Shown: positions 1 through 64,000 of the stretch, in pieces | Position numbering within the stretch: the first letter of the stretch is position 1 | How the letters are laid out: every line of letters begins with the position of its first letter | IMG/VR virus record: IMGVR_UViG_3300043539_001475 | Coordinates: 1 to 64,000 of that record | Origin: a virus | DNA: 64,000 nucleotides | Strand: one strand, 5' to 3' | The notes under the pieces: model-generated | Told to the model about the DNA's origin: nothing | The model's database searches: none | What the model saw: the letters and a program-made list of their open reading frames with translations, nothing else | Program-made: the position numbers and the translations under genes

Positions 1-180
1 TTTGGGGTTTCCAAAAGAACAATTATCTTTATATGCAAGCCTGAAACATTACAAGCTTGTTTAGAGAAAAGAAAAGAAAGAGGTGGTTGGAAACAATACT
101 ACGATAAAGAAAAACATTGTTTAAACATAAAAGAACATAGGGCTTATAAAAAAGAACTTTTTAAAAACAAATTAATATGA
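1..180 (+). CDS. partial ORF (5' truncated), possible HTH protein
   Basis: Frame 1 is open from the window start: FGVSKRTIIFICK...NKLI*; FGVSKRTI resembles an HTH recognition helix. Confidence 0.4.
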   Translation, partial: FGVSKRTIIFICKPETLQACLEKRKERGGWKQYYDKEKHCLNIKEHRAYKKELFKNKLI

Positions 181-334
181 AAAAAAACAACAAAAAACCC
201 CCTTACGAAATAGAAAAAGAGCTATTAGAAGAAAAGAAGATTGTTAGAACATCTTTTATTAATTTTACATTGTTTGTTCTTTTGTCTTTTTTTCTTTTTT
301 TAATCTTTTTGTTTTATACTATTATTCATTCCTT

Positions 335-571
335 ATGACAAAAATATTTTTACAATCCTTTTTTCAAATAGGATTAGTTTCAATTTCAACCATACTTATT
401 ACAAAGCATTATTATCTAGGTATTTTTGTGGTCGCGTTTGCAATATCTTTATTGTGGACATATAATGTTTCTAAAATAGCAATTAGTTCTTTTAAGCAAA
501 AATTAACCTACGCATTAGGTGCTGGAAGTGGAGCAGTGTGTGGAGTATTATTAACTCAATTATTTAACTAA
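335..571 (+). CDS. small multi-TM membrane protein
   Basis: 78 aa with three hydrophobic segments. Confidence 0.6.
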   Translation: MTKIFLQSFFQIGLVSISTILITKHYYLGIFVVAFAISLLWTYNVSKIAISSFKQKLTYALGAGSGAVCGVLLTQLFN

Positions 572-705
572 AGAAAATGTATCACGAGAGTAAACACAAT
601 CAGAAATTGCTAAACATAATATGGATTATAGTTATAGCATTTGTATTTTTAATTAAATGGATATTTAGCTAATTGCTAATATAACAAAACAAAAACTTTT
701 TTAAA

Positions 706-1434
706 ATGGAAATAACAAAACCAATTATCTTTTTTGACTTAGAAACTACGGGAGTTGAAATAAACACCGCTAGGATAGTTCAAATAGCTTGTATTAAAAT
801 AAATGCAGATGGTAGTAAAGAGGAAAAAGAAATCCTAATCAACCCAACAATACCAATTCCAAAAGACGCTACCGAAGTTCATAATATTACCGATGAAATG
901 GTAAAGGATGCTCCAAAGTTTTTTAACATAGCTAAATCTTTATTTTCGTTCTTTGAAGGTTGCGATATTGCAGGATATAATTCCGATGCTTATGATGTTC
1001 CACTTTTGTGTGAAGAGTTCGGTAGATGTAATATAGAATTTCCAACATGGGAGGTAAACCTTATTGATGTGCTAAAATACGAAAGGCTATTGAATCCAAA
1101 CAACCTTGCTTCTGTTTACAAAAGATATACGGGCAAAGAATTAGATGGTGCGCATAATGCAATGAATGATGTTAGAGCAACATTTGAAATATTAATGTGC
1201 CAATTAGAAGGTAAACAAGAACAAAGTCCAGAACAAATAGATTTGTATTGTCAAGGTGAAAGAAAACGATACGACATAGGTGGTAAAACTTATATCGATA
1301 AAGAAGGTAACGTAAGATGGTCATTTGGTAAAAATATGCACAAGCTAGTATTGGATGATTTAGGCTATTATCAATGGGTGTTAAAAAACGACTTTCCAAC
1401 CGAGCTTAAAAACAAACTTAAAAAACTTAGTTAA
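706..1434 (+). CDS. DEDDh 3'-5' exonuclease (DNA Pol III epsilon-like)
   Basis: FFDLETTG (ExoI), GYNSDAYD (ExoII), AHNAMND (ExoIII); C-terminal FGK motif. Confidence 0.9.
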   Translation: MEITKPIIFFDLETTGVEINTARIVQIACIKINADGSKEEKEILINPTIPIPKDATEVHNITDEMVKDAPKFFNIAKSLFSFFEGCDIAGYNSDAYDVPLLCEEFGRCNIEFPTWEVNLIDVLKYERLLNPNNLASVYKRYTGKELDGAHNAMNDVRATFEILMCQLEGKQEQSPEQIDLYCQGERKRYDIGGKTYIDKEGNVRWSFGKNMHKLVLDDLGYYQWVLKNDFPTELKNKLKKLS

Positions 1435-1439
1435 AATAT

Positions 1440-1760
1440 ATGAAAAAGAAAGTTGTGTTTATAAAACTAGATGAATCATCGTCACTTTTTAAGGCTTTAA
1501 AGCAAAGAAATTTGATAGACTATAGAGGTTTTTTATCTTTATACTTAAATGATGTTCCGAGAATAGGAGAAAGCTTTACGCTTCCTTATGATTCTATGAC
1601 CTCTGAAAAAAACGAGATACTAAAATTATATCTTACAAAAAGACCACAAAATAAACCAATTATGAAAGTTGAAGATTTAATTATAGACCAAGTTTGCGCA
1701 GAATATAATTTGTACTACTTGAAATGTTCTTATATAAACGATACGAATAATTGGTTATAA
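1440..1760 (+). CDS. hypothetical protein; stop codon is the TAA of the first TAAC site
   Basis: ORF track; ends ttggttaTAAc. Confidence 0.55.
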   Translation: MKKKVVFIKLDESSSLFKALKQRNLIDYRGFLSLYLNDVPRIGESFTLPYDSMTSEKNEILKLYLTKRPQNKPIMKVEDLIIDQVCAEYNLYYLKCSYINDTNNWL

Positions 1761-1850
1761 CGTATGGTGCTATGAGCAGGTTTGCCTTGCAGAAATATTC
1801 AAATTTAGCACAAATGTTATTGGCAAACTTGCTTATAGCACGTGTTAGCA
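1755..1850. repeat. attC-like hairpin site 1
   Basis: TAAC 1758-1761; arms gtgctatgagcaggtttgcc (1767-1786) / ggcaaacttgcttatagcac (1822-1841); GTTA 1844. Confidence 0.8.
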
Positions 1851-1942
1851 GTAGTACGGTAATTAACCACAAATGCTCATTCGGAGAACCGAACCTTTTT
1901 CTTTTCTTTTTTGAGCGAGGGCAAAAATATTAAAATAAAATT

Positions 1943-2851
1943 ATGACAATAGATTTAAGATACGGAGATGCAATAGAACAAATGAAATTGATAGCAGATG
2001 AAAGTGTTGATGCTATAATTTCAGATATTCCTTATGGGATTTCATTTAGTGATTGGGATGTTAAACATTCTAATACCAATACTGCATTATTAGGGAGTTC
2101 CCCTGCACAACAAAATAGTAAAATATTTAAAAGTAGAGGTAAGCCTAAAAATGGATGGAGCGATAAAGACAAGCAAATAAGCATTGAATTTCAAATATTT
2201 TGCGAAAGTTTTTTAAAAGAGTGTTATCGAATTATGAAACCTGCATCTCCAATATTATGTTTTACAGGAAGGCAATATCAACATAGGTTTACGGTTGCAG
2301 GAGAAAATAGCGGTCTAATATTAAAAGATGTACTTAGTTGGAATAAGAAAAAAGCACCATTTAAAGCACAAAGGATAGGTCAAGTAATAGGTAAAAGAAA
2401 TTCAGATTATAGCGATAATAGAAGATTGGGTAATTTAGCACCAATAGTAGAACCAATTGTGTATATGTTTAAGCCATATAAGATTGGTGGAACTATTACA
2501 GATTGTTATTTGAAGTATGGTACAGGTACTTTTTCTTCTGAAATTTACAAAACAAATTTAATTGAAGAAAGTTCGCATATTTCAGACAAGTTACACGAAA
2601 CCCAAAAGCCGTTAAAACTAATGGAAAACTTAATAAAAACTTTCACAAAAGAACATCAAACTATTTTAGATATGTTTGGTGGCTCAATGACAACAGGAAT
2701 TGCCTGTATAAACACAAATAGAAACTTTATCGGAATTGAGAATAATATGGATTATTTTAATATTTCTTTAAAGAGGGTGGAAGAAAAAAGAAAAGAAAAA
2801 GATTTAAAAAAATTGTGCGATGGTAAAAAAAGAATTTACAACAGAAATTAG
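1943..2851 (+). CDS. DNA N6A/N4C methyltransferase, beta class
   Basis: SDIPY motif IV near the N-terminus, HETQKP, LDMFGGS SAM-binding motif near the C-terminus. Confidence 0.92.
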   Translation: MTIDLRYGDAIEQMKLIADESVDAIISDIPYGISFSDWDVKHSNTNTALLGSSPAQQNSKIFKSRGKPKNGWSDKDKQISIEFQIFCESFLKECYRIMKPASPILCFTGRQYQHRFTVAGENSGLILKDVLSWNKKKAPFKAQRIGQVIGKRNSDYSDNRRLGNLAPIVEPIVYMFKPYKIGGTITDCYLKYGTGTFSSEIYKTNLIEESSHISDKLHETQKPLKLMENLIKTFTKEHQTILDMFGGSMTTGIACINTNRNFIGIENNMDYFNISLKRVEEKRKEKDLKKLCDGKKRIYNRN

Positions 2852-3023
2852 CAATGAACTAATGAACATTTATTTGTTGCTTGGAATTGACAAACCGACT
2901 AATCACGAAGATATTATTCAGTTTGTTTCAGAAGATGTGGAAGCATCAACAAATGCAGAAACATATACAAGTGAGGACATAAAAATTGCATTTAGAAGAT
3001 TAATTGAAACTTATGAATACTAA
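2820..3023 (+). CDS. hypothetical phage protein
   Basis: 67 aa ORF overlapping both neighbours. Confidence 0.5.
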   Translation: MVKKEFTTEISNELMNIYLLLGIDKPTNHEDIIQFVSEDVEASTNAETYTSEDIKIAFRRLIETYEY

Positions 3024-3855
3024 CTTAATATTTGGAGATTGCCAAGAATATTTACCAAAACTTGAAAGTGAAAGTTTTGATTTAATCCTTTGCGATTTAC
3101 CATACGGAACAACAAGGCTGAAATGGGATTGTCCGATTGATTTAGAATTTTTGTTTGGTGAATATGAAAGATTAATTAAACCAAAAGGTGCGATTGTACT
3201 ATTCGGAAACCAACCATTTACAAGTAAATTGATAATGACAAGACCTTCCTTGTACAAATATAGTTGGATATGGGTAAAGCCATTTCCTACGGGGTTTTTA
3301 AATGCAAATTACAGACCGATGCTTTCTTTCGAGGATATACTTGTATTTAGTAAAAGTGGTGCAGGTGCAGGAAGTAAAGACAATAATATGAATTACTATC
3401 CACAAGGATTGATAGAGATAAATAAGAAGAAGAAAAACAAGAAAGGTACGAGAGGTCAACACATACACGATACTGTTAATTGCGGAATACAAAATGTTTT
3501 GAATAGTGAAAAAGAGTATCAGCAAAAATTTACAGGTTATCCGAATAATATTTTAGAATGTGATAGAGATGAACCGCAATTGCACCCAACTCAAAAACCG
3601 TTATTATTGATTGAATACTTGATTAAAACATACTCAAAAGAAGGAGGTAATGTTTTGGATAATACTATGGGAAGCGGAACGGTTGGTGTTGGTTGCAAAA
3701 ATTTAAAAAGAAACTTTGTAGGGATGGAAAACAAAAAGGAATATTTTGACATAGCAAACGAAAGAATACTAACGGCTGTGATAACAGACGAAAAAGAAGG
3801 GGAAAATTTTTTAAAATCTTTTTCTCCACAAACTTTATTCGGAGATGAAAAGTAG
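3004..3855 (+). CDS. DNA N6A/N4C methyltransferase, beta class (start probably ATG 3013)
   Basis: CDLPYG, HPTQKP, LDNTMGSG. Confidence 0.93.
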   Translation: MKLMNTNLIFGDCQEYLPKLESESFDLILCDLPYGTTRLKWDCPIDLEFLFGEYERLIKPKGAIVLFGNQPFTSKLIMTRPSLYKYSWIWVKPFPTGFLNANYRPMLSFEDILVFSKSGAGAGSKDNNMNYYPQGLIEINKKKKNKKGTRGQHIHDTVNCGIQNVLNSEKEYQQKFTGYPNNILECDRDEPQLHPTQKPLLLIEYLIKTYSKEGGNVLDNTMGSGTVGVGCKNLKRNFVGMENKKEYFDIANERILTAVITDEKEGENFLKSFSPQTLFGDEK

Positions 3856-3861
3856 TATTGT

Positions 3862-3954
3862 TGGTAACGTTATCGGGCTTGGCGAAGGTGGGCTTGTAGG
3901 ATGCTCAATTTTAGCAGAATGTTTCTGCCCACTTTTGCCAAACCCGTGTTACCT
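3862..3954. repeat. attC-like hairpin site 2
   Basis: TAAC 3865; arms cgggcttggcgaaggtgggc (3874-3893) / gcccacttttgccaaacccg (3927-3946); GTTA 3948. Confidence 0.82.
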
Positions 3955-4020
3955 GCTGGTGCGGTTAATTCAGGATAAACTTGATACGAAGAACGAAACA
4001 AAAATTTTAAATAAAAAAGC

Positions 4021-4830
4021 GTGGGAAATTTTAACTTAGATACAGACGAACAAAAAGAATGGTATGGTATAAGCACTAACCGAAGTAGTGAACACTTAGG
4101 GGATTGCTTAGAATTGATGCCATTGATAGCAGATGAAAGTATTGATTTGATACTTTGCGACTTGCCATACGGCACTACTCAAAACAAATGGGATAGCGTT
4201 ATTCCACTTGATAAACTTTGGAAAGAGTATGAAAGAATTATAAAGCCTAATGGTGCTATTATTTTAACAAGTGCTGAACCATTTACAAGTGCTTTAGTAA
4301 TGAGCAATCCAAAACTATTTAGGTATGATATAATTTGGGAAAAGCAGAAAGGAAGTGACCCATTAAATGCCAATAGAAAACCATTACGAAGCCACGAAAA
4401 TATACTTGTATTCTACAAGAAACAACCAACATACAACCCACAATTTGAACAAGGCGAACCATATATTAGAAAAGGTGATTGTAGGGTTAAATCAAGCAAT
4501 TTCAACGAAGCAAAAACTATAAACGATAGAGGTAGTGAAGATGGCAAACGATACCCCAAAACCGTTGTAAAGTTTAGTGGCGAAGGAATGAACTCAAACA
4601 ACTTGCACCCTACACAAAAGCCACAAAATTTAATGGAGTATTTGATTAAACAATATAGCAACGAAAACGAAATAATACTTGACAATACGGCAGGAGTATT
4701 TACAACTGCAATAGCTTGTTTAGAAACGAATAGAAAGTATATTGTAATGGAGCAAGAAAAGGAATACTACAGCAAAGGATTAAAACGAATACTTGAATGG
4801 GAACGAGAACAAAAAACAAAATTGTTTTGA
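4021..4830 (+). CDS. DNA N6A/N4C methyltransferase, beta class
   Basis: CDLPYG, HPTQKP, LDNTAGVF. Confidence 0.92.
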   Translation: MGNFNLDTDEQKEWYGISTNRSSEHLGDCLELMPLIADESIDLILCDLPYGTTQNKWDSVIPLDKLWKEYERIIKPNGAIILTSAEPFTSALVMSNPKLFRYDIIWEKQKGSDPLNANRKPLRSHENILVFYKKQPTYNPQFEQGEPYIRKGDCRVKSSNFNEAKTINDRGSEDGKRYPKTVVKFSGEGMNSNNLHPTQKPQNLMEYLIKQYSNENEIILDNTAGVFTTAIACLETNRKYIVMEQEKEYYSKGLKRILEWEREQKTKLF

Positions 4831-4908
4831 AAAAACAAAAGTGCGATGGCTTTTTATTTAAAATTTTCTTTCACAAATGTTCAATAGTAGCAGTATCGTA
4901 GCACTTGC

Positions 4909-5038
4909 AGGTAACGGTCGGGTATTGCCGAAGGTGGGGCATAGTACCACAAATGTTGATTAAACCACTAAAGTTAAATAGATGCAGAATGTTGAAAATA
5001 TAGATGTCAGCCCCACTTTTGGCAATACAGTGTTACCT
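4909..5038. repeat. attC-like hairpin site 3
   Basis: TAAC 4912; arms gtattgccgaaggtggggc (4922-4940) / gccccacttttggcaatac (5010-5028); GTTA 5032. Confidence 0.82.
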
Positions 5039-5641
5039 GCCGTTGTGGGTTCTCAAACGAAATACCGAACAATAGTAGCAGACCCACCTTGGAAGTATGG
5101 TAAATGGGGTAAAGCATCTGACAGCCCTTTAGCAAGAAAGAAGTTCCCAAATGGACAATGGGAAAAAGATTTTGATATACCATACCAAACGATGGGTATT
5201 GAAGAAATTAAGGCTTTAAATGTAGCAAATTTAGCAGATGATAATTGCGAGTTGTATTTATGGACTACCCAAAAATATTTACCTGATGCTTTTGAAGTAT
5301 TGAAGGCTTGGGGTTTCAAGTATTGCCAAACATTGACTTGGTGTAAAACACCACGAGGAACTGGACAAGGTGGAGTATATTGCCCTACAACCGAATTTTT
5401 AATACTTGGGAGAAAAGGTAAAGCACCAAAAGTAAAACGAATAGATACAACTTGGTGGAATGTAAAAAGAACAAGTAATCATTCTAAAAAGCCTGAATTT
5501 TTTCAAGACTTAATCGAAACGGTTTCAGATGCTCCACGATTAGAAATGTTTGCAAGGCGTGAACGTGTCGGATGGGATATTTGGGGCAATGAATTAGAGA
5601 ATGATGTCGAATTGGAAACGTCTGCTAACAATGGCAGGTAA
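4982..5641 (+). CDS. MT-A70 family N6-adenine methyltransferase
   Basis: VADPPW, LYLWTT, WGFKY, HSKKP, LEMFAR, GWDIWGNE. Confidence 0.93.
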   Translation: MQNVENIDVSPTFGNTVLPAVVGSQTKYRTIVADPPWKYGKWGKASDSPLARKKFPNGQWEKDFDIPYQTMGIEEIKALNVANLADDNCELYLWTTQKYLPDAFEVLKAWGFKYCQTLTWCKTPRGTGQGGVYCPTTEFLILGRKGKAPKVKRIDTTWWNVKRTSNHSKKPEFFQDLIETVSDAPRLEMFARRERVGWDIWGNELENDVELETSANNGR

Positions 5642-5768
5642 CGGCAAAGTATAACTGTCAGGTGGGGGATTAAATGCACCGAACCTTCACATTGACACTA
5701 AACTAAATTAGGAGCAGATAGCTTCGGGTGGTTAATCAGCCCCCACTTGCAGTTATACAATGTTATGG
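5636..5768. repeat. attC-like hairpin site 4
   Basis: TAAC 5639; arms gtataactgtcaggtggggg (5649-5668) / cccccacttgcagttatac (5740-5758); GTTA 5762. Confidence 0.8.
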
Positions 5769-5791
5769 GCTGGTGTTTAATACTTATTTTT

Positions 5792-5923
5792 ATGACAGCA
5801 ACAGATGAAAAGTATGTTGAAATTCTAAAAGCCGTTTTACAATCTGAAAAAGTTTGGGAACGAAACGATTTACTATCGGCTTTCAAGAAAGCATTAGCCA
5901 AAAAGAAAACGGCTAAAAAGTAA
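5792..5923 (+). CDS. 43-aa basic microprotein in a mini-cassette
   Basis: MTATDEKYVEILKAVLQSEKVWERNDLLSAFKKALAKKKTAKK*, translated by hand; it fills the cassette 5762-5964. Confidence 0.5.
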   Translation: MTATDEKYVEILKAVLQSEKVWERNDLLSAFKKALAKKKTAKK

Positions 5924-5957
5924 CTGTTATAGGGTGGGTGTGCTTCGGTACACTTGC

Positions 5958-6087
5958 CCATAACGTTTGGTATAAGACCAGTAGCGGAATAGAAATTACA
6001 AACTTTCAAAATTAAACGAATGAATATAGAAACCACAAACTCCCCGAATACCACCGAAACCGCTATTGGTTTTATACCGTGTTATGC
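5958..6087. repeat. attC-like hairpin site 5
   Basis: TAAC 5961; arms ggtataagaccagtagcgg (5969-5987) / ccgctattggttttatacc (6060-6078); GTTA 6081. Confidence 0.82.
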
Positions 6088-6844
6088 ACAGGTTTTTTTA
6101 GGTGATTGCTTGGAACTATACAAGAATATAGAACCGAAAAGTATTGATTTAATTTTAACCGATTTGCCTTATGGTACAACCGCCTGTAAATGGGATACAA
6201 TAATCCCATTTGACAAACTTTGGGAAATGGTTAATTACTTACTTAAACCAAACGGAGCATTTATTACAACTGCTTCGCAACCATTTACAAGTGCTTTGGT
6301 AATGAGTAACCCAAAGATGTTTAAGTATGAATGGATTTGGGATAAAGTACAACCAACTGGAGCATTTAACGCAATTAAGCAACCAATGAAACTACATGAA
6401 AATATTTTAGTATTTTACAATGAACAGCCAATTTATAATAGACAAATGACTGATAGACCGCTAAAAGATTTAAGACCAAACCAAATTAAAACTACTAAAA
6501 AACTGGATAAAATAGAATATGAATATTTGGGCGGACAAAAGAAACAATACTCTGAAAATTGGGATTATACCAAAGTAAACCCAAAAACTATTATTCAATT
6601 TCAAAAATCTGCTGAAAGATTTAAGGAATTTAAACACCCTACACAAAAACCAATAGCGTTATTTGAATACTTACTAAAAACATACAGCAATGAAGGAATG
6701 ACAATATTCGACCCTTGTATGGGTTCAGGAACTACTGGAATAGCTTGTAAAATCACCAACCGAAACTTTATTGGAATAGAGAAAGACGAAGCATATTTCA
6801 AAATCGCAGAACAGCGAATAAATGCACGAACGTTGTTTCCTTAA
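6020..6844 (+). CDS. DNA N6A/N4C methyltransferase, beta class
   Basis: TDLPYG, HPTQKP, FDPCMGSG. Confidence 0.93.
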   Translation: MNIETTNSPNTTETAIGFIPCYAQVFLGDCLELYKNIEPKSIDLILTDLPYGTTACKWDTIIPFDKLWEMVNYLLKPNGAFITTASQPFTSALVMSNPKMFKYEWIWDKVQPTGAFNAIKQPMKLHENILVFYNEQPIYNRQMTDRPLKDLRPNQIKTTKKLDKIEYEYLGGQKKQYSENWDYTKVNPKTIIQFQKSAERFKEFKHPTQKPIALFEYLLKTYSNEGMTIFDPCMGSGTTGIACKITNRNFIGIEKDEAYFKIAEQRINARTLFP

Positions 6845-6853
6845 ACTTGTGCA

Positions 6854-6890
6854 TAACTAATTGCTAACCGCATAAAATGTATTACAAAAT
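6854..6890. repeat. array-terminal site, copy 1 (attI-like?)
   Basis: TAACtaattgcTAACcgcataaaatgtattacaaaat, nearly identical to 7908-7944. Confidence 0.6.
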
Positions 6891-7074
6891 GGCAAAAATA
6901 CTAACAAAAACAAAGGTCATAAGGATTACAGGAACACAACATAAAACACTTCAAAAAATGAAGTCTTACAATGTTGATATAGGTAAGTTTATAAGAGATT
7001 CGATAAGTGAAAAAATTAAAAGAGAATATCAAGATTTAATACCCAAACCAAATAAAATTATTATACCTTTCTAA
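6877..7074 (+). CDS. small ribbon-helix-helix-like DNA-binding protein
   Basis: KTKVIRIT strand followed by two helices (QHKTLQKM; IGKFIRDSISEKI). Confidence 0.5.
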   Translation: MYYKMAKILTKTKVIRITGTQHKTLQKMKSYNVDIGKFIRDSISEKIKREYQDLIPKPNKIIIPF

Positions 7075-7127
7075 CAATTATAAATAAATAAAAATAATTT
7101 TAAACCAAACTTAAAAATTAAAAACAA

Positions 7128-7910
7128 ATGATTGATAGAATTACTGAACAGCCATTTTGCCAAACCCGTGTTAGTGGCAGTACTTTTGTAAACGCTGATT
7201 GCTTTGATGTTTTTCCTTTTATTGAGGATAAATCAATAGATGCTATTATTTGCGATTTACCTTATGGAACAACCGCTTGTAAATGGGACAGTATTTTACC
7301 TTTAGACAAACTTTGGAATGAGTATAAAAGGATAATAAAAGATAATTGCCCGATTGTTTTATTTGCTCAAATACCATTTGATAAAGTACTTGGTTGCTCT
7401 AATTTAGAATGGTTAAAATACGAATGGATTTGGGAAAAATCAAAAGCAAGTAATTTTTTACAAGCTAAATATATGCCGATGCGAGTACACGAAAATATTT
7501 TGATATTTTGCAATGGTAAGGCTAATTATTTCCCACAAAAAACAGAAGGTAAAGCATATAGAACAAGAAAAATAAATGAGAAACACGGCAACCCTGATGC
7601 GTACAACAATATTCCTAATTATATGAATAGAGAGCCAATTGAGATGAATGGAAGACTACCAAGAACTGTTCAATATTTTAAAACGGCACATACAGAAGGG
7701 AAGCTACACCCAACATTAAAACCTTTAGAACTTATGGAATACCTTGTAAAAACCTACACAAACGAAGGAGATATGGTTTTAGATAATACAATGGGTTCGG
7801 GAACAACAAACTTGGCTTGTATAAAATTAAATCGCAAATCAATAGGGATAGAAAAGGAAAAAAAATATTACGATGTCGCTGTTCGGAGGGCTTCGGAGTA
7901 TTGCCACTAA
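7128..7910 (+). CDS. DNA N6A/N4C methyltransferase, beta class
   Basis: CDLPYG, HPTLKP, LDNTMGSG; stop codon is the TAA of TAAC. Confidence 0.93.
   Translation: MIDRITEQPFCQTRVSGSTFVNADCFDVFPFIEDKSIDAIICDLPYGTTACKWDSILPLDKLWNEYKRIIKDNCPIVLFAQIPFDKVLGCSNLEWLKYEWIWEKSKASNFLQAKYMPMRVHENILIFCNGKANYFPQKTEGKAYRTRKINEKHGNPDAYNNIPNYMNREPIEMNGRLPRTVQYFKTAHTEGKLHPTLKPLELMEYLVKTYTNEGDMVLDNTMGSGTTNLACIKLNRKSIGIEKEKKYYDVAVRRASEYCH
7155..7176. repeat. attC-like half site (right arm only)
   Basis: ttttgccaaacccgtgtta is identical to 3933-3951 of site 2. Confidence 0.75.
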
Positions 7911-7944
7911 CTACCTGCTAACTGCATAAAATGTATTATAAAAT
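7908..7944. repeat. array-terminal site, copy 2 (attI-like?)
   Basis: TAACtacctgcTAACtgcataaaatgtattataaaat. Confidence 0.6.
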
Positions 7945-7978
7945 CATAAAAAAACAAACTTAAAAAACTTAATTAAAA

Positions 7979-8848
7979 ATGAACCAAGAACTAAACAGAA
8001 TTATCGACAATTCTTTAATTGAAAAATCAAAGTCAGATTACATTAAAGAAAAATTTGAATCGTTTACAGAAACGGCTTTAGAGTGGAATAAGAAAGCCAA
8101 TGAGATATTAGTAACCGATGAAACTCAAACAGACCTTATGGCTTTAGCTAAAGAAGGTAGATTGATACTAAAATCAAAACGCATAGAGATTGAGAAAACA
8201 AGGAAATCGTTGAAGGAGCAGTCTTTAAATGAAGGTAGGTTAATAGATGGTATTGCAAAGCACTTGATGTCTATTGTAGAACCAGCAGAAAAGCATTTAG
8301 AAACTCAAGAGAGATTTTTAGAAATACAAGAGCAAAAAAGAAAAGCTGAACTAAAAGCAGAGCGTTACAAGCTTATGTTGCCTTATGCAGAAGTATTAGA
8401 CCCTGAAACTTTGCAATTAGATATAATTACCGATGAAGCTTTTGCAGGTATTCTTAATTATGCTAAAACAACATTGGAAGCAAAGATTGAATCCGATAGA
8501 ATAGCCAAAGAGGAAAAAGAAGCTAAAGATAAAGCTGAAGCTCAAGAGATGGAAAATATACGATTGGAGAACATAAAGCTTCGAGAAGACGCTTTGTTTA
8601 AACAAAAAGAAGCTGATGACTTAAAAGCTAAAACAGATGCCGACCTAAAGGCTATTGCACAAGAGATGAAAAAGCAATCTGCGACTTTAAAGACCATCAT
8701 AAAAAAAGAGCAAGTAATTGTTGAGAATGTGGAAACGCTGAAAGAAAAACTGAATAGTGCAAAGACGACTATGCAAATTTGCTTAAACTATATTATCCAT
8801 GATGACATGAGGAGGATGATTGAGCAAACTCTAAAAGAGATAAATTAG
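7979..8848 (+). CDS. coiled-coil phage protein
   Basis: 289 aa, E/K/A-rich and helical. Confidence 0.7.
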   Translation: MNQELNRIIDNSLIEKSKSDYIKEKFESFTETALEWNKKANEILVTDETQTDLMALAKEGRLILKSKRIEIEKTRKSLKEQSLNEGRLIDGIAKHLMSIVEPAEKHLETQERFLEIQEQKRKAELKAERYKLMLPYAEVLDPETLQLDIITDEAFAGILNYAKTTLEAKIESDRIAKEEKEAKDKAEAQEMENIRLENIKLREDALFKQKEADDLKAKTDADLKAIAQEMKKQSATLKTIIKKEQVIVENVETLKEKLNSAKTTMQICLNYIIHDDMRRMIEQTLKEIN

Positions 8849-8876
8849 AAATAATATGAAATATTTTATATAATAT

Positions 8877-8906
8877 TTTGTATTACTAAAATATTTTATA
8901 TATTTG
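8877..8906 (+). promoter_or_regulatory. Bacteroidota housekeeping-sigma promoter
   Basis: TTTG 8877-8880, N18, TATATTTG 8899-8906. Confidence 0.6.
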
Positions 8907-8937
8907 TAAAACAAAACTCAAACTTAATAACAACAAA

Positions 8938-9459
8938 ATGAAAAAAACAATTACCTCTGCTTTAGTATTATTATCAATTAGTACTTATTCTCAAATTAAA
9001 AAACCTTTTATTATTGAACACTGTAAAGACAAAATGACAGACAAGGAATATTACTTTTCTAGTAAAAAATTAATTTGCTCTAATCCAGAAAAAACAAAAG
9101 GATTTACAATTACTCCTAACTTTAAAAAAGTCGATAACGATATGGCAGAAAACGGATTAATTTTATCAAATGTTAATATTGGAAATTGTGATGAAAAAGA
9201 CCAATTAATATTTTTATTTGATGATGATTCTAAAATAACTTTAACTTCGTGGAATAAATTTAATTGCGAAGGAAATGCTTACTTTGATATGTCTGACGAA
9301 CAATTTAACATTATAAGTTCTAAACTAATAAAAACAATTAGATTTGTCAATGGATATAAATACGAAACATTTACTTATAGTTTGGAAATTAGTCAAAAAG
9401 ATTATTTTGTAAACGCATATTCTAATTATGAAATAAAAGAAGTAAATTGCAATAACTAG
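8938..9459 (+). CDS. secreted protein with signal peptide
   Basis: MKKTITSALVLLSISTYS/Q, the Bacteroidota-type signal peptide ending before Gln. Confidence 0.75.
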   Translation: MKKTITSALVLLSISTYSQIKKPFIIEHCKDKMTDKEYYFSSKKLICSNPEKTKGFTITPNFKKVDNDMAENGLILSNVNIGNCDEKDQLIFLFDDDSKITLTSWNKFNCEGNAYFDMSDEQFNIISSKLIKTIRFVNGYKYETFTYSLEISQKDYFVNAYSNYEIKEVNCNN

Positions 9460-9625
9460 TTAATAATTTAAAAATAATGAACAGCTTATCTGATTATTTT
9501 TTTAAAAAATATTTTCAATGCAAAAAGCATGATAAGACCTATTGGTTTAATATGTATCTAAAAGCATACTTTAAAGAACAAAAATTAAAATAAACAATAA
9601 ACACTAACAACAAAAATTAAAAATT

Positions 9626-9895
9626 ATGGGAATTTTAGACTGCTTAAAATCAAAAAAAGAAACGGTAACCACTCCGACAAAAAAAACTACGAAACGTCAA
9701 CAAGTGCTTAGTCATTTGAGAAAACATGGAAGTATTGATAGTTGGACTGCTATTGAACTTTACGGAGCAACACGACTATCTGCTATTATTTTTAACCTTC
9801 GTGCAAAAGGGCTTAAAATTGATTCTATTGGCTGTTCAGCCTTAGATAGAAATTCTAATGTGTGTAACTATACAACCTACAAACTTATATCCTAA
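9626..9895 (+). CDS. winged helix-turn-helix protein (HTH_39-like)
   Basis: QVLSHLRKHGSIDSWTAIELYGATRLSAIIFNLR. Confidence 0.75.
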   Translation: MGILDCLKSKKETVTTPTKKTTKRQQVLSHLRKHGSIDSWTAIELYGATRLSAIIFNLRAKGLKIDSIGCSALDRNSNVCNYTTYKLIS

Positions 9896-10095
9896 TGGAA
9901 TTTAAGATGCGAGCTAATCCAAAATGCAATCATACTGGTCAAGGTCTTTATATAATCGTTCATAACTATTCAAATTTAAACGAAGTTGGTAATTATTATT
10001 ATTCAGATAAAATATATACCGACAAGCACCACTATACTGAAACTTTAAACATGAACGCTATTGGTCGTTGGCTTCCTAAAACTATAAAAAATTAA
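9895..10095 (+). CDS. hypothetical protein
   Basis: Translationally coupled ORF. Confidence 0.5.
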   Translation: MEFKMRANPKCNHTGQGLYIIVHNYSNLNEVGNYYYSDKIYTDKHHYTETLNMNAIGRWLPKTIKN

Positions 10096-10101
10096 AAAAA
10101 A

Positions 10102-10314
10102 ATGAACACAATTAAAACTCCTTCTTTTGAGGCTATTGACAATTTTTCTGAAATGTTATCCAAAAAAACAAACAAAACTTCTTATGAAGACATAAAGAGA
10201 AAAGTGTCTAATTATTTAGTAAATAATGGCTCTTCTAAGTTTGTAAGTCTTTATAATGAATTGGTATCTAATAAAGATTACTCAAAAGCTCATGAAGCTT
10301 TAAAAATAGAATAA
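10102..10314 (+). CDS. hypothetical protein
   Basis: A-rich leader; in operon. Confidence 0.55.
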   Translation: MNTIKTPSFEAIDNFSEMLSKKTNKTSYEDIKRKVSNYLVNNGSSKFVSLYNELVSNKDYSKAHEALKIE

Positions 10315-10428
10315 TGCAATGTTGTTTGCACGAACAAGACAAAGTAGCTGAAGTGCTATTCAACAAGTTTGGTAAAAAAACAGCAGTATTAATTTGCTGT
10401 TTAAAATGTTGTTCACAAAAAAAAATAC

Positions 10429-10659
10429 ATGGAAAAAATAGAAATAGAGGTTACGAAATTATCTCAAATAATTTCATTGAGGGGAATGACCCAAAAAGAT
10501 TTACAAAATCTAATTAAGAAAACTAACTATGGTAAATGTCCTGCTATGTATATTCTTAACTCCATTATTAATGGCAGAAAAACTAATTACAATATAGATA
10601 CATTAAGACCCATAAAAAAAGCACTAAACGTATCGTATGACGATTTAATTGACGACTAA
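10429..10659 (+). CDS. XRE/Cro-type HTH regulator
   Basis: RGMTQKDL...LNSIINGRKTN.NIDTLRPIKKALNVSYDDL. Confidence 0.8.
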   Translation: MEKIEIEVTKLSQIISLRGMTQKDLQNLIKKTNYGKCPAMYILNSIINGRKTNYNIDTLRPIKKALNVSYDDLIDD

Positions 10660-11302
10660 AATGGATGCTATACTTTTTATTCAAGACCTAAACAAAAAAG
10701 GTAAGATTTATAAAGATGTTTGGCTTCACTTACTTTTGAAGTATGAAGAGAACAAGCCAATTTCATTTAACGTAAATGTTAAATTTAATGGGGTTTCTTC
10801 TAGTACCTATTATCGTATTGTAGATTATGGAATTTCTATATTTCCTAATTTCTTTAAGAATTGTAAAATAGAAAAATTAAGAGGGGAATTGGTTATAAGC
10901 AAAATTGACAACACAGTAGTTCAAATGCCTATACAACTAAAACCTAAAAGAGTTGTCAAACCCAAAATCGAAGTAGAAAAGCCATACGGTGCTTATGAGG
11001 AAATTATTAATTATTTGAATTTATGTACTGGTCAAAAATACAGAACAGATTCAAAAGTAACTATTTCTTTTATTGAACTTAGAATGAAAGACGGGTATAA
11101 TGTAGATGATTTTAAGCAAGTAATTTTGAATAAGTCAAAAGCATGGCTGAATACAAATATGCAAACATATTTAAAGCCACAAACTCTCTTTGGTAATAAA
11201 TTCGAAGGATACCTTAATGAAGTTTCATTTGTAGAAAAAAATAAACAAGAACAAAACTATGACGCAGTTAGCCAAGCAACAGAACTCGGTTGGAATAATT
11301 AA
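10649..11302 (+). CDS. phage replication initiator with conserved phage C-terminal (Phg_2220_C-like) domain
   Basis: EIINYLN...GYNVDDFKQVI..K...W.....YLKPQTLFGNKFEGYLN. Confidence 0.8.
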   Translation: MTTKMDAILFIQDLNKKGKIYKDVWLHLLLKYEENKPISFNVNVKFNGVSSSTYYRIVDYGISIFPNFFKNCKIEKLRGELVISKIDNTVVQMPIQLKPKRVVKPKIEVEKPYGAYEEIINYLNLCTGQKYRTDSKVTISFIELRMKDGYNVDDFKQVILNKSKAWLNTNMQTYLKPQTLFGNKFEGYLNEVSFVEKNKQEQNYDAVSQATELGWNN

Positions 11303-12074
11303 ATCCTTACCCAATACGACTTCTAAAGAAATATCTTTATACAACGCATACCAAACCCACAAAAAGATAAAAGACTTCAATACAAAAGACGAATTGCTAT
11401 TGATGAGTAGCTTAATATTACGTTGGGCTAGTTATGTTGGTATTAAGAAGCCAGAGCCTTCTGAAATAAATACCATTGCGAACTACATAAGAGAAAACTT
11501 TCCTAATTTTAATGCTTATGATATTAATGAGTGCATTACTTTGTTAGTTAATGGCTCCCTAGATACCGATGCAGAACACTATGGTTCCTTGTCTGTAATA
11601 TATTGTTCTAAAGTGATGAAGTCTTACCAATCTTATAGGGGTGAGATTATTTTTAAAGTTAGAGATAAGTTGCAAAAAATTGAGCAGGAAAAGGTTGTTG
11701 TTCCAACCGATGCAGAAAGGTTAAGAAACTTTAAGGAGCTGTTGATTTTTGCAAAGGAAAAGGTTTCAAAAAAAGAGGTGTATGATGACTTTGGAGATGT
11801 GCTATATTACTTCTTCTGGAAGAACAATCTAGTTGAAAAACCAATGCCAGAAAGTTTGATTAAAGATGCCATTTCTTATGGGGAAGAAAAGTTTAGAACT
11901 AAAGCTCAAAACGGTGCTTTGAAAAGCGTTATTAACGGTGTTGGATTTACCAAGTTAGTAAGGGAAGATATTGTTAAAAAAAGCGCACGGGAGTACACTA
12001 TTAACTTATGGTTAACAAATGCTGATATAAACACTATTTTGAAAAAAATATCGATAGAAATGATTAAGTATTAA
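11259..12074 (+). CDS. putative replication accessory / helicase-loader-like protein
   Basis: Sits directly after the initiator; helical; function inferred from gene order only. Confidence 0.45.
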   Translation: MTQLAKQQNSVGIIKSLPNTTSKEISLYNAYQTHKKIKDFNTKDELLLMSSLILRWASYVGIKKPEPSEINTIANYIRENFPNFNAYDINECITLLVNGSLDTDAEHYGSLSVIYCSKVMKSYQSYRGEIIFKVRDKLQKIEQEKVVVPTDAERLRNFKELLIFAKEKVSKKEVYDDFGDVLYYFFWKNNLVEKPMPESLIKDAISYGEEKFRTKAQNGALKSVINGVGFTKLVREDIVKKSAREYTINLWLTNADINTILKKISIEMIKY

Positions 12075-12112
12075 AAATAATATTTAACTTTACATTTAAT
12101 ATTTTTTAATAA

Positions 12113-12418
12113 ATGGTTGTAAATGGCAAGATAATGAGTATAGTCAACGTAACAGATAATGTTACGCAGATTGTTATTCGTATGAAAAAAGACGATATTC
12201 ATTTGCCAGTAGCCTTTGTTTGCTTCAATGATATAAAAGCTTTGATTACACAGATAAGAATTGAAAAGGGAGATTTTGTAAAAATAACCTACTATCTTAA
12301 ATCCAAAAAAATACAAGAGCATTATAGCACAAGTGCGGTAATCGAAAAGATAAGCATAACTCAAAAAGGAACCAAGCAATATTCAGTTAATATGTTCACT
12401 GGAGAGATTTATGAATAA
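12113..12418 (+). CDS. possible OB-fold ssDNA-binding protein
   Basis: Beta-rich: VNGKI...VAFVCF...IEKGDFVKITYYLKS. Confidence 0.45.
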   Translation: MVVNGKIMSIVNVTDNVTQIVIRMKKDDIHLPVAFVCFNDIKALITQIRIEKGDFVKITYYLKSKKIQEHYSTSAVIEKISITQKGTKQYSVNMFTGEIYE

Positions 12419-12449
12419 ATAAAAATTAACAACGATTAAAACCAAGAAA

Positions 12450-12911
12450 ATGAAATCTAAAAAACAAATCCAAAAAGAAATTCAAGAAATTGAAAAAAAA
12501 GTGTCTGCTGTTTGTGGAGATGAAAAAAAAAGAGTTCAAGTAAAAATCAGTGATAATGGACAAATTGTAAATGCTGAAACTGGCGAGAAACATTTTCCAG
12601 AATTAGGGGAAGAAATAAAAAAACCTGCTAAAAAAATAAGAACGGTTGAAATTATGCTAAGCTACGGTGAGGATAATAAATCATTAAAAAAACAGCTTAA
12701 AAAACAAGGGCTTAAATTCAACAAAGATGTGATTTATGGTGCTGAACTTACTAGAAAAATTATTTTATCTTTTCTAAATAATAATCTTATATCTAATAAG
12801 CAAGCTAAAAAAGCGTTTGAGAAACTACATGACCAAATAAGCCAAGGTATAGCTGATTATAATTGCATTGATGGAGAAAAGGCTGTAAAAAGTAGTGTAG
12901 AATTTAAGTAA
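12450..12911 (+). CDS. hypothetical protein
   Basis: 153 aa, lysine-rich. Confidence 0.6.
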   Translation: MKSKKQIQKEIQEIEKKVSAVCGDEKKRVQVKISDNGQIVNAETGEKHFPELGEEIKKPAKKIRTVEIMLSYGEDNKSLKKQLKKQGLKFNKDVIYGAELTRKIILSFLNNNLISNKQAKKAFEKLHDQISQGIADYNCIDGEKAVKSSVEFK

Positions 12912-13062
12912 CCTATTTGCTATGGAAAATTACGATAACTACAAACTACAAACACCACCTGAAGAATTAGAAAATGAATGTCTTTATTGTGGAGAACCTT
13001 GCGACAAAACCTATTGCGACAAAAATTGTAAAAAAGCATACGAACAAGATAATTAAAAAACA

Positions 13063-13707
13063 ATGCAAATAAATCAAGAAATAAAACTAATATTAGCTAT
13101 ACCCACACTAAACAGAGCAGACCTACTAAACGAAGCTTTAGAACAATATTTTGAAGACTTTAAAGATACCGATATTGCAATATGCGATAATGGAAAACAA
13201 GATATTATTACAAGGGAAGAAAACTTTATGATTTACAGACCAGAAGCTAATCTTGGGGTTGCTAGTAGTTGGAATATGCTAATGGATTATGCTGATAAAA
13301 TTAAAGCTACTCATGTATTAATGCTAAACGATGATGTTATTCTAGGTAAAGCTGAACATGAAATAAAATTATTGATTAATAGCAATCCGAATGTTGATTT
13401 TATAAACTCTATGCAGAATTGGTGTAGCTATATTTTAAAAGTAGATATGTGGAAGAAAGCAGGTAAGTTTGATGAAGAGTTTTTTCCAGCCTATTTCGAA
13501 GACAATAGTTTTGATTACAAAATGAGTTTGAATAACGCTAGTAAAGTATGGACATCTTTTTTAAATCCTAAAGTGTATCGTAATTCAATGACTATCGCCA
13601 AAAATCCCTTGTTAAATAATGGATTTGCAAAGAATAGAGCCTTATATGTGCAAATGTGGGGAGGATTGCCAACAGAAGAAGTTTATAAAACCAAATTTAA
13701 TAAATAA
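13063..13707 (+). CDS. glycosyltransferase family 2-like
   Basis: AIPTLNR, CDNG, NLGVASSWN, LNDD, FDEEFFPAYFED. Confidence 0.88.
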   Translation: MQINQEIKLILAIPTLNRADLLNEALEQYFEDFKDTDIAICDNGKQDIITREENFMIYRPEANLGVASSWNMLMDYADKIKATHVLMLNDDVILGKAEHEIKLLINSNPNVDFINSMQNWCSYILKVDMWKKAGKFDEEFFPAYFEDNSFDYKMSLNNASKVWTSFLNPKVYRNSMTIAKNPLLNNGFAKNRALYVQMWGGLPTEEVYKTKFNK

Positions 13708-13710
13708 ATC

Positions 13711-14388
13711 ATGGACGACTTAACCCCTTTTCAAAGCCAAAATACCACTAATGAAGAAATGAATTTTGTTTTTAATAATGGTATTACAAACTACATACAT
13801 CCAACTGCCGTAATAGGCGAAAATGTTAAGCTAGGAGAGAATAATTACATTGGAGCTTTCTGCTACATTACTGGAGACACTGTAATTGGAAATAACAATA
13901 GATTTGAAGCTTTTTGTTCAGTTGGAACTGAACCAGAGCATAAGGCTTATTTTGGCAAACCAAACAAAGGGGTTATCATCGGTAACGGTAATGTTTTTAG
14001 GGAGTACGTTACTATTAATGCAGGTTGTGAAACACCTACAAAAATTAACGATGACGTGCTTATGCTTAAAGGAAGTCATATAGGGCATGATTCAACTATA
14101 ATGAGTAATTCTACTTTAGCTTGTAATGTTTTAATAGCAGGACATTCCCTTATCGGAAGGTATGTAAACATGGGGCTTGGAAGCGTGTGCCATCAATATT
14201 CAAGAATAGGTAGCGGAAGCATGATTGGAATGGGAACTGTAATTACCAAAAAAGTAAACCCTAAATGCTTTGGGTTATACGTTGGAACACCGCCACGTTG
14301 CTTAAAGATGAACGAACATTTGATGAAGCAATTTACCGAAGAACAGATAAAGTGGATGTGCGATGAGTTTGACGATTTAAAATTCTAA
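13711..14388 (+). CDS. LpxA-like left-handed beta-helix acyltransferase
   Basis: IHPTAVIG hexapeptide repeats, FREYVTINAG, SHIGHD, VCHQY (LpxA-like motifs). Confidence 0.85.
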   Translation: MDDLTPFQSQNTTNEEMNFVFNNGITNYIHPTAVIGENVKLGENNYIGAFCYITGDTVIGNNNRFEAFCSVGTEPEHKAYFGKPNKGVIIGNGNVFREYVTINAGCETPTKINDDVLMLKGSHIGHDSTIMSNSTLACNVLIAGHSLIGRYVNMGLGSVCHQYSRIGSGSMIGMGTVITKKVNPKCFGLYVGTPPRCLKMNEHLMKQFTEEQIKWMCDEFDDLKF

Positions 14389-14610
14389 AAATTATGAAAA
14401 TAGAAAATAAAGTTCCATACTATAAATGGTCTTACGGAAAGTTTATTTTAGTAGGGTATGTTGAAAAAGATTGAAATTTAAAATTATGACACCAAAAGAA
14501 AAATACATAGGAGCTTTTTTAGACGGATATTTTATAGATAAAAAGTTTGCTCAATATAATTTTGAATACATAAGAGCATTAGAAGATGGAGAGAAAAAAG
14601 CCAAAAAGAA

Positions 14611-14817
14611 ATGGAAGCAATACAAAAAACAGAAACTATAACCATAGAACAACAAGCTAGAAACTTAGTAAATGAAATGGCTGTTCATCATTGGAATAAT
14701 GGTCTTTGTAATTATGAGGGGGCTAAACAGTGTGCATTGATAGCGATTAGACTACTTATCCTTCAAAATGGAAGTAAGAATTGCTACGATTTAAAAAAAG
14801 AAATAGAGAAACTATGA
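14611..14817 (+). CDS. hypothetical phage protein
   Basis: AKQCALIA...KKEIEKL pattern. Confidence 0.55.
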   Translation: MEAIQKTETITIEQQARNLVNEMAVHHWNNGLCNYEGAKQCALIAIRLLILQNGSKNCYDLKKEIEKL

Positions 14818-15086
14818 AACTAAAAGACAAATTTAAAATAATAAATTGTAAAGATTGTGATATGCCATATTGTGATATTAAATGTACAATATTAGCACCA
14901 AGTGAATTAATCAAGTTAGAAAAAGTAGCAGATGATTTTGCTATTGGATTTGCAGAGTGGTGTGCTGATAACTATTTTCGAATGGGCAATACATCATTTT
15001 GGGCAGAATCATTAGATTGGGATGCTGAAGATAAACTAACTACAAAAGAACTATTAGAAATCTATAAAAAAGAAAAAGGACTATGA
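14814..15086 (+). CDS. hypothetical phage protein
   Basis: DDFAIGFAEW...TTKELLEIYKKEKGL; probable start MKLKDK inside ORF 14781. Confidence 0.55.
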   Translation: MKLKDKFKIINCKDCDMPYCDIKCTILAPSELIKLEKVADDFAIGFAEWCADNYFRMGNTSFWAESLDWDAEDKLTTKELLEIYKKEKGL

Positions 15087-15216
15087 GTGAGCAATTTATA
15101 GAGGGTCTATGTGAATGGCTGAAAGAAAATAAAGGAATTACTAAAATAAATCTTGACGACTTAGTTAGTTATATTCCAGAATATGAAAAATATTTAGAGC
15201 GTAAATAAAAAGGATT

Positions 15217-15420
15217 ATGAGTACAATATTATTTGAATGTGATGCTACGGAATATGAGGTAATTCCACCCAAAGAGAATATTACCAATTGTTTTGCTTTG
15301 AATGACCAAGCAGTTATAATTAATTTATTGGATAAAAACGAAAAAGTAATTACACAAACAGAAATTGACAAATCCGATGCTATTGAGTTAGCTAGGTTAA
15401 TTTTATTAAAATACACATAA
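15217..15420 (+). CDS. hypothetical protein
   Basis: ORF track. Confidence 0.5.
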   Translation: MSTILFECDATEYEVIPPKENITNCFALNDQAVIINLLDKNEKVITQTEIDKSDAIELARLILLKYT

Positions 15421-15421
15421 C

Positions 15422-16048
15422 ATGAGATTAACATTATCAATGCCTTGCTATGGCAGACCTGAAAGAACTATAAGGTCAATAAATTGTATTGCAAACCAAA
15501 ACATAAATGGATGGGAAGCTCTTGTAATAGGAGATGGTTGCCCAATAATGCAAGATTTTATAGATAGCAATTACTTTTCGGATATTCAGAAGGATTGCGA
15601 AGCAAGAGGAAACGATTTTTACATATCGAATAACCTCATCAACAAAGGAGGTCACGGTTACGATATTACCAATATAAACATTCAGTTAGCAATGGGTAAG
15701 TACTTTGTTTTCTATGCTAATGACGATATAATCCTACCTAATCACTTTGAGAATTATTTGTCGCAAATAGAAGGTACTGATTTGGACTTTGTTTATTTTG
15801 ACAGCTTTGTCGCACCAAGAAACGCTACGAGAGTTGCTGAGTTGCAATACGGAAGAATAGGTCATAGCGAATTAATTGTTAGAACTGATTTTTTAAGACA
15901 AATGCCACCGCATAACGAACACTACGGACACGATTGGGCATTAATACAAAGTATGATGCAAAATGGAAAAAATAAGAAAGCTTTAAATTGCCCACAAACT
16001 TATAGGGTAATGAGTTTATCTGATAATAGAGAAAAAGGAATAGATTAA
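15422..16048 (+). CDS. glycosyltransferase family 2
   Basis: SMPCYGRP, VIGDG, ANDD, GHDW. Confidence 0.88.
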   Translation: MRLTLSMPCYGRPERTIRSINCIANQNINGWEALVIGDGCPIMQDFIDSNYFSDIQKDCEARGNDFYISNNLINKGGHGYDITNINIQLAMGKYFVFYANDDIILPNHFENYLSQIEGTDLDFVYFDSFVAPRNATRVAELQYGRIGHSELIVRTDFLRQMPPHNEHYGHDWALIQSMMQNGKNKKALNCPQTYRVMSLSDNREKGID

Positions 16049-16081
16049 CCAAGTAAAAATTAACGACTAAAAATAAAAAAA

Positions 16082-17302
16082 ATGGCAAGACCAAAGATTT
16101 CAACAGAAAAAGTATTATCAATTTTAATTGATGCTAAAAATGAAATGGAGTTAGGTACATTCAACTCAGTTTTATTTACTAACAATAACAGTGCTTGGAG
16201 TATTTTAAGACCTATATTGATGCAAAAAGGAATAATAAAAAAAGTTAACAATAAATATAAATGGATTAGCATCAATCCTAATGTTTATATGGCTAAAGAA
16301 TTATATACAGCTTTTATACAAAAAAGAAATTTATACCCATCATCAATTATTAAACGAGAAGTTTCAATTTTAAAACGTAATAATATAAATTCTAAAGAAA
16401 AAAAACCTCTTACTCCAGAAAAAATATTAGACATATTGATTTTAGCTAAAGAACAAATGGATTTAGGAATAATGAATAGAGCTGTTTTTTACGCAAATCA
16501 TCCTCAGTGGGCGAGTATAAATTCAATATTAATTCGTCATGGAGTTATAAGAAAGGAATATGATAAATATAGATGGTTAGCATCCGCACCAGATTTAAAA
16601 ATGGCAAAAGGAGTTATAACTAACATAAAATACAAGTCGAATGAATCTCGTCTTAAAAAGAAAAATTATTCTAGGGAAACGATTGATAAAGTTTTGAAAA
16701 AATATAATATTTCACTTTTTGATTCAGTAGAACATGAATTAGATGAATTAAAAAAAGAATCTACTAAATCTAATTATGATGTAAATGATATGGAATTATT
16801 TTTTGATGATAAATCAAAAAAAGGATATATAGCTACGGATAGCTTTTCTGATAAGATTTACACACTATATGACAAACCAAATAATCCTCAACCTGAAGTC
16901 AGTATTAATCCTTCAGAAGAGTGTTATAGATTAGCAAAAATTATTTCCGAGAATGAAGAGCTAATAAATATTCAAAAAGAAACAATAGCAAAGCAAACTG
17001 AAAAACTGTCTGAACAAGAAAAATATATTACTGAAACAAATAAAGTAATGCGTAGTTATTTAGACGATATTGATATTTTAGAAAAAGAGTTTGTTGAATT
17101 GAAAAGAAGCATAGGGGCTTATAGAGAAGAGAGAGATGAATTATATGGAATAATGGAAAATGATAAACAAAATATAGATACCTTAGAAAAAGATATTATT
17201 GACCTTAAAGAAAACATCAAAAATCAAAACAATCTTTACATCAAGCCAAATTCTAAAAAAATAAAATTCTTTGGAATACCAGTTTATTCAGTAGAATATT
17301 AA
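16082..17302 (+). CDS. protein with duplicated N-terminal wHTH-like domain and C-terminal coiled coil
   Basis: Repeats KVLSILIDAKNEMELG...GIIKK...KYKW and KILDILILAKEQMDLG...GVIRK...KYRW. Confidence 0.65.
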   Translation: MARPKISTEKVLSILIDAKNEMELGTFNSVLFTNNNSAWSILRPILMQKGIIKKVNNKYKWISINPNVYMAKELYTAFIQKRNLYPSSIIKREVSILKRNNINSKEKKPLTPEKILDILILAKEQMDLGIMNRAVFYANHPQWASINSILIRHGVIRKEYDKYRWLASAPDLKMAKGVITNIKYKSNESRLKKKNYSRETIDKVLKKYNISLFDSVEHELDELKKESTKSNYDVNDMELFFDDKSKKGYIATDSFSDKIYTLYDKPNNPQPEVSINPSEECYRLAKIISENEELINIQKETIAKQTEKLSEQEKYITETNKVMRSYLDDIDILEKEFVELKRSIGAYREERDELYGIMENDKQNIDTLEKDIIDLKENIKNQNNLYIKPNSKKIKFFGIPVYSVEY

Positions 17303-17342
17303 TAGATTTGTAGAAAATATGTTTACGGGCATATTTTTTCAT

Positions 17343-17413
17343 TGGCTTATGGTGTAACGGTAACACAACTGTTTTTGGTGCAGTCTTTCTAGGTTCGAAT
17401 CCTTGTAAGCCAA
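17343..17413 (+). tRNA. tRNA-Gln (UUG)
   Basis: Acceptor stem TGGCTTA/TAAGCCA, anticodon arm ACTGT-TT TTG GT-GCAGT, T loop GGTTCGAATCC; no encoded CCA. Confidence 0.92.
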
Positions 17414-17437
17414 CTAAATTAAACTTAAACAACAAAT

Positions 17438-18721
17438 ATGGAAAAATCTAAATTAAAAGCAGTCAAAGGGAAAAGTAATGTTCAAAAATCACTATTGCTT
17501 TACGCTGACTTTGGATGTACTACTGGCTTTGCAAATGTAGCTAAGTCACTTGTTGACGAATGGAAGAAAGATAAAAACCTAAGCATTGTTATCTTTGCAA
17601 TAAACGATAAAAGCCCTAAGATTTATGATTACGCACCTAATGTAAAAGTAATACCTTCTCTTATAATTGGAAATGGAAGCACTGATGTATATAGGAGAAT
17701 TGAACTTCTTAATTTGATTTATCAAAACGACTTTGATGTAATATTTATGCTTAACGATGTTGAGGTAATCAATGCTATGCACCCAAACTTAAAGGAAGTA
17801 AAAAATAAAAAGAGAGAGGAAAATAGACCTAACTTTAAATCAATTATTTATTTTCCAATAGATAGTGAGCCAAGAATGGCAGACTTAAAAGTACTTGACT
17901 TTTTTGACGAGGTAATTACTTATACAGAATACGCCAAGTCAGTAATGAAACCATTGCTTTCAGATACCCAATTCAAAAAGATTAAGGTAATACCACATGG
18001 TACGAATACAGACGATTTCTACCCTTACAAGCAAAAAGCAAAGCTTGACGCTAAAGTAGAAATTTTCGGAAGCGAAGATGTTTTTGTCTTTGGTAGCGTT
18101 AACAGAAATCAGGTAAGAAAGGATATGGGGGCTTTAATTATCGGATTCGCTATGTTCAAGCATACAAGTCAAGCAAATGCCGTGCTTTACCTGCACTGTA
18201 ACCCAATCGACCCTATGGGTATTAACATTCCTAGACTATGCGATAGGGTTGGTCTTGAAATAGGTAAAGATGTTATAATTCCTAAAGATTTTTCAGAAAA
18301 CAACGGAACTAGCATTGAAGAGTTAAATAAGATATACAACTCTTTTGACTGCTTTATAACCACTACAACATCCGAAGGTTGGGGATTGACTATAACAGAA
18401 GCTATGGCTACTAAAACGCTTGTGGTTTGCCCAAAACACACTTCTATTACAGAAATAACCAATAATGGCGAAAATAGCTTAAACTTTATGTTTAGTCAAC
18501 AAGCGGTGTTTGTAAACGACTTTGAGAAAATAAGGTTTGTAACTAATCCAATGGAAGTTAAAACGATACTAGAGGTTGTATTGAATCTTAAAAATGAAGA
18601 ACCAGATGTGCAGTTAATAGTGAAGAAAAAAATAGAAGATGCTTACGAAAAAGTTTCAGCAATGAAATGGGATGGAATAGCAAAAAGATTTAAAACAATT
18701 ATCGATAAATTAGCGAAATAA
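17438..18721 (+). CDS. glycosyltransferase family 4 (GT-B)
   Basis: TGFANV, IPHG, VNRNQVRK, SEGWGLTITEAMA. Confidence 0.9.
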   Translation: MEKSKLKAVKGKSNVQKSLLLYADFGCTTGFANVAKSLVDEWKKDKNLSIVIFAINDKSPKIYDYAPNVKVIPSLIIGNGSTDVYRRIELLNLIYQNDFDVIFMLNDVEVINAMHPNLKEVKNKKREENRPNFKSIIYFPIDSEPRMADLKVLDFFDEVITYTEYAKSVMKPLLSDTQFKKIKVIPHGTNTDDFYPYKQKAKLDAKVEIFGSEDVFVFGSVNRNQVRKDMGALIIGFAMFKHTSQANAVLYLHCNPIDPMGINIPRLCDRVGLEIGKDVIIPKDFSENNGTSIEELNKIYNSFDCFITTTTSEGWGLTITEAMATKTLVVCPKHTSITEITNNGENSLNFMFSQQAVFVNDFEKIRFVTNPMEVKTILEVVLNLKNEEPDVQLIVKKKIEDAYEKVSAMKWDGIAKRFKTIIDKLAK

Positions 18722-18788
18722 AAAAAACTGCGTTAATGGCAAGTAGTGTGTTTTTTAGGAGGATTGAATTAGTTTTTAGCATTAGCGC

Positions 18789-18824
18789 AAAAAAAAAGCC
18801 ACTCTAATCGGGTGGCTATTTTTT
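18789..18824. terminator. bidirectional intrinsic terminator
   Basis: A-run, agccac...gtggct stem, T-run; lies between convergent genes. Confidence 0.75.
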
Positions 18825-18845
18825 CTCCTTTCTTTAAGATTACAA

Positions 18846-18959
18846 TTATTTACTGTAAGCTTTCCAAACTAAATAGGCAATACCAGCCAAAGCTAATGTA
18901 TTGTGGACATTTACGCCACCTAGATATTTCGGAGATTTGATGTTTAATAAATCACCCAT
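18846..18959 (-). CDS. 37-aa single-TM microprotein (only convincing minus-strand gene)
   Basis: MGDLLNIKSPKYLGGVNVHNTLALAGIAYLVWKAYSK*; A-rich leader; TATATTTG on the minus strand at 18994-19001; terminator downstream. Confidence 0.65.
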   Translation of the reverse strand: MGDLLNIKSPKYLGGVNVHNTLALAGIAYLVWKAYSK

Positions 18960-19115
18960 TTTTTTTTTAATTTTAAATTAATATTAATTCAAGCAAATAT
19001 ATAAAAAAAATAAAAGGTATTACATTTAATGTAAAAATTAAATGAAATCTACAAAAAAATAAAGTTACACTTTAATCGCAAAGAAACTTAAAATAATTAT
19101 TATAAATAATATATT

Positions 19116-19146
19116 TTTGTAGTGTCATTTGAATTATTTATATTTG
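19116..19146 (+). promoter_or_regulatory. Bacteroidota housekeeping-sigma promoter for the giant-protein operon
   Basis: TTTG 19116-19119, N19, TATATTTG 19139-19146; implies the true start is ATG 19167. Confidence 0.65.
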
Positions 19147-19166
19147 CTACTTATGTTAAAAAAACT

Positions 19167-22100
19167 ATGAATAAAGAGAAATTAACTGAAAATAAAGCCG
19201 AAGCAACTCCAAGCGGAGGTGTGCTTATAGGCAAGAGGGAAGGTCAAACCATGATTCACAGCAAAGGCTCCTTATCTGGATATTTGGTTGGTAGAACTCA
19301 TGCGGAAGGCGGAATAAAGGCTATCAATAAATCTACTGGACAGCCATTGGAAATGCAGGGAGGCGAGGTGGTTATAACAGCACCAGCCGTTAGCGATACT
19401 ACAAAAAGGGAATTTGAAGGTAGGATGATGACAAATAGGGAAATTTTGTCTGAAATAAATGAAAACGGAGGTGGTGTTTCATTTGCCTATGGCGGTAATA
19501 TACCTACTGAAATGCACTTTAGCGGTAATTCCTATAAGTATGGAGGTAAAACTGTTTCAGACCATGATATAGCTTATGAAATAAGTATTTGTGGTTGTGA
19601 GCATGATATTTTAGGCGATGGTGGTAAAATAGGAGATATGCCTACTTCTATCAAAAAGAAAGTCTTTACCCCAGACGGTGAGAGAAAAATTACTCCAGTT
19701 GCAATTTCTATATTGACAAACTATGTGAACTCTTTACCTCAAACAAAGGAACTTAATACCGATTCAAAAGGCAACTACACAAAAGAAAGACAAGAGCTTC
19801 ATAAAAAAATAATCAATGAATTTAAGGATGAATTAGTTTGTATTCAAAAAGAAGAGCCTATTGCTATTTTAATGGGTGGTTCACCTGCAAGTGGTAAAAG
19901 CACATTTTTAAGAAAATATGCGCCTTATTTACTTGAAGAAGAAATATTAAAAGTAGATGCTGATGAAATTAGAGCTATGTTGCCAGAATACAAAGGCTAC
20001 AACGCTACTCAAACTCATCTTGAAACAAAAGATATTGTCAATACGCTACTAAGCGACAAAACTATTGGTATTCCTTGTAAATACGATATAATTTATGATG
20101 GAACAATGAATAGTACCAAAAGCTACTTGCCTTTGATTGCTTTGCTAAAATCTTTGGGCTATAAGATTTTTATAGTTTACATAGATAATGTGCCAGAAGA
20201 GGTTGTAAAGAAAAGAGCCTTGGAAAGATATAAAAAAAGCGGAAGGTTTGTTCCAATGGAAGTTATTGACGATTTTTATGGAAAAGGAAAAGTCGCACTA
20301 GAAGAATTAAAATTAAAATCCGATGGGTACATGATAATCGATGGCTCAAGTGGAGATTATAACATTTTAGAAAAAAAGGGTCTTAGGCTACCAAAAAAGA
20401 GGTTGTATTCAAAGCTAGGAGAGCCTATATCTAAACTAGAGCAGTTGGTTCATGGTGGTCATTTGTCAAAAGGTATGTCTTTAAAACAAATTGCTAAAAT
20501 GCACGGGGTATCTTTTCTCAAATTGAATAGACAAGTAAAGATGGGATTAAATGCCGAGAGTGAGCATACTCCTAAAGTTACAGAACAAATGAAGATTGTA
20601 AAAGACCACTTGTACGAAAATCCTAATTATTATACGTTACTTAAAGAAGCAGGTTTAGAAAAAGGAGGAAGTTTAAACGGTATTTCCGATTTGAGTCAAA
20701 AAGATTTACAATTATATGACAGAGCTTCTAATGTTAGACCGAGAGATGTAAATCAAAACAATCGGTATCATAGTTATTTAGGATTAAGTGTTTACACTAC
20801 TTCTGAAAATAGAAATAATATTTTTATAGAAAATGTAGATAAAGTTTTTCATAACGTAGATGATGCTGAAAAATATATCGAAGGTAACGACATGGAAGAA
20901 TCTAAAATTCCTTTTTGGATAGGTACAGAAAAAAGATATTATGAATTATATCCAGAAAAAAAAGGTCTTTATAAAAAAGGTGGTGAAGTTGATTATGTAA
21001 CTTATAAAGATAAATACAACAAAAAATATAATTACGATAAAAACACTTCTCACGATTTAGATGAAATTTCGAAAGATACTGGAGTTTCGCTAAAAGGTTT
21101 ACAGCAAATTTACAATAAGGGAATAGGTGCATATAAAACTAATCCTTCAAGCGTAAGACCTAATGTAAAGTCAAAAGAGCAATGGGCAATGGCTAGGGTG
21201 TATAGTGCAGTAATGGGTGGTAAAGCATCAGAAGTAGATTCTAATGAATTAAAAATGAACTATGGTGGAAGATTTCGTAAAGACAACCTTGTAAAAGATG
21301 CCGAAAATGGAAACACACCAGCAAGAGACTTTAATAACTATAACGATGTTATGGATATTCACGCAGATGGAGCTGTTGGTGGGGATAGTGGTATTTTTGC
21401 AAACGGAGGTGCTTTAGGAACTTCGGGATTGCCTTTGGTTGATTATATTGAAATAACATCTTCTGGAAGTAGCCTTGTTAATATTGTTGGAGTTCAGGCT
21501 GATAACTTTGAAAGTTTTAAAAATATTGTTTTTGGAGAGTATAAATTGACACAAAAACCTAGAAGTTTTGTAAATATTCAAGCGTATGACTCGGAAGGTA
21601 ATAAATTGACAAGTGCTAGTTCAGAAATTTCAGACCAAAAAAATACCGTAAAGAACTTTAATCCTTACACTGGCAAGCCTTCGGATTTAGCAAAGTCATT
21701 CGCTAAATCAAGACCAATCAACTTCAAAAAATACGATTGGAGTGAGTGGTTTTCAGGCAAGAAATCAATGCCTAGTAAACAAGCTTCTGCAACTTCTAAT
21801 TTAGTTACTGGTATTTATATTTCATACACTAACCCAACAAATAATAGTCTTAGCTCCTTTACCGTTGACAATGCTAGTGAGTTCTTATACACTTTGCTAA
21901 ACTTGTATAGAAATTCAATTACAAAAATAGATTATAGAATTATTGTAAATGGTAATATTTTAGAAGAAACTATTTCTGATTTAAAGTTAAATGATGACGT
22001 AACTGATAATTGGAGATTGAACTCTAACACAATAAATCCTAAAGTAGCTACTCTTGATGATGTTGCATATAGGTTAGAAAAAGAAAATTCTTTTTTTGAT

Positions 22101-24923
22101 TTTACAAATTTTATGAAAAGTGGTGGTCTTAATGCAATTGGTCAACCTACTAACACATCAACGGTTTTAAGCGAGGTACAAAAAAATATTTCAAGAGATA
22201 ACAAAATAACAGAAATTGTTTTATATAATTCTGTAAGTAAAAGAAATAGCACATATTCTAATTTGCGAAGTCTTTATATGGAAATTAGAGATATTGCTAG
22301 TTTAGTCAACGGGGCTACATTAGACGACTTTATTTCATTTAATTTTATTAATGGGGATGGGTATAAAATAAGTGAAACTAGGAGTATTTTTCATGGAAAT
22401 TCCTATGACGCTCTATTTGTAAACGATGTGATTACTCAAAATGAATTTTTTAGAGCGATTTTTAAAAACTTTCCAGAATTAGAGTTCCGTAAGACACTTA
22501 CTGAAGATTCGGAAAGAGAGGTTTATGAAGATTTCAAAAAAACTGCTCAATCTACTATTTCTACTGGAGCAAATACTGCCACATCAACATCGGGTTTGAT
22601 TGAAATACCAGATTCAAAAAATAATTTTGACGGAAAAGTTTTAAGTCTACCTAGTCCAATATTAGAATTGCTTTCTGTTAGGATAAGAGAACAAAATTTA
22701 GGTAATATATCTAAAATTTTTGACATGCCTATTGAGGAAATAAAAGATGATAATAAAAAGATTTTTAGTTTTGAAAATTCCGTTGATGGATTTAGTTTTT
22801 GGTCTAATATATCTCAAGGGGATTTTACTGAATTTAAGCAAAAATATGGTAAGTACGGTGAGAAAGTAAAAGATATTATCACAACGGCTCAACCTATTGC
22901 AAGTAGCAAGTTTACTTCTGCCGAAATTAAATTGTTTGAGGCAATTGATGATATTGTATTAGAAAATAGTTTAAAAAATGTAGAAATACCAATTTTTGAA
23001 TGGAACTCTACTGGTGCAAAAGATTATGATTTAGTAAACGAAGATACTGGTGAAGTTTTTAAACTTCGTTCTTTTGGAGCAGTATTAGGACTTCAAAATG
23101 GAGATATAAATTTAACAAAATCATTAGCTTTATTGAAAGATTATTTAGATTGGAAAAAAGGAGGTAGTTCAACTGCAACTACAAGTGTATCTAAAACACT
23201 GTCTAAAGAAGATTTAGAAGATATAAAAATTAAAATTAATTCCGACTTTGATTTAGCATTAAAAATAGTTCAAAAATTAGAACAAGTTGGTTTTACCAAT
23301 ACTAGTGGAATAAAAAGAAAAATAGAAAATAAGGAACAATTCCATTCAATTTGGCGTGGTACTGGTAATTATGTAGGATGGTTTATAGATGAAGATAATT
23401 TTAATGATTCTGACAAAAAAGAAATATTTCCTTCCGACATAGGAATAGGTAGTAGTACTGCAACGGCTCAACCTAGTTCAAGTAAATATCCTACTATTAA
23501 TTATCCAACCCAATTAGAACAGACTAAAATTTGGATTGGCGATAATCCTGAACTTTCAAAAAGAGTTCAAGAGAGAGCAATGGAACTTGGATGGGATTGG
23601 TGGAGTGGAGATAAAAAGCCTCAAAATTTAGATTTCTCATGTTTATTTTTTGATGTTGGACAAAAAATAACTGGTAGTGAGACTAGGGTAGGTTTTGATT
23701 CATTTCAAGATTATAAAGAAATATTTGAATCTGATTTATTTGGTAGCGTAACAACGGCTACACAAAATCAACCTACTGCACCTTTAACGGAGGAGCAAAA
23801 AATAGCTAGTGAGTTTGTAGCTGATGATTCTGTATTGCGCAGAAACGATATATTAGGTAGTGCAAGTCTTCGACAAGAAAGAAATGATTTAGATGCCTTA
23901 GCTAAACTATTGCCATCGTTTCAACAATCAAAGTTTTCAGTTGAAAAAGCTAGTATTTTAAAAGAAATGGCTAGGATTCAAAAGAAGTTAGACTATAAAG
24001 GGTTTATTGCTTCTAACGAGGAAGTTTCTAAAGGTAAAGACTTATTTACGCCACAAGGATTGCTAAATTATTACTTTACTCAAGCAACTCAAAATCCTAC
24101 TGCTGAATTACAGCCACCGTGTGAATTACCAACTCCTAATGGAGGTAAAAGTAAATTGCCTTTGGTAGCGTATTTGAATGTAAGAAGTACACAATTTAAA
24201 AAATGGTTCGGTGATTGGGAAAAAGCCTATGAAACCGATAACTATGTTAATTGTTCAAAAATGATTGACGAGGAAACTAAAGAGCCAAAGATATTTTATC
24301 ATGGTGTTAGGAAGTATATTCCTAGCTTTGGTCAAATGAGTAATATGGGTGTTGGTGTAGTTAGACCTTATGGTTCTTTTGAGCCACCAAACTTCCCTGC
24401 TTCTTACTTTGCCGACAATGAAAGCTATGCTAATTTCTATGGCGGTATTGCAGAAAATATGCCGAAACCATCTGAAGGGTATAAGCCTTTCATTTATAAA
24501 GTATTTTTGTGCATTAAAAATCCAATTTCATTACTACCTTTAGATTTTGAAATTAGTTATAAGGATTTGATTGATTATGTTTTAGTTGCTTATGGTATAA
24601 GGCTAAATGTGAATAGCGTTCTATTGAAACAATTAGGTGAAGACATGGATAAAAAACATCCTATATGGATATATGTCCGTAGAGACATAGGATTAATAGA
24701 AACTTTAAAAGATTACGGTTATGATGCTTTAATTCAACAAGGCGATATACCCGTTTTCGACAAAAATGGAGAGGTAGTTTCAGATAGAAGTAAATTTATA
24801 AAAGATACGGAATATTTGTCTTTCTATCCTAATCAGGTTAAGAGTGCAACAGTTAAAAAGAGTTTCTATTTTAACTTTTTCAATGATATAAGATTTAAAA
24901 AAGGCGGTTATGTTCGTATATAA
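19167..24923 (+). CDS. giant polyvalent protein / putative polyprotein (zeta-toxin-like kinase, DUF5661-like, DUF5824-like and ART-PolyVal-like modules)
   Basis: GGSPASGKST...DADEIR...IYDGT (zeta); EHT...KDHLYENPNYY; QIYNKGIGAY...EQWAMARVYS; FKKWFGDW...EPKIFYHG...YFA...EY (ART-PolyVal). Confidence 0.8.
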   Translation: MNKEKLTENKAEATPSGGVLIGKREGQTMIHSKGSLSGYLVGRTHAEGGIKAINKSTGQPLEMQGGEVVITAPAVSDTTKREFEGRMMTNREILSEINENGGGVSFAYGGNIPTEMHFSGNSYKYGGKTVSDHDIAYEISICGCEHDILGDGGKIGDMPTSIKKKVFTPDGERKITPVAISILTNYVNSLPQTKELNTDSKGNYTKERQELHKKIINEFKDELVCIQKEEPIAILMGGSPASGKSTFLRKYAPYLLEEEILKVDADEIRAMLPEYKGYNATQTHLETKDIVNTLLSDKTIGIPCKYDIIYDGTMNSTKSYLPLIALLKSLGYKIFIVYIDNVPEEVVKKRALERYKKSGRFVPMEVIDDFYGKGKVALEELKLKSDGYMIIDGSSGDYNILEKKGLRLPKKRLYSKLGEPISKLEQLVHGGHLSKGMSLKQIAKMHGVSFLKLNRQVKMGLNAESEHTPKVTEQMKIVKDHLYENPNYYTLLKEAGLEKGGSLNGISDLSQKDLQLYDRASNVRPRDVNQNNRYHSYLGLSVYTTSENRNNIFIENVDKVFHNVDDAEKYIEGNDMEESKIPFWIGTEKRYYELYPEKKGLYKKGGEVDYVTYKDKYNKKYNYDKNTSHDLDEISKDTGVSLKGLQQIYNKGIGAYKTNPSSVRPNVKSKEQWAMARVYSAVMGGKASEVDSNELKMNYGGRFRKDNLVKDAENGNTPARDFNNYNDVMDIHADGAVGGDSGIFANGGALGTSGLPLVDYIEITSSGSSLVNIVGVQADNFESFKNIVFGEYKLTQKPRSFVNIQAYDSEGNKLTSASSEISDQKNTVKNFNPYTGKPSDLAKSFAKSRPINFKKYDWSEWFSGKKSMPSKQASATSNLVTGIYISYTNPTNNSLSSFTVDNASEFLYTLLNLYRNSITKIDYRIIVNGNILEETISDLKLNDDVTDNWRLNSNTINPKVATLDDVAYRLEKENSFFDFTNFMKSGGLNAIGQPTNTSTVLSEVQKNISRDNKITEIVLYNSVSKRNSTYSNLRSLYMEIRDIASLVNGATLDDFISFNFINGDGYKISETRSIFHGNSYDALFVNDVITQNEFFRAIFKNFPELEFRKTLTEDSEREVYEDFKKTAQSTISTGANTATSTSGLIEIPDSKNNFDGKVLSLPSPILELLSVRIREQNLGNISKIFDMPIEEIKDDNKKIFSFENSVDGFSFWSNISQGDFTEFKQKYGKYGEKVKDIITTAQPIASSKFTSAEIKLFEAIDDIVLENSLKNVEIPIFEWNSTGAKDYDLVNEDTGEVFKLRSFGAVLGLQNGDINLTKSLALLKDYLDWKKGGSSTATTSVSKTLSKEDLEDIKIKINSDFDLALKIVQKLEQVGFTNTSGIKRKIENKEQFHSIWRGTGNYVGWFIDEDNFNDSDKKEIFPSDIGIGSSTATAQPSSSKYPTINYPTQLEQTKIWIGDNPELSKRVQERAMELGWDWWSGDKKPQNLDFSCLFFDVGQKITGSETRVGFDSFQDYKEIFESDLFGSVTTATQNQPTAPLTEEQKIASEFVADDSVLRRNDILGSASLRQERNDLDALAKLLPSFQQSKFSVEKASILKEMARIQKKLDYKGFIASNEEVSKGKDLFTPQGLLNYYFTQATQNPTAELQPPCELPTPNGGKSKLPLVAYLNVRSTQFKKWFGDWEKAYETDNYVNCSKMIDEETKEPKIFYHGVRKYIPSFGQMSNMGVGVVRPYGSFEPPNFPASYFADNESYANFYGGIAENMPKPSEGYKPFIYKVFLCIKNPISLLPLDFEISYKDLIDYVLVAYGIRLNVNSVLLKQLGEDMDKKHPIWIYVRRDIGLIETLKDYGYDALIQQGDIPVFDKNGEVVSDRSKFIKDTEYLSFYPNQVKSATVKKSFYFNFFNDIRFKKGGYVRI

Positions 24924-26160
24924 TAGTGGTAAATTAGTTGAAAATCCTACACCCATTTCTAGTACAGAGTTTATCTACAGATTAACTCACACTACTAGTG
25001 GAATGAATATAGAGGTTTATGTAAATACAGAAATTGAGAACAGCGACAAGCCTTATAAGGTTTATCGTGAGGAGAATGGTGTGTACACTGTTTACGAAGA
25101 GTTCTACCGAAAAGGCAAAACAACAAAAGAAAATTTCGAGGATGCTATTCTCTACTTTGAAGACAATATCTACAAAGCAATGAAAGAAGTTGCCCCAACT
25201 GAAGAAAGCATAAGACCTGATGATGAAGCTGTGAAACCAGAAACATTTAAAGAGGTTCCTATTGTTGGAGATATAATTCAAGTAGGTAAAAACTACGGTA
25301 TTGTGATAGATGTTAAAGATAATGAAGTGAGTGTTAAAAACTTGACAAAGGAAGAGGCTATGCGAATTTTGAAAAATCAACAAAATGCACAAATAGCAAC
25401 TTCTATTGAGGATGTAGAATTAGCTTTTGGTGGGGATTTAAAGCTTGAAGATGGAGGAACATTTTCTAAATTTTACGCTGATAAAGACAACATAATAATT
25501 TTGAGGGTTAGCCCTCCAAAACCACAAGGAGGTACACCACCACCACAAGAGGGTGAGGAAGAGCCACCACAGCCACCAACGCCACAAGAGCCAATTCCAG
25601 AAAACGTGAAAAACCCTTTTGATGAAGCTCCTGAACAAGAAGAAGGGGGTAATCCTCCGCCACAAGAAGGTAATCCACCACCACAAGGAGGAGAGCAAGA
25701 GCCACCGCAAGAAGGCGAAGGAGAAGGCGAAGGAGAAGGCGAAGGAGAAGGCGAAGGAGAAGGCGAAGGAGAAGGCGAAGGAGAAGGCGAAGGAGAAGGC
25801 GAAGGAGAAGGCGAAGGAGAAGGCGATGGAGAAGGCGATGGAGAAGGCGATGGAGAAGAGCCAAAAGGCGGAAACGCAGAGGGCGATGATTTTGGAGATG
25901 AAAATGGTGAGCCTACAAAAACCTTAGAGGAACTAATGAGAGATATTCAAGAATCATTCGAAAAAGGACAAAGTGCTGATGATATTCAGTTGAAAAGCGA
26001 TGTTGAAACTTTAGAAAGAGCTTTGGCTACTCCAAAAGATAGAATAAAAGAAACATTTAAAACCTTAGCTGTTGCCAAGTCAGCAATTGGAAGAACAAAC
26101 ATATTTGGCACAGACAACGAGAACAGATTAAATCAAACATTAAACGAAATATTCAAATAA
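24910..26160 (+). CDS. acidic protein with Pro/Gln-rich and (GE)n linker
   Basis: 416 aa; KOW-like VGDIIQVGKNYGIV; LAFGG and LEDGG motifs. Confidence 0.75.
   Translation: MFVYNSGKLVENPTPISSTEFIYRLTHTTSGMNIEVYVNTEIENSDKPYKVYREENGVYTVYEEFYRKGKTTKENFEDAILYFEDNIYKAMKEVAPTEESIRPDDEAVKPETFKEVPIVGDIIQVGKNYGIVIDVKDNEVSVKNLTKEEAMRILKNQQNAQIATSIEDVELAFGGDLKLEDGGTFSKFYADKDNIIILRVSPPKPQGGTPPPQEGEEEPPQPPTPQEPIPENVKNPFDEAPEQEEGGNPPPQEGNPPPQGGEQEPPQEGEGEGEGEGEGEGEGEGEGEGEGEGEGEGEGEGEGEGDGEGDGEGDGEEPKGGNAEGDDFGDENGEPTKTLEELMRDIQESFEKGQSADDIQLKSDVETLERALATPKDRIKETFKTLAVAKSAIGRTNIFGTDNENRLNQTLNEIFK
25711..25857 (+). repeat. 12-bp coding tandem repeat gaaggcgaagga (EGEG)
   Basis: Visible directly, about 12 units. 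Confidence 0.95.
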
Positions 26161-26161
26161 A

Positions 26162-27511
26162 ATGGAAGGAATTACAAAAGACGAATTATTAAATTTTGCC
26201 GAAAATAGCAATAACACGCTTATACAAACTTTAGCTAAACAGAAAATGCAAGATGAATTTGCTGGCGATATAGTCGCTCAAAAAATGATTCAGCTTTCAC
26301 AATTATTAGGTCAATCTAGTGGAGGTTCAAGCCTTGACGAAGAAGAAGTCAAAAGAATAGTTAGAGAGGAAATCGAAACTGATAAAATTACTTTTGAGGA
26401 TTTAGATGACACCGTAAAAAAACTATTGTCTAATCAAACCGCTAATGTAACTTTAAATGTTACAAAAGGGGGTGTTGTAACTGTTGTTAAATTAGCTTTA
26501 GACCCTGAGTTCAAAAGACCTTTAATACAAAAGATGCTTAGTGATGTTTTAGCAAGAAACAATGTGTATTTGTATGGTGGTGCAGGAACGGGTAAATCTT
26601 ATTCTGCCAATATTCTAAAGAAAATATTAGGTTGGGATGTAATAGAAATTAGTTGTAGTCAATTTACTTCTGCATTAGAAATTATAGGAGGTCAAACTAT
26701 CGATGGTTATCAAGAAGGAAAAGTTGTTAGAGCTTTTGGAAATTTAGATAAAAACGGTAATCCTACTGGTAGGGGATGTATTTTACTGTTAGATGAGTTA
26801 CCTAAAATCGACCCAAATACAGCAGGTATGTTAAATTCCGTGTTAGCTAGAGTTGGTGAATATAAAGATGGCATAGCATCGACTATACAAAATGCAAGAG
26901 GAGATGTTATAGAACGTGGAGAATGTTTTATTATGGCTACTGGAAATGCGTTGTTAAACACAAAAGACCCAGATTACGAAGCTAACTTTAAGCAGGATTT
27001 ATCGTTACAAGACCGTTTTGCTGGTTCTACTTACAAAGTGGTGGTAGACATTGAAGGTGAATGGGAAGGCATATTGAATAAAAAATGGGCTTTCATTTTT
27101 ATTTATTTGAATAAACTAAGAAAGGCAATACAACAAGAAGGCTTTTTATCTAAAGCTTTTGTTTCTATTCGTTTAATCATGTCTGTTCAAAAAACTTACA
27201 ATGTATTTAGACAAGTTAAAGAAAATGCAGGAAATGTTAAGTCTTTTAAACAAGATGAAGAGGTGTCTTACACTCCAGTAATTAATGAAAGAGGATTAGG
27301 GATAATAGAAGCTAGTCAAGTTAAAACGGTTAAAGACTCTATGGACGAATTTTTCAGCTTATTCACAACAGAACAATCTGATATTTTGAAAAGCAAAACG
27401 GATTATGAGGGATGGTTGCGTATTGTGAATGAAAAGAACAAAATTCCAATGGACAAATTAAATACTCCATCTGAATTAGAAGAAGTAAAAGAAATTATAA
27501 AAAATAAATAA
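26162..27511 (+). CDS. MoxR/CbbQ-type AAA+ ATPase
   Basis: Walker A GGAGTGKS, Walker B LLLDE, ATGN sensor 1, SLQDRF arginine finger. Confidence 0.88.
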   Translation: MEGITKDELLNFAENSNNTLIQTLAKQKMQDEFAGDIVAQKMIQLSQLLGQSSGGSSLDEEEVKRIVREEIETDKITFEDLDDTVKKLLSNQTANVTLNVTKGGVVTVVKLALDPEFKRPLIQKMLSDVLARNNVYLYGGAGTGKSYSANILKKILGWDVIEISCSQFTSALEIIGGQTIDGYQEGKVVRAFGNLDKNGNPTGRGCILLLDELPKIDPNTAGMLNSVLARVGEYKDGIASTIQNARGDVIERGECFIMATGNALLNTKDPDYEANFKQDLSLQDRFAGSTYKVVVDIEGEWEGILNKKWAFIFIYLNKLRKAIQQEGFLSKAFVSIRLIMSVQKTYNVFRQVKENAGNVKSFKQDEEVSYTPVINERGLGIIEASQVKTVKDSMDEFFSLFTTEQSDILKSKTDYEGWLRIVNEKNKIPMDKLNTPSELEEVKEIIKNK

Positions 27512-29184
27512 TGCAATTAGACAACTTATTTGAGGTAATTAAACAAGTAGGGCAAAAGCCCTTTGCTTCTTTTGTAAGTAGTTCAACTTCGGCTTCTGTT
27601 CAAGGCTCTTCATCATTTGATAATATGAGTACAAATGGCTTTATTTTTCAGCAATTTAAAACACTAGAGGATGCTTTTAATAAGAAAAGCGAAATAGAGG
27701 CTAAAATAAAGAAAAAAAGGTATGAAACAATAGCATTATCGTATGTGTCAGAAGTAAGGTTTAATGATTATAAATCTTTTACAGATTACATAAATCAACC
27801 AAAACGTGATTTTGAAAAAACAAAGGAACTAAGTGCTTCTTTTATTGAAAACATAAAAACCTTAATAAATTTAGGAGGGCTTTTCAAAAATGACAAAATT
27901 ATAGTTACCGAAGATACTAGAGGTGTTTTTGACTTTGGACTAGCTAGTTTGGGATTATTCAGACCGATTGAATTTTATTCACAAGATTTAGCTGATGATA
28001 TAAAAGCAGGAATAGTTAATAATCCTTTCCCTAGTTATGAAAATGGAATTGTTGATGGCGATAATATAAAAAAACAAGTTATAGGCGAACTAAGTATTTT
28101 TACATACGTTCTTGACGGTAAAAAATACGATTGCGAAAGAAGACAAAGAGGAGCCACTAAAGTTTTTAAAACCTTTTTTGAAGAGTGCTTTTTGAAACCA
28201 GATAAAGATGGACTTTTGATAACCTACTACCTTGAAAATAAAGAAAAGGTTTTTAATGGTAGAGGTGATGTTAGATTGAAATACGCTTCTAGCAACAAAA
28301 AGTCTTACTTGATTTACAATAAGAAAGATGATTCTGTAAAGAATGTAGATATTTTTATGCCCATAAATCTTATGGGAGTTCAAGACGGTGCTAGAGCTTT
28401 GGCTTTATTGCCTGCTTATCTAATATCTGCATCATTAGAAAACTTTGGTATTCAGTCAAGAATTAGCGCATTGAGGTTAGGCTCTGATGAAGAAACTTCA
28501 ATAACTATTTCAATACCAGTTAAGGATTACGAAGAATCCACGAATGAAGCTTTTAATAAAGCATTTACCTTACTTTCTTTAGAAAGTGCTGGAGGAAGTT
28601 TTTTTGCTTTTCATAAGGTTATTGCTGGAAATGAAGGTATTCAAGCAAATCCAACTAAGGTTACTAAAGCAGGATTTGATAGTGTTTATTATTGGTCGCA
28701 AAGGTATATTGACGATATGATGCAACGATACAAAAATTGGGCTAATGTAAACAAGGATAAGGATTTTGTTAATACAAAGGTTATAAATCAAAATTTTCAA
28801 TTTGGTTTAACAACTCCAGATAATTCTCCAGTTGGTAGGGTATTAGGTTATGCTGATATTTTAGAAGGACTGCACCAAGTGTTTTATCTTTTCTATTTCT
28901 ATATGGATTATTTATCTATTGAAATGTTGGATATGAAGGATTTTATTAAGAGCGTTTACACTAGATTTACAGAAGATGTTACTTTTAGAAAAATATATCA
29001 AATGCCGAGTGCAAAAGACGAAATTAAAGCCCTATTAAGGTCTTATGTTTTGACAATGTTAGTTCAAAAATATAAGTTAGTTTCGGGTGGTGCTTATTCA
29101 GATACGGCAGAGCAAAAGCAAAACAAAGAGGAAACTTTTCAGAAGAAAGTAATTTCGTTGAACGAACAAATAAATAATATATAA
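27511..29184 (+). CDS. AAA+ partner protein, possibly divergent vWA/CobT-like
   Basis: Coupled to the MoxR gene; no clear DxSxS MIDAS motif, so the call rests on gene order. Confidence 0.45.
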   Translation: MQLDNLFEVIKQVGQKPFASFVSSSTSASVQGSSSFDNMSTNGFIFQQFKTLEDAFNKKSEIEAKIKKKRYETIALSYVSEVRFNDYKSFTDYINQPKRDFEKTKELSASFIENIKTLINLGGLFKNDKIIVTEDTRGVFDFGLASLGLFRPIEFYSQDLADDIKAGIVNNPFPSYENGIVDGDNIKKQVIGELSIFTYVLDGKKYDCERRQRGATKVFKTFFEECFLKPDKDGLLITYYLENKEKVFNGRGDVRLKYASSNKKSYLIYNKKDDSVKNVDIFMPINLMGVQDGARALALLPAYLISASLENFGIQSRISALRLGSDEETSITISIPVKDYEESTNEAFNKAFTLLSLESAGGSFFAFHKVIAGNEGIQANPTKVTKAGFDSVYYWSQRYIDDMMQRYKNWANVNKDKDFVNTKVINQNFQFGLTTPDNSPVGRVLGYADILEGLHQVFYLFYFYMDYLSIEMLDMKDFIKSVYTRFTEDVTFRKIYQMPSAKDEIKALLRSYVLTMLVQKYKLVSGGAYSDTAEQKQNKEETFQKKVISLNEQINNI

Positions 29185-29507
29185 TGAGAAATACTGTAAA
29201 AATAACCCAAGAGCAAATTAAAGGTATGTACGAACATTTACAAAAGCTACCTGCTAACTCGCATAAAAAAGATTTAAAGATTTTTTACAATCCATTAATG
29301 CCAAAAAACGTATATATTAGATATACTAGTTTTTTTCTTGAACCCGATAATAGCATTAGTTCTAATGTGACATTGAGTTGTATTAAGCCTGACGGTTCAA
29401 AAGGAAATTGCGCAGACGATTTTGATAATTTAAAACAAAGATTAGAATTTGAATCACAATTTTTACCAATCGATTTAGATGCTAATAGAAACATAGTTTT
29501 TTTATGA
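29184..29507 (+). CDS. hypothetical protein
   Basis: Coupled ORF. Confidence 0.6.
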   Translation: MRNTVKITQEQIKGMYEHLQKLPANSHKKDLKIFYNPLMPKNVYIRYTSFFLEPDNSISSNVTLSCIKPDGSKGNCADDFDNLKQRLEFESQFLPIDLDANRNIVFL

Positions 29508-29872
29508 GGAATTTTAAAAACATATCTGGAGACCTTTTAGCTATTGCATATTTACCTAAAGAGGATAGAAATTCTGCTTTGGAAGACTTGAACATAATTA
29601 TAGGCGCATATCCTGATAGCGATATATCAAGAGAGCAAAAGCAATTAATACAAGAAATTATTGAGGATTTAATTAAAGAAAATACTCTTATAGAAGGGGT
29701 TTCTCAAAAGCCAAAAGCGAAGACAAGAGCGACTAAAAAGAGTATTGAGCAAGTAGAGGTAGTCCAACCTGAAATCGTTGAAGAAGAAGTTGTACAAGAG
29801 CAACCTAAAGCAATAGTAGAGCAAGAAGTAGAAACCATAACATCAATAGAAGATATTGATGACGCATTTTAA
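29504..29872 (+). CDS. hypothetical acidic protein
   Basis: Coupled ORF. Confidence 0.6.
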   Translation: MRNFKNISGDLLAIAYLPKEDRNSALEDLNIIIGAYPDSDISREQKQLIQEIIEDLIKENTLIEGVSQKPKAKTRATKKSIEQVEVVQPEIVEEEVVQEQPKAIVEQEVETITSIEDIDDAF

Positions 29873-29891
29873 ACAATAAAACAAAAGAGAA

Positions 29892-32800
29892 ATGACTATT
29901 AAACAAAAATTCGAAAGGATAGACCAAAGCAAACTTGAGCCAAATCAAGTAAATGCCTTAAAAATTGTGGTAGATTTTACTGAAAATTTTAAAACAAAGG
30001 ACAAGGAAAAAATTAAGATTACTAACGACAAGCTAGATACTATTATTGGTAAGTTGCAGGAAAAAAATCCTGATGCTTTGAAGCCAATTCCTACTGCTAA
30101 AAAATCAGTAGGTGCTAAAAAAACTACTAGTGTTAAAACGCCAAAAAGAAATGTTTTTTCGGTTGCCAAAGAAATTAAGAAAGCAGGAGAAACTTTTGAG
30201 CAAGCAAAGGTTAGAGCTTCTAAAATGATGAAGCAAGAAAAGGAAGAGGCTAATAAAATAGTCAAAACTGAAATGCAAAAGCTACAAGAGTACATTAAAG
30301 AGCATAAAGAGCTTCAAGGTATTTCTGGAACTGATTTAGGTAGAGATGCGGTTAGAGTTGCTAAAGTTGGTGGTGTAAGAACTGTAACTCGTTCAGGCTC
30401 TACAACAAATCAATATGGTACTTTTGACAATAAGCTAGGTAGAAGATATAGCGAAAATAGAGAAAACCGTAAAGATAGACTTGCGCCAAACTATCCTAAA
30501 TATGCTCCTTTGTTGGAGAATGGTGGAGTGGTTAGAACTTTTGATGATGTTTTTGGAAAGACTAAAATTTTTAAAGAAGAAAAGGTAGGTAAATTTACAA
30601 TCGGAATAAGTAGTGGCTTTAGAGATAATAGACACGTTTATATTTACGAGGGAGGATTAGGAGAGTACAATGGAAAATCATTGCCAAAAAACTTCAGACA
30701 ATCTCCACAACTATCAATTTCTGAAGCAAACGACTATTATTCTCATTTAAAGAAAAAAAATGAGAAAATGGAATTAGGCGGTACTTTCGCTCCAAATGTT
30801 TCAAACGGAACTCAATTCATGGGTAGTGTTTATGCAAAAGGCGGAGACCTTAAAGGTTTTAGCGATAATCAACTTATGATAATGAATCAAAATAATCAGC
30901 TAGAATATTACCAAGAAGAATTGGAGGATATTTTAGAAGATAAGACCGAAGTCCCTGCTTGGGTAGTTGCCGAGATGGCTACTGCCACTCAAAACATTTC
31001 TGATGTCACACATTATTTAGATGGAGAAAAAGAAATTTTAGAAGAAGAGCAAGAAAATTTAATGGAGCAAGAGGATGAAGACGAAGTAATTGTAAATAAC
31101 ATTCCTCTTCCTTCGGCTAAAAAAACTGAACTAACCAAAAAGTTTACTGAAGATGCTTTAGTTAATTTGAAAGGGTTCTTAAAAGGCAAAGAAGGAGTAG
31201 AGTTAGAAGACGATTATACTTTTATTTACAACGGAGAAAAATATGAAATTGAACCAATAATTGATAGTGATGATGATGGTGTTTTAAATGCCTTGTTTAC
31301 AGTTTACAATAAAGATGATGAGGAAGTTGGAGAAATAACCTATATGCGTGGAAGTGGAAAACAAAAGTTTAATGCTAAATCAAATTTCTTCAAGTGGAGT
31401 AATACAAAATTTGCAGATGGTGGTGCTATAAAAAATCAATATGAGAGCAGGACAATCGAAAATATTTGGAATAATTGGACACTATCACAAAAACTACATT
31501 TTTTAAGTGACCATTCTGAAGAGGTTTATGGAAGTCCATCGGTAAAAGGTCAAGTTAATAATAAAATAAATGAGTTTTTCGGTAAACTAATTTATCAAAA
31601 ATATGACGATTTGCCTTTAAATACAAAAGTTGCTTTGATTATGCACACAACTCGTGGTCAATATGCTTATGGTGGAGGAATGGAAGGAAATAACATTGAT
31701 GCTGAATTAGAAGACTTTGATATAGATGAATTAGACGATTTTGAAACTATGCAGTACAATCAGTTTTTACCAAGTTCAGGTAAAGTTGGTGCATTGCAGA
31801 TTCTTATAAATAATGTTGAGGGAGATTATTCTCAATTAAGCGAAGAATTGGCTGAATTGGCTGAAAAGCAAATGTCAAGCGAAGAATATGACGAAGCGAC
31901 AAGGGATATGAGATTTGAAAGAGATGGGTACGCCAACGGCGGAATGATGGCTAAAGGCGGTGCTTTTAAACCTTACGGAAAAACAAAAGGAAGATATACA
32001 ATAAATTACATAGCAGATTCTAAAAAGCAGTCAGAAATTTGGGAAACAAAAGAAATGGCTGTAACTAATGCAAAAAGATATACTAAAATTGATGAATATT
32101 CAGATGTAATGGTTTTTGATGATAAAGGCACAAAAATAGATTTTCTATACGGAGGGTCTTATGCTGACGGGGGAGAATTAAAAGGCAAATTTTTAGCAGA
32201 AATTGGAGTTCCTTACAATTACGAAAAAGTTGTTGAAGATAAATTCGGATTTACTGAATTTTTATCAAAAACACTTACAAAAAAATGGTTTGGTAATGGT
32301 GTTTGGCGTGTTACAATGGTAAAGCCATTATTTGAAAAAAACTACGGGCAAAAAATAGTTGTTGAAATTGACATACCTTTAGGGGTAACTCAAGGAGGCG
32401 GGTTAGATAAGTTTGACGTTTTAGAATTTATGTCAAAAACATTAACTAAAAAATGGTTTGGTAACGGTGTCTGGAGTGTTGAAGTAGTTAACAGTTACGC
32501 TGACGGTGGAGAGTTAAATGGACAAGAAACTATAAATTTAAAATCTTATAATATTCACGGTCAACTTTTAGATAGTGGTAAAATCGTTGTAGATTACGAT
32601 GATAGCACAATTCAGTTCCCATCGGGAAAAACACTTAAAGTTGTTCCCGACAGGGAGTTTACTTATAGGTTTCAAAAAACACAAATCAAAGCATCACAAG
32701 GAATAAGAGGTTTGGTTGAGTTCTTAAAAGAAATAAACAATGAAAAAAGTCCTTTTAATCCGTCAGTAACAAGTTTATTTATTGATTTTGGCAAAGATGG

Positions 32801-35800
32801 TAAATACGCTAACGGAGGCTCACTTCCATTTATGACAGACCCTACTTTTGGAAACTTTCAAAATCAAGTTTATGCTAAAGGCGGTATTATTGTTACTAAA
32901 ATTAAAGATATACCTAACTTGAAAGACAAGGTAGAAAAAGGACAAGTAACTTATAGAGGTTTGGGCTTAGGAAAATTGGCTGATGACTTTTATAAATTAG
33001 CAGGTCAAAACGGAACTAGAATTAAAGTTGATGGGCAAGAGTATTTTATAACCGATGATGATTTTAAGGAATTGGATTGGGATTTTAAAAATGAAAAATG
33101 GATGAACAAAGTTAGATTTAGTGCATCTGCTAGAAAATATGATATAGGCGGAGTTGTGGTTGAGGATTTAGCTGGTCATACTGGCGGTTCTTTTAGCACA
33201 AATACTCCAACTTTATTAAGTGGAGTTAGCGACACTAATTATGGTGGTCTTACAGGTGAAACTGGCGCTATGTCTGCTGGTGAAATGTTTGCAACAGGAG
33301 GTTCCCTTGAAGAATTTAGCGATAATCAACTTATGATAATGAATCAAAATGTTGAACTAGAACATCACCAAGAGGAATTGGAGGATATTTTAGAGGATAA
33401 GACTGAAATACCTGCTTGGGTAGTCGCTAAAATGGCTACTGCTACTCAAAGCATTTCTGATGTTACGAATTATTTAGACGGAGAAAAAGAAATTTTAGAA
33501 GAAGATGACGAAATCGTAAATGAAACTACTCTTACTTTGGCAAAAAAAAATGAACTAACAAATAAGTTTACAGAAGACGCTTTGGTTAATTTCAAAGGGT
33601 TCTTAAAAGGTATGGAAGATATTGATTTGAGAGATGATTATAGTTTTGACTATAGAGGACAAAGATTTGAAATATACCCAATTGTAAACGCTGACGAAAA
33701 TGGTGTTTTTGATGCCATGTTTAGTATTTTTAATGTGGATGGAGAAAAAGTGGGAGATGTTTCTTATAGTATCTACGGTGGAAAACAAAAGTTTACAGCC
33801 AACTCTGAATTTTTCGGTTGGAATAATACGAAGTTTGCATACGGTGGAAAGACTAAAATAGGGCAATCAATGAAAGAACTTTACATTGGACAAATTGCCT
33901 CATTAACAGGCACAAGAACAGTTGGTATTGAAAAGTTTTTAGATGATAATAAATTAACTGAATCTGAATTATCAAATTTGATGACAGGTATTGGTAGAGG
34001 TATGGTAAAAAGAAACGATTTTGTTACTGCTTTAGTAGGAGAAAAAGGAAACCCTATTCAAAAAGAAATAATTGCCTTTGCAAAATCTGATAAAGCATAT
34101 AAAATGGCTTATGGCGGAGTTGTGGTTGAGGATTTAGCTGGTCATACTGGCGGTTCTTTTAGCACAAATACTCCAACTTTATTAAGTGGAGTTAGCGACA
34201 CTAATTATGGTGGTCTTACAGGTGAAACGGGCGCTATGTCTGCTGGCGAAATGTTTGAAATGGGCGGAGGACTTCCATCTGGTGCAGAACAAAGGTATGT
34301 AGATTATTATTTAAACCCTTCTCCAATTTTAGCAGAAGGAGGTAAAGTAGATTCGTTCATCCCTAATGTTGGTACTATAGACAATTATATGTTAAAATCA
34401 TTGTTGATTAGGAATCCTAAAGTAAAATTGGCTTTGGGTGACAAAGAATTTGAATTTTTAAAAAATAAAAATACTGATTGTATTGGAGTAAGTAGTAAAC
34501 CGTATAACGTAATTGTTACAGATGGTAAAGAAGAGTTTGAGTTAGATATGAAAAAATGGTCGCTTACAAAACCTCTTACAGAAGCAAGAACTAAAATAAA
34601 ATCTCATTATTCTGCAAATTACGCAGAAGGAGGTTCACTAGAAGCCCACGGTATAGAAGAAGGAGATACTTTTATTAAAACAATAGCAGGTAGTATTCAA
34701 AAAGTAAAAGATGTAGACGGAAAAATTGTTTTCATTAACCTATCTACGGGCGAAAGAGATTCTCAACCACCTTTGCCGTTTAAAAAAGGAGGCAATGTTG
34801 ATGGCAAGTGGGTAAACCATAGTCAAGACTACGAGGTTAGATATGCAAAAGGTAAAAACCGACATGGTTACGGTCATATTAAATATTTAGGAGGCGGTGT
34901 AGTTGATGGGGCTTTAAACAAAAAAGTTTATGATTTAGCGAGTAAAAGCGGTTTTTTAATTAGTGATTGGAGTACTTCTGAATATAACTTAATTTTAGCT
35001 CAAGCATTAGTTGAATCTTTAACGGATGCTAATTTCCACAGTGAAGCTAAAGAGGTTGTTGCTAAATTAGAAAAGAAACCGTGGTCTGATGAAATGTATG
35101 AAACAGTTTATTATGACCCTGATAAAGATGTTGTTGAATTTTCTATCACAGTAGCTAGAATTTGTGATTATGGTGGAGATGATATTGTAAACGCATATTA
35201 CTATTTGGCTAAAATGCAAGGCTCAAGCGTTGGTAATTTGATTGACGACTTATTTTTAAGTAAATCTAAAACAACTGGCTATAAAATAAAACCAAGTACT
35301 GTTAGCTTTTCTATATTTGAAAAAATAATTAATGAAAGTAAATCTGAAGAAGATGCTTTTAACAAAGCAAGAGAAGTAAAAGGTATTCCTCTTGAAGTAT
35401 CTAAATCTTTTATGAATAAATACGACCCAAATAGAGAATTAACACCTAGACAATCTTTTTCTAAATTTTATAAAGAAGTAAAAGCAAATGCTTCAAAACC
35501 AAGCACTGTTAGCTTCAAACCAACTGTTGAATTTAACGTAGGTGATGTGGTTTGGAATAAAGAAGATAAAAGATACGGAGTTGTAATGGATAACTACGAC
35601 AATAAGACAGACGGAAATAGAGGTGAAATAAGGCTTGATTCTACTGGCAATACTTATATTTTTGAATACGACAAAAAATCTAATAGAAACGGCTACAATC
35701 TTGTTAAGTTTGGCTCTAGCGAAGATGATGGAGACGGAGATGTTCAAGATATAAAAGACAGTGCCAATAGATTGATAAAATCTCAAATTGAATATAAAGA

Positions 35801-37619
35801 CAAAAAAAAGGAAAAGTATTATAGAGAAATTTTCAAAAGAGTTTTAGGGGGTGAGTTTGATAAAAAAACAAAATCAAACTTAAATCGACATGGATTTAAT
35901 GTAAAAATCGAAGAGGTTTCTGCAACCGAAAACGGAAAAAACAAATTGCTATATGGAGCAAATATCTTTTTTAAAGACGATTTAGTAAGGTTTTTTCCAG
36001 CAGTTAGTGGTGATAGAAAAAAAATAGAAGATAGCATAGAATCTTGGTTTAAAAGTTTAAAATCTTGGGAAAAAAATAATCCTCAATCAAGAAAAAGCGG
36101 AGACTTTGTTGTTTTTTACAATCAGAGAGGTGATGAGGCTAAAATGACTTTTGACAACAAAAAAGATGCCTATGATTTTTACGATGCTTTGAAAAAGGTA
36201 GAAGCTGATAACATTATTGTTTCAGAAGCACCTATTGCAAAAATGATTCCTAATCTTAAAAAATATTACGTTTCTCACGACAATATTGAGAGCGTTACAT
36301 TAAAAAAAGGAGGTAAAGAGGTAACTTACGATGCAAAAGATGTTTTGAACGGTGCTAATATGCTTGAAAAAGGAGGTCGAGTAGAAAAGATAGCAAACTA
36401 TATTTCTAAAAACAATGTAGTTCATGTTGAATTAAAAGACGGAACACACATTAAGCCTTCTAATGGATATTGGATTAAGAAAGGGGCTACTCCAATTAAT
36501 AAAATGGATGAAGGCGGAAACTTAGATAAAGTTAAATGGCAAGATGCAGAAATAGGAGATAGCGCAAGGGTTAAAGATGTGAATAGAATGGGGCTTATAA
36601 TTAAAAATTATGGTAGAAAATTTCATTTAATGTTTCCTAACGGAACAGAAAAAACTTTTGACGCTTCTGATTTAGAGTTTTTCAAATTAGAAAAAGATGA
36701 ATATGAAATGGACGATGATTATAATTACAAAAAAGGCGGAAAAGTAGAAGAAGCAACTATCAATAAAGATGGTATTCGAGTACGTTCTGTTTCACAACCT
36801 AAAAAGAAGCTTACAGAAGCTGAATGGTTGGCTAAATATAGCGAATCTAAAGAAGCTAGAAGCTACAAGTCAGGTGGTGATTTAAGCAAGTACAGCGAGT
36901 TTATACAAGACGAGTTTGCTTCATCAAAAAGATTGGCTAATAAGTTTGCTAAAAAATACAATTTACCGTTCTTAGTTTTGGTTGAAAAAGATAATGATGA
37001 TGAAATTTATGTAAAAGAAGCAAACGGATTTTACGCATTTCCAAAATCATATATCGATGCTCACGATGTGCTTTATGTAACTGCGGATAAAATGGCTGAA
37101 GGTGGAGTAACCTTTGATGAAAAATCAAGCTCAATAGCCAAGAAATTTGTAGGCAAAGCTGTCGAACCTAAATACCAAAAAGAATACGGAAAAGTTTACT
37201 CTAAAGAGGAGGCTAATGAAGTAGGAGACAAGATTGCAGGTAGTATGGTAGCAAAAGAGAAAATGAAAAAAGGTGGTGATTTTCCAGATTACGGAGAAAC
37301 AGTAGATGCAAAAGACATTGATTACGATATGAAAAGTTATTTTAATAGGACTAATAAAAAATTAGTGATAACTACTAAAGATAACAAGAAATCGAATGGT
37401 TCAGTTACCAAATTCTACAATGATTTAATATTTGTGACAAAAGAAAAACACGATATTCCATTAAAAGATATTCGAAATGTAAAAATTTTGGAAGAAAAAA
37501 TGGCTAAAGGTGGTGTGACTAATAGAGGTGGTATTATGCTATTAGCTAAACAGATACGAAAAGAAAACGAAAGTTGGAAAGACGCATTAAAGAGAGCTGG
37601 AGAGCAATTGAGAAAGTAG
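29892..37619 (+). CDS. 2575-aa putative virion core polyprotein with about 28 [FYML]xxGG motifs
   Basis: Repeated YAKGG/FADGG/YANGG/MAKGG etc.; internal duplicated modules; basic termini. Confidence 0.75.
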   Translation: MTIKQKFERIDQSKLEPNQVNALKIVVDFTENFKTKDKEKIKITNDKLDTIIGKLQEKNPDALKPIPTAKKSVGAKKTTSVKTPKRNVFSVAKEIKKAGETFEQAKVRASKMMKQEKEEANKIVKTEMQKLQEYIKEHKELQGISGTDLGRDAVRVAKVGGVRTVTRSGSTTNQYGTFDNKLGRRYSENRENRKDRLAPNYPKYAPLLENGGVVRTFDDVFGKTKIFKEEKVGKFTIGISSGFRDNRHVYIYEGGLGEYNGKSLPKNFRQSPQLSISEANDYYSHLKKKNEKMELGGTFAPNVSNGTQFMGSVYAKGGDLKGFSDNQLMIMNQNNQLEYYQEELEDILEDKTEVPAWVVAEMATATQNISDVTHYLDGEKEILEEEQENLMEQEDEDEVIVNNIPLPSAKKTELTKKFTEDALVNLKGFLKGKEGVELEDDYTFIYNGEKYEIEPIIDSDDDGVLNALFTVYNKDDEEVGEITYMRGSGKQKFNAKSNFFKWSNTKFADGGAIKNQYESRTIENIWNNWTLSQKLHFLSDHSEEVYGSPSVKGQVNNKINEFFGKLIYQKYDDLPLNTKVALIMHTTRGQYAYGGGMEGNNIDAELEDFDIDELDDFETMQYNQFLPSSGKVGALQILINNVEGDYSQLSEELAELAEKQMSSEEYDEATRDMRFERDGYANGGMMAKGGAFKPYGKTKGRYTINYIADSKKQSEIWETKEMAVTNAKRYTKIDEYSDVMVFDDKGTKIDFLYGGSYADGGELKGKFLAEIGVPYNYEKVVEDKFGFTEFLSKTLTKKWFGNGVWRVTMVKPLFEKNYGQKIVVEIDIPLGVTQGGGLDKFDVLEFMSKTLTKKWFGNGVWSVEVVNSYADGGELNGQETINLKSYNIHGQLLDSGKIVVDYDDSTIQFPSGKTLKVVPDREFTYRFQKTQIKASQGIRGLVEFLKEINNEKSPFNPSVTSLFIDFGKDGKYANGGSLPFMTDPTFGNFQNQVYAKGGIIVTKIKDIPNLKDKVEKGQVTYRGLGLGKLADDFYKLAGQNGTRIKVDGQEYFITDDDFKELDWDFKNEKWMNKVRFSASARKYDIGGVVVEDLAGHTGGSFSTNTPTLLSGVSDTNYGGLTGETGAMSAGEMFATGGSLEEFSDNQLMIMNQNVELEHHQEELEDILEDKTEIPAWVVAKMATATQSISDVTNYLDGEKEILEEDDEIVNETTLTLAKKNELTNKFTEDALVNFKGFLKGMEDIDLRDDYSFDYRGQRFEIYPIVNADENGVFDAMFSIFNVDGEKVGDVSYSIYGGKQKFTANSEFFGWNNTKFAYGGKTKIGQSMKELYIGQIASLTGTRTVGIEKFLDDNKLTESELSNLMTGIGRGMVKRNDFVTALVGEKGNPIQKEIIAFAKSDKAYKMAYGGVVVEDLAGHTGGSFSTNTPTLLSGVSDTNYGGLTGETGAMSAGEMFEMGGGLPSGAEQRYVDYYLNPSPILAEGGKVDSFIPNVGTIDNYMLKSLLIRNPKVKLALGDKEFEFLKNKNTDCIGVSSKPYNVIVTDGKEEFELDMKKWSLTKPLTEARTKIKSHYSANYAEGGSLEAHGIEEGDTFIKTIAGSIQKVKDVDGKIVFINLSTGERDSQPPLPFKKGGNVDGKWVNHSQDYEVRYAKGKNRHGYGHIKYLGGGVVDGALNKKVYDLASKSGFLISDWSTSEYNLILAQALVESLTDANFHSEAKEVVAKLEKKPWSDEMYETVYYDPDKDVVEFSITVARICDYGGDDIVNAYYYLAKMQGSSVGNLIDDLFLSKSKTTGYKIKPSTVSFSIFEKIINESKSEEDAFNKAREVKGIPLEVSKSFMNKYDPNRELTPRQSFSKFYKEVKANASKPSTVSFKPTVEFNVGDVVWNKEDKRYGVVMDNYDNKTDGNRGEIRLDSTGNTYIFEYDKKSNRNGYNLVKFGSSEDDGDGDVQDIKDSANRLIKSQIEYKDKKKEKYYREIFKRVLGGEFDKKTKSNLNRHGFNVKIEEVSATENGKNKLLYGANIFFKDDLVRFFPAVSGDRKKIEDSIESWFKSLKSWEKNNPQSRKSGDFVVFYNQRGDEAKMTFDNKKDAYDFYDALKKVEADNIIVSEAPIAKMIPNLKKYYVSHDNIESVTLKKGGKEVTYDAKDVLNGANMLEKGGRVEKIANYISKNNVVHVELKDGTHIKPSNGYWIKKGATPINKMDEGGNLDKVKWQDAEIGDSARVKDVNRMGLIIKNYGRKFHLMFPNGTEKTFDASDLEFFKLEKDEYEMDDDYNYKKGGKVEEATINKDGIRVRSVSQPKKKLTEAEWLAKYSESKEARSYKSGGDLSKYSEFIQDEFASSKRLANKFAKKYNLPFLVLVEKDNDDEIYVKEANGFYAFPKSYIDAHDVLYVTADKMAEGGVTFDEKSSSIAKKFVGKAVEPKYQKEYGKVYSKEEANEVGDKIAGSMVAKEKMKKGGDFPDYGETVDAKDIDYDMKSYFNRTNKKLVITTKDNKKSNGSVTKFYNDLIFVTKEKHDIPLKDIRNVKILEEKMAKGGVTNRGGIMLLAKQIRKENESWKDALKRAGEQLRK

Positions 37620-37640
37620 TTTTCACGATGTAATCTCAAT

Positions 37641-37676
37641 AAAAAAAGGGCGGTATTAATTTACCACCCTTTTTTT
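37641..37676. terminator. intrinsic terminator
   Basis: aaaaaaagggcggta...taccacccttttttt. Confidence 0.8.
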
Positions 37677-37776
37677 ATACATATAAAATAAAATAATAAA
37701 AACCTAATCTAAATGCCTTGATATTTAATAAATTATTATATTTGCTAATTATATAAACTTTAAAAATAAAATTACT

Positions 37777-38301
37777 ATGGAAAAAATTAATGAATTACTA
37801 GGAAAATTAGAAAACAGAGTTACTCCTGCAATTGCAAAAAGATTGAAAGGATATGAGGGGTTGAATCAAAAGGTTGCTTTAGCCGAAGCAGAACATTTAG
37901 AAAATCCAACTGACGAGTCAGAGGAATCATTAAACGATATTAAAGAATACGTTTCTGAAGTGTTAGATGATTTGATTGAAGATTTGGAAAATTTAGTAGA
38001 GGTTAAAAATAAAAAATCAGAGGAAAAAGCTGAACAACAAAAAGCTGAACAACAAAAAGCTGAACAACAAAAAGCTGAACAACAAAAAGCTGAAGCAGAA
38101 AAAGCTGAAGCAGAAAAAGCTAAAGAGGAAAAAGCTCCCGTATCAGTAGAGCCGATAAAAGTAGTAGAAAAAGCAGAAGAGACCAAAACAGAAATTGTTA
38201 AGGAAAAGAAAAGTGGTCTTGGCGTGGTTGGACTAGTAATAGGTGTCGCTTTACTTATTGGTTCTGTCGGAGCATTTAATATAATGAAAACTAATAGATA
38301 G
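37777..38301 (+). CDS. tail-anchored membrane protein with (KAEQQ)n repeat
   Basis: 15-bp repeats 38026-38120; C-terminal TM GLGVVGLVIGVALLIG; TATATTTG at 37737. Confidence 0.75.
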   Translation: MEKINELLGKLENRVTPAIAKRLKGYEGLNQKVALAEAEHLENPTDESEESLNDIKEYVSEVLDDLIEDLENLVEVKNKKSEEKAEQQKAEQQKAEQQKAEQQKAEAEKAEAEKAKEEKAPVSVEPIKVVEKAEETKTEIVKEKKSGLGVVGLVIGVALLIGSVGAFNIMKTNR

Positions 38302-38468
38302 TGGATACTAAAAAGAAAATAATTTTAGGTGTTGTTTTTGTCGTAGTCGCAATAGGCGGATTTGCGCTTACTAAATACCTTACAAGGAATACAAAGCGTT
38401 ATAAATATAATACAATAATACTACCAAAGGAAGACATTAAACCAATGTCATCCGAAGATGTACAATAA
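38301..38468 (+). CDS. small N-terminal TM protein
   Basis: GTG start, (M)DTKKKIILGVVFVVVAIGGFALTKY..., translated by hand. Confidence 0.55.
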   Translation: MDTKKKIILGVVFVVVAIGGFALTKYLTRNTKRYKYNTIILPKEDIKPMSSEDVQ

Positions 38469-38473
38469 AAAAT

Positions 38474-39187
38474 ATGGAAAAATTTACAAAATTAGACGAT
38501 TTTAATATTTCTGATTTACCGTATAGATTTGTATTTGGTAAAGAAGACTACTCTTTACCTAATGTTAAACAAGCTAACGTAAAAACTCTTATTGATATAA
38601 AGACTAATTATGGAAAATCCATAGAAAAGTGGTCTAATGTATTTGAGTTAGGTATTCCGATGTTATCTTCTTTTATAGCAGTGGAAAGCTCTGGTAAAAT
38701 GGTAGGCAAAAATCAAGCAGGTGCAATAGGATTAACACAAGTTACTTCGGTATTAATTAGGGAATCTATTTCTAAATTTAAAATAATTACAAACGTAAAT
38801 CTACCTCAGATAGCGGAGTCGTCAATAAAACTAAAAGCACCTTTTTTATTATCCCTTACCCCAAATAACCAAAGTCTGTCTGCCTCAGAAACTTCTAAAT
38901 TAGAGGCTCTATTAAAATCAGATAGTGATTTTAATATTCTCATGGGTGCGTTAGGTTTAAGATGGGGGTTAGAAATTACAAAAGCATTAGGGAAGACTTA
39001 TTTGCAAAAAGGAATAATTGCTTATAACCAAAGCGCTTATGGTGATATTTCTAGGTATAAAAATAAATATGTAAAAACAATAACCTTGTTTAAAGATAGA
39101 GGAATACCTAAAGAAACTAGAAATTATCTAGTTAAAATTTTAGGCATAGACGGATTCTTAGAGCTATATGCAAAGGAAAATATATAA
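38474..39187 (+). CDS. lytic transglycosylase (SLT family)
   Basis: IAVESSG (catalytic E), GAIGLTQV, IAYNQ, KETRNYL. Confidence 0.82.
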   Translation: MEKFTKLDDFNISDLPYRFVFGKEDYSLPNVKQANVKTLIDIKTNYGKSIEKWSNVFELGIPMLSSFIAVESSGKMVGKNQAGAIGLTQVTSVLIRESISKFKIITNVNLPQIAESSIKLKAPFLLSLTPNNQSLSASETSKLEALLKSDSDFNILMGALGLRWGLEITKALGKTYLQKGIIAYNQSAYGDISRYKNKYVKTITLFKDRGIPKETRNYLVKILGIDGFLELYAKENI

Positions 39188-39193
39188 AAAAAA

Positions 39194-41533
39194 ATGGTTC
39201 AATTTCTGATTGTAAGTGGAAGCTTAAAAATAATTGACGGTACTAAAACTGTTGTTTTTATCGCCAAAAAGGATGTGTTTGCTATTAGCCAATCTCTTTA
39301 TCAAGAAGTTCCAATTGCTGAAATTTACAACTTAAATATAGGCTATTTAGGATTAGTTTTCACTAGAAAGCTATCTGAATGTTTAGACCCAAATGGAGAT
39401 GTTTTTACGGTAGATTCTTTTATAGTATTCGTAGAGACTTATCTGGGTTTTAATTCGGGCGGAATCCCTCAAACTATAAATCTTCAAGAAGTAACGGATA
39501 ACGGTAATACTACTACTAATTCAATAGAAGCAAACTCATTTATAAAAACTGGCGGTACTTCTTCTGAGATATTAATGGCAGACGGCTCTATTGTTACTGC
39601 TGGTGCAAATATTAGTATAAGTGGAGGTTTAATATCATCAAGTGGTGGAGGAGGTGCAGGAGGTAGTTCAGTTAATTTTTACTTGAACGGAAGTGTACCA
39701 AGTAGCGTAGCTACTTATTACCAAATAAGCACAACTCCAATTTTGGGAGCAGGAACAAATTTCACTAAAACGGGTAATGGGCTAATTGCCCAATTTTTAA
39801 CGGATATTGGGAGTCCAAATAGATTAGATATTCCATCAGGAGCTTGGAACTTTGAAATGTTTTTCAATATGTCATCAAATGGAGGTACTCCTAAATTTTA
39901 TATAGATTTGTTGACGTATGACGGAAGTACATTTACAACAATATCTAGTGGTATTTTAAATCCAGAATTTATAAGTGGAGGAACGACAGTTGATTTATAT
40001 TTAACTTCATTAGCAGTGCCACAAACAACTATATCAGCAACCGATAGATTTGCAGTTAGGGTATATATAGTTAATAATTCAGGCGAAAGAACAGCTACAC
40101 TGCATACTGAGAACGGCAATCTTTGTGAAATCATTACTACTTTATCTTATGGGATAACTTCTTTAAATGGTCTAACTGTCAATTCGCAGAATTTTGTCAC
40201 TAGTACAAGCGGAACTGATTTTAATATAGTTTCAAGTGGAAATACGCATAAATTTGATATGCCTAGTGCAAGCACATCAGCAAGAGGACTTGTTACGGTA
40301 AATAACCAATCATTTTCAGGACTAAAAACCTTTACGGATAATATTATAGTAAATACAATTAGAGTATGGAGAGGTGATAATAATTCTGCCACTAATATAG
40401 GAATTGGTTTAGATACATTAATTGGTAGTACGGGAAATCAAAATACAGCTATTGGTTATCAAGCATCATCTTCTTTACTATCAGCTAGTAGTTTTGCTAC
40501 AGCACTTGGCTATCAAGCCCTAAAAAACATTTTAGGAAATAACAATACTGGAATTGGACATAGCGCAGGCTCATTAATTACTAATGGTTTTCAGAATACA
40601 TTTATTGGGGCGCTATCAGGCGCTGTTATTGGGCAATTAATATCTGCTCAAAATAGTACTGCCATAGGTTATAATGCGTTTACAACTAAAAATAATCAAG
40701 TTGTTTTAGGTAATGCACTTGTCACTGAAACTGTATTGCGTGGAAAAATTGATTTAGATAGTGTACCAACAACAAGTGCAGGAACGTATGATATTTTAAC
40801 AAGAAATATATCTACTGGAATTATTGAAAAAATACTGTCAAGTAGTTTACAAATAACATTATCTGCTATTGGTTCAAATCCTAATGAAAATGGGTCTACA
40901 ATAACTGGTACGGTATTAAATTTACAACCCGCAAATGCTTCATTTGGAGGTGTAATCACAACGGGTACACAAACTATTGCAGGAGCAAAAACATTATCTA
41001 CTGCACCGAAGCTAAGTTCATTGACTGCTTCTGAAATATTGGCTTTGGACGCTAGTAATAACATTCAATCTTTGGCAGTAGCTACATATCCAAATTTAAC
41101 TGAATTAAGTTATGTGAAAGGAGTTACAAGTGCTGTTCAGACACAAATTGATGGGAAATTAACATCTCCAACTTTCATAGATTATTCTGCAACATCTACA
41201 GTAGTAGGTTGGACAACATTCACACAAAAAACAATAAGATATTCGGTAATTGGAAAATTATTGATTGTAGAATACTTTATTAGTGGTATATCTAATGCTA
41301 CAACAACATCTTTCACATTACCACTAGCTTCTGCTACTGTAAGTGGTATGATTTGGGCAAATAACAATCAAACACAAAATAATGCAGTCAGTTATATGGG
41401 TTATTCAAATGTTCTTTCAAATAGTTCAACTGCTACATTTGGTTATTATCCAACTGGCTCAACTATTACTGCAACTTGGACTGCAGGTGGAACAAAGACT
41501 ATAAGGGGCTTATTAACAATAGAAATAGCATAA
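39194..41533 (+). CDS. fibre/spike-like receptor-binding protein
   Basis: 779 aa S/T/G-rich; LQEVTDNGNTTTN, NTAIGYQA repeats, TQTIAGAKT motifs typical of fibres. Confidence 0.7.
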   Translation: MVQFLIVSGSLKIIDGTKTVVFIAKKDVFAISQSLYQEVPIAEIYNLNIGYLGLVFTRKLSECLDPNGDVFTVDSFIVFVETYLGFNSGGIPQTINLQEVTDNGNTTTNSIEANSFIKTGGTSSEILMADGSIVTAGANISISGGLISSSGGGGAGGSSVNFYLNGSVPSSVATYYQISTTPILGAGTNFTKTGNGLIAQFLTDIGSPNRLDIPSGAWNFEMFFNMSSNGGTPKFYIDLLTYDGSTFTTISSGILNPEFISGGTTVDLYLTSLAVPQTTISATDRFAVRVYIVNNSGERTATLHTENGNLCEIITTLSYGITSLNGLTVNSQNFVTSTSGTDFNIVSSGNTHKFDMPSASTSARGLVTVNNQSFSGLKTFTDNIIVNTIRVWRGDNNSATNIGIGLDTLIGSTGNQNTAIGYQASSSLLSASSFATALGYQALKNILGNNNTGIGHSAGSLITNGFQNTFIGALSGAVIGQLISAQNSTAIGYNAFTTKNNQVVLGNALVTETVLRGKIDLDSVPTTSAGTYDILTRNISTGIIEKILSSSLQITLSAIGSNPNENGSTITGTVLNLQPANASFGGVITTGTQTIAGAKTLSTAPKLSSLTASEILALDASNNIQSLAVATYPNLTELSYVKGVTSAVQTQIDGKLTSPTFIDYSATSTVVGWTTFTQKTIRYSVIGKLLIVEYFISGISNATTTSFTLPLASATVSGMIWANNNQTQNNAVSYMGYSNVLSNSSTATFGYYPTGSTITATWTAGGTKTIRGLLTIEIA

Positions 41534-41535
41534 TT

Positions 41536-41856
41536 ATGAACTACTATAGATATAACGAAAATTTTGAATATATAGGGGTAACAGAAACGGAACCTACTGA
41601 TTCTTTATGGACTAATACCGACTATATTGATTCATTTATTAAACCAATGTTTATTAACGGTTCTTGGATTGAAGGGGCTTCTATTGAAGAGTTAGCAGAA
41701 GCAAAAATCGAAGAAAACAAACAAAAGGATTTTGCTTGTTACAATGAACTTTTGAAAACTGATTGGTATTTTATTAGGAAGCAAGATATTGGGGCAGAAA
41801 TTCCTCAATACATAATTGACGAGCGAAATGCAATAAGACAAAAATACGCATACTAA
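41536..41856 (+). CDS. fibre assembly chaperone-like protein
   Basis: LLKTDWYFIR...EIPQYIIDERNAIR, directly after the fibre gene; start probably MNYYRY. Confidence 0.6.
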   Translation: MNYYRYNENFEYIGVTETEPTDSLWTNTDYIDSFIKPMFINGSWIEGASIEELAEAKIEENKQKDFACYNELLKTDWYFIRKQDIGAEIPQYIIDERNAIRQKYAY

Positions 41857-41909
41857 TTTAGATAAAATAAATAATAAACAGGTATAATACCTTAATGGCA
41901 GAATAAAAA

Positions 41910-42203
41910 ATGGCTTATAAAATATTACCATATTCCTTTCTACAAGCAATAAAGCTTAATGTAACAATTAAGCCTTCAACTAATATTTTTAAAAAAATTG
42001 ATGTTTTCAAGAAGGGTAATAAAGTCGCTAGTATAGGTGCAAGGGGAATGAATGATTACCCTACTTACATGGAAAAAGAAAAAAAAGGATACTACGAAAA
42101 GGGGTATGCAAGTAAAAGACGAAAATTGTATAAAGAAAGACACGAGAAAGACCGACACGTTATTGGAAGTGCTGGATATTATGCAGATAAAATATTATGG
42201 TAA
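41910..42203 (+). CDS. small basic protein, DUF5754-like
   Basis: KPST..KKIDVF...IGARGMNDYPTY...RRKLYKERH.KD...SAGYYADKILW. Confidence 0.6.
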   Translation: MAYKILPYSFLQAIKLNVTIKPSTNIFKKIDVFKKGNKVASIGARGMNDYPTYMEKEKKGYYEKGYASKRRKLYKERHEKDRHVIGSAGYYADKILW

Positions 42204-42869
42204 ATGGCAGATTATAAAAACATCGTTAGCTTTATAAAAGCAAGAGAGGGCGGTTTAAGTTCCGCCACAACAGATACGGCAAGTAGAAATTCTTCTAACT
42301 GTGGAAATGGCAGTAATATGAAACCTTATCATACAAACAAAGGAGTTACTTGGACAACTTTTACTTCTTTAGCAAGCAAATTAGGTTACAGTGCAACTTG
42401 CTCTAATTTCATGGCAATGCCAGATAGTATATGGTTGAAAATTTATAGAAGCTCTTATTGGAATCCAATGATGGGAGATAAAATTAAAAATCAGGCTGTT
42501 GCAAATGTTTTTGTGGAAATGGCATGGGGTTCTGGAGTGGGCGGTGCGACAAATGCTTTAAAGAAATTTTTCATTTCTAATTACAATAAAAGCTTTGTGG
42601 ATGTTAGTGAAATGGTTAAGTATGTAAATGAGTTAGATTCAGAAGGCAAAAGCTCTGATTTATTTGAAAAATTAAATACTTATAGAAAATCTTTTTATAA
42701 AAGTCTTGGTCAGCCAGCAAATCTTACGGGATGGATAAATAGGTTAAACGCTTTCTATATTGTTAATAAACCTTATGCAATTAGCAAAAAAGAAAAAAAA
42801 ATCGGAATTTTGGCAATATTATTAGTTATTATAGGAGGGTTATATTTATATAAAAAATTAAAGAAATAG
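42204..42869 (+). CDS. GH108-like lysozyme with C-terminal TM anchor
   Basis: REGG...TNKGVT, IYRSSYW, GWINR; tail IGILAILLVIIGGLYLYKK. Confidence 0.78.
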   Translation: MADYKNIVSFIKAREGGLSSATTDTASRNSSNCGNGSNMKPYHTNKGVTWTTFTSLASKLGYSATCSNFMAMPDSIWLKIYRSSYWNPMMGDKIKNQAVANVFVEMAWGSGVGGATNALKKFFISNYNKSFVDVSEMVKYVNELDSEGKSSDLFEKLNTYRKSFYKSLGQPANLTGWINRLNAFYIVNKPYAISKKEKKIGILAILLVIIGGLYLYKKLKK

Positions 42870-42871
42870 TT

Positions 42872-43039
42872 ATGTTAGAAAAAAAACAACAACAGGAAAA
42901 TATCAAAATAGAAGTAGAGTCACAGCTACATAAACATTTATCAACTATATTTGTAGTTGTAGGCATTATGTCATTTAGTTTAGGAATCATTGTTAATTGG
43001 TACACAATAAAGAGATTAAAATCAGGAGGTCAATCGTGA
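42872..43039 (+). CDS. small single-TM protein
   Basis: MLEKKQQQ...LSTIFVVVGIMSFSLGIIVNWYTIKRLKSGGQS*, translated by hand. Confidence 0.55.
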   Translation: MLEKKQQQENIKIEVESQLHKHLSTIFVVVGIMSFSLGIIVNWYTIKRLKSGGQS

Positions 43040-43443
43040 AAATAGATGGCAAAATAATTGATTCTAAAGGCGAAGCATTAGCATTAGCTAGCGTTACTAT
43101 TCAAGATGGTACTCGTGCTAAAAAACTAGGAGTTTCAGCAGACTTGGACGGTAATTTCACTCTAGAAAATGAAATCATAGAGCCAGATTCTGTCTTTATG
43201 ATTAGCTATATAGGGTATGAACCAAAGTTGCTTAAAGCAAGCGAGTTAAATGGTAAAACTGTAAAGTTATTAGAATCATTAGAGGAATTACCAGAATTAA
43301 CAATAATTGGCAGACCTAAACCAAATATACCAATAGTGGAAAAAGTAGATTTTAAAAAAAAATCAGTAAAAAACAATCAAGTTTACGCAGGATTAGGTGT
43401 GTTAGCAGGAATATTGTTAATTATAAAATCAGTAAAAAAATAA
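43036..43443 (+). CDS. carboxypeptidase-regulatory-like (SusC N-terminal type) domain with C-terminal TM
   Basis: IDGKIIDSKGEAL..ASV....GVSADLDGNFTL...ISYIGY; GTGA overlap suggests a GTG start at 43036. Confidence 0.75.
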   Translation: MKIDGKIIDSKGEALALASVTIQDGTRAKKLGVSADLDGNFTLENEIIEPDSVFMISYIGYEPKLLKASELNGKTVKLLESLEELPELTIIGRPKPNIPIVEKVDFKKKSVKNNQVYAGLGVLAGILLIIKSVKK

Positions 43444-43452
43444 ATAAATAAA

Positions 43453-43803
43453 ATGGAAGGACAAGCACCAGATTTAATGGTAGAAACAATAGTTGCACCA
43501 TCACCAATAGCATTAGCTACAACAGTAGCACCAGTAGCACAAGTGACGACACAAGCCCCACAAAATTATGAGGATGGCGGAGTGTTTGAGGGAAGGACAA
43601 AATCAAAGTGGAAAATGGTTGATATTTTTATTATGTCGCTTTGGATTATAGCACCTATTTACATTATTATGTACAATAGAAAAGCAATCAAAAAATTAGA
43701 CGAACAGCCAACTGTCGAAGAGTTTGAAACAATGGTTGGAGATATAGAAGAAGTGAGATATAATCTCAAAAAAGAACTTGGCGATAAATATAAAAATATA
43801 TAA
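43453..43803 (+). CDS. membrane protein
   Basis: Central TM preceded by a YEDGG motif. Confidence 0.6.
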   Translation: MEGQAPDLMVETIVAPSPIALATTVAPVAQVTTQAPQNYEDGGVFEGRTKSKWKMVDIFIMSLWIIAPIYIIMYNRKAIKKLDEQPTVEEFETMVGDIEEVRYNLKKELGDKYKNI

Positions 43804-43806
43804 ATT

Positions 43807-44412
43807 GTGAGTAAAATAGCAGTAGATAACGAAAGCATATTTAGTGGAGGTATTGGCGTTCAACTGAATAAAATATTATTAGATTATAATAAAATTACAG
43901 AACAAGATTTAATACAGTTAGAAAAAATTAAAAAACAAAAAATTATTTTAACAAAGGATTTTGTAAATTATAAAGTAGGAGATATTTTGGAAGTTAAATT
44001 CTTTCCTAATTTATTAAGGAGCGAACCGCCAAGTTTTTTAGTGATAGATGAAAAATTAGGTTCTCCTAAATATGGATTTGGAGGTAGAGGTTCTACTCCT
44101 TTTTATGAGATTTATAAAGAAAAAGAAAAAGAAAAAATAGCAGATGTAAATTCAAGTCCACAACCAAAGGTGATGCCACAACCAAAGGTGATACCACTGA
44201 TGTGGCTACCAGCACCAATAACTGAAGCAGTAAAGCAACAAAATTTAAAAATGCGAGATACTTTAACCGCAGAAGATAAGTTTTACGAAAAATTAGGTAT
44301 AAAATACCATAATACGCACATGTTTGGTCGCCCTTCAAGAAGAAAAGGCAGACTTTTGGTAGCACTAGCTTTAGTAGCAGGATATTTCGCATACAAAAAA
44401 TTTAAAAAATAA
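43807..44412 (+). CDS. tail-anchored membrane protein
   Basis: C-terminal LLVALALVAGYFAYKKFKK. Confidence 0.65.
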   Translation: MSKIAVDNESIFSGGIGVQLNKILLDYNKITEQDLIQLEKIKKQKIILTKDFVNYKVGDILEVKFFPNLLRSEPPSFLVIDEKLGSPKYGFGGRGSTPFYEIYKEKEKEKIADVNSSPQPKVMPQPKVIPLMWLPAPITEAVKQQNLKMRDTLTAEDKFYEKLGIKYHNTHMFGRPSRRKGRLLVALALVAGYFAYKKFKK

Positions 44413-44434
44413 AAAAAATTTAAAAATTAAGATT

Positions 44435-44911
44435 ATGAAAATACAATTTATAAAAGATTATACATTAACGGTTGATAATCCGTCTTGCAAAAATGGAATG
44501 ATAGGTTGTCAACCAAGTACAACGACAAACTTTAAATTAGGTCAAATTGTTTCGGGTGGAATTAGAGGAGGAAGTTTAGATAGTAAAAATTTCTATATTG
44601 ATTATGGTAATTATACTAATGCAATTCCTCTTGAGTATCTCAAAGTATTAAATGATGACGGAACTCCTTACGGGAATCCAAATAACATGGGCAATAACCA
44701 AACAAACCAAGTTGCACCAAAAAAATTATTTCCTACTACACAAAATACAATTAAAACAATTCAACCAATATCTGTAATAGACCCTAAACTTGCCCAACAA
44801 ATTAGCGAACAAATGGATAAAGAGGATAAAAAACGAAGACAAATAAAATTTGGAATTGTGTTATTAGCAATAGCATTAGGCTATTTCGCATACAAAAAAT
44901 TTAAAAATTAA
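44435..44911 (+). CDS. tail-anchored membrane protein (paralogous anchor)
   Basis: C-terminal IVLLAIALGYFAYKKFKN. Confidence 0.65.
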   Translation: MKIQFIKDYTLTVDNPSCKNGMIGCQPSTTTNFKLGQIVSGGIRGGSLDSKNFYIDYGNYTNAIPLEYLKVLNDDGTPYGNPNNMGNNQTNQVAPKKLFPTTQNTIKTIQPISVIDPKLAQQISEQMDKEDKKRRQIKFGIVLLAIALGYFAYKKFKN

Positions 44912-44915
44912 CATT

Positions 44916-45053
44916 ATGGCAAAAGAAATAAATGGGTATTTCAAAGCAATGTTGGAAGCCAAAAAGGAAAAATCATCATCGTTTACTTATAATGGTAAAA
45001 CTTATGTAGCTTCAAAAACAAAAACTGGAATGACAGTATATAAGGCTAAATAA
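44916..45053 (+). CDS. 45-aa basic microprotein
   Basis: MAKEINGYFKAMLEAKKEKSSSFTYNGKTYVASKTKTGMTVYKAK*. Confidence 0.55.
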   Translation: MAKEINGYFKAMLEAKKEKSSSFTYNGKTYVASKTKTGMTVYKAK

Positions 45054-45065
45054 ATTATTTATTAG

Positions 45066-45662
45066 ATGGCAACTTTAACAAAATCAGATTACGATAAGAT
45101 GACTAATGAACAATTAGTTGCTTATTTAGATAAAGTAGATAAAAGCACATTTAATGGCTATGTAGATGCTGATACAAAAGTGAGATATTTTGTAGATAAG
45201 TATGGAGAGGCTTTTATTAATGCAATAAAGGGTACTGGATTATTTTTAAGTGGAATTATGGCACAATCAATTCTTGAGAGTGGTTATGGAAGGAATTTAC
45301 CCACTGATAAAAAAACGGGTGCTTTAAGCAATAATTTTGCAGGAATAAAATACAATCCTAATGTTCACGATGCTTTTGTTGTAATTGACACAAACGAATT
45401 TGTAAATGGGAAAAAAGTCCTTTTTAAAGATGTTAAATTTGCTAAATTTACAAATGCAACAGAGGGTATAAAACAGCATTTTAAAGTTTTACTTGCTGAT
45501 AGGTATAAAAAAGCTAGGACTAATGCTAAAAGCCCAGAAGAGCAAGTTAAAATGATAATTGAGGCAGGGTATGCAACAGCAAATCCTACCACATACGTCA
45601 ATCTTTTAAAAGGCAATATTGCAAGGATTAGAAAATTACTGCCTTTTGGTAAAATCGAATAA
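45066..45662 (+). CDS. GH73 glucosaminidase (FlgJ-like)
   Basis: AQSILESGYG, NNFAGIK, AGYAT. Confidence 0.88.
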   Translation: MATLTKSDYDKMTNEQLVAYLDKVDKSTFNGYVDADTKVRYFVDKYGEAFINAIKGTGLFLSGIMAQSILESGYGRNLPTDKKTGALSNNFAGIKYNPNVHDAFVVIDTNEFVNGKKVLFKDVKFAKFTNATEGIKQHFKVLLADRYKKARTNAKSPEEQVKMIIEAGYATANPTTYVNLLKGNIARIRKLLPFGKIE

Positions 45663-45672
45663 TAATTACAAA

Positions 45673-45828
45673 ATGAAAAAAGCATTATCCTATACATTGT
45701 TAGCACTTGGGCTAGGTTTAGTTTCATATTCTACATTCCTAATTATTAAAAAACTTAGTGATGCAAGAATAGACTCTAGAACTGTTACAGTTGAAGAAGC
45801 AATGGAAGAATTAAAAAAATCAAGATAA
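45673..45828 (+). CDS. small N-terminal TM protein
   Basis: MKKALSYTLLALGLGLVSY... Confidence 0.55.
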   Translation: MKKALSYTLLALGLGLVSYSTFLIIKKLSDARIDSRTVTVEEAMEELKKSR

Positions 45829-45850
45829 AAAAACCAAAAAAACTAACAAC

Positions 45851-46114
45851 ATGAAAAACGGAGGATTAAGAGCAATTTGCATACCTAAAAAAGATATTTC
45901 TAAAATGGGCTTTGACCCAAAGTATTTTAGCTATTATGTAAATATTACTTATACAGAAAAAAATGAGGTGATAACGCTTAAAAATTGCAAAGCAGTTGAA
46001 GACTTAGAAGACGAAGAAGAAACTCTTTATTTTTCAGAAGGGAATAACACCATATTGCTAATTAGAGCTTCTGATAACCCAAAGGCTATAATTAAAAAAG
46101 TATTTTTAAATTAA
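45851..46114 (+). CDS. hypothetical protein
   Basis: ORF track. Confidence 0.55.
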   Translation: MKNGGLRAICIPKKDISKMGFDPKYFSYYVNITYTEKNEVITLKNCKAVEDLEDEEETLYFSEGNNTILLIRASDNPKAIIKKVFLN

Positions 46115-46126
46115 AAAAATCTAAAT

Positions 46127-46771
46127 ATGGAACTTAACAATGTAACCTATGGAAATCCAACAATCGAACAAAAGCAATCAATAGAAGCAAAATGTTTGGT
46201 TGATGACTTATTTGAAAAAATAAAAGAAAATATTTGTCCTTTCAATGATTCTGAAATGGTCAAAGACGAGCTTAACGAAATAGTCGATTCTCTTAAATCT
46301 ATGGAAGATGAAGAAAATACTATTTATTTAAAAAGGTATAGAGCTTATGATAGGAATTTATTACAAGTAATAATTACCTTATTTAAGCAAAAATCAATAG
46401 ATGTAGAAGCTCTTTCTAAAGAAATAGTAGAAGATATAGAAAACCTTATTTTTAAGCTGAAATACCACTACAATAGACCTAGACCAAATCAATTGGCTAA
46501 CTATTATAAGCTAAGGCTATTTCCATACAAAAGCTTCTCTGATGATACACCATCATTCCCATCAGGACATACAGTTCAGGCGTATGTTATTCTAAATGTA
46601 ATTGCTAACAAATATCCAATCCATTATACTTACTGTAAAGAAATTATTGATGACATAGCTTACAGTAGAATATACATGGGATTACACTATCCTTCAGATA
46701 ATGATTTTGGAAAATTAGTCGGAAAAGAAATTTTAAAACATAAAGCGTTTACCGAAAAATACGAGATATAA
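46127..46771 (+). CDS. PAP2/haloperoxidase-superfamily phosphatase
   Basis: KYHYNRPRP, PSFPSGH, SRIYMGLHYPSD. Confidence 0.88.
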   Translation: MELNNVTYGNPTIEQKQSIEAKCLVDDLFEKIKENICPFNDSEMVKDELNEIVDSLKSMEDEENTIYLKRYRAYDRNLLQVIITLFKQKSIDVEALSKEIVEDIENLIFKLKYHYNRPRPNQLANYYKLRLFPYKSFSDDTPSFPSGHTVQAYVILNVIANKYPIHYTYCKEIIDDIAYSRIYMGLHYPSDNDFGKLVGKEILKHKAFTEKYEI

Positions 46772-47157
46772 TGAAACATCAAGAATTTGAGTTGCAAGTA
46801 GCGATTTCAAGATACTTGTCGTACCAATATCCAGAAGTTCTTTTTATTTCGGATACAATTGCAAATATGAAATTAACGCCAATGCAATCTGTTAGAAATA
46901 AAAAAATTCAAAAATCTGACTTTAAGACACCTGATTTACTTATCTTAGAGCCGAAAAATGGATTTAGTGGATTATTTATTGAATTAAAGATAGAAACTCC
47001 TTTTAAAAAGGACGGGAATATAAAAGCTAGTGCAAATGACCACCTTAAAGGACAAATGGAATCTTTATGTGAGTTGAGTAAGAAGGGTTATAAGGCTTGC
47101 TTTAGTTGGTCTTTTGAAATGACAAAAAATATAATAGATGAGTACTTAAAAAAATAA
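46771..47157 (+). CDS. VRR-NUC (PD-D/ExK) nuclease / resolvase
   Basis: EFELQ, PDLLIL, GLFIELK, Q...L...GY. Confidence 0.8.
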   Translation: MKHQEFELQVAISRYLSYQYPEVLFISDTIANMKLTPMQSVRNKKIQKSDFKTPDLLILEPKNGFSGLFIELKIETPFKKDGNIKASANDHLKGQMESLCELSKKGYKACFSWSFEMTKNIIDEYLKK

Positions 47158-47162
47158 CGATA

Positions 47163-47615
47163 ATGAACCAAGAAAAAACAAACATTACAGATACATCCCG
47201 TATATTACAGCAGGTAGGCAAAACGCTAAATGTAATAGGTACGGAAAAATTACTTGAAATTTTAATCTATTCAAGAAAAAACAATAATCAAATTACCGAA
47301 GAACAAATTAAGTTTTCCGAACAGATAATTCAGATTACTTGCGATGAGTTTGGCATTAGCTTATTAGAATTTTACTCTTATAAAAGAAAAAATAATAGGC
47401 GAAATGCAATAGGCGTTTGCGCTCTTTTTTTACAAGATAATTTAGGGCTAGATAATTCCAACATATCGTATATCCTAAAAAAACCACAGAATCTTACTTG
47501 CATTTACAAAAATGAAATTGTATCTTTAAATCCTAGTCATAAGATGGATATAATAATATTAGACAAAATAAAAAATATTAAAAACAAACTAAATACATTA
47601 AAAAATGAACAATAA
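47163..47615 (+). CDS. DnaA C-terminal-like HTH protein
   Basis: IIQITCDEFGISLLEFYSYKRK..RR...LGLDNSNISYIL. Confidence 0.5.
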   Translation: MNQEKTNITDTSRILQQVGKTLNVIGTEKLLEILIYSRKNNNQITEEQIKFSEQIIQITCDEFGISLLEFYSYKRKNNRRNAIGVCALFLQDNLGLDNSNISYILKKPQNLTCIYKNEIVSLNPSHKMDIIILDKIKNIKNKLNTLKNEQ

Positions 47616-48783
47616 CCAAGAAACAGAAGAAATTTACGCAGAAGTAGTGGAAACAATTGACAACGACTTTTCTCCACTAGACGCACCAGTTAAACAGCGT
47701 AGCTACACACAACATAAGATGGATGCGCACCAAGTTATGCCAGAACTTGAAGAGCCTACTTTTCAAGCGCCTAGCTATACTGATTTTGACGAACCTACTG
47801 AAAAAGAAAAAGAGCCAGAGAGACCTTTCAATGAAGCTTATTCTGAATTAGACGGAAAAGAAAAGACTATGGGTGCAGAAATGATGGCAGAAATGACATT
47901 AGACATATATGAAAAAGGTTGTGGGTTATTAGGTAAAATACCAGAAATAAGCGAGGATAAATTAGACAAGCTAATTTCAGAAGGCGAAATCGATGCTGAT
48001 TCTAAACTTCCAACTGAAAATGGTGAAATCCCAATTAAAGAATTTGCAGTAGATTATAACGAAAGTATTAAGGAAGCGTTCCAAGTTAGTGACGAATTTA
48101 AGGAAAAGGTAAAACCGCCATTAATTCGTGTTTTCAAAAAACGTGGAGTAGGAATGACAGATGAGCAGTTATTGGCTTACTACTTTGTAACAGATTTAGG
48201 AACAAAAGGAGTGCAGGCTTTTATGCTTAAAAAGACTGCTAACAGCATTTTGGACAGCTTGAAGGAAAATACAATTGCAATTAGAGAGGGCAATGCACAA
48301 AGAGAAAGAGCAGAAAGAGCAGAACGAACAGAAAGAACAGAAAGAGCAGAAAGGGCAGAAAGAGCAGAAAGAGCAGAAAGGGCGGAAAGAGCAGAAAGAG
48401 CAGAAAGAGCATCTTCTACAACGCAAAAAACAAATTCAAAACCAATAAAAGTAAATACTACCGATACAGAGCAAACAGACAATGATGATTATGTTGAGGT
48501 TACAGTTATAGACAAACCAAAGACAAAGAGAAAGAATATGACCGACATGCAAAAACAAGTTATGAATTTTTCTGAACCCGAAGAAGAAGGAGTTTATTCT
48601 ATTTTAACTGATAGAGGTGGATTTTCAGATGAAATTGTAATGCCAAATAATATGCCTGTTTTTGGAGATAAAAAGATATTGTCCGAGTTAGAGAGATTGA
48701 GCCAAGAACCAGTTAAGCCAGTTCGTAAAACAAGAGCCAATTCTGTAGATAAAAAAACAACTACTCGAAAATCTAAAAAATAG
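47605..48783 (+). CDS. acidic protein with (ERA)n repeat upstream of the ATPase
   Basis: 9-bp repeats at about 48298-48410; basic C-terminus. Confidence 0.7.
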   Translation: MNNNQETEEIYAEVVETIDNDFSPLDAPVKQRSYTQHKMDAHQVMPELEEPTFQAPSYTDFDEPTEKEKEPERPFNEAYSELDGKEKTMGAEMMAEMTLDIYEKGCGLLGKIPEISEDKLDKLISEGEIDADSKLPTENGEIPIKEFAVDYNESIKEAFQVSDEFKEKVKPPLIRVFKKRGVGMTDEQLLAYYFVTDLGTKGVQAFMLKKTANSILDSLKENTIAIREGNAQRERAERAERTERTERAERAERAERAERAERAERAERASSTTQKTNSKPIKVNTTDTEQTDNDDYVEVTVIDKPKTKRKNMTDMQKQVMNFSEPEEEGVYSILTDRGGFSDEIVMPNNMPVFGDKKILSELERLSQEPVKPVRKTRANSVDKKTTTRKSKK

Positions 48784-49602
48784 ATGGAAGAAAGAGAACC
48801 AAGATTAGGAGTAGCAGTTGGCAGAAAGGGTTGTGGCAAAACTTATACTACCAAACAAATGATACAAAAATATGTACAAGGAAACCCCTCGAAAGGGGTT
48901 ATTCCTCGTAGGGTATTAGTATTAGATGTTAACGATGAGTTTGAGGACATAAGGGCTATTAGGGTTAGTGATGTTATGCGTTTTTCCGCACACCCAAAAG
49001 TAGAAGCTAGAAGGATAAGACCATTGCATGAAAACGGAGTTAGAATGACACTTACTGAAATTCAAGAGGTGCTATTCAAAATCTTAAACGATTATAGAGG
49101 TGGGCTTTTATTGATTGAGGATATTAACAGATACATTTCTGATTATTTGCCTAATGACCTTGTGGGGGCTATATGCACCAACAGACATACGGATACAGAT
49201 ATTATTTTGCATTTTCAATCGGTAGGAAGGATTTCACCTAAAATATGGCAGAACTTGAATTGGATTAGGTTTCACAAAAATACCGATTCAGTAGATAAAC
49301 ACCGTACAAAGTTTGAGGACAAATACGAATTATTGAAATTAGTAGAGAACTATGTTAATGCCGAGTATCATGCAGGAGACCAAAGAATTTATATTTATGT
49401 AGATATAGATGATGAAAAAATAAAGGGAGTTGACCGTAAAAAGTTCGATGCTGTTTTAGACCAATATTTATCTGAAAATTACAGAAAGCTAATTTCCCCA
49501 ATGTTACAATCAAAGGATTTAGGTAAGGGCGCAAAGAAATATACACCTCAAGAAGCGGTGGCAATTCAAAAAGAACGAATAACCAAATATTATTTAACAT
49601 AA
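48784..49602 (+). CDS. A32-like / FtsK-HerA superfamily P-loop ATPase, candidate genome-packaging ATPase
   Basis: Walker A GRKGCGKT, VLVLDVNDEF, Walker B LLLIED, NRH arginine finger, IILHFQ sensor; single domain of 272 aa with no nuclease domain. Confidence 0.75.
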   Translation: MEEREPRLGVAVGRKGCGKTYTTKQMIQKYVQGNPSKGVIPRRVLVLDVNDEFEDIRAIRVSDVMRFSAHPKVEARRIRPLHENGVRMTLTEIQEVLFKILNDYRGGLLLIEDINRYISDYLPNDLVGAICTNRHTDTDIILHFQSVGRISPKIWQNLNWIRFHKNTDSVDKHRTKFEDKYELLKLVENYVNAEYHAGDQRIYIYVDIDDEKIKGVDRKKFDAVLDQYLSENYRKLISPMLQSKDLGKGAKKYTPQEAVAIQKERITKYYLT

Positions 49603-49720
49603 AAAAAATGAGTTAGTAGCTCATTATTTATATTTCGGCTTCCACTCCGACAACACAAATATAAAAAAAAATATTATCTTTACCATAAATAATCAATTTT
49701 TTAATTAAAAAAAAGAAAAA

Positions 49721-49984
49721 ATGGAAAAAAAATTAGAAGAAAAAAAAAGAGGGTTTATTGCAAAATTATTTTGTGAAAAAAACGAACCAAGTTCAAAAAG
49801 ATTTGTTGGCATTATAGGGTCAATAACATTATTTAGTACTTTATTTGCAAACAGCTTTACGCATATAAGCCAAGCACCAAGCGAAGCATTGGTAAACGCA
49901 GTAGCATTATTGTCTTTTGGTGCATTAGGTATCACTGGGGCAGAAAGAATATTTGGTAAAAAAGAAAATAATAACGAACAATAA
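49721..49984 (+). CDS. holin-like 2-TM protein
   Basis: SSKRFVG and two TMs; precedes the endolysin. Confidence 0.6.
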   Translation: MEKKLEEKKRGFIAKLFCEKNEPSSKRFVGIIGSITLFSTLFANSFTHISQAPSEALVNAVALLSFGALGITGAERIFGKKENNNEQ

Positions 49985-49996
49985 AAATTAAAAATT

Positions 49997-50464
49997 ATGA
50001 AATTATCAGAGCATTTGGATTTATCAGAAGTAACAAGAAGTGAAACTGCAAAAAGAAAAGGTATTAGCAACATGCCGACACCAGAGCATTTGGAAAATTT
50101 TAAAAAATTGGCTGAAAATATTTTTGAACCGATTAGAAAACATTTTGGAGTGCCAATTCACATTTCAAGTGGATATAGAAGCAAGGCTTTAAATACTGCT
50201 ATTGGCGGAAGTTTAACAAGTCAACATTGCCAAGGTGAGGCTATTGATATTGATATGGATGGTAGTTCTAATGGGGTTACTAACAAAATGGTATTTGACT
50301 ACATAAAAGCTAATCTAAATTTTGACCAATTAATTTTTGAGTTTGGAACAAAAGATGCACCTGATTGGGTACACGTTTCATTTGAATCAACTGGAAAACA
50401 ACGTAAGCAAATTTTAAGAGCAATTAAAAGTGGTGGTAAAACTGCATACCAACCTTATGCGTAA
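49997..50464 (+). CDS. peptidase M15 endolysin
   Basis: ISSGYRS, SQHCQGEAID, WVHVS. Confidence 0.9.
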   Translation: MKLSEHLDLSEVTRSETAKRKGISNMPTPEHLENFKKLAENIFEPIRKHFGVPIHISSGYRSKALNTAIGGSLTSQHCQGEAIDIDMDGSSNGVTNKMVFDYIKANLNFDQLIFEFGTKDAPDWVHVSFESTGKQRKQILRAIKSGGKTAYQPYA

Positions 50465-50488
50465 CATTTAACAGTTTAAATAGATTTA

Positions 50489-51604
50489 ATGAAAAACCTA
50501 TCAAAAGAAGAGTTATTGAGCAGATTGGAAGCAATCAATAGGAGCAATGCTATTATTTACTTTGACCTGCATGGTACTATATTAGGTGTCAATGACATTT
50601 TTTTAGAAGTAATGGGTTATGGAATAGGTAATCACGAAGAACTTATTGGAAAACACCATAGCACTTTTGTGTGTCAAGAATACGCAAAATCTCTTGAATA
50701 TGAGAAGTTTTGGGACATATTAAGAAGCGGTAAATATTATCAAGGAGAATTTGAACGAAGAAAAAAAGATGGAAGTCTTATCAATCTTCAAGCAACTTAT
50801 AATCCTATTTTTGATGATAGTGGCAAGATTACTAAAATAATGAAAATTGCTACTGATGTTAGTGCTATCGTTAGTAGTAAAAAACAGATAGATGCTATCA
50901 ATAGAAGTACAGCTCTTATTACTTTTAATGTTGAAGGAATCATAACAGATGTTAATTCTATATTTTTAGAAGCTATGGGATATAAATCTAATGAAAAAAC
51001 TAAAATAATTGGAAAGCATCATAGTATTTTTGTAACTTATCAGTATTCACAGTCTGATGAATATAACAATTTTTGGGAAAATTTAAGAAAAGGTAAGTTT
51101 TTTGATGGAATTTTTGAAAGGGTAAAAGTAGATGGTTCTACAATTTATTTACAAGCATCTTATAATCCTATCCTTGATAGTAAAGGCAACATTACAGATG
51201 TGGTTAAAATTGCAACTGATATTACGGAATCTATAAATAGTAAGAAAAAAATAGAGGAACTAACAAATAATTTGAAATTTGAATTGGAAAACTCACAAAA
51301 ACTTAAAGATTCAATAGAAGTCGAAAAAAATATGGCTTTGAATGATTTAGATGTAATGATAAAAAAAAGTCAAAGTGAACTGATAAAAATAATCGTTAAA
51401 TGTGCTTTAGCAGTAATAATTGGTGTTGGAATTGTAACTACTATATTATATTGGGTAGCGATTGTAACAAACAAAGAAACTCAAATAATTGGCTCAACTT
51501 GGAGTAATATGTTTAGTGTTTTATTGACAAACGCATTTTCAATAGTTGGTACAATTATGGGCATTAAATATGCCACTCAAGAAAATAATAATAAAAATAA
51601 TTAA
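50489..51604 (+). CDS. tandem PAS-PAC protein with coiled coil and two C-terminal TMs
   Basis: Two repeats AINRS.A.I.F...G.I..VN..FL..MGY...IGKHHS.FV...FW..LR.G...K.DGS.I.LQA.YNPI...K.ATD, resembling BdlA-type PAS domains. Confidence 0.88.
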   Translation: MKNLSKEELLSRLEAINRSNAIIYFDLHGTILGVNDIFLEVMGYGIGNHEELIGKHHSTFVCQEYAKSLEYEKFWDILRSGKYYQGEFERRKKDGSLINLQATYNPIFDDSGKITKIMKIATDVSAIVSSKKQIDAINRSTALITFNVEGIITDVNSIFLEAMGYKSNEKTKIIGKHHSIFVTYQYSQSDEYNNFWENLRKGKFFDGIFERVKVDGSTIYLQASYNPILDSKGNITDVVKIATDITESINSKKKIEELTNNLKFELENSQKLKDSIEVEKNMALNDLDVMIKKSQSELIKIIVKCALAVIIGVGIVTTILYWVAIVTNKETQIIGSTWSNMFSVLLTNAFSIVGTIMGIKYATQENNNKNN

Positions 51605-51609
51605 AAATT

Positions 51610-52260
51610 ATGATTACAACAATTAACAAAAATAGGATATTTACATGGGTATTACTAATATCTTGCTTGGTACTAGTTTCACAACTATTTCAAAAATGCG
51701 AAAGTGAGAAATTACAATTAGCTAACGTGGAAGCTCTAAATAGTCAATCTAAAGTTTATAAGCTTAAAAATGGACAATTAGTAACTAGCGTTGAAACTTT
51801 ATCTTATAGCAATAGTCAGTTAAAAAACTCTATTGTAATGAAAGATAAAAAAGTTAAAGAGCTAACTAATAAATTTTCTAAAGTTCAATCTCTTACAAAG
51901 TATGTTACAAACACAAAATTTGATACAATAGAGCTTCGATACAAAGATACCGTACCTTGCGTATTTGAAAGAAAAGATAGTTTATTAAAGGAATGGTATC
52001 ATATAGCTTATAAGTCAAATCAAAAGGGAATTGAAATAACCGAACTATCAATACCAGACAGTGTGATTGTAGTTACTGGAATTAAGAGAAAATGGTTTTT
52101 AGGTAAGCAAACACAAACCACAGATATAACTCATGCAAACCCATTTGTTCAGACTAACAATGTTCAACACATTGAAGTAGTAACTCAAAAAAAATGGTAC
52201 GATACTTTCCTATTTAAAGTCGGATTAGGATTTATAGGCGGAGTTTTAATAACTAAGTAA
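51610..52260 (+). CDS. spanin-like protein
   Basis: N-terminal TM, coiled coil, C-terminal hydrophobic end; last gene of the lysis cassette. Confidence 0.5.
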   Translation: MITTINKNRIFTWVLLISCLVLVSQLFQKCESEKLQLANVEALNSQSKVYKLKNGQLVTSVETLSYSNSQLKNSIVMKDKKVKELTNKFSKVQSLTKYVTNTKFDTIELRYKDTVPCVFERKDSLLKEWYHIAYKSNQKGIEITELSIPDSVIVVTGIKRKWFLGKQTQTTDITHANPFVQTNNVQHIEVVTQKKWYDTFLFKVGLGFIGGVLITK

Positions 52261-52289
52261 GTTACCAAAAAAATAATTAACTACTAAAC

Positions 52290-52315
52290 AGCTATCGGAA
52301 ACGGTGGCTTTTTTT
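52290..52315 (+). terminator. intrinsic terminator
   Basis: agctatcg-gaaa-cggtggct followed by a T-run. Confidence 0.7.
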
Positions 52316-52494
52316 GTGCTTTGTAAATTAAAAAAAATCTTTTCAAAAAAATTATTTCAGTTTATTTTTAAATAAATGCCTAGATACTTCTTTCATTTAA
52401 CATAATTTTGGATTGTAATTATATCTGAATATAATTATCATTTAAAATAAGTTTAGTTACAATCATTCTGAAATGAGAAACGAGATTAAAAAGG

Positions 52495-52555
52495 TTACAA
52501 AGATTACAAAGATTACAAAGATTACAAAGATTACAAAGATTACAAAGATTACAAA
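52495..52555 (+). repeat. 9-bp tandem repeat ttacaaaga (6 perfect units + 1 partial)
   Basis: Visible directly. Confidence 0.95.
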
Positions 52556-52693
52556 AACATTAGCCATCGTAATAGATGGAGTTTTAATAGCTAATTAAAT
52601 AGATAGAAAATTTTTATCTTCAAGGATTAGTTTGCCGAACAAAATTTAAGAGTAAAAAAACACAAAACACAAAACAAATAAAAACATAAAAAA

Positions 52694-53395
52694 ATGTCAG
52701 TAAGAAATTATTTAGCAAGAGCGCAAAGAAGCGCAATGGAGAATTTTTCTAATGCAGATGGATTTATAGATGATGATTTATCATTCTCTGGTGAAGACTT
52801 CTTCAATGCACAAGGAAATTCAATGATAGGGCAACAAGCGGCTCAAACGTCTCAACCATATATTATAGATATTACATCTACTTCTGGTTCAGCAGTATCA
52901 AATTTTGAAGTATTAGGGTCTTACCAATACATCAATAACGCAGGTTTTACACCAAACGGAGAATTGACTATTGGGTCAATTACAGTTAGTTCTGGAATTT
53001 CAGACATCTCTTATAGAGAGATGCTATATCAATTTATGAACAATCCTTATTCTGTTGGTTTGACTTATATTCAATCAGCTACGGCTAACCAAGTATTAGA
53101 AACTCTTTCAGTTAACACTAAAGATGCAAATGGTAACTTGGCTCAAAAGACTTTAGTTCCGACTATTGACCCTTACCAACAACAAACTACAATCATTGCA
53201 ATGAAATATGCTTATCGTATTGATGGTTTCACAAAAATCATCATCCGTCAAATTCTTGCAAATGCAACTGTAAAACTTTACTTCTACCCAGCAGACAACA
53301 TAAACCTTGCTCGTGCTTTAGGAGGACAGTCAGTTAGTAAACAATTTGGTTCTCCAAAAGTTGCTAGTGGACAAACTATTAAGATTGCGCAATAA
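52694..53395 (+). CDS. candidate major capsid protein (small, beta-rich, possibly jelly-roll) with N-terminal leader
   Basis: Alternating beta-strand pattern, no TM, codons suggestive of high expression (CGT, ATC, TTC), own strong terminator, heads the membrane-protein module near the ATPase. Confidence 0.5.
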   Translation: MSVRNYLARAQRSAMENFSNADGFIDDDLSFSGEDFFNAQGNSMIGQQAAQTSQPYIIDITSTSGSAVSNFEVLGSYQYINNAGFTPNGELTIGSITVSSGISDISYREMLYQFMNNPYSVGLTYIQSATANQVLETLSVNTKDANGNLAQKTLVPTIDPYQQQTTIIAMKYAYRIDGFTKIIIRQILANATVKLYFYPADNINLARALGGQSVSKQFGSPKVASGQTIKIAQ

Positions 53396-53431
53396 TTTAT
53401 GTTATTGAGGTAATCAAATTAATGTATAATT

Positions 53432-53471
53432 AAAGAGAGCAAGTCTGATTTAGTCAACTTGCTCTCTTTTT
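53432..53471 (+). terminator. strong intrinsic terminator
   Basis: aaagagagcaagt...acttgctctcttttt. Confidence 0.85.
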
Positions 53472-53487
53472 ATTTAAAATAAAAAAT

Positions 53488-53970
53488 ATGTCAGATTATA
53501 ACGATATTGCATTAAGAAATCCACAAGGAGCTGTAAGCGTTATATCCTCTTTCGGATATGAAATACTAGACCGAAGTAATTTAGGTCAAAGCTTAAACGA
53601 GTTAATAGCTCAAGAAGGTGAGCCAGCTTTAAGAAAAGTTATGGAAATACACCCAGACAAAGATGTTATTTTAGAATTATTTTCTAATAAAACTACAGAA
53701 CCAGAAAAAAACGGGTGTGGCTGTTCGTCTTGTAATGAAAAAAAATCCGATAAAATATTTGAGCGTAACTCTGAAGGAAATTTTGAAAGATATGAAAACT
53801 TCATTAACTTCAACGGAATACTAGAAGAAGCAAAAAAAACTGCTAGCACAACTGCTAACACAAATGCTAACACAACTTCTAATACTAATATTTTAGCACA
53901 TCAAACAAACAATATATTAATAGTCGCAAGTTTATTTATAGCGACTGTTTTAATTCTAAAAATTAAATAA
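53488..53970 (+). CDS. tail-anchored virion protein with CGCSSC motif
   Basis: HPDKDVIL, CGCSSC, ENFINFNG, C-terminal TM. Confidence 0.65.
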   Translation: MSDYNDIALRNPQGAVSVISSFGYEILDRSNLGQSLNELIAQEGEPALRKVMEIHPDKDVILELFSNKTTEPEKNGCGCSSCNEKKSDKIFERNSEGNFERYENFINFNGILEEAKKTASTTANTNANTTSNTNILAHQTNNILIVASLFIATVLILKIK

Positions 53971-53971
53971 A

Positions 53972-54739
53972 ATGAACGAACTATCAAATTTAGGGGCAGA
54001 TGTAATTGTAAACAGCGTTATAGAAAATAGAGGCGATGTTGTAGACTTACTTTTTAAAAACGGAGCAATAGTGCCTGACGACTTAACTAATTTAGAGTTG
54101 TCTCAAATAGTCACAGAGCTTTTAAAAAATTCAAGTAATTTCCAAAATGAATATTTGGATTTTATAACTAATCTTATAATTTCAAAAAATCAGATTGTAA
54201 CGAGTAATTATAGTAACTTAGATGGTGATTTTTACAATGAAGATGAGATGGGTAATTATAATAACGTAGAAGGAACTTTTTACGATGTAGATGAAATGAG
54301 TGATTATAATAACTTAGAAGGAACTTTTTACGATGAAGATGAAATGAGTGATTACAGTAATGCTGTAGGTAGCTTTTCAGATACTTTTAGCGTAGCTCCA
54401 AGTCCTTTTACTCCAAAAAATACAGCTCAGACTAGTCCAAGTACAGGTTCAACAAATACAACAACTACAACGCCAAGAACTGGATTTACGTTAGATAAAG
54501 GCTTAGATATTATAACCAAAGGTTTAAATGCTTTTTTAACTTTAGATACTAACAAAACAAATAGAGCTTTGGCAGATGCTTCTGTAAAAACTACTCAATC
54601 TTCAACGATTATTAGTACGCCAGATACATATACAAAAACTAAAAAATCAAATACTACAACGTATGTTATTTTAGCATTAGTGGGTGTTTTAGTAGTTGGT
54701 GGTGGAATTATGTATGCAGTTAAACGTAAAAATTCTTAA
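53972..54739 (+). CDS. tail-anchored protein with acidic 16-aa repeats
   Basis: YxNxxGxFYxxDEM repeated; C-terminal TM. Confidence 0.7.
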   Translation: MNELSNLGADVIVNSVIENRGDVVDLLFKNGAIVPDDLTNLELSQIVTELLKNSSNFQNEYLDFITNLIISKNQIVTSNYSNLDGDFYNEDEMGNYNNVEGTFYDVDEMSDYNNLEGTFYDEDEMSDYSNAVGSFSDTFSVAPSPFTPKNTAQTSPSTGSTNTTTTTPRTGFTLDKGLDIITKGLNAFLTLDTNKTNRALADASVKTTQSSTIISTPDTYTKTKKSNTTTYVILALVGVLVVGGGIMYAVKRKNS

Positions 54740-54741
54740 TT

Positions 54742-55053
54742 ATGTCTTTTTTTACAACAGACGCAGGACGAAACACTATAGGTGCAGGTATAAACAGTTT
54801 ATTGAGCTTAGGAGTAACAGCAGTAGGTGCTAATCAAGACAGAAAATTATTAGCAGGTCAAGCAAATATTTCGGCTCAACAAAATCAAACCGCAATAGAA
54901 GTCGAGAGAGAAAGAACAAGACAAGCTCAATTAAACCTCGAAGCTTCAAGGGCTAAAGCTCCAGAATCTGGAAGTAAGGCTCTTTACATTGGATTAGCAA
55001 TAGGAGGAGTAGTTATTTTAGGAGGTATTATTTTTGCGGTAACTAGAAAATAG
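54742..55053 (+). CDS. tail-anchored membrane protein
   Basis: Q/A-rich coiled coil, C-terminal TM. Confidence 0.65.
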   Translation: MSFFTTDAGRNTIGAGINSLLSLGVTAVGANQDRKLLAGQANISAQQNQTAIEVERERTRQAQLNLEASRAKAPESGSKALYIGLAIGGVVILGGIIFAVTRK

Positions 55054-55059
55054 AAAAAA

Positions 55060-55284
55060 ATGGGAGCAGTAAAAGGTTACATGGCAGATGTAAAAAGCAT
55101 TGTGAGTAAGGACAAAAGAGATATTCTATTGCATACATCAAAGGCTTCGGTTAACGGAGCTGTCACTGGTCTTGTGCTAGGACTAATGATAGGATATTAC
55201 AAAAACAAAAATGTTTATGTAAGTGGTCTTATAGGAGCCGTAGTTGGCGGTGTTGCCACTGCAATTATTGTATCTAAAAAATAA
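55060..55284 (+). CDS. small 2-TM glycine-zipper membrane protein
   Basis: GAVTGLVLGLMIG and GLIGAVVGG. Confidence 0.65.
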   Translation: MGAVKGYMADVKSIVSKDKRDILLHTSKASVNGAVTGLVLGLMIGYYKNKNVYVSGLIGAVVGGVATAIIVSKK

Positions 55285-55289
55285 AAAAA

Positions 55290-55775
55290 ATGGAAAATAA
55301 AACCACAATTGGTATTGGAGTTGTATTGTTAGCAGGTGTTGGGTATTACTTATACACCAAAAACAAAAAAAATCAAACTCCTTTGGTTAATATGCCAAAT
55401 AAACCTGCTTTACCTACTTTTGATAGGGATAAAGCTTCAAGAGAGTGGGCGGAATTGCAGTTTAAAAGAGAAGCTGAGTTTAGGGCTAAAAATAACGGCG
55501 TGGTTAAGCAAGGTGTCTCTTTGGTTACTGATGCAAAAACTGGAAAAATAACTGAGGTAGCTGTGATGAATAAAATTAAATCAGAGCTTAATCTTTACTA
55601 TGACATGTTAAAAGTTTTAAATTCTATTACAGATGATTCTGATGCTGAATTTATGTTTAATCAATATAAAACAATCTTTAAATCAGGTGATGATAGGAAT
55701 TATAAACCAGACTTAAATACTCAAATTAGAACGGATTCTATTCTAAAAAAATATCCAAGCGCAAGAATCGATTAA
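55290..55775 (+). CDS. N-terminal signal-anchor protein
   Basis: IGIGVVLLAGVGYYLYTKNKK. Confidence 0.65.
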   Translation: MENKTTIGIGVVLLAGVGYYLYTKNKKNQTPLVNMPNKPALPTFDRDKASREWAELQFKREAEFRAKNNGVVKQGVSLVTDAKTGKITEVAVMNKIKSELNLYYDMLKVLNSITDDSDAEFMFNQYKTIFKSGDDRNYKPDLNTQIRTDSILKKYPSARID

Positions 55776-55794
55776 TTAAAATAAAAAACAAAAA

Positions 55795-56076
55795 ATGGAT
55801 AATAAAAAAATTATTATAGGAGTTGGTGCAGTTGTTTTATTAGGTGTAGTTTACTACATGATGACAAAAAAGAAAGCGCCATATACAATACAATGGAAAG
55901 GAGACCCTACTGGGGCTGTTTTTGTAGTTATAAATGGTAAGAAATATGGTTTTATTAGTGGAAAAGCATTTGATGCTTATGGGCGTTCGGAGCCTAAATC
56001 AGTTACAAAAGAAGAAGTAGACGCTATTCCTAGTGGGGGAAGGGTTGACGAACTTGGAAAAGTTGTTCCGAATTAA
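55795..56076 (+). CDS. N-terminal signal-anchor protein with a small beta domain
   Basis: IIIGVGAVVLLGVVYY; GAVFVVINGKKYGF. Confidence 0.65.
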   Translation: MDNKKIIIGVGAVVLLGVVYYMMTKKKAPYTIQWKGDPTGAVFVVINGKKYGFISGKAFDAYGRSEPKSVTKEEVDAIPSGGRVDELGKVVPN

Positions 56077-56127
56077 AAACTGTATATGGAAAAGGTTTGA
56101 AAAAAAGGCATCAATAAAAATAAAAAC

Positions 56128-56802
56128 ATGAAGAAATTAAATTTATTAGGTATATTAGCGATAGGAGGAATTGGTTATTACTTGTTAAAAAACAAAAAAT
56201 CAAAGCCAATTTCTTCATCGTCAGCTCCATATACTAAAGAAATAACTTCGGAAAATAAATTAGTTGAATATCCTGTCAATACCTATGCTAAAATTAATAC
56301 AGCCCCATCGCCAATTACAAATTGGAGTGGAAATAATAACATGCCAACTCCAATAAAAGTCGATGTTAGCTCCGTTAGTACAATTAAGCCGAGTACAACT
56401 ACTGTAAAAAATAATTCAAGCGTAAAAATAGAAAATGCGTTATCGCCTCTAGGAATTGCTAATCCAAAAGCATTGCCTAAACTTAGTTTAATTGACGCTG
56501 TTAGTAAAACAGTATTTGATTTATATCCTAAAGACGGAATTTGGAAAGCAGAACCATGGCAATTAAATAATCCTTTATGGGATAGGTATGGAATTGAAAA
56601 AGCAATGAATGAAAATCACAGTAATTATATTGGAATGGGAACTAAATTTTTAATTTTAAATCCTTCTAAAAGAAACAAATATACTGCTTATGTAGACCAA
56701 TTTGGAAATATAATTGATGCTGGAAGGACTGCAAATGGCACGGCTATGGCTTCTGCTCTTGCAATTTCACAATATAGAATAAAAAATAACATACCTTTTT
56801 AA
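56128..56802 (+). CDS. N-terminal signal-anchor protein with S/T/P stalk
   Basis: LLGILAIGGIGYYLLKNKK. Confidence 0.65.
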   Translation: MKKLNLLGILAIGGIGYYLLKNKKSKPISSSSAPYTKEITSENKLVEYPVNTYAKINTAPSPITNWSGNNNMPTPIKVDVSSVSTIKPSTTTVKNNSSVKIENALSPLGIANPKALPKLSLIDAVSKTVFDLYPKDGIWKAEPWQLNNPLWDRYGIEKAMNENHSNYIGMGTKFLILNPSKRNKYTAYVDQFGNIIDAGRTANGTAMASALAISQYRIKNNIPF

Positions 56803-56816
56803 AAAAATAAAATAAA

Positions 56817-56930
56817 ATGGAAAATTTATCAAAAAATACAAAAATAATAATCGTATTAGGTCTTTTAGGATTATCTTATTATCTTTGGAATCAGCAGAAA
56901 AAAAATAAAAACACTAATTTAAAAAAATAA
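56817..56930 (+). CDS. 37-aa TM microprotein
   Basis: MENLSKNTKIIIVLGLLGLSYYLWNQQKK... Confidence 0.55.
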   Translation: MENLSKNTKIIIVLGLLGLSYYLWNQQKKNKNTNLKK

Positions 56931-56935
56931 TAATT

Positions 56936-57082
56936 ATGAGTCAGATACAAAATCAAAATATGTCAAAAAATGAAAAACAAAAATCTCTTACCAAAACTTT
57001 GGTTAGTGTGGGAGCGAGTGTATTGGTGCTGTTTGCAACCGTTTGGGTTATAGGCATTGCTTGGAAAAAAAGCCAAAACTAA
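56936..57082 (+). CDS. 48-aa TM microprotein
   Basis: ...TLVSVGASVLVLFATVWVIGIAWKKSQN*. Confidence 0.55.
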   Translation: MSQIQNQNMSKNEKQKSLTKTLVSVGASVLVLFATVWVIGIAWKKSQN

Positions 57083-57094
57083 TAATTTTAGATT

Positions 57095-57223
57095 ATGGAT
57101 AAAAAAACAATCGGGAGCATTTTAGTAGTCTTAGGGATAGGTGCTTTAACTTATCTATATGTCGGCTACCTTAGACCTAAACAACAAGGAATACAAGACG
57201 CATTACGAGAAAATAAAAAATAA
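57095..57223 (+). CDS. 42-aa TM microprotein
   Basis: MDKKTIGSILVVLGIGALTYLYVGYL... Confidence 0.55.
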   Translation: MDKKTIGSILVVLGIGALTYLYVGYLRPKQQGIQDALRENKK

Positions 57224-57228
57224 CAACA

Positions 57229-57534
57229 ATGGAAGATGAATTATTGGGTAAAAGTGCAAATCAGCTATGGAAAGAAAGCGGAACTACTTTAAGTTTTAAA
57301 GATTGGATTCAAAGAGAAAAAGAAAAGGGAATGTTAATTCCTAATAAATTAATTAATGATTCCATTGCTTTAATTAAGAGTAGGGTTGGCATAAGAGATA
57401 GCGAAATTAGCAATGTTTCTTTAGAACAAGGAACTTCTAAAACAGTTTTAGGATTAAATAAATTGGCTATAATATCAAGTGTTTTAATTATTGGGGGGGC
57501 TTTGGCTTACAACTTTTATAAAAAAAGAAAGTAA
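57229..57534 (+). CDS. tail-anchored membrane protein
   Basis: C-terminal LAIISSVLIIGGALAYNFYKKRK. Confidence 0.65.
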   Translation: MEDELLGKSANQLWKESGTTLSFKDWIQREKEKGMLIPNKLINDSIALIKSRVGIRDSEISNVSLEQGTSKTVLGLNKLAIISSVLIIGGALAYNFYKKRK

Positions 57535-57536
57535 AT

Positions 57537-58322
57537 ATGAATTTTAGACTTCAGACAAGATACGATGAGATGTGTTTGGTTATCAATTTAGCCGTAAAAA
57601 CACCAACAGTTGTAAGAATAAAAATTTATGACGAAATGAAGCCTAAAATAGTCTTTACAGATAGGTATAAAACTGTTTTTTCAGAAGAAACTTTTTATGT
57701 TAGATTGCCCCTTACATCTGATAACATAGTAATTTCTATTTATGATGATAAAATAGGTAATATGCCAAAGGAACAAGAGAATAATATAATGATTAAAGTA
57801 ATTGATAAAATTCCTTTGGAAAAAAGACTTGATGTAGTTGATGTAAAAAATAGAACCGTTGCTAATTTTATAAATTTCGCTCAGAGGTTTTGTTATAATT
57901 CAGCATATTTAGAATCTAATAAAGCGTACCAATCTGATGATGGAGAGTTTTTAATAGAACTTGAACCATATATAACTGGAAAAAACGGAAATACTTTAAC
58001 AACGCCAGCAAGAATCTCTAAAGTAACTGGAAGGATTCAAGTGTCAAAAAAAGAATTTGATACCTATACAGTGCCTATGAAGTTTGCTATTTTGTGCCAT
58101 GAGTTTTCGCATTTTTATTTGAATGAAAATATGGACGATGAGAGCGAAGCAGATATAAATGGTTTGTTAATATATTTAGGATTAGGTTATCCTAGAATTG
58201 AGGGATACCAAGCTTTTTTAGAAGTTTTTAAGGACAGCCCTAACGAGCAGAATAAAAAGCGTTTCGACAGAATTGATGCTTTCATACAAAATTTTGAAAA
58301 AAATAAAATGATTTTACAATAA
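57537..58322 (+). CDS. HExxH zinc metallopeptidase
   Basis: FAILCHEFSHF...ESEAD (HExxH plus downstream E ligand). Confidence 0.78.
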   Translation: MNFRLQTRYDEMCLVINLAVKTPTVVRIKIYDEMKPKIVFTDRYKTVFSEETFYVRLPLTSDNIVISIYDDKIGNMPKEQENNIMIKVIDKIPLEKRLDVVDVKNRTVANFINFAQRFCYNSAYLESNKAYQSDDGEFLIELEPYITGKNGNTLTTPARISKVTGRIQVSKKEFDTYTVPMKFAILCHEFSHFYLNENMDDESEADINGLLIYLGLGYPRIEGYQAFLEVFKDSPNEQNKKRFDRIDAFIQNFEKNKMILQ

Positions 58323-58327
58323 AAATT

Positions 58328-58600
58328 ATGAAAACAAAAAATATATTGATTGGTGCGGGGGTTTTAGTGGTTGGTTACTTGCTTTTGAAAAAAAGTAAAA
58401 ATAATCAGCAACCTTTTAATATTCAGACAATAGTAAAAGACCAATCTAAAGCAGTTGTAGGCAGACCTATGACAGAAGATGAGTTGAAAAAGTTTAAATG
58501 CGAAATGGAATATTCTAAATTAGCAAAGCCAATGGTTATGATGCCTCCAGAATATTGGAGTAAACGGAAAGAAGAATGGATGAAAGCTAATTGTAAATAA
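58328..58600 (+). CDS. N-terminal signal-anchor protein
   Basis: KNILIGAGVLVVGYLLLKKSK. Confidence 0.65.
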   Translation: MKTKNILIGAGVLVVGYLLLKKSKNNQQPFNIQTIVKDQSKAVVGRPMTEDELKKFKCEMEYSKLAKPMVMMPPEYWSKRKEEWMKANCK

Positions 58601-58608
58601 ATAAAAAC

Positions 58609-59178
58609 ATGAAAATAGATAACAAAAAATTATTGATTGGTGCAGGTATATTAGCCGTTGGAACTGCAATATACCTATTCTTAAAAAATAAACGCAATAA
58701 AAGTCAGGTTGGAATATTAGATGACGAATCGATAGAAATTGACTATAATAACGCAAGTGGTAAACCCTCTTCTACTGCTAGTGGAATAGCAAGCGGAGTA
58801 GAAAAACCTTTGTCGGTTAACGATTATAATACTAGTATAGAAAAGGCATTAAATGATAAAAAATATCAAAATTACATAGGACAAAAAATATATACTCTAG
58901 TTGATAATGTGAATGTAAGAATGGGTGCAAATGTAAATAATGGTATATTTCATAACAAAGCTGGCACAATACCAAAGAAAAAAACATTTATAGGAAAGGT
59001 AGTTACTGCAAAATTAGGAAATGATAAAAAAATATGGTTTGCGGTAAATGAAGAAAACTCAAATATATTATATAATGTTAAAAAGCATTTTAATTGGAGC
59101 ATTTATTTAGAAAGAGACCCTTCTCTACGTTGGTTTAGGTCGGATGTAGTAATTGTTAAATTAGATAAAAATAAATAA
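58609..59178 (+). CDS. signal-anchor protein with SH3b-like domain
   Basis: KKLLIGAGILAVG; DNVNVR...IGKV...WFAV...WFRSDVV. Confidence 0.6.
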   Translation: MKIDNKKLLIGAGILAVGTAIYLFLKNKRNKSQVGILDDESIEIDYNNASGKPSSTASGIASGVEKPLSVNDYNTSIEKALNDKKYQNYIGQKIYTLVDNVNVRMGANVNNGIFHNKAGTIPKKKTFIGKVVTAKLGNDKKIWFAVNEENSNILYNVKKHFNWSIYLERDPSLRWFRSDVVIVKLDKNK

Positions 59179-59180
59179 AA

Positions 59181-59549
59181 ATGGAAATAGATAAAAAAAA
59201 ATTATTGATTGGTGCAGGGGTTTTAGTAATTGGGTACTTAGCTTATAAAAGTATGAAAAATAAGTCTACTATATCTAAAACAGTAGTTGCTCCTACTGTT
59301 GATACTATTGTTAAACCTACTGTTCGTACTGCTGTCGCTTTAACACCAGAGCAAGAAAAAATACAATTATTTGAAAGAGGTGTTTTAAGTTATGAAGGGG
59401 GCGTTGCTCCAAATAAAATGGTTTTAGACAATATTGCAAAAACAAGAAATGATGCGCTTGCTAAAATTAAGAATTTAATGCTAGATGCAGAATTTGCTAC
59501 TTGGAAAAGCAAACGTACAATAGATAAAAAAGCTCCTCCAAGACAATAA
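59181..59549 (+). CDS. N-terminal signal-anchor protein
   Basis: KKLLIGAGVLVIGYLAYK. Confidence 0.65.
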   Translation: MEIDKKKLLIGAGVLVIGYLAYKSMKNKSTISKTVVAPTVDTIVKPTVRTAVALTPEQEKIQLFERGVLSYEGGVAPNKMVLDNIAKTRNDALAKIKNLMLDAEFATWKSKRTIDKKAPPRQ

Positions 59550-59561
59550 AAAATAAAAAAT

Positions 59562-59858
59562 ATGAACTCAAAAACATTAAAATACGGACTTATTGGTGGG
59601 GCGGTTTTAGTAGCTATATACATCTTTAATAAAAAAAGTTTTAAAGGCACATCACAAGACCCTAATATAGACGAGCCTAGCGCAGTTGCAGACAAGGACA
59701 AATATTTGTCATTAGGTTCAACTGGTTTGGAAGTTATGTTGCTACAAAAAGCTCTTGGAAATCTTGCAGTAGATGGTATTTTTGGAGTTAAAACACAAGC
59801 TAGATTAAAAGAGGTAAAAGGGCTTAGTTTAATCACACTTAATCAATTAAATAAATAA
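59562..59858 (+). CDS. signal-anchor protein with peptidoglycan-binding (PG_binding_1-like) domain
   Basis: LSLGSTGLEVMLLQKAL..LAVDGIFGVKT. Confidence 0.8.
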   Translation: MNSKTLKYGLIGGAVLVAIYIFNKKSFKGTSQDPNIDEPSAVADKDKYLSLGSTGLEVMLLQKALGNLAVDGIFGVKTQARLKEVKGLSLITLNQLNK

Positions 59859-59861
59859 AAA

Positions 59862-60080
59862 ATGAATCGCAAATCATTTTATATATTAGGAGGTTCGTTA
59901 GCCGTTATTATTGCCGTTTTGTATTTCACAAAAAACAAGGCTATAATAGTTAAAAAAGAAGAGCGAGTTGTCACTGGGGGTCAATCAGCGACTATACCAC
60001 CAATGGAAGCTCCGACTTTAAGAACTCCTCCTTTAGTTGGAGATGTTTGGCTTACTCTCAAAGGAATATTTAATAAATAA
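59862..60080 (+). CDS. N-terminal signal-anchor protein
   Basis: YILGGSLAVIIAVLYF. Confidence 0.6.
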   Translation: MNRKSFYILGGSLAVIIAVLYFTKNKAIIVKKEERVVTGGQSATIPPMEAPTLRTPPLVGDVWLTLKGIFNK

Positions 60081-60097
60081 CAATTAAAACAATAAAA

Positions 60098-60361
60098 ATG
60101 GATGACAAAAAATTTAAAATAGCAGGATTGTTGATTTTAGCTGTTGGGGCTTATTTCTTATATTCAAGGGTAAAGCTTAATCAAAAAGTTGGAGATGTGG
60201 ACGCTATTATTTCTTCTGGAAATTCTTCTAACAAGCCAGTTTTACTTACGTTCCAAAAAGAATTTCTTTCTGCATGGGCTAGTGCTATAAAACAAAGTAT
60301 CCCTACGTTTGTATTTGAGAATAAAACATACAACACTAAAGGCGGAAAAGCAATTAAATAA
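60098..60361 (+). CDS. N-terminal signal-anchor protein
   Basis: IAGLLILAVGAYFLY. Confidence 0.6.
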   Translation: MDDKKFKIAGLLILAVGAYFLYSRVKLNQKVGDVDAIISSGNSSNKPVLLTFQKEFLSAWASAIKQSIPTFVFENKTYNTKGGKAIK

Positions 60362-60372
60362 AAAATATAAAA

Positions 60373-60882
60373 ATGGAATCTAAATTTATATCAAAAGCAG
60401 GTGATTTTATTGCTAATAATAAAAAGCCATTAATATATGTGGGAGGTGCTATTGCAATTGTTGTAATAGGGTATTCCATTATTAGAAAATTGCAAGGTGG
60501 TATTGGCTCATTTCTAAAAGACAAAAGTGTCGGAGCAAAAGACTTTGTGCCAGTTCAGGTAGATGTTGCAAAATCTACAATTTCAGATGCCATTGCTAAT
60601 AACTATGCAAATCAATTGTTTAACGCTATGGATGGTTTTGGAACTAATTCAAGTGCAATTTACGAGATTATAAATAAGCTACAGCAAAAGGAAGATTTTA
60701 GAAAAGTGTACAACTCTTTTGGAAGAAAAAGTTACTACATAGACGGAAGTCCTACTGCAAGCGCTTATATTTTTGGTTACAAAAACCTAGATTTAATCGA
60801 ATGGTTGGATAAAGAAGTTGGGTACTCGAATCCATTAACATACAACTTAGTTAAAAAAACAATTAAAAACGCAAATTTATAA
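60373..60882 (+). CDS. signal-anchor protein with an annexin-like repeat
   Basis: YANQLFNAMDGFGTNSSAIYEII resembles the annexin consensus A..L..AM.G.GT. Confidence 0.6.
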   Translation: MESKFISKAGDFIANNKKPLIYVGGAIAIVVIGYSIIRKLQGGIGSFLKDKSVGAKDFVPVQVDVAKSTISDAIANNYANQLFNAMDGFGTNSSAIYEIINKLQQKEDFRKVYNSFGRKSYYIDGSPTASAYIFGYKNLDLIEWLDKEVGYSNPLTYNLVKKTIKNANL

Positions 60883-60886
60883 AAAA

Positions 60887-61780
60887 ATGAGAAAAACATT
60901 AGCAAAAAAAATGCCTTCTAAAGCATCTTCACCAACTAGCGGTGTTTTATTTAAACCATCAAAAGTTTTAGGTGTAAAAGTTCCAAGACCAGAAAAAAAT
61001 AAAATTCAGCCAAGAATTTTAGGCGGAAAAATTGCACGACCATCCTCAAAATTAGTTGCGGATATTTCTTTAGGGCTAACACCTAAAAAGTCAAATGCAA
61101 ATTTACCTAGCACAAGTTTAGCATCTTTATCTGATTGCGAACAAAAAGCAAGGCAAAAAATGTCGAATATGAGATTCATATCAGCTAAAGCTATGAGTGA
61201 TTACAAAACAGACTTTATAGCTAAATGTATGGGCGTAAAAACAGTACTGCCAGTACCGCAAAGTATTCCACAAAAAGAACAAGAAAATAAATATTCGCAG
61301 ATGTTAAGTATGATACCTAATGAGTTTGTAATTAAGTCAAGTGGCTATAATACATCTTACTATAAAGGCAAATCTAATATTCATACAAAATTAAGCGCTA
61401 CAACGGTTGGGATTGGTACTGGTTCTCCAATACAAATTTCTAATGAAGAATTTATAGATGCTTACAGTCAATTTTTGAAACAACCAAAAGTAATGATGCC
61501 GATAATGCCATCAGCGCCATCAGCGCTATCAGCGCCATCAGCGCCATCAGCGCCATCAGAAATAACATCAGATTCAGAGTTAGAGCAAGAGCAAGAGTTA
61601 GAAACTATTACTCCTAGTAATTCTGCTGATACTGTTGCTCCTATTAATCCTACTAATAATGGCACATCCAACATTCAAGTTAATAGTGCGCCTAAAACAA
61701 AAAAAACTAATTACTTATTGTATTTTGTTTTGGCTATTTCTAGCGTAATAGTTTTAAAAAAATTTTTAAAAAAAAAATAA
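60887..61780 (+). CDS. tail-anchored protein with basic N-terminus and (SAP)n repeat
   Basis: 9-bp repeats at about 61507-61558; C-terminal TM. Confidence 0.65.
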   Translation: MRKTLAKKMPSKASSPTSGVLFKPSKVLGVKVPRPEKNKIQPRILGGKIARPSSKLVADISLGLTPKKSNANLPSTSLASLSDCEQKARQKMSNMRFISAKAMSDYKTDFIAKCMGVKTVLPVPQSIPQKEQENKYSQMLSMIPNEFVIKSSGYNTSYYKGKSNIHTKLSATTVGIGTGSPIQISNEEFIDAYSQFLKQPKVMMPIMPSAPSALSAPSAPSAPSEITSDSELEQEQELETITPSNSADTVAPINPTNNGTSNIQVNSAPKTKKTNYLLYFVLAISSVIVLKKFLKKK

Positions 61781-61781
61781 T

Positions 61782-61913
61782 ATGAAAAGCTCAACAATTT
61801 TATTAGTCGTTGGTGGATTAGCAATAGGTTATTTATATTTAGAAAATAAAAAACCACAATCTACCGTATCAAAAAAAGTCAAGCAAATCAATCAAAAGCT
61901 AAAACAACTTTAA
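61782..61913 (+). CDS. 43-aa signal-anchor microprotein, short paralog of the next gene
   Basis: [25 protein letters not shown]... Confidence 0.55.
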
Positions 61914-61923
61914 AAAAAATAAG

Positions 61924-63105
61924 ATGAAAAATTCAACAATTTTATTAGGCGTAGGTGGATTAGCAATAGCGTATTTTTATTTAAAAAATAAAAAACCACT
62001 ATCTACTACATCGACAACTCAAACAAATGAACCAACAGGTTCAACAGGTTCAACAGGTTCAACAGGTTCAACAGGTTCAACAGGTTCAACAGGTTCAACA
62101 GGTTCAACAAGTTCAACAGGGTCAACAGGGTCAACAGGGTCAACAGGGTCAACAGGGTCAACAGGGTCAACAGGGTCAACAGGGTCAACAGGGTCAACAG
62201 GGTCAACAGGGTCAACAGGGTCAACAGCATTAGTGGAAGAAATGGAAGAAATGGAACCAACGGTACAAACATCACCAACGGTACAAATACCTCCAACGGT
62301 ACAAATACCTCCAACGGTACAAACATCACCAACGGTACAAATACCTCCAACGGTACAAATATCTCCAACGGTACAAACATTACCAACGGTACAAACATCA
62401 CCAACGGTACAAACATTACCAACGGTACAAATACCTCCAATAATTATACCTTCTGTGGCTGATATTTCTTTAGGATTACAACCTATAACTACAACTACAA
62501 AACCTACAGTAGACACGGTTGTATCGGCATTTGCAGAAACGCAAACTGAAAACTATAAAAAAGCAAGAGAATTGTCAAGAAATATTAGCGCTCTTTTAAT
62601 TAAAGTTGATTTATACAAAACTAAGAAAACTAAAAATAAAATCAGAAACGAAATATCAGATAAAACAAAGCAAGCAAATGCTTTGGGGTACAAAATATTG
62701 CCTTACGGTGAAATTGTAGCATTGAACGCTGTTGCAGATATTTCTTTAGGATTAAAACCAACAACCGCTAACACACCAAGTTTTTTGACAAGAATTTTAG
62801 GAGGAACACTTACACCAAGTGCTTTAACTCAAGCAAGTAGTATGTCAACTCCAGCAAGTAGTGTGAAAACTCTACCAAGTTTTTTAGGAGGAGGACGAAG
62901 TATTACACCAAGTGTTTTAACTCAAGCAAGTAGTATGTCAACTCCAGCAAGTAGTGTATCAACTCCAATAAATAGTATAAAAATTTTCGGAGGAAGAGTA
63001 ATTCCAGTAAGCCCAACAAGTAGTGTAAAAACTCCGCCAATTTTTTTAGGGGGGCGAACAAGCGCAACAACAAATAGTTTTCTGTCAAAATTAAAAAGAA
63101 GATAA
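61924..63105 (+). CDS. signal-anchor mucin-like protein with (STG)n and (PTVQxx)n repeats
   Basis: 9-bp repeats 62035-62226; 18-bp repeats 62256-62438. Confidence 0.75.
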
Positions 63106-63106
63106 T

Positions 63107-64000
63107 ATGAAAAGTTCAACAATATTAGGGGTTGGGATAATATCAGTAGTTGGTGTGGGTGCGTATTTTTATTTAAAAAATAAAAAACCACTATCGACAA
63201 CATCGACAACAGGGTCAACAGGGTCAACAGGGTCAACAGGGTCAACAGGGTCAACAGGGTCAACAGGGTCAACAGGGTCAACAGCATTAGTGGAAGAAAT
63301 GGAAGAAATGGAACCAACGGTACAAACATCACCAACGGTACAAACATCGCCAACGGTACAAACATCGCCAACGGTACAAACATCGCCAACAATTACACCT
63401 TCTGTGGCTGATATTTCTTTAGGATTACAACCTATAACTACAACTACAAAACCTACAGTAGACACGGTTGTATCGGCATTTGCAGAAACGCAAACTGAAA
63501 ACTATAAAAAAGCAAGAGAATTGTCAAGAAATATTAGCGCTCTTTTAATTAAAGTTGATTTATACAAAACTAAGAAAACTAAAAATAAAATCAGAAACGA
63601 AATATCAGATAAAACAAAGCAAGCAAATGCTTTGGGGTACAAAATATTGCCTTACGGTGAAATTGTAGCATTGAACGCTGTTGCAGATATTTCTTTAGGA
63701 TTAAAACCAACAACCGCTAACACACCAAGTTTTTTGACAAAAATTCTTGGACGAACACTTACACCAAGTGTTTTAACTCAAGCAAGTAGTATGTCAACTC
63801 CAGCAAGTAGTGTGAAAACTCTACCAAGTTTTTTAGGAGGAGGACGAAGTATTACACCAAGTGTTTTAACTCAAGCAAGTAGTGTATCAACTCCAATAAA
63901 TAGTATAAAAATTTTCGGAGGAAGAGTAATTCCAGTAAGCCCAACAAGTAGTGTAAAAACTCCGCCAATTTTTTTAGGAGGACGAACAAGCGCAACAACA
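63107..64000 (+). CDS. tandem paralog of 61924-63105, runs off the window end
   Basis: ATG 63107, [28 protein letters not shown]; long near-identical blocks with fewer repeat units. Confidence 0.8.
   Translation, partial: MKSSTILGVGIISVVGVGAYFYLKNKKPLSTTSTTGSTGSTGSTGSTGSTGSTGSTGSTALVEEMEEMEPTVQTSPTVQTSPTVQTSPTVQTSPTITPSVADISLGLQPITTTTKPTVDTVVSAFAETQTENYKKARELSRNISALLIKVDLYKTKKTKNKIRNEISDKTKQANALGYKILPYGEIVALNAVADISLGLKPTTANTPSFLTKILGRTLTPSVLTQASSMSTPASSVKTLPSFLGGGRSITPSVLTQASSVSTPINSIKIFGGRVIPVSPTSSVKTPPIFLGGRTSATT

Follow-up and report, generated by a model that had tools for sequence, protein, structure and literature searches.

The window analysed here, a stretch of 64,000 nucleotides, raises the question of how the particle of a large virus is built whose genes combine a putative packaging ATPase with numerous small membrane proteins. 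The original prediction, made from positions 37,777 to 64,000, had proposed a large tailless, membrane-containing virus of Bacteroidota. Our analysis supports this reading but does not prove it: no TerL, portal or HK97 gene came to light elsewhere on the contig, and the proposed coat protein is modelled with a capsid-like fold. With a probability of roughly 0.6, the virion is formed like those of tailless internal-membrane viruses (PRD1/PM2/STIV/SH1 type) and not like those of tailed phages, the host is a member of the Bacteroidota, and the genome is a complete or near-complete linear dsDNA of ~101 kb belonging to a lytic freshwater bacterial virus. The features are compiled in Table 1.

Table 1. 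Genes and gene blocks discussed in the text; single positions are gene starts, and positions count from the first base of the window
Position	Strand	Feature	Basis
19122..24923	+	1933-aa polyvalent protein: Zeta-toxin-like kinase, DUF5661, DUF5824, ART-PolyVal	Pfam
26162 (in 26162..29184)	+	MoxR/CobS-like AAA+ ATPase	phrog_249, E 1e-13
27511 (in 26162..29184)	+	Conserved 557-aa protein, candidate hidden structural protein	Next after 26162
29892..37619	+	2575-aa modular giant protein	31 [FYMLIV]-x-x-G-G motifs
37777..46114	+	Putative envelope/entry-type genes	Pfam, PHROGs, TM segments
37777 and 42997	+	C-terminal-TM proteins (42997 with CarboxypepD_reg)	TM segments, Pfam
38474	+	SLT-like protein	Weak Pfam SLT match, E 0.009
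39194	+	Spike-like protein, 779 aa	phrog_4636 tail spike, E 2e-11; tail-spike-like stretch
41910 and 44916	+	Small conserved proteins	
42204	+	GH108 muramidase with C-terminal TM anchor	Pfam GH108, E 2.5e-11
45066	+	Glucosaminidase, no TM	Pfam Glucosaminidase, E 4e-17
46127..48783	+	Conserved genes immediately upstream of the ATPase	In 33-43 of 43 related loci, 50-70% identity
46127	+	PAP2-superfamily phosphatase	Pfam PAP2, E 2.7e-12
46771	+	128-aa protein, putative nuclease	PD-(D/E)XK-like sequence motif
47163	+	150-aa protein	
47605	+	392-aa low-complexity protein, abuts ATPase start	ERA repeats
48784..49602	+	Single-domain FtsK-HerA/A32-B204-type ATPase, 272 aa	Predicted genome-packaging motor
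49721..52260	+	Lysis cassette between ATPase and jelly-roll gene	Pfam, TM segments
52694..53395	+	Single jelly-roll protein, 233 aa, candidate major shell protein	Model
53488..61913	+	~20 small genes, the majority encoding a single N- or C-terminal TM helix; predicted virion-membrane proteins	TM scan
57537-58322	+	Conserved HExxH zincin	Motif HEFSH; Atlas metallopeptidase-cluster lead (0.85), a lead only
61924..64000, on to ~69.6 kb of contig	+	Paralog array, N-terminal TM anchor and Ser/Thr/Pro stalk	Repeats, TM

The genome and its relatives

The window represents bases 1-64000, or about two thirds, of a virus record with a full length of 101,210 bp, and the size of 'at least 64 kb' given in the original prediction is corrected to this value, which derives from a single record. 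CheckV rates the record as 100% complete, which is a weak estimate because a plainly fragmentary relative obtained the same score. A search for terminal repeats in the record returned none. In relatives of 100 and 102 kb, the ATPase gene lies similarly far from one end, and a colinear 132-kb relative has additional terminal sequence that contains only small ORFs and homing endonucleases. Relatives measure 77-132 kb and are frequent in lake metagenomes, and the virus itself occurs in runs that are labelled as lake metagenomes. Neither in cultured phages nor in plasmids was a homolog of the ATPase or the jelly-roll protein found; 72,556 plasmids yielded no homolog, and 50,697 phage records showed neither DNA nor protein similarity. 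Relatives are mis-binned across many phyla, as is the case for free virus contigs, and their records carry a viral classification.

The host probably belongs to the Bacteroidota; this assignment relies on a promoter motif, on two metagenome bins and on the lack of Shine-Dalgarno sites. A Shine-Dalgarno-like core precedes merely 2 of 154 genes as compared to 10% of random windows, which fits this phylum, and positions -11 to -14 before genes are A-rich. The sequence TAnnTTTG is present upstream of 16 of the 154 genes (~4% expected), and one protein contains a CarboxypepD_reg domain (42997; CarbopepD_reg_2, E 2.9e-8). The bins harbouring relatives include Sediminibacterium and 'Bacteroidetes', while the majority of bins are not Bacteroidota.

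The ATPase resembles viral packaging motors

The single-domain FtsK-HerA/A32-type ATPase that had been recognized at 48784 is borne out by its Walker A (GRKGCGKT) and Walker B (LLLIEDI) motifs and by an AlphaFold model (pLDDT 87) resembling B204. Foldseek searches of the PDB retrieved B204 of STIV2 or STIV in all of the top 12 positions (E 1.4e-8), followed by Zot (1e-5). VIA superimposed the model on B204 with a Z score of 17.3 (rmsd 2.7 Å, 185 of 204 residues aligned, 18% identity), followed by HerA (Z 15.3), VirB4 (14.9) and FtsK (11.2), and there was no terminase among its top 50 matches. In BFVD, the best matches were packaging ATPases of Corticoviridae, sphaerolipovirus PH1, mavirus, NCLDV and Sputnik. 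At the sequence level, Pfam returned only weak, sub-cut-off matches to AAA_22 and DUF87/HerA, Pox_A32 matched none of five related records at E≤1, and hhalign alignment with PRD1 P9 was limited to Walker A. A sequence-level link of the ATPase or the jelly-roll protein to a known packaging ATPase or capsid family was not found. By the fold of its model, the protein is an A32/B204-type packaging ATPase, though by sequence it does not fall into the curated A32 family (Pox_A32).

VirB4, TrwB and HerA, which are structural neighbours with Z scores of 12-15, also bring to mind a plasmid-like or vesicle-transferred element without a capsid, in which the membrane proteins and an FtsK/VirB4-like ATPase would serve DNA transfer. 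The numerous membrane proteins and the unproven status of the capsid protein would suit such an element. We nevertheless regard it as very improbable, as the enzyme has the compact one-domain build of viral packaging enzymes, and its best match is B204, along the whole length of the latter. Moreover, relaxase, coupling protein and full VirB4 were absent from all scans, the plasmids mentioned above lack homologs, a holin/endolysin cassette is present, and the records are classed and mis-binned as free virus contigs are.

A conserved jelly-roll protein is encoded next to the ATPase

The small beta-rich protein encoded at 52694 had been put forward as a capsid candidate, and the fold check revealed a confident eight-strand jelly roll, a type seen in capsid proteins. 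In the AlphaFold model (pLDDT 88), a helix (residues 3-16) and a disordered linker precede the jelly roll (residues 50-205). Its structural matches are generic, with Z scores of 5-6.6, and according to the aligner values below 8 may reflect merely a common arrangement. The best match is the carbohydrate-binding domain of AlgX (Z 6.6), and capsid or vertex proteins of PR772, phiCjT23, PM2, STIV and PBCV-1 appear among generic sandwiches. Thus, the fold alone does not say 'capsid'. Pfam Capsid_NCLDV and PRD1 P3, which are very divergent families, matched none of five related records, and nothing matched when hhalign was run against PRD1 P31 and P3.

Across relatives, median identity is 80% for the jelly-roll protein as compared to 73% for the ATPase, and the family of the former comprises 1898 clusters at 90% and 566 at 50% identity. 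In 39 of the 40 related loci that could be assessed, the ATPase gene is followed after 0.27-3.0 kb by a gene for a full-length homolog in the same orientation; the related ATPases are 35-98% identical to the present one. The ATPase and jelly-roll genes are a conserved module, and it is from this linkage and from conservation, not from specificity of the fold, that we infer a capsid role for the jelly-roll protein. A second jelly-roll paralog (g121; E 4e-13) is encoded at contig positions 84117-84560, that is ~31 kb away, and is present in four of five relatives. Further paralogs of the domain, including a tandem two-domain ORF of 406 aa, reside in non-structural regions of one relative, indicating that the domain is not solely for coat use.

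Alternatively, in a virus of the same kind, the jelly-roll protein might form the vertices (penton) or the head of a spike, with the 557-aa protein or a fragment cut from the 2575-aa protein, for example, acting as the major capsid protein proper. Indeed, the better matches include vertex proteins (PR772 P31, Z 6.3; PM2 P1 N-domain, 5.4; STIV turret, 5.2; PRD1 P5, 5.0) as well as TNF/C1q-like trimeric heads, and the several extra paralogs would fit this role. The 557-aa protein belongs to a length-conserved core family without a known domain (at least 213 clusters, all ~555-565 aa; no Pfam domain in the family and no PDB profile match for the protein), and the 31 motifs of the giant protein are putative GG cleavage sites. 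They exceed the expected number of 6.1 and the maximum of 14 in 1000 shuffles. No PHROG or Pfam family was found for the giant protein, whose modules are shuffled among genomes; those of the 1933-aa protein are conserved yet reordered in relatives. Still, we consider this alternative unlikely. Receptor-binding heads are usually most variable, whereas the jelly-roll protein outconserves the ATPase and is almost always linked to it, and it has 233 aa with an N-terminal helix. Furthermore, the double-jelly-roll Pfam models match nothing in the five genomes, and the 557-aa protein is encoded among early or internal-protein-like genes, beside the MoxR-type ATPase.

Hallmark genes of tailed phages were not detected

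The original prediction had reported that terminase, portal and HK97 genes are not recognizable, and this holds for the window, for the remaining 37 kb of the contig, which had not been seen at that time, and for four related records. A PHROGs scan of 59 proteins, i.e. all 15 ORFs of at least 350 aa plus 44 smaller ones, revealed no true TerL, no capsid match and, as in the other scans, no tail tube, sheath, baseplate or tape-measure match; HK97 was assessed by sequence profiles only. Six-frame searches with Pfam Terminase_6N, TerL_ATPase, Phage_portal and Phage_capsid (E≤1) returned 0/5 for this record and four relatives, with positive terminase controls. Two weak terminase-labelled matches were obtained, namely of the ATPase to phrog_2666 (large subunit, E 1e-5) and of the 19122 kinase to phrog_800 (small subunit, E 8e-4), both of which are P-loop NTPases. 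The ATPase was rejected as TerL, being accounted for by its B204-type fold, as was a 174-aa TM protein as portal, whose weak PHROG match (E 3e-4) concerns a low-complexity tail. Altogether, the gene content points to a virion that would lack a tail.

A highly divergent tailed phage, in which these hallmarks are beyond profile detection and the ATPase and the jelly-roll protein are accessory (DNA handling, capsid decoration), appears distinctly improbable. TerL, usually the phage gene that is recognized most readily, was absent from the scanned proteins and from all six frames of five records; matches to tail components are likewise missing, and over half of the 'structural' genes code for proteins with a single membrane pass. 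It is true that genome size, giant modular proteins, RecT, PD-(D/E)XK and YopX early genes and the lysis cassette are reminiscent of tailed phages. Jelly-roll decoration or cement proteins occur in such phages (KHP40 and Pam1 are among the matches of the present protein), and a few of them have similar ATPases, gp155 of Bacillus phage G being among the BFVD matches. Four sizeable proteins of 390-560 aa (16082, 24910, 27511 and 47605) have no assigned fold or family and could be hidden hallmarks. However, 16082 and 24910 have no match in two relatives (G002 and G004), in which 27511 is just 24-25% identical; although 47605 retains 55-58% identity there, it consists of low-complexity sequence with ERA repeats.

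Membrane proteins and lytic enzymes of the putative structural region

Transmembrane (TM) segments were scored according to Kyte-Doolittle with a 19-residue window and thresholds of 1.6 and 1.4. Between 37777 and 64033, 22 (threshold 1.6) to 26 (1.4) of 46 plus-strand genes encode single-TM proteins, or 25-29 when three doubtful minus-strand ORFs are included. The previous count of 'more than 25' is therefore borderline within this region, but is clearly exceeded when the region is extended to 85.8 kb: from 37.7 kb onwards, 39-44 of 74 plus-strand genes qualify, a share above that of PRD1 scored alike. Genes with TM helices are enriched at 37.7-85.8 kb (42/77 versus 11/77 elsewhere in the genome; p 2e-7), and the same method yielded 9/27 for PRD1 and 14/66 for crAss001 (p 6.5e-5). 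The gene content, with the single-TM count as a proxy, suggests that the virion may contain a membrane.

No gene of the block 53488..61913 has a PHROG or Pfam match, and phrog_824 was matched within the conserved block upstream of the ATPase (E 1e-11). The lysis cassette encodes a small TM protein, an M15 peptidase (49997; Peptidase_M15_3, E 2e-20), a PAS-PAS-2TM protein (PAS_3, E 9e-25) and an N-terminal-TM protein, and is different or missing at this site in relatives. As to the proposed membrane-anchored cell-wall modules, the GH108 muramidase indeed has a TM anchor; the enzymes at 45066 and 49997 were confirmed but lack TM segments, and the SLT assignment at 38474 is weak. The claim of a fibre did not stand: the PHROG tail-fibre matches of 61924 and 63107 cover only low-complexity stalks of (GST)n and PTVQ repeats that follow an N-terminal TM helix, and provide no evidence either way. 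A TM segment at residues 5-23 was seen in genes g094-g100, g105 and g106.

Proposed assembly and comparison with known systems

For the tailless membrane virus that we favour, the following course can be envisaged. Dozens of small single-pass membrane proteins of the virus would enter the cytoplasmic membrane of the host, a patch of which would be enclosed by a shell consisting mainly of the jelly-roll protein, with the small paralog as a second shell or vertex subunit. The ATPase, located at one vertex, would pump the genome into the preformed particle, which probably carries the two giant modular proteins as well. Entry may involve membrane-anchored wall hydrolases (GH108 and others), and progeny may be released by the holin/M15-endolysin cassette.

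Among known systems, crAss-like phages (Crassvirales) share the ~100-kb low-GC genome, giant virion-type proteins and a Bacteroidota host, the latter being probable for the present virus. In crAss001, however, the annotation lists a terminase, a portal and a major capsid gene, none of which is detectable here. Nucleocytoviricota, e.g. asfarviruses, resemble the virus envisaged here in their large dsDNA genome, packaging by an A32-type ATPase and a membrane-lined capsid, and A32-like proteins of NCLDV are numerous among the structural matches of the ATPase. The x-x-G-G-rich giant protein recalls polyproteins that are cut at Gly-Gly-X; an Ulp1-type protease was sought here and not found. In contrast, these viruses have eukaryotic hosts and a double-jelly-roll capsid, and Pox_A32 and Capsid_NCLDV match nothing here. 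With regard to Bamfordvirae, some members of the jelly-roll family are tandem two-domain proteins, whereas the double-jelly-roll Pfam models, which stand for divergent families, matched 0/5 records. STIV/STIV2 (Turriviridae) provide the best structural match of the ATPase, aligned over the whole of B204, but B204 is an archaeal virus protein and lacks the ~55-residue C-terminal helical extension of the present enzyme. The genome of STIV/STIV2 is ~16-17 kb.

Tectiviridae (PRD1/PR772) and Corticoviridae (PM2) are tailless viruses whose particles enclose a membrane and carry the packaging ATPase at one special vertex; their lytic enzymes are anchored in the membrane, and they have a large number of very small TM proteins. 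The PRD1 gene order, i.e. ATPase, small TM gene, capsid gene, small TM genes, is similar here, and the Corticoviridae NTPase is the second-best viral match of the ATPase. They differ by a double-jelly-roll capsid, genomes of 10-15 kb and protein-primed or rolling-circle replication, and Pfam P3 matches nothing in the present virus. Halopanivirales (Sphaerolipoviridae SH1/PH1/HHIV-2, Simuloviridae and Matshushitaviridae P23-77) infect haloarchaea or Thermus and have no sequence similarity to the present virus; the best 50 fold matches of the jelly-roll protein contain no P23-77- or SH1-type coat protein. Their genomes measure 16-31 kb, as compared to 101 kb here. They possess an internal membrane, as is predicted here, and many small membrane proteins. 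Their two major capsid genes, which encode different single-jelly-roll proteins as is typical of Helvetiavirae, are adjacent, whereas the second paralog, which is conserved in relatives and might correspond to one of them, is 31 kb off; some relatives do have two adjacent copies. Halopanivirales likewise place an A32-type FtsK-HerA ATPase beside single-jelly-roll coat genes, the ATPase of PH1 ranks high among the structural matches of the present enzyme, and a second, smaller jelly-roll paralog exists here, too. If built as proposed above, the present virus would be at least three times the size of any described bacterial virus of the tailless, lipid-containing kind.

Fold-level kinship of the predicted packaging ATPase

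The original prediction had placed 48784 (genes are named here by their start in the window) among the single-domain ATPases of the FtsK-HerA/A32 type. Its product contains Walker A and Walker B motifs, and by sequence it yielded only sub-threshold matches to AAA_22 and HerA-type models as well as a weak match to a terminase-labelled PHROG. A structural model was built from an alignment of 18 orthologs (pLDDT 87). When this model was used as query in Foldseek, the STIV2/STIV genome-packaging NTPase B204 occupied the first 12 places (E 1.4e-8), followed by Zot with a thousand-fold weaker match. A second, independent aligner searched 48,161 chains and superimposed 185 of the 204 residues of B204 (Z 17.3, rmsd 2.7 Å), with HerA (15.3), DndH (15.2), VirB4 (14.9) and FtsK (11.2) as runners-up, and no terminase was present among its top 50 structural matches. 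The closest predicted viral structures were the packaging ATPases of corticoviruses, sphaerolipovirus PH1, mavirus, Sputnik and many giant viruses. Thus, the assignment to the A32-type ATPases is confirmed at the level of the fold. Kinship is restricted to this level, since the curated Pox_A32 sequence model did not match 48784 and PRD1 P9 could be aligned with it at Walker A only. Searches with tblastn revealed no match for 48784 in 72,556 plasmids, and none for either 48784 or 52694 in 50,697 phage records.

A jelly-roll protein linked to the ATPase gene

The second protein of interest, 52694, had been singled out as a small beta-rich capsid candidate. It matches no Pfam, PHROG or PDB sequence and belongs to a family comprising 1898 clusters at 90% identity in a near-length search, or 566 clusters at 50% identity. 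Folding with an alignment of 86 diverse relatives produced a model (pLDDT 88) in which an N-terminal helix and a disordered linker precede an eight-strand jelly roll (residues 50–205), that is, a fold of the capsid type, as anticipated. Fold searches returned generic jelly rolls only (Z 5–6.6), namely the carbohydrate-binding domain of AlgX, picorna-like coat proteins and TNF/C1q heads, but also PR772 P31, a phiCjT23 capsid chain, the N-domain of PM2 P1, the STIV turret and domains of the PBCV-1 and faustovirus capsid proteins. The ESM Atlas was uninformative, with scores of about 0.8. The fold alone does not identify 52694 as a coat protein, and the comparative arguments are stronger.

Of the 40 related loci long enough to be assessed, which span ATPase identities of 35–98%, 39 encode a full-length 52694 homolog 0.27–3.0 kb downstream of the ATPase gene and on the same strand. 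The 40th and most distant locus carries two adjacent, weaker 52694-like copies 8.6 kb downstream of the ATPase gene. Among relatives, the median identity of 52694 amounts to 80% as compared to 73% for the ATPase. The two genes are spaced by ~300 bp in many relatives; here, a lysis cassette sits between them (Table). The insert at this position differs among relatives and is missing in about a third of them; in the 102-kb relative G002 (56500–59200), the cassette site is taken by an unrelated 175-aa ORF between small TM proteins.

The record also encodes a shorter paralog of 52694 (E 4e-13), which shares the DPYQ(Y)Q motif and is conserved in four of five relatives. Prediction of a complex between 52694 (residues 45–233) and this paralog gave no answer (score 0.00), which speaks neither for nor against binding. 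Some relatives possess two tandem full-length copies of the 52694 type or fused two-domain proteins of ~400 aa. Two adjacent full-length jelly-roll genes are found, for instance, in the related loci L008 (12537–13969) and L056 (19526–20854), and the genome of G002 harbours six copies of the domain (6650–18406), including a 406-aa ORF in which the complete domain occurs twice in tandem. Use of the 52694 domain is not confined to a coat, as extra copies are located outside the structural block in one relative. With jelly rolls in single, tandem and fused form, this one family provides a natural series for the transition from single to double jelly rolls.

Search for genes of tailed phages

The PHROG scan covered all 15 ORFs of at least 350 aa plus another 44 shorter ORFs, and the Pfam scan covered 45 proteins; neither produced a genuine match to a terminase, portal, HK97 capsid, tube, sheath, baseplate or tape-measure protein. 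Weak matches to terminase-labelled PHROGs were obtained for 48784 (phrog_2666, large subunit, E 1e-5) and for the P-loop kinase of 19122 (phrog_800, small subunit, E 8e-4), both of which are P-loop NTPases. When the record and four relatives were searched in six frames with Terminase_6N, TerL_ATPase, Phage_portal and Phage_capsid, none of the five gave a match (E<=1), while control genomes scored positive. The 10–20 kb by which the ends of a 132-kb relative extend further contain only small ORFs and HNH and homing endonucleases. Hence, the lack of TerL, portal and HK97 genes initially noticed in the structural region applies to the rest of the contig as well.

This absence holds at the level of sequence profiles, which leaves 16082, 24910, 27511 and 47605 as unassigned proteins. 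Neither 16082 nor 24910 is matched by anything in G002 or in the 76.7-kb relative G004, and 47605, which abuts the ATPase, is of low complexity. The family of 27511 comprises at least 213 clusters, all of 554–567 aa, and includes sequences from Tara Oceans. It matches neither a Pfam domain nor a PDB profile. Among the conserved proteins of the lineage whose fold is entirely unassigned, 27511 is the largest. Alignment of this family with the terminase, portal and capsid of crAss001 by hhalign yielded nothing, and PDB sequence and profile searches with the ATPase, the jelly-roll protein, 27511, 24910 and 16082 returned nothing meaningful.

Membrane proteins and envelope enzymes

A simple hydrophobicity scan of the plus-strand genes counted 22–26 genes with one TM helix among the 46 genes of the proposed structural block (window 37777–64000), 39–44 of 74 when the block is extended (37.7–85.8 kb) and 26–31 of 35 between 53.5 and 70.9 kb. 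The helix is mostly located at the extreme N- or C-terminus. The identical scan detected 11 of 77 in the remainder of the genome, 9 of 27 in PRD1 and 14 of 66 in the structural half of crAss001, and the excess is significant in Fisher tests against the rest of the genome (p 2e-7) and against crAss001 (p 6.5e-5). The block further encodes several enzymes and anchored proteins (Table).

61924 and 63107 carry an N-terminal anchor followed by (GST)n and PTVQ stalks and open a paralog array reaching ~69.6 kb. They had been regarded as a collagen-like fibre and could have indicated a tail. However, their PHROG 'tail fibre' matches are confined to the low-complexity repeats of the (GST)n stalks, and this claim is dismissed. 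Three large Gly-rich repeat proteins (763–1233 aa) encoded at 70.9–80 kb look like fibrous adhesin-type spikes.

Genome layout and giant proteins

The window constitutes bases 1–64000 of a single virus record of 101,210 bp with a GC content of ~31% and one tRNA gene (tRNA-Gln). Between 0.2 and 85.8 kb, the genes lie on the plus strand; thereafter, they lie on the minus strand (Table).

Features of the virus record (window and contig positions coincide; aa, amino acids)
Feature	Position	Strand	Content
Left end of genome			DnaQ-like exonuclease, replication initiator, glycosyltransferases
1933-aa polyvalent protein (19122)	window 19122-24923		Zeta-toxin-like kinase, DUF5661, DUF5824, ART-PolyVal
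27511	window 27511-29184		conserved 557-aa protein directly after MoxR/CobS-like AAA+ ATPase
2575-aa protein	window 29892-37619		no known domain
48784	window 48784-49602	+	272-aa predicted packaging ATPase
Lysis cassette	window 49721-52260		between ATPase and jelly-roll gene; M15 peptidase and PAS-PAS-2TM protein
52694	window 52694-53395	+	233-aa jelly-roll coat candidate
Wall enzymes of the block			GH108 muramidase with C-terminal anchor; glucosaminidase; weak SLT-like protein
Anchored protein of the block			CarboxypepD_reg domain
Phosphatase of the block			PAP2 superfamily, conserved next to ATPase
Zincin of the block			HExxH, conserved; ESM Atlas gives a lead only
Sulfation-type module	contig 80516-82703 (L001 16516-18703)		sulfotransferase, APS kinase, glycosyltransferase-like gene
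Paralog of 52694	contig 84117-84560		smaller second copy of the domain
Minus-strand block	contig 85.9-99.3 kb	-	RecT, PD-(D/E)XK nuclease, YopX, DUF932, DNA methylases
Right-end repeats	contig ~101095-101150		AAATACCTC, four tandem copies, then degenerate copies

Direct or inverted terminal repeats are absent from the contig. The repeats in the last 200 bases (Table), which have no matching counterpart at the left end, may represent a telomere-proximal or origin repeat. CheckV estimates a completeness of 100% for the record. G004 is likewise rated 100%, yet it matches genes g003–g094 only, stopping where the paralog array begins, and looks like a fragment. The CheckV estimate is therefore unreliable for this lineage, as G004 covers just part of the common gene order. 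In two relatives of 100.3 and 102.2 kb, the ATPase gene is found at a similar distance from one end, and the 132-kb relative is colinear with the record and viral from end to end. The three genes of the sulfation-type module also occur in the 102-kb relative, in unchanged order and with 61–67% identity.

The two giant proteins upstream of the structural block are built from modules (window 19122–37619) that share 40–74% identity with modules in G002 (L065–L067) and G004 (L062–L063), where they are reordered and in some cases duplicated, reflecting domain shuffling within single giant ORFs. The 2575-aa protein contains 31 [FYMLIV]-x-x-G-G motifs as compared to 6.1 expected (maximum of 14 in 1000 shuffles), mostly of the form [YFM]-A-x-G-G-x-[LVI], and the 1933-aa protein contains 11. 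These motifs resemble linkers or cleavage sites that separate the modules; a model of Ulp1-type proteases, candidates for acting on them, had no match in five records. Both giant proteins may be packed into the particle and then delivered to the host.

Distribution and host

The ATPase is carried by 43 IMG/VR contigs and 11 MAG contigs. The latter (L046–L056, GTDB) are binned with Bacteroidetes, Sediminibacterium, Gammaproteobacteria, Opitutia, Chlamydiae, Ignavibacteria, the actinobacterium Planktophila and the archaeal Bathyarchaeia and Pacearchaeota. Such a spread is the pattern of mis-binned free virus, and public MAGs are probably contaminated by viral contigs. The 132-kb contig, binned as Sediminibacterium, was considered as a source of a host flank or integration site, but is viral throughout and provides weak host evidence only. 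The stretch or part of it was detected in 24 runs, every one annotated as freshwater or lake water, from 24 studies (2016–2025). In 17 of these runs, at least half of the words sampled from the stretch were present, and eight runs are possibly the source of this DNA. One metatranscriptome run contained 19% of the sampled words, a small share that carries no weight regarding transcription.

Across the whole contig, Shine-Dalgarno cores precede 2 of 154 genes, as compared to 10% of random windows. The regions upstream of start codons are strongly enriched in A at positions −11 to −14 and at −3, and TAnnTTTG is present upstream of 16 of the 154 genes (about 4% expected). Few Shine-Dalgarno cores, an A-rich upstream region and TAnnTTTG are characteristic of translation initiation and promoters in Bacteroidota. 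Judged by these signals, the host is likely a member of the Bacteroidota.

Discussion

Taken together, the most economical reading of our data is a lytic freshwater bacterial virus with tailless, membrane-lined particles, into which the genome would be packaged by an A32/B204-type ATPase and whose main shell protein would be 52694 (probability roughly 0.6). That the virus is of this type, whichever protein forms the shell, is very probable. A megablast search with the stretch as query revealed no match in 50,697 phage records, and neither comparison with these records, an incomplete library, nor full-text literature searches yielded a prior description or a cultured relative. The record and its relatives (77–132 kb, hundreds of protein clusters) might equally well turn out to be, or not to be, a new high-rank lineage of bacterial viruses, in which an A32-type ATPase is combined with a single jelly-roll coat protein, repeatedly duplicated or fused into two-domain forms, and membrane-lined capsids enclose genomes of ~100 kb. 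Such a lineage would have been overlooked so far because it has neither a cultured member nor hallmark genes detectable by sequence. The group recurs in lake-water metagenomes, is invisible to surveys relying on terminase or capsid markers, and frequently ends up in bacterial and archaeal MAGs by mis-binning.

With PRD1-, PM2-, STIV- and SH1-type viruses, this virus would share the mode of working, while sequence does not make it a member of any of these families. Bacterial and archaeal viruses described so far with such a packaging ATPase and a jelly-roll coat possess small genomes. Those of prokaryotic double-jelly-roll viruses surveyed in 2018 measure 7–18 kb (PMC5894146), and those of sphaerolipoviruses up to about 30 kb (PMC12643093); the present genome exceeds those of the PRD1, PM2, STIV and SH1 types by a factor of three to ten. 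If the new lineage exists, it would represent a bacterial equivalent that is intermediate in size between the tailless phages of 10–30 kb and the large DNA viruses of eukaryotes. A group of 80–130 kb would demonstrate that this type of virion can be scaled up to large genomes not just in eukaryotes but in bacteria as well, which bears on the origin of large DNA viruses.

What the first reader, a model, noticed from the sequence alone, without database searches (positions are those of the whole stretch)
49721..52260. PAS-PAS-coiled coil-2TM sensor inside the lysis cassette
Seen: gene order is holin-like, M15 endolysin, PAS protein, spanin-like, terminator. The PAS pair resembles BdlA-type chemoreceptor input domains, but there is no MCP, kinase or GGDEF output; two TM helices take its place. 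Inference: a ligand- or redox-gated holin/antiholin that ties lysis timing to host physiology.
Basis: partly seen in the sequence, partly recalled or inferred. Interest (0 to 1): 0.7.

Follow-up and report, generated by a model that had tools for sequence, protein, structure and literature searches.

The report
Sensor-fused membrane hairpin in phage lysis cassette
A lake-water virus fuses two PAS sensor domains, through a rigid helix, to an extremely conserved membrane hairpin encoded beside its cell-wall-cutting enzyme. Hundreds of related viruses drive the same hairpin with their own kinase and relay protein, so these viruses probably time host bursting by an intracellular cue, which has not been tested at the bench.

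Summary
Window 49721-52260 holds four tightly spaced same-strand genes followed by a terminator-like hairpin: an 87-aa two-TM holin-like protein, an M15 endolysin, a 371-aa PAS-PAS-long helix-two-TM protein, and a DUF6549 protein with a spanin-like layout.

- 70 of 81 loci carrying the PAS protein have an endolysin within three genes. Four unrelated endolysin families are involved, and the endolysin is the immediate neighbour in 51 loci.
- The C-terminal helix-plus-hairpin is a family of its own, with no match in Pfam, PHROGs or NCBIfam.
- In other viruses the hairpin is fused to one PAS or to a GAF domain. In more than 100 distinct loci it is a short protein sitting behind a phage PAS-histidine kinase and a receiver-only protein.
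- Fused forms never have the kinase/receiver pair nearby.
- TM2 is invariant in all 81 loci while third codon positions differ by 38%.
- Linker lengths keep heptad register.

Best reading (about 0.55): a signal-gated membrane switch that sets lysis timing. Whether it acts as holin, trigger or antiholin is open. The cofactor is also open, because two of the three flavin contacts named for Aer are replaced.

No publication was found. The scan has noted the same hairpin family before on other DNA.

The parts
49721..49984 (+). 87-aa holin-like protein ('cluster 1'): two TM segments (about aa 28-46 and 56-74), a charged N-terminus and a charged C-tail
   Evidence: ORF. No Pfam or PHROG family. Homologs lie in 39 of the 81 PAS loci and in many kinase-receiver-hairpin loci, usually directly before an endolysin.
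49997..50464 (+). Endolysin, peptidase M15 (VanY-like) family
   Evidence: PF08291 at E 2.2e-20; phrog_894 endolysin at E 3.7e-39.
50489..51604 (+). 371-aa sensor-hairpin protein: N-cap helix, PAS1, PAS2, signalling helix, TM1, short loop, TM2, short polar tail
   Evidence: More than 4900 database relatives, the top 120 being 82-95% identical apart from one 42% cellular PAS hit. Found on 280 viral contigs.
50546..50863 (+). PAS domain 1 (aa 20-125)
   Evidence: Pfam PAS_3/PAS_9 stretch at aa 22-125. The AF2 model shows a beta-sheet fold with pLDDT about 90. His57, Trp75, Glu89 and Ala121 are invariant in 81 of 81 loci.
50912..51238 (+). PAS domain 2 (aa 142-250), ending in the D-I-T motif that leads into the long helix
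   Evidence: Pfam PAS_4 stretch at aa 142-248 and the AF2 model. It is 40% identical to the PAS of the phage histidine kinase in split systems, E 1e-25.
51239..51376 (+). Coiled-coil / signalling helix (aa 251-296), continuous with TM1
   Evidence: AF2 gives a single helix over aa 246-326. The distance from D-I-T to the motif before TM1 is 46 residues in 2xPAS and single-PAS forms and 39 in P0135, a difference of exactly one heptad.
51377..51466 (+). TM1 (aa 297-326)
   Evidence: Hydrophobicity maximum at about aa 301. Helix in the AF2 model. 19 of 29 residues are invariant.
51479..51571 (+). End of the loop plus TM2 (aa 331-361): a block that is invariant across 81 loci and carries a one-sided small/polar stripe
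   Evidence: 100% amino-acid identity with 38% mean pairwise difference at third codon positions, including AGT/TCA serine codon switches. Nine Ser/Thr/Asn/Gly residues fall within one 180-degree arc, permutation p 0.0016.
51610..52260 (+). DUF6549 protein with a layout like a unimolecular spanin: N-terminal signal/anchor containing L-I-S-C, helical middle part, C-terminal TM
   Evidence: PF20186 at 32.7 bits against a 27.4-bit cut-off; phrog_14010, unknown function. The termini were read directly from the translation. No embedded + strand ORF of 40 aa or more. The spanin role is inferred.
52290..52309 (+). Terminator-like stem-loop followed by a T-run, 30 nt after the last gene
   Evidence: 8-bp stem, 4 GC pairs, T7 tail. 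This is a consensus match only.

Best explanation
The 371-aa protein is a one-piece, signal-gated membrane switch belonging to the virus's lysis cassette.

Shown:
- It has two cytoplasmic PAS domains.
- A D-I-T junction leads into one long helix that runs straight into TM1.
- It ends in an N-in/C-in hairpin whose TM2 is invariant and has a polar stripe.
- The hairpin is a separate, portable output module. In other phages it is driven by a single PAS, by a GAF domain, or by a phage histidine kinase plus a receiver-only protein.
- The gene sits next to endolysins of four unrelated families.

Inferred:
- The PAS pair, probably as a dimer, binds a cytoplasmic cue.
- The change is passed down the register-preserving coiled coil to TM1 and alters how TM2 packs.
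- That sets the moment of lysis.

I favour a positive mode of action. On the cue, the hairpin would oligomerise through the TM2 stripe and leak or depolarise the inner membrane. That is the universal trigger of holins, and it would explain why an unchanging TM2 works beside different holins and endolysins and why the hairpin can sit alone in the holin slot. The negative mode, an antiholin that holds the co-encoded holin until the cue arrives, is nearly as likely.

Confidence that it controls lysis timing at all is about 0.55. Within that, the split is roughly 55:45 for trigger/holin against antiholin.
For: Architecture.

Lysis linkage:
- An endolysin (GH19, PG_binding plus phrog_3000, GH24 or M15) lies within 3 genes in 70 of 81 loci. 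Five of the 11 exceptions stop at a contig end with no gene downstream of the PAS gene.
- The endolysin is immediately downstream in 38 loci and immediately upstream in 13. The 81 loci show 36 different five-gene arrangements.
- The other flanking genes are mostly not homologous between loci.

Output-module status:
- A search with aa 250-371 found 99 clusters at 50% identity, with the module at or near the C-terminus of the intact proteins and varied N-termini.
- Short forms follow a receiver in 55 of 61 and 67 of 70 distinct loci, and a PAS-kinase in 53 of 61 and 65 of 70.
- None of the 81 2xPAS loci and none of the 8 GAF/single-PAS loci has a kinase or receiver nearby.
- The virus's own 101-kb genome has none either.
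- The kinase's PAS is 38-40% identical to both window PAS domains.

Constraint: TM2 is invariant despite 38% third-position divergence and has a polar stripe.

Register: distances from the N-domain to TM1 fall into 7n, 7n-1 or 7n-2 for 22 of 23 distinct lengths. PAS-to-TM1 linkers are 46 or 39 residues.

Holin slot: in L009 and L046 the hairpin protein is the only membrane protein next to a soluble GH19.
Against: - There is no functional data of any kind.
- There is no detectable homology to any holin or antiholin family, including the co-located cluster-1, Phage_holin_4_1 and 115-aa three-TM families.
- At 371 aa it is far larger than known holins.
- Holins usually evolve fast, whereas this TM2 does not vary at all. 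That could instead point to a conserved host target.
- Most cassettes already carry one or two other holin candidates.
- For short forms the link to lysis genes is weaker: 16 of 61 and 34 of 70 have a lysis gene within three genes.
- The cue is unknown. Two of the three flavin contacts named for Aer are replaced in both PAS domains.
- Association counts are inflated by shared ancestry of cassettes.
Confidence: 0.55

Rival explanations
1. Sensor-controlled antiholin. The hairpin binds the co-encoded holin in the membrane (the cluster-1 protein in this virus) and keeps it inactive until the PAS domains report the cue. This resembles T4 RI/RIII acting on holin T or P2 LysA, but with a cytoplasmic input.
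For: - In the window the gene lies between endolysin and spanin-like gene, with a separate holin-like gene upstream.
- 52 of 81 loci have a cluster-1 or Phage_holin_4_1 gene within three genes, and most have at least one other small TM protein.
- From the published work on phage 21 holin S21-68 (recalled from the literature, not checked here), blocking externalisation of TMD1 by N-terminal additions turns a two-TM holin into an inhibitor. A large N-terminal cytoplasmic domain would have that effect here.
Against: - The partner holin families vary (cluster 1, holin_4_1, others or none) while TM2 is invariant. That is hard to reconcile with specific TM-to-TM recognition of different partners.
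- In L009 and L046 no other membrane protein is nearby.
Confidence: 0.25
2. A membrane effector that does not control lysis. It could act in superinfection exclusion, in protection against lysis from without, or in modulating host respiration, proton motive force or envelope synthesis, and merely travel with the late membrane/lysis gene block.
For: - The extreme conservation of TM2 fits a conserved host membrane target better than the usual fast-evolving holins.
- About half of the kinase-receiver-hairpin loci have no recognised lysis gene within three genes.
- This virus encodes many other small single-TM proteins just downstream, at 53488-56076.
Against: - Adjacency to endolysins persists through replacement of the endolysin family and through 36 different local arrangements.
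- Intergenic gaps to the endolysin are 5-36 nt in 26 of 38 cases, and in 3 more the called ORFs overlap by 38 nt.
- There is no match to defence-related or other named families in Pfam, PHROGs or NCBIfam. PADLOC was not searched.
Confidence: 0.15
3. A constitutive lysis protein whose PAS domains no longer sense anything and serve only as a dimerisation scaffold.
For: - Many PAS domains have no known ligand.
- The canonical flavin contacts Asn and Arg are missing.
Against: - Pocket-position residues His57/His178, Trp75/Trp196 and Glu89/Glu210 are invariant in 81 of 81 loci, and both PAS domains are under strong purifying selection: first plus second codon positions differ by 0.078 against 0.29-0.32 at third positions.
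- The same slot is filled elsewhere by a GAF domain, by a flavin-type PAS that keeps all three Aer contacts (P0135, E 1.4e-23 to MmoS), or by a complete kinase-receiver pair. That makes sense only for a regulated input.
Confidence: 0.05

Closest known systems
T4 lysis inhibition (holin T with antiholins RI and RIII; PMC11413866) and ICP1 TeaA/ArrA (PMC7182436)
   Same: The phage makes lysis timing conditional on a sensed signal, through membrane proteins encoded with or near the lysis genes. A regulatory soluble domain is attached to a membrane segment.
   Different: - Those systems sense superinfection, through periplasmic RI and a separate small cytoplasmic protein.
- Here the input is a cytoplasmic PAS pair (or GAF, or kinase plus receiver) fused or wired to a two-TM hairpin.
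- There is no sequence relationship, and function here is untested.
Pinholin S21-68 and its antiholin S21-71 of phage 21 (class II holins).
   Same: An N-in/C-in two-TM hairpin next to the endolysin gene. One TM is regulatory and the other carries a small/polar stripe (glycine-zipper-like) that could line a small hole. Membrane depolarisation serves as the lysis trigger.
   Different: - The protein is 371 aa rather than about 70.
- TM1 cannot leave the membrane because it is tethered to a large cytoplasmic domain.
- No homology was detected.
- This TM2 is invariant, whereas holins are normally highly variable.
LytSR two-component system controlling the cid/lrg holin-like and antiholin-like genes of staphylococci.
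   Same: A two-component system is linked to holin-like membrane proteins and murein hydrolase activity. This resembles the split kinase-receiver-hairpin version found in relatives.
   Different: - LytR is a DNA-binding regulator acting on transcription in a bacterium.
- Here the receiver has no output domain and the hairpin protein itself carries a docking or sensor domain, so control is presumably post-translational.
- The genes here are phage-encoded.
Tandem-PAS redox/oxygen sensor modules: MmoS (3EWK), NifL, Aer, DosP, FixL
   Same: These are the best sequence and structure matches for aa 20-250: 3EWK at E 6e-11 by sequence and 1.5e-16 by Foldseek, followed by DosP, NifL and FixL. A D-I-T junction into a coiled coil is typical of PAS-kinase linkers.
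   Different: - The output is a membrane hairpin rather than a kinase, phosphodiesterase or MCP.
- Two of the three flavin contacts named for Aer are replaced.
- The heme ligands were not evaluated.
P2 LysA.
   Same: A membrane protein encoded between the endolysin and spanin genes that modulates lysis timing. The gene position is the same as in this window.
   Different: LysA has four TM segments and no sensor domain. No homology was detected.

Membership tests
PAS domain (Pfam PAS_3 / PAS_9; TIGR00229) | Profile match above the curated cut-off, found twice in the protein | tested here: met
   PAS_3 at 87.2 bits (cut-off 25.6) and PAS_9 at 80.5 bits (cut-off 27), two stretches each. TIGR00229 at 103 bits.
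PAS domain (Pfam PAS_3 / PAS_9; TIGR00229) | PAS fold: antiparallel beta-sheet flanked by helices | tested here: met
   The AF2 model has pLDDT about 90 over both domains. Foldseek's top hits are tandem-PAS structures with probability 1.00.
Flavin (FAD)-binding PAS of the Aer/NifL/MmoS type | His that stacks on the isoalloxazine ring (Aer His53) | tested here: met
   His57 and His178 align with it and are invariant in 81 of 81 loci.
Flavin (FAD)-binding PAS of the Aer/NifL/MmoS type | Asn contacting the flavin (Aer Asn85; also Asn in MmoS and NifL) | tested here: not met
   Glu89 and Glu210 occupy that position, invariant in 81 of 81 loci.
Flavin (FAD)-binding PAS of the Aer/NifL/MmoS type | Arg next to flavin N5 (Aer Arg115) | tested here: not met
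   Ala121 and Ala242 occupy that position, invariant in 81 of 81 loci. By contrast the single-PAS relative P0135 keeps His, Asn and Arg.
Flavin (FAD)-binding PAS of the Aer/NifL/MmoS type | Bound FAD | not testable with these tools
   This needs a spectrum of the purified aa 1-250 fragment.
BdlA / MCP-type chemoreceptor | Methyl-accepting (MCP) signalling domain | tested here: not met
   No MCPsignal hit in Pfam or NCBIfam. The JGI label 'methyl-accepting chemotaxis protein' reflects the PAS part only.
Holin (class II, two TM) | Two TM segments with N-in/C-in topology and a polar or charged C-tail | tested here: inconclusive
   Two hydrophobic helices at aa 297-326 and 332-358, a cytoplasmic N-domain, and a tail with two Lys and one Glu. 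The topology is predicted, not measured.
Holin (class II, two TM) | Gene adjacent to the endolysin gene | tested here: met
   Immediate neighbour of an endolysin gene in 51 of 81 loci and within three genes in 70 of 81.
Holin (class II, two TM) | Small size (about 60-150 aa) and membership of a described holin family | tested here: not met
   The protein is 371 aa. No holin family matched in Pfam, PHROGs or NCBIfam. hhalign against the neighbouring holin-like families gave probabilities of 0.3-4%.
Holin (class II, two TM) | Forms lethal membrane lesions that release or activate the endolysin | not testable with these tools
   This needs expression and complementation assays.
Output module of a two-component system | Encoded directly behind a histidine kinase and a receiver protein | tested here: not met
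   Not met for this virus: there is no kinase or receiver in the 101-kb record. It is met for the short-form relatives, with a receiver upstream in 122 of 131 distinct loci. The window protein is the fused alternative.
Unimolecular spanin (for 51610-52260) | N-terminal lipoprotein-type signal together with a C-terminal TM segment | tested here: inconclusive
   L-I-S-C at aa 16-19 follows a basic N-region, and aa 200-216 are hydrophobic (translation). However, the residues after the Cys are also hydrophobic, so a plain N-terminal anchor is possible. No lipoprotein predictor was available.
Peptidase M15 endolysin (for 49997-50464) | Profile match above the cut-off | tested here: met
   PF08291 at 73.2 bits (cut-off 23.2); phrog_894 at E 3.7e-39.

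The most novel reading that the evidence does not exclude
An abundant, undescribed family of phage membrane hairpins is the common output of cytoplasmic sensing in phages. The input can be fused PAS or GAF domains or a phage-encoded kinase plus receiver. Through it, these viruses decide when to lyse from the internal state of the infected cell (redox, energy or a metabolite). This would be the first cytoplasmic-sensor-gated lysis switch, and it acts post-translationally in the membrane.
Probability: 0.45. Interest if true: 0.85.

Novelty: new variant of a known kind. Interest (0 to 1): 0.75.

Why it matters
Lysis timing sets phage fitness, and textbooks describe it as an internal holin clock. 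The only well-studied override is lysis inhibition by superinfection in T-even phages and ICP1.

A sensor domain wired directly to a lysis-cassette membrane protein would mean that many environmental phages read the host's internal state before bursting it. The module is found on hundreds of lake and marine viral contigs and can be exchanged for a complete phage two-component system.

It also defines a new, very conserved membrane module with no match in Pfam, PHROGs or NCBIfam. The natural domain swaps (2xPAS, 1xPAS, GAF, kinase plus receiver) make it directly testable. It could also serve as a compact ligand-gated lysis or permeabilisation device.

Tried and rejected
- A megablast of the cassette against cultured phage records found no match.
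- A tblastn of the whole protein found PAS-only hits in three records. A tblastn of the short form P0150 found none. No cultured phage in that collection carries the hairpin.
- A scan of species-representative genomes found only 4 MAG contigs with mutually inconsistent taxonomy (Flavobacteriales, Saprospira, Ignavibacteria, Saccharibacteria). These are probably mis-binned virus contigs. I rejected them as host evidence and as evidence of a cellular origin.
- hhalign of the hairpin profile against the three neighbouring small-membrane-protein families showed no relationship.
- The protein atlas search with aa 250-371 gave no usable hit.
- NCBIfam has no family for the hairpin, the cluster-1 protein, DUF6549 or the accessory proteins c11, c15 and c10.
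- A Bacteroidota-type promoter pattern was not enriched (7 found against 4.9 expected) and none lies before the cassette. The sigma-70 scan was also not above background.
The 0.23 word share in one metatranscriptome run was therefore never laid and is not used as expression evidence.
- The first single-sequence AlphaFold run was poor (pLDDT 62.6) and was replaced by the alignment-based run.
- Four literature searches found no description of PAS- or GAF-fused holin-like proteins or of phage kinase-receiver modules in lysis cassettes. The library is incomplete, so this is not proof of absence.
Full report
**Setting.** The window is the first 64 kb of a 101,210-bp IMG/VR virus record rated complete. 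It has about 31% G+C and nearly all genes on the + strand. The stretch recurs almost unchanged in lake-water metagenomes dated 2016-2025.

**Observation.** Four ORFs lie at 49721-49984, 49997-50464, 50489-51604 and 51610-52260, separated by 12, 24 and 5 nt. A terminator-like stem and T-run follows at 52290-52309.
- The first ORF encodes 87 aa with two hydrophobic segments and charged ends. It has no family match.
- The second is a peptidase M15 endolysin (PF08291 at 2e-20, phrog_894 at 4e-39).
- The third has two PAS domains above every curated cut-off and no MCP, kinase or GGDEF domain.
- The fourth matches DUF6549 (32.7 bits against a 27.4-bit cut-off). It has an N-terminal anchor containing L-I-S-C and a C-terminal hydrophobic segment, the layout of a unimolecular spanin. 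That role is inferred.

An AlphaFold2 model built on a 53-sequence alignment (mean pLDDT 84) shows PAS folds at aa 21-123 and 142-244, one unbroken helix over aa 246-326 and a return helix from aa 332. Its best structural matches are the tandem-PAS sensors MmoS, DosP, LOV-PAS-HK, NifL and FixL.

**Neighbourhood survey.** The protein has more than 4900 database relatives. The top 120 are metagenomic and 82-95% identical, apart from one 42%-identical cellular PAS protein. It occurs on 280 IMG/VR contigs.

In 80 fetched loci the PAS gene is 77-94% identical to the window's, yet most flanking genes are not homologous to the window's neighbours. After calling and clustering ORFs and annotating the recurrent clusters, the common neighbours were:
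- GH19, GH24, M15 and PG_binding_1/phrog_3000 endolysins;
- a Phage_holin_4_1 holin;
- the 80-100-aa two-TM 'cluster 1' family, to which the window's first gene belongs.

An endolysin lies within three genes in 70 of 81 loci. Five of the 11 exceptions end at the contig edge with no gene downstream of the PAS gene. The endolysin is the immediate downstream gene in 38 loci and the immediate upstream gene in 13. Across the 81 loci there are 36 different five-gene arrangements. In 26 of the 38 downstream cases the gap is 5-36 nt, and in 3 more the called ORFs overlap by 38 nt.

With one endolysin among roughly 90 genes, a random gene would be that close about 7% of the time. This is my rough estimate from the ORF list. 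Shared ancestry inflates the raw counts. Still, the linkage has survived exchange of the endolysin family and of almost everything else.

**The hairpin is a module of its own.**
- Across the 81 loci the block aa 331-361 (end of the loop plus TM2) is 100% identical, while third codon positions differ by 38% on average and one serine switches between AGT and TCA codons. This is purifying selection, not recent transfer.
- Its nine Ser/Thr/Asn/Gly residues fall on one face of the helix (permutation p 0.0016).
- A full-library search with aa 250-371 returned 99 clusters at 50% identity. The module sits at or near the C-terminus of the intact proteins.
- The N-terminal parts differ: two PAS; one PAS (P0135, P0122); GAF (P0133, PF01590 at 2.5e-17); and, most often, an uncharacterised domain of about 70 aa.
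- None of the forms has a Pfam, PHROG or NCBIfam family for the hairpin.

**Split version.** More than 590 viral contigs encode the short form. In those loci the gene is preceded by a 300-700-aa protein with PAS_3 and HATPase_c domains, a histidine kinase, and by a 143-148-aa receiver-only protein.
- A receiver lies upstream in 55 of 61 and 67 of 70 distinct loci.
- A kinase lies upstream in 53 of 61 and 65 of 70.
- Many of these triads are flanked by cluster-1, M15, PG_binding-Amidase_2, GH19 or holin_4_1 genes, although only 16 of 61 and 34 of 70 have one within three genes.

By contrast, none of the 81 2xPAS loci and none of the 8 distinct GAF or single-PAS loci has a kinase or receiver nearby, and 7 of those 8 sit beside an endolysin. 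The window's own genome has no kinase, receiver or holin_4_1 gene. The kinase's PAS domain is 38-40% identical to both window PAS domains (E 1e-25).

This is a Rosetta-stone pattern. The same output is either fused to the sensor or wired to it through a phospho-relay.

**Signal path.** PAS2 ends in D-I-T, the junction motif of PAS-kinase linkers (this identification rests on my recall of the literature), and runs into the long helix.
- The distance from that motif to the conserved motif before TM1 is 46 residues in the 2xPAS clade and in L252-type single-PAS proteins. It is 39 in P0135, exactly one heptad less.
- In short forms the distance from the N-domain to TM1 takes 23 distinct values, and 22 of them are 7n, 7n-1 or 7n-2.
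- Such register conservation is expected if a coiled coil transmits a conformational signal to TM1.

**What is sensed?** By sequence the nearest solved domains are the FAD-binding PAS domains of MmoS, NifL and Aer. The Aer structure paper names His53, Asn85 and Arg115 as flavin contacts (PMC9668731).
- In the window protein the His is kept (His57, His178).
- The Asn position is Glu (89, 210) and the Arg position is Ala (121, 242).
- All of these are invariant in 81 of 81 loci.

The pocket is therefore constrained but is not the canonical flavin pocket. The single-PAS relative P0135 keeps all three contacts and hits MmoS at 1.4e-23, so a redox input is plausible for that branch. For the window protein the cue remains open. 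Heme ligands were not evaluated.

**Mechanism.** The shown steps are the architecture, the lysis-cassette residence, the modularity and the strong constraint on TM2. The inferred steps are sensing by the PAS pair, transmission down the coiled coil, rearrangement of the hairpin, and a change in the time of lysis.

I favour a positive action, oligomerisation through the TM2 stripe that leaks or depolarises the membrane, for three reasons:
- Depolarisation triggers holins generally (established from the lambda and phage 21 work, recalled rather than checked here).
- An invariant TM2 works beside different holin and endolysin families.
- In L009 and L046 it is the only membrane protein beside a soluble GH19.

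The antiholin mode is nearly as likely. Most cassettes carry other holin candidates, and a large N-terminal domain would lock TM1 in the membrane, which converts the phage 21 holin into an inhibitor. A non-lysis membrane role cannot be excluded.

**Comparison and novelty.**
- It works like T4 and ICP1 lysis inhibition in making lysis conditional (PMC11413866, PMC7182436).
- It resembles the phage 21 pinholin in topology.
- The split relatives resemble LytSR-cid/lrg in linking a two-component system to holin-like proteins.
- It is not a member of any of these families.
- Four literature searches found no description.
- Earlier notes of this scan describe the same hairpin family on other DNA. 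I reached the same picture independently from this window before reading them. They are AI notes and do not count as independent support.

**Limits.** There is no experiment, no cultured representative and no host assignment. ORF calling in the loci used a simple longest-ORF rule.

Noticed in passing
window 48303-48411 (inside ORF 47605-48783): A 9-nt tandem repeat of 12 copies with 90% matches encodes an (E-R-A / E-R-T)n run in a 392-aa protein with no family match.
   Followed up: partly
window 52483-52555: A 9-nt tandem repeat (AGATTACAA, 8 copies, 95% matches) lies in the 430-nt gap between the terminator-like hairpin and the next gene. It reads as (K-I-T)n in a probably spurious 41-aa ORF.
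   Followed up: partly
window 53488-56076: A run of six small proteins (74-255 aa), each with a hydrophobic segment near one terminus, sits directly downstream of the cassette. Another note of this scan (e1-6048721) reads the virus as a tailless, membrane-containing Bacteroidota virus. I did not test this.
   Followed up: no
window 48784-49602: A 272-aa P-loop ATPase lies just upstream of the cassette, with weak HerA/DUF87, AAA_22 and phrog_2666 hits. It could be an FtsK/HerA-type packaging ATPase. Homologs travel with the cassette only in L002 and L022.
   Followed up: partly
L087-L165, for example L115:3220-3750, L145:4497-4997, L133:1309-1509, L130:3817-4929: Four further uncharacterised proteins recur around the kinase-receiver-hairpin triad: c11 (176 aa), c15 (about 165 aa), c5 (62-66 aa) and a 340-415-aa coiled-coil protein with a TM segment. 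None has a Pfam, PHROG or NCBIfam family.
   Followed up: partly
P0123, P0154, P0134: The hairpin also appears behind a Cys/His-rich N-terminus (P0123), a GT2 glycosyltransferase fragment (P0154) and a fragment of a further, unidentified N-terminal sequence (P0134). These may be real fusions or chimeric gene calls.
   Followed up: no
window 19122-24923 and 29892-37619: Two giant ORFs of 1933 and 2575 aa.
   Followed up: no
window 17343-17414: A single tRNA-Gln (anticodon TTG).
   Followed up: no
L011, L012 (contigs of 160 and 272 kb), L217 (430 kb): The module occurs in viral contigs ranging from under 50 kb to more than 400 kb, and in both lake and marine samples. It therefore crosses very different virus backbones.
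   Followed up: partly
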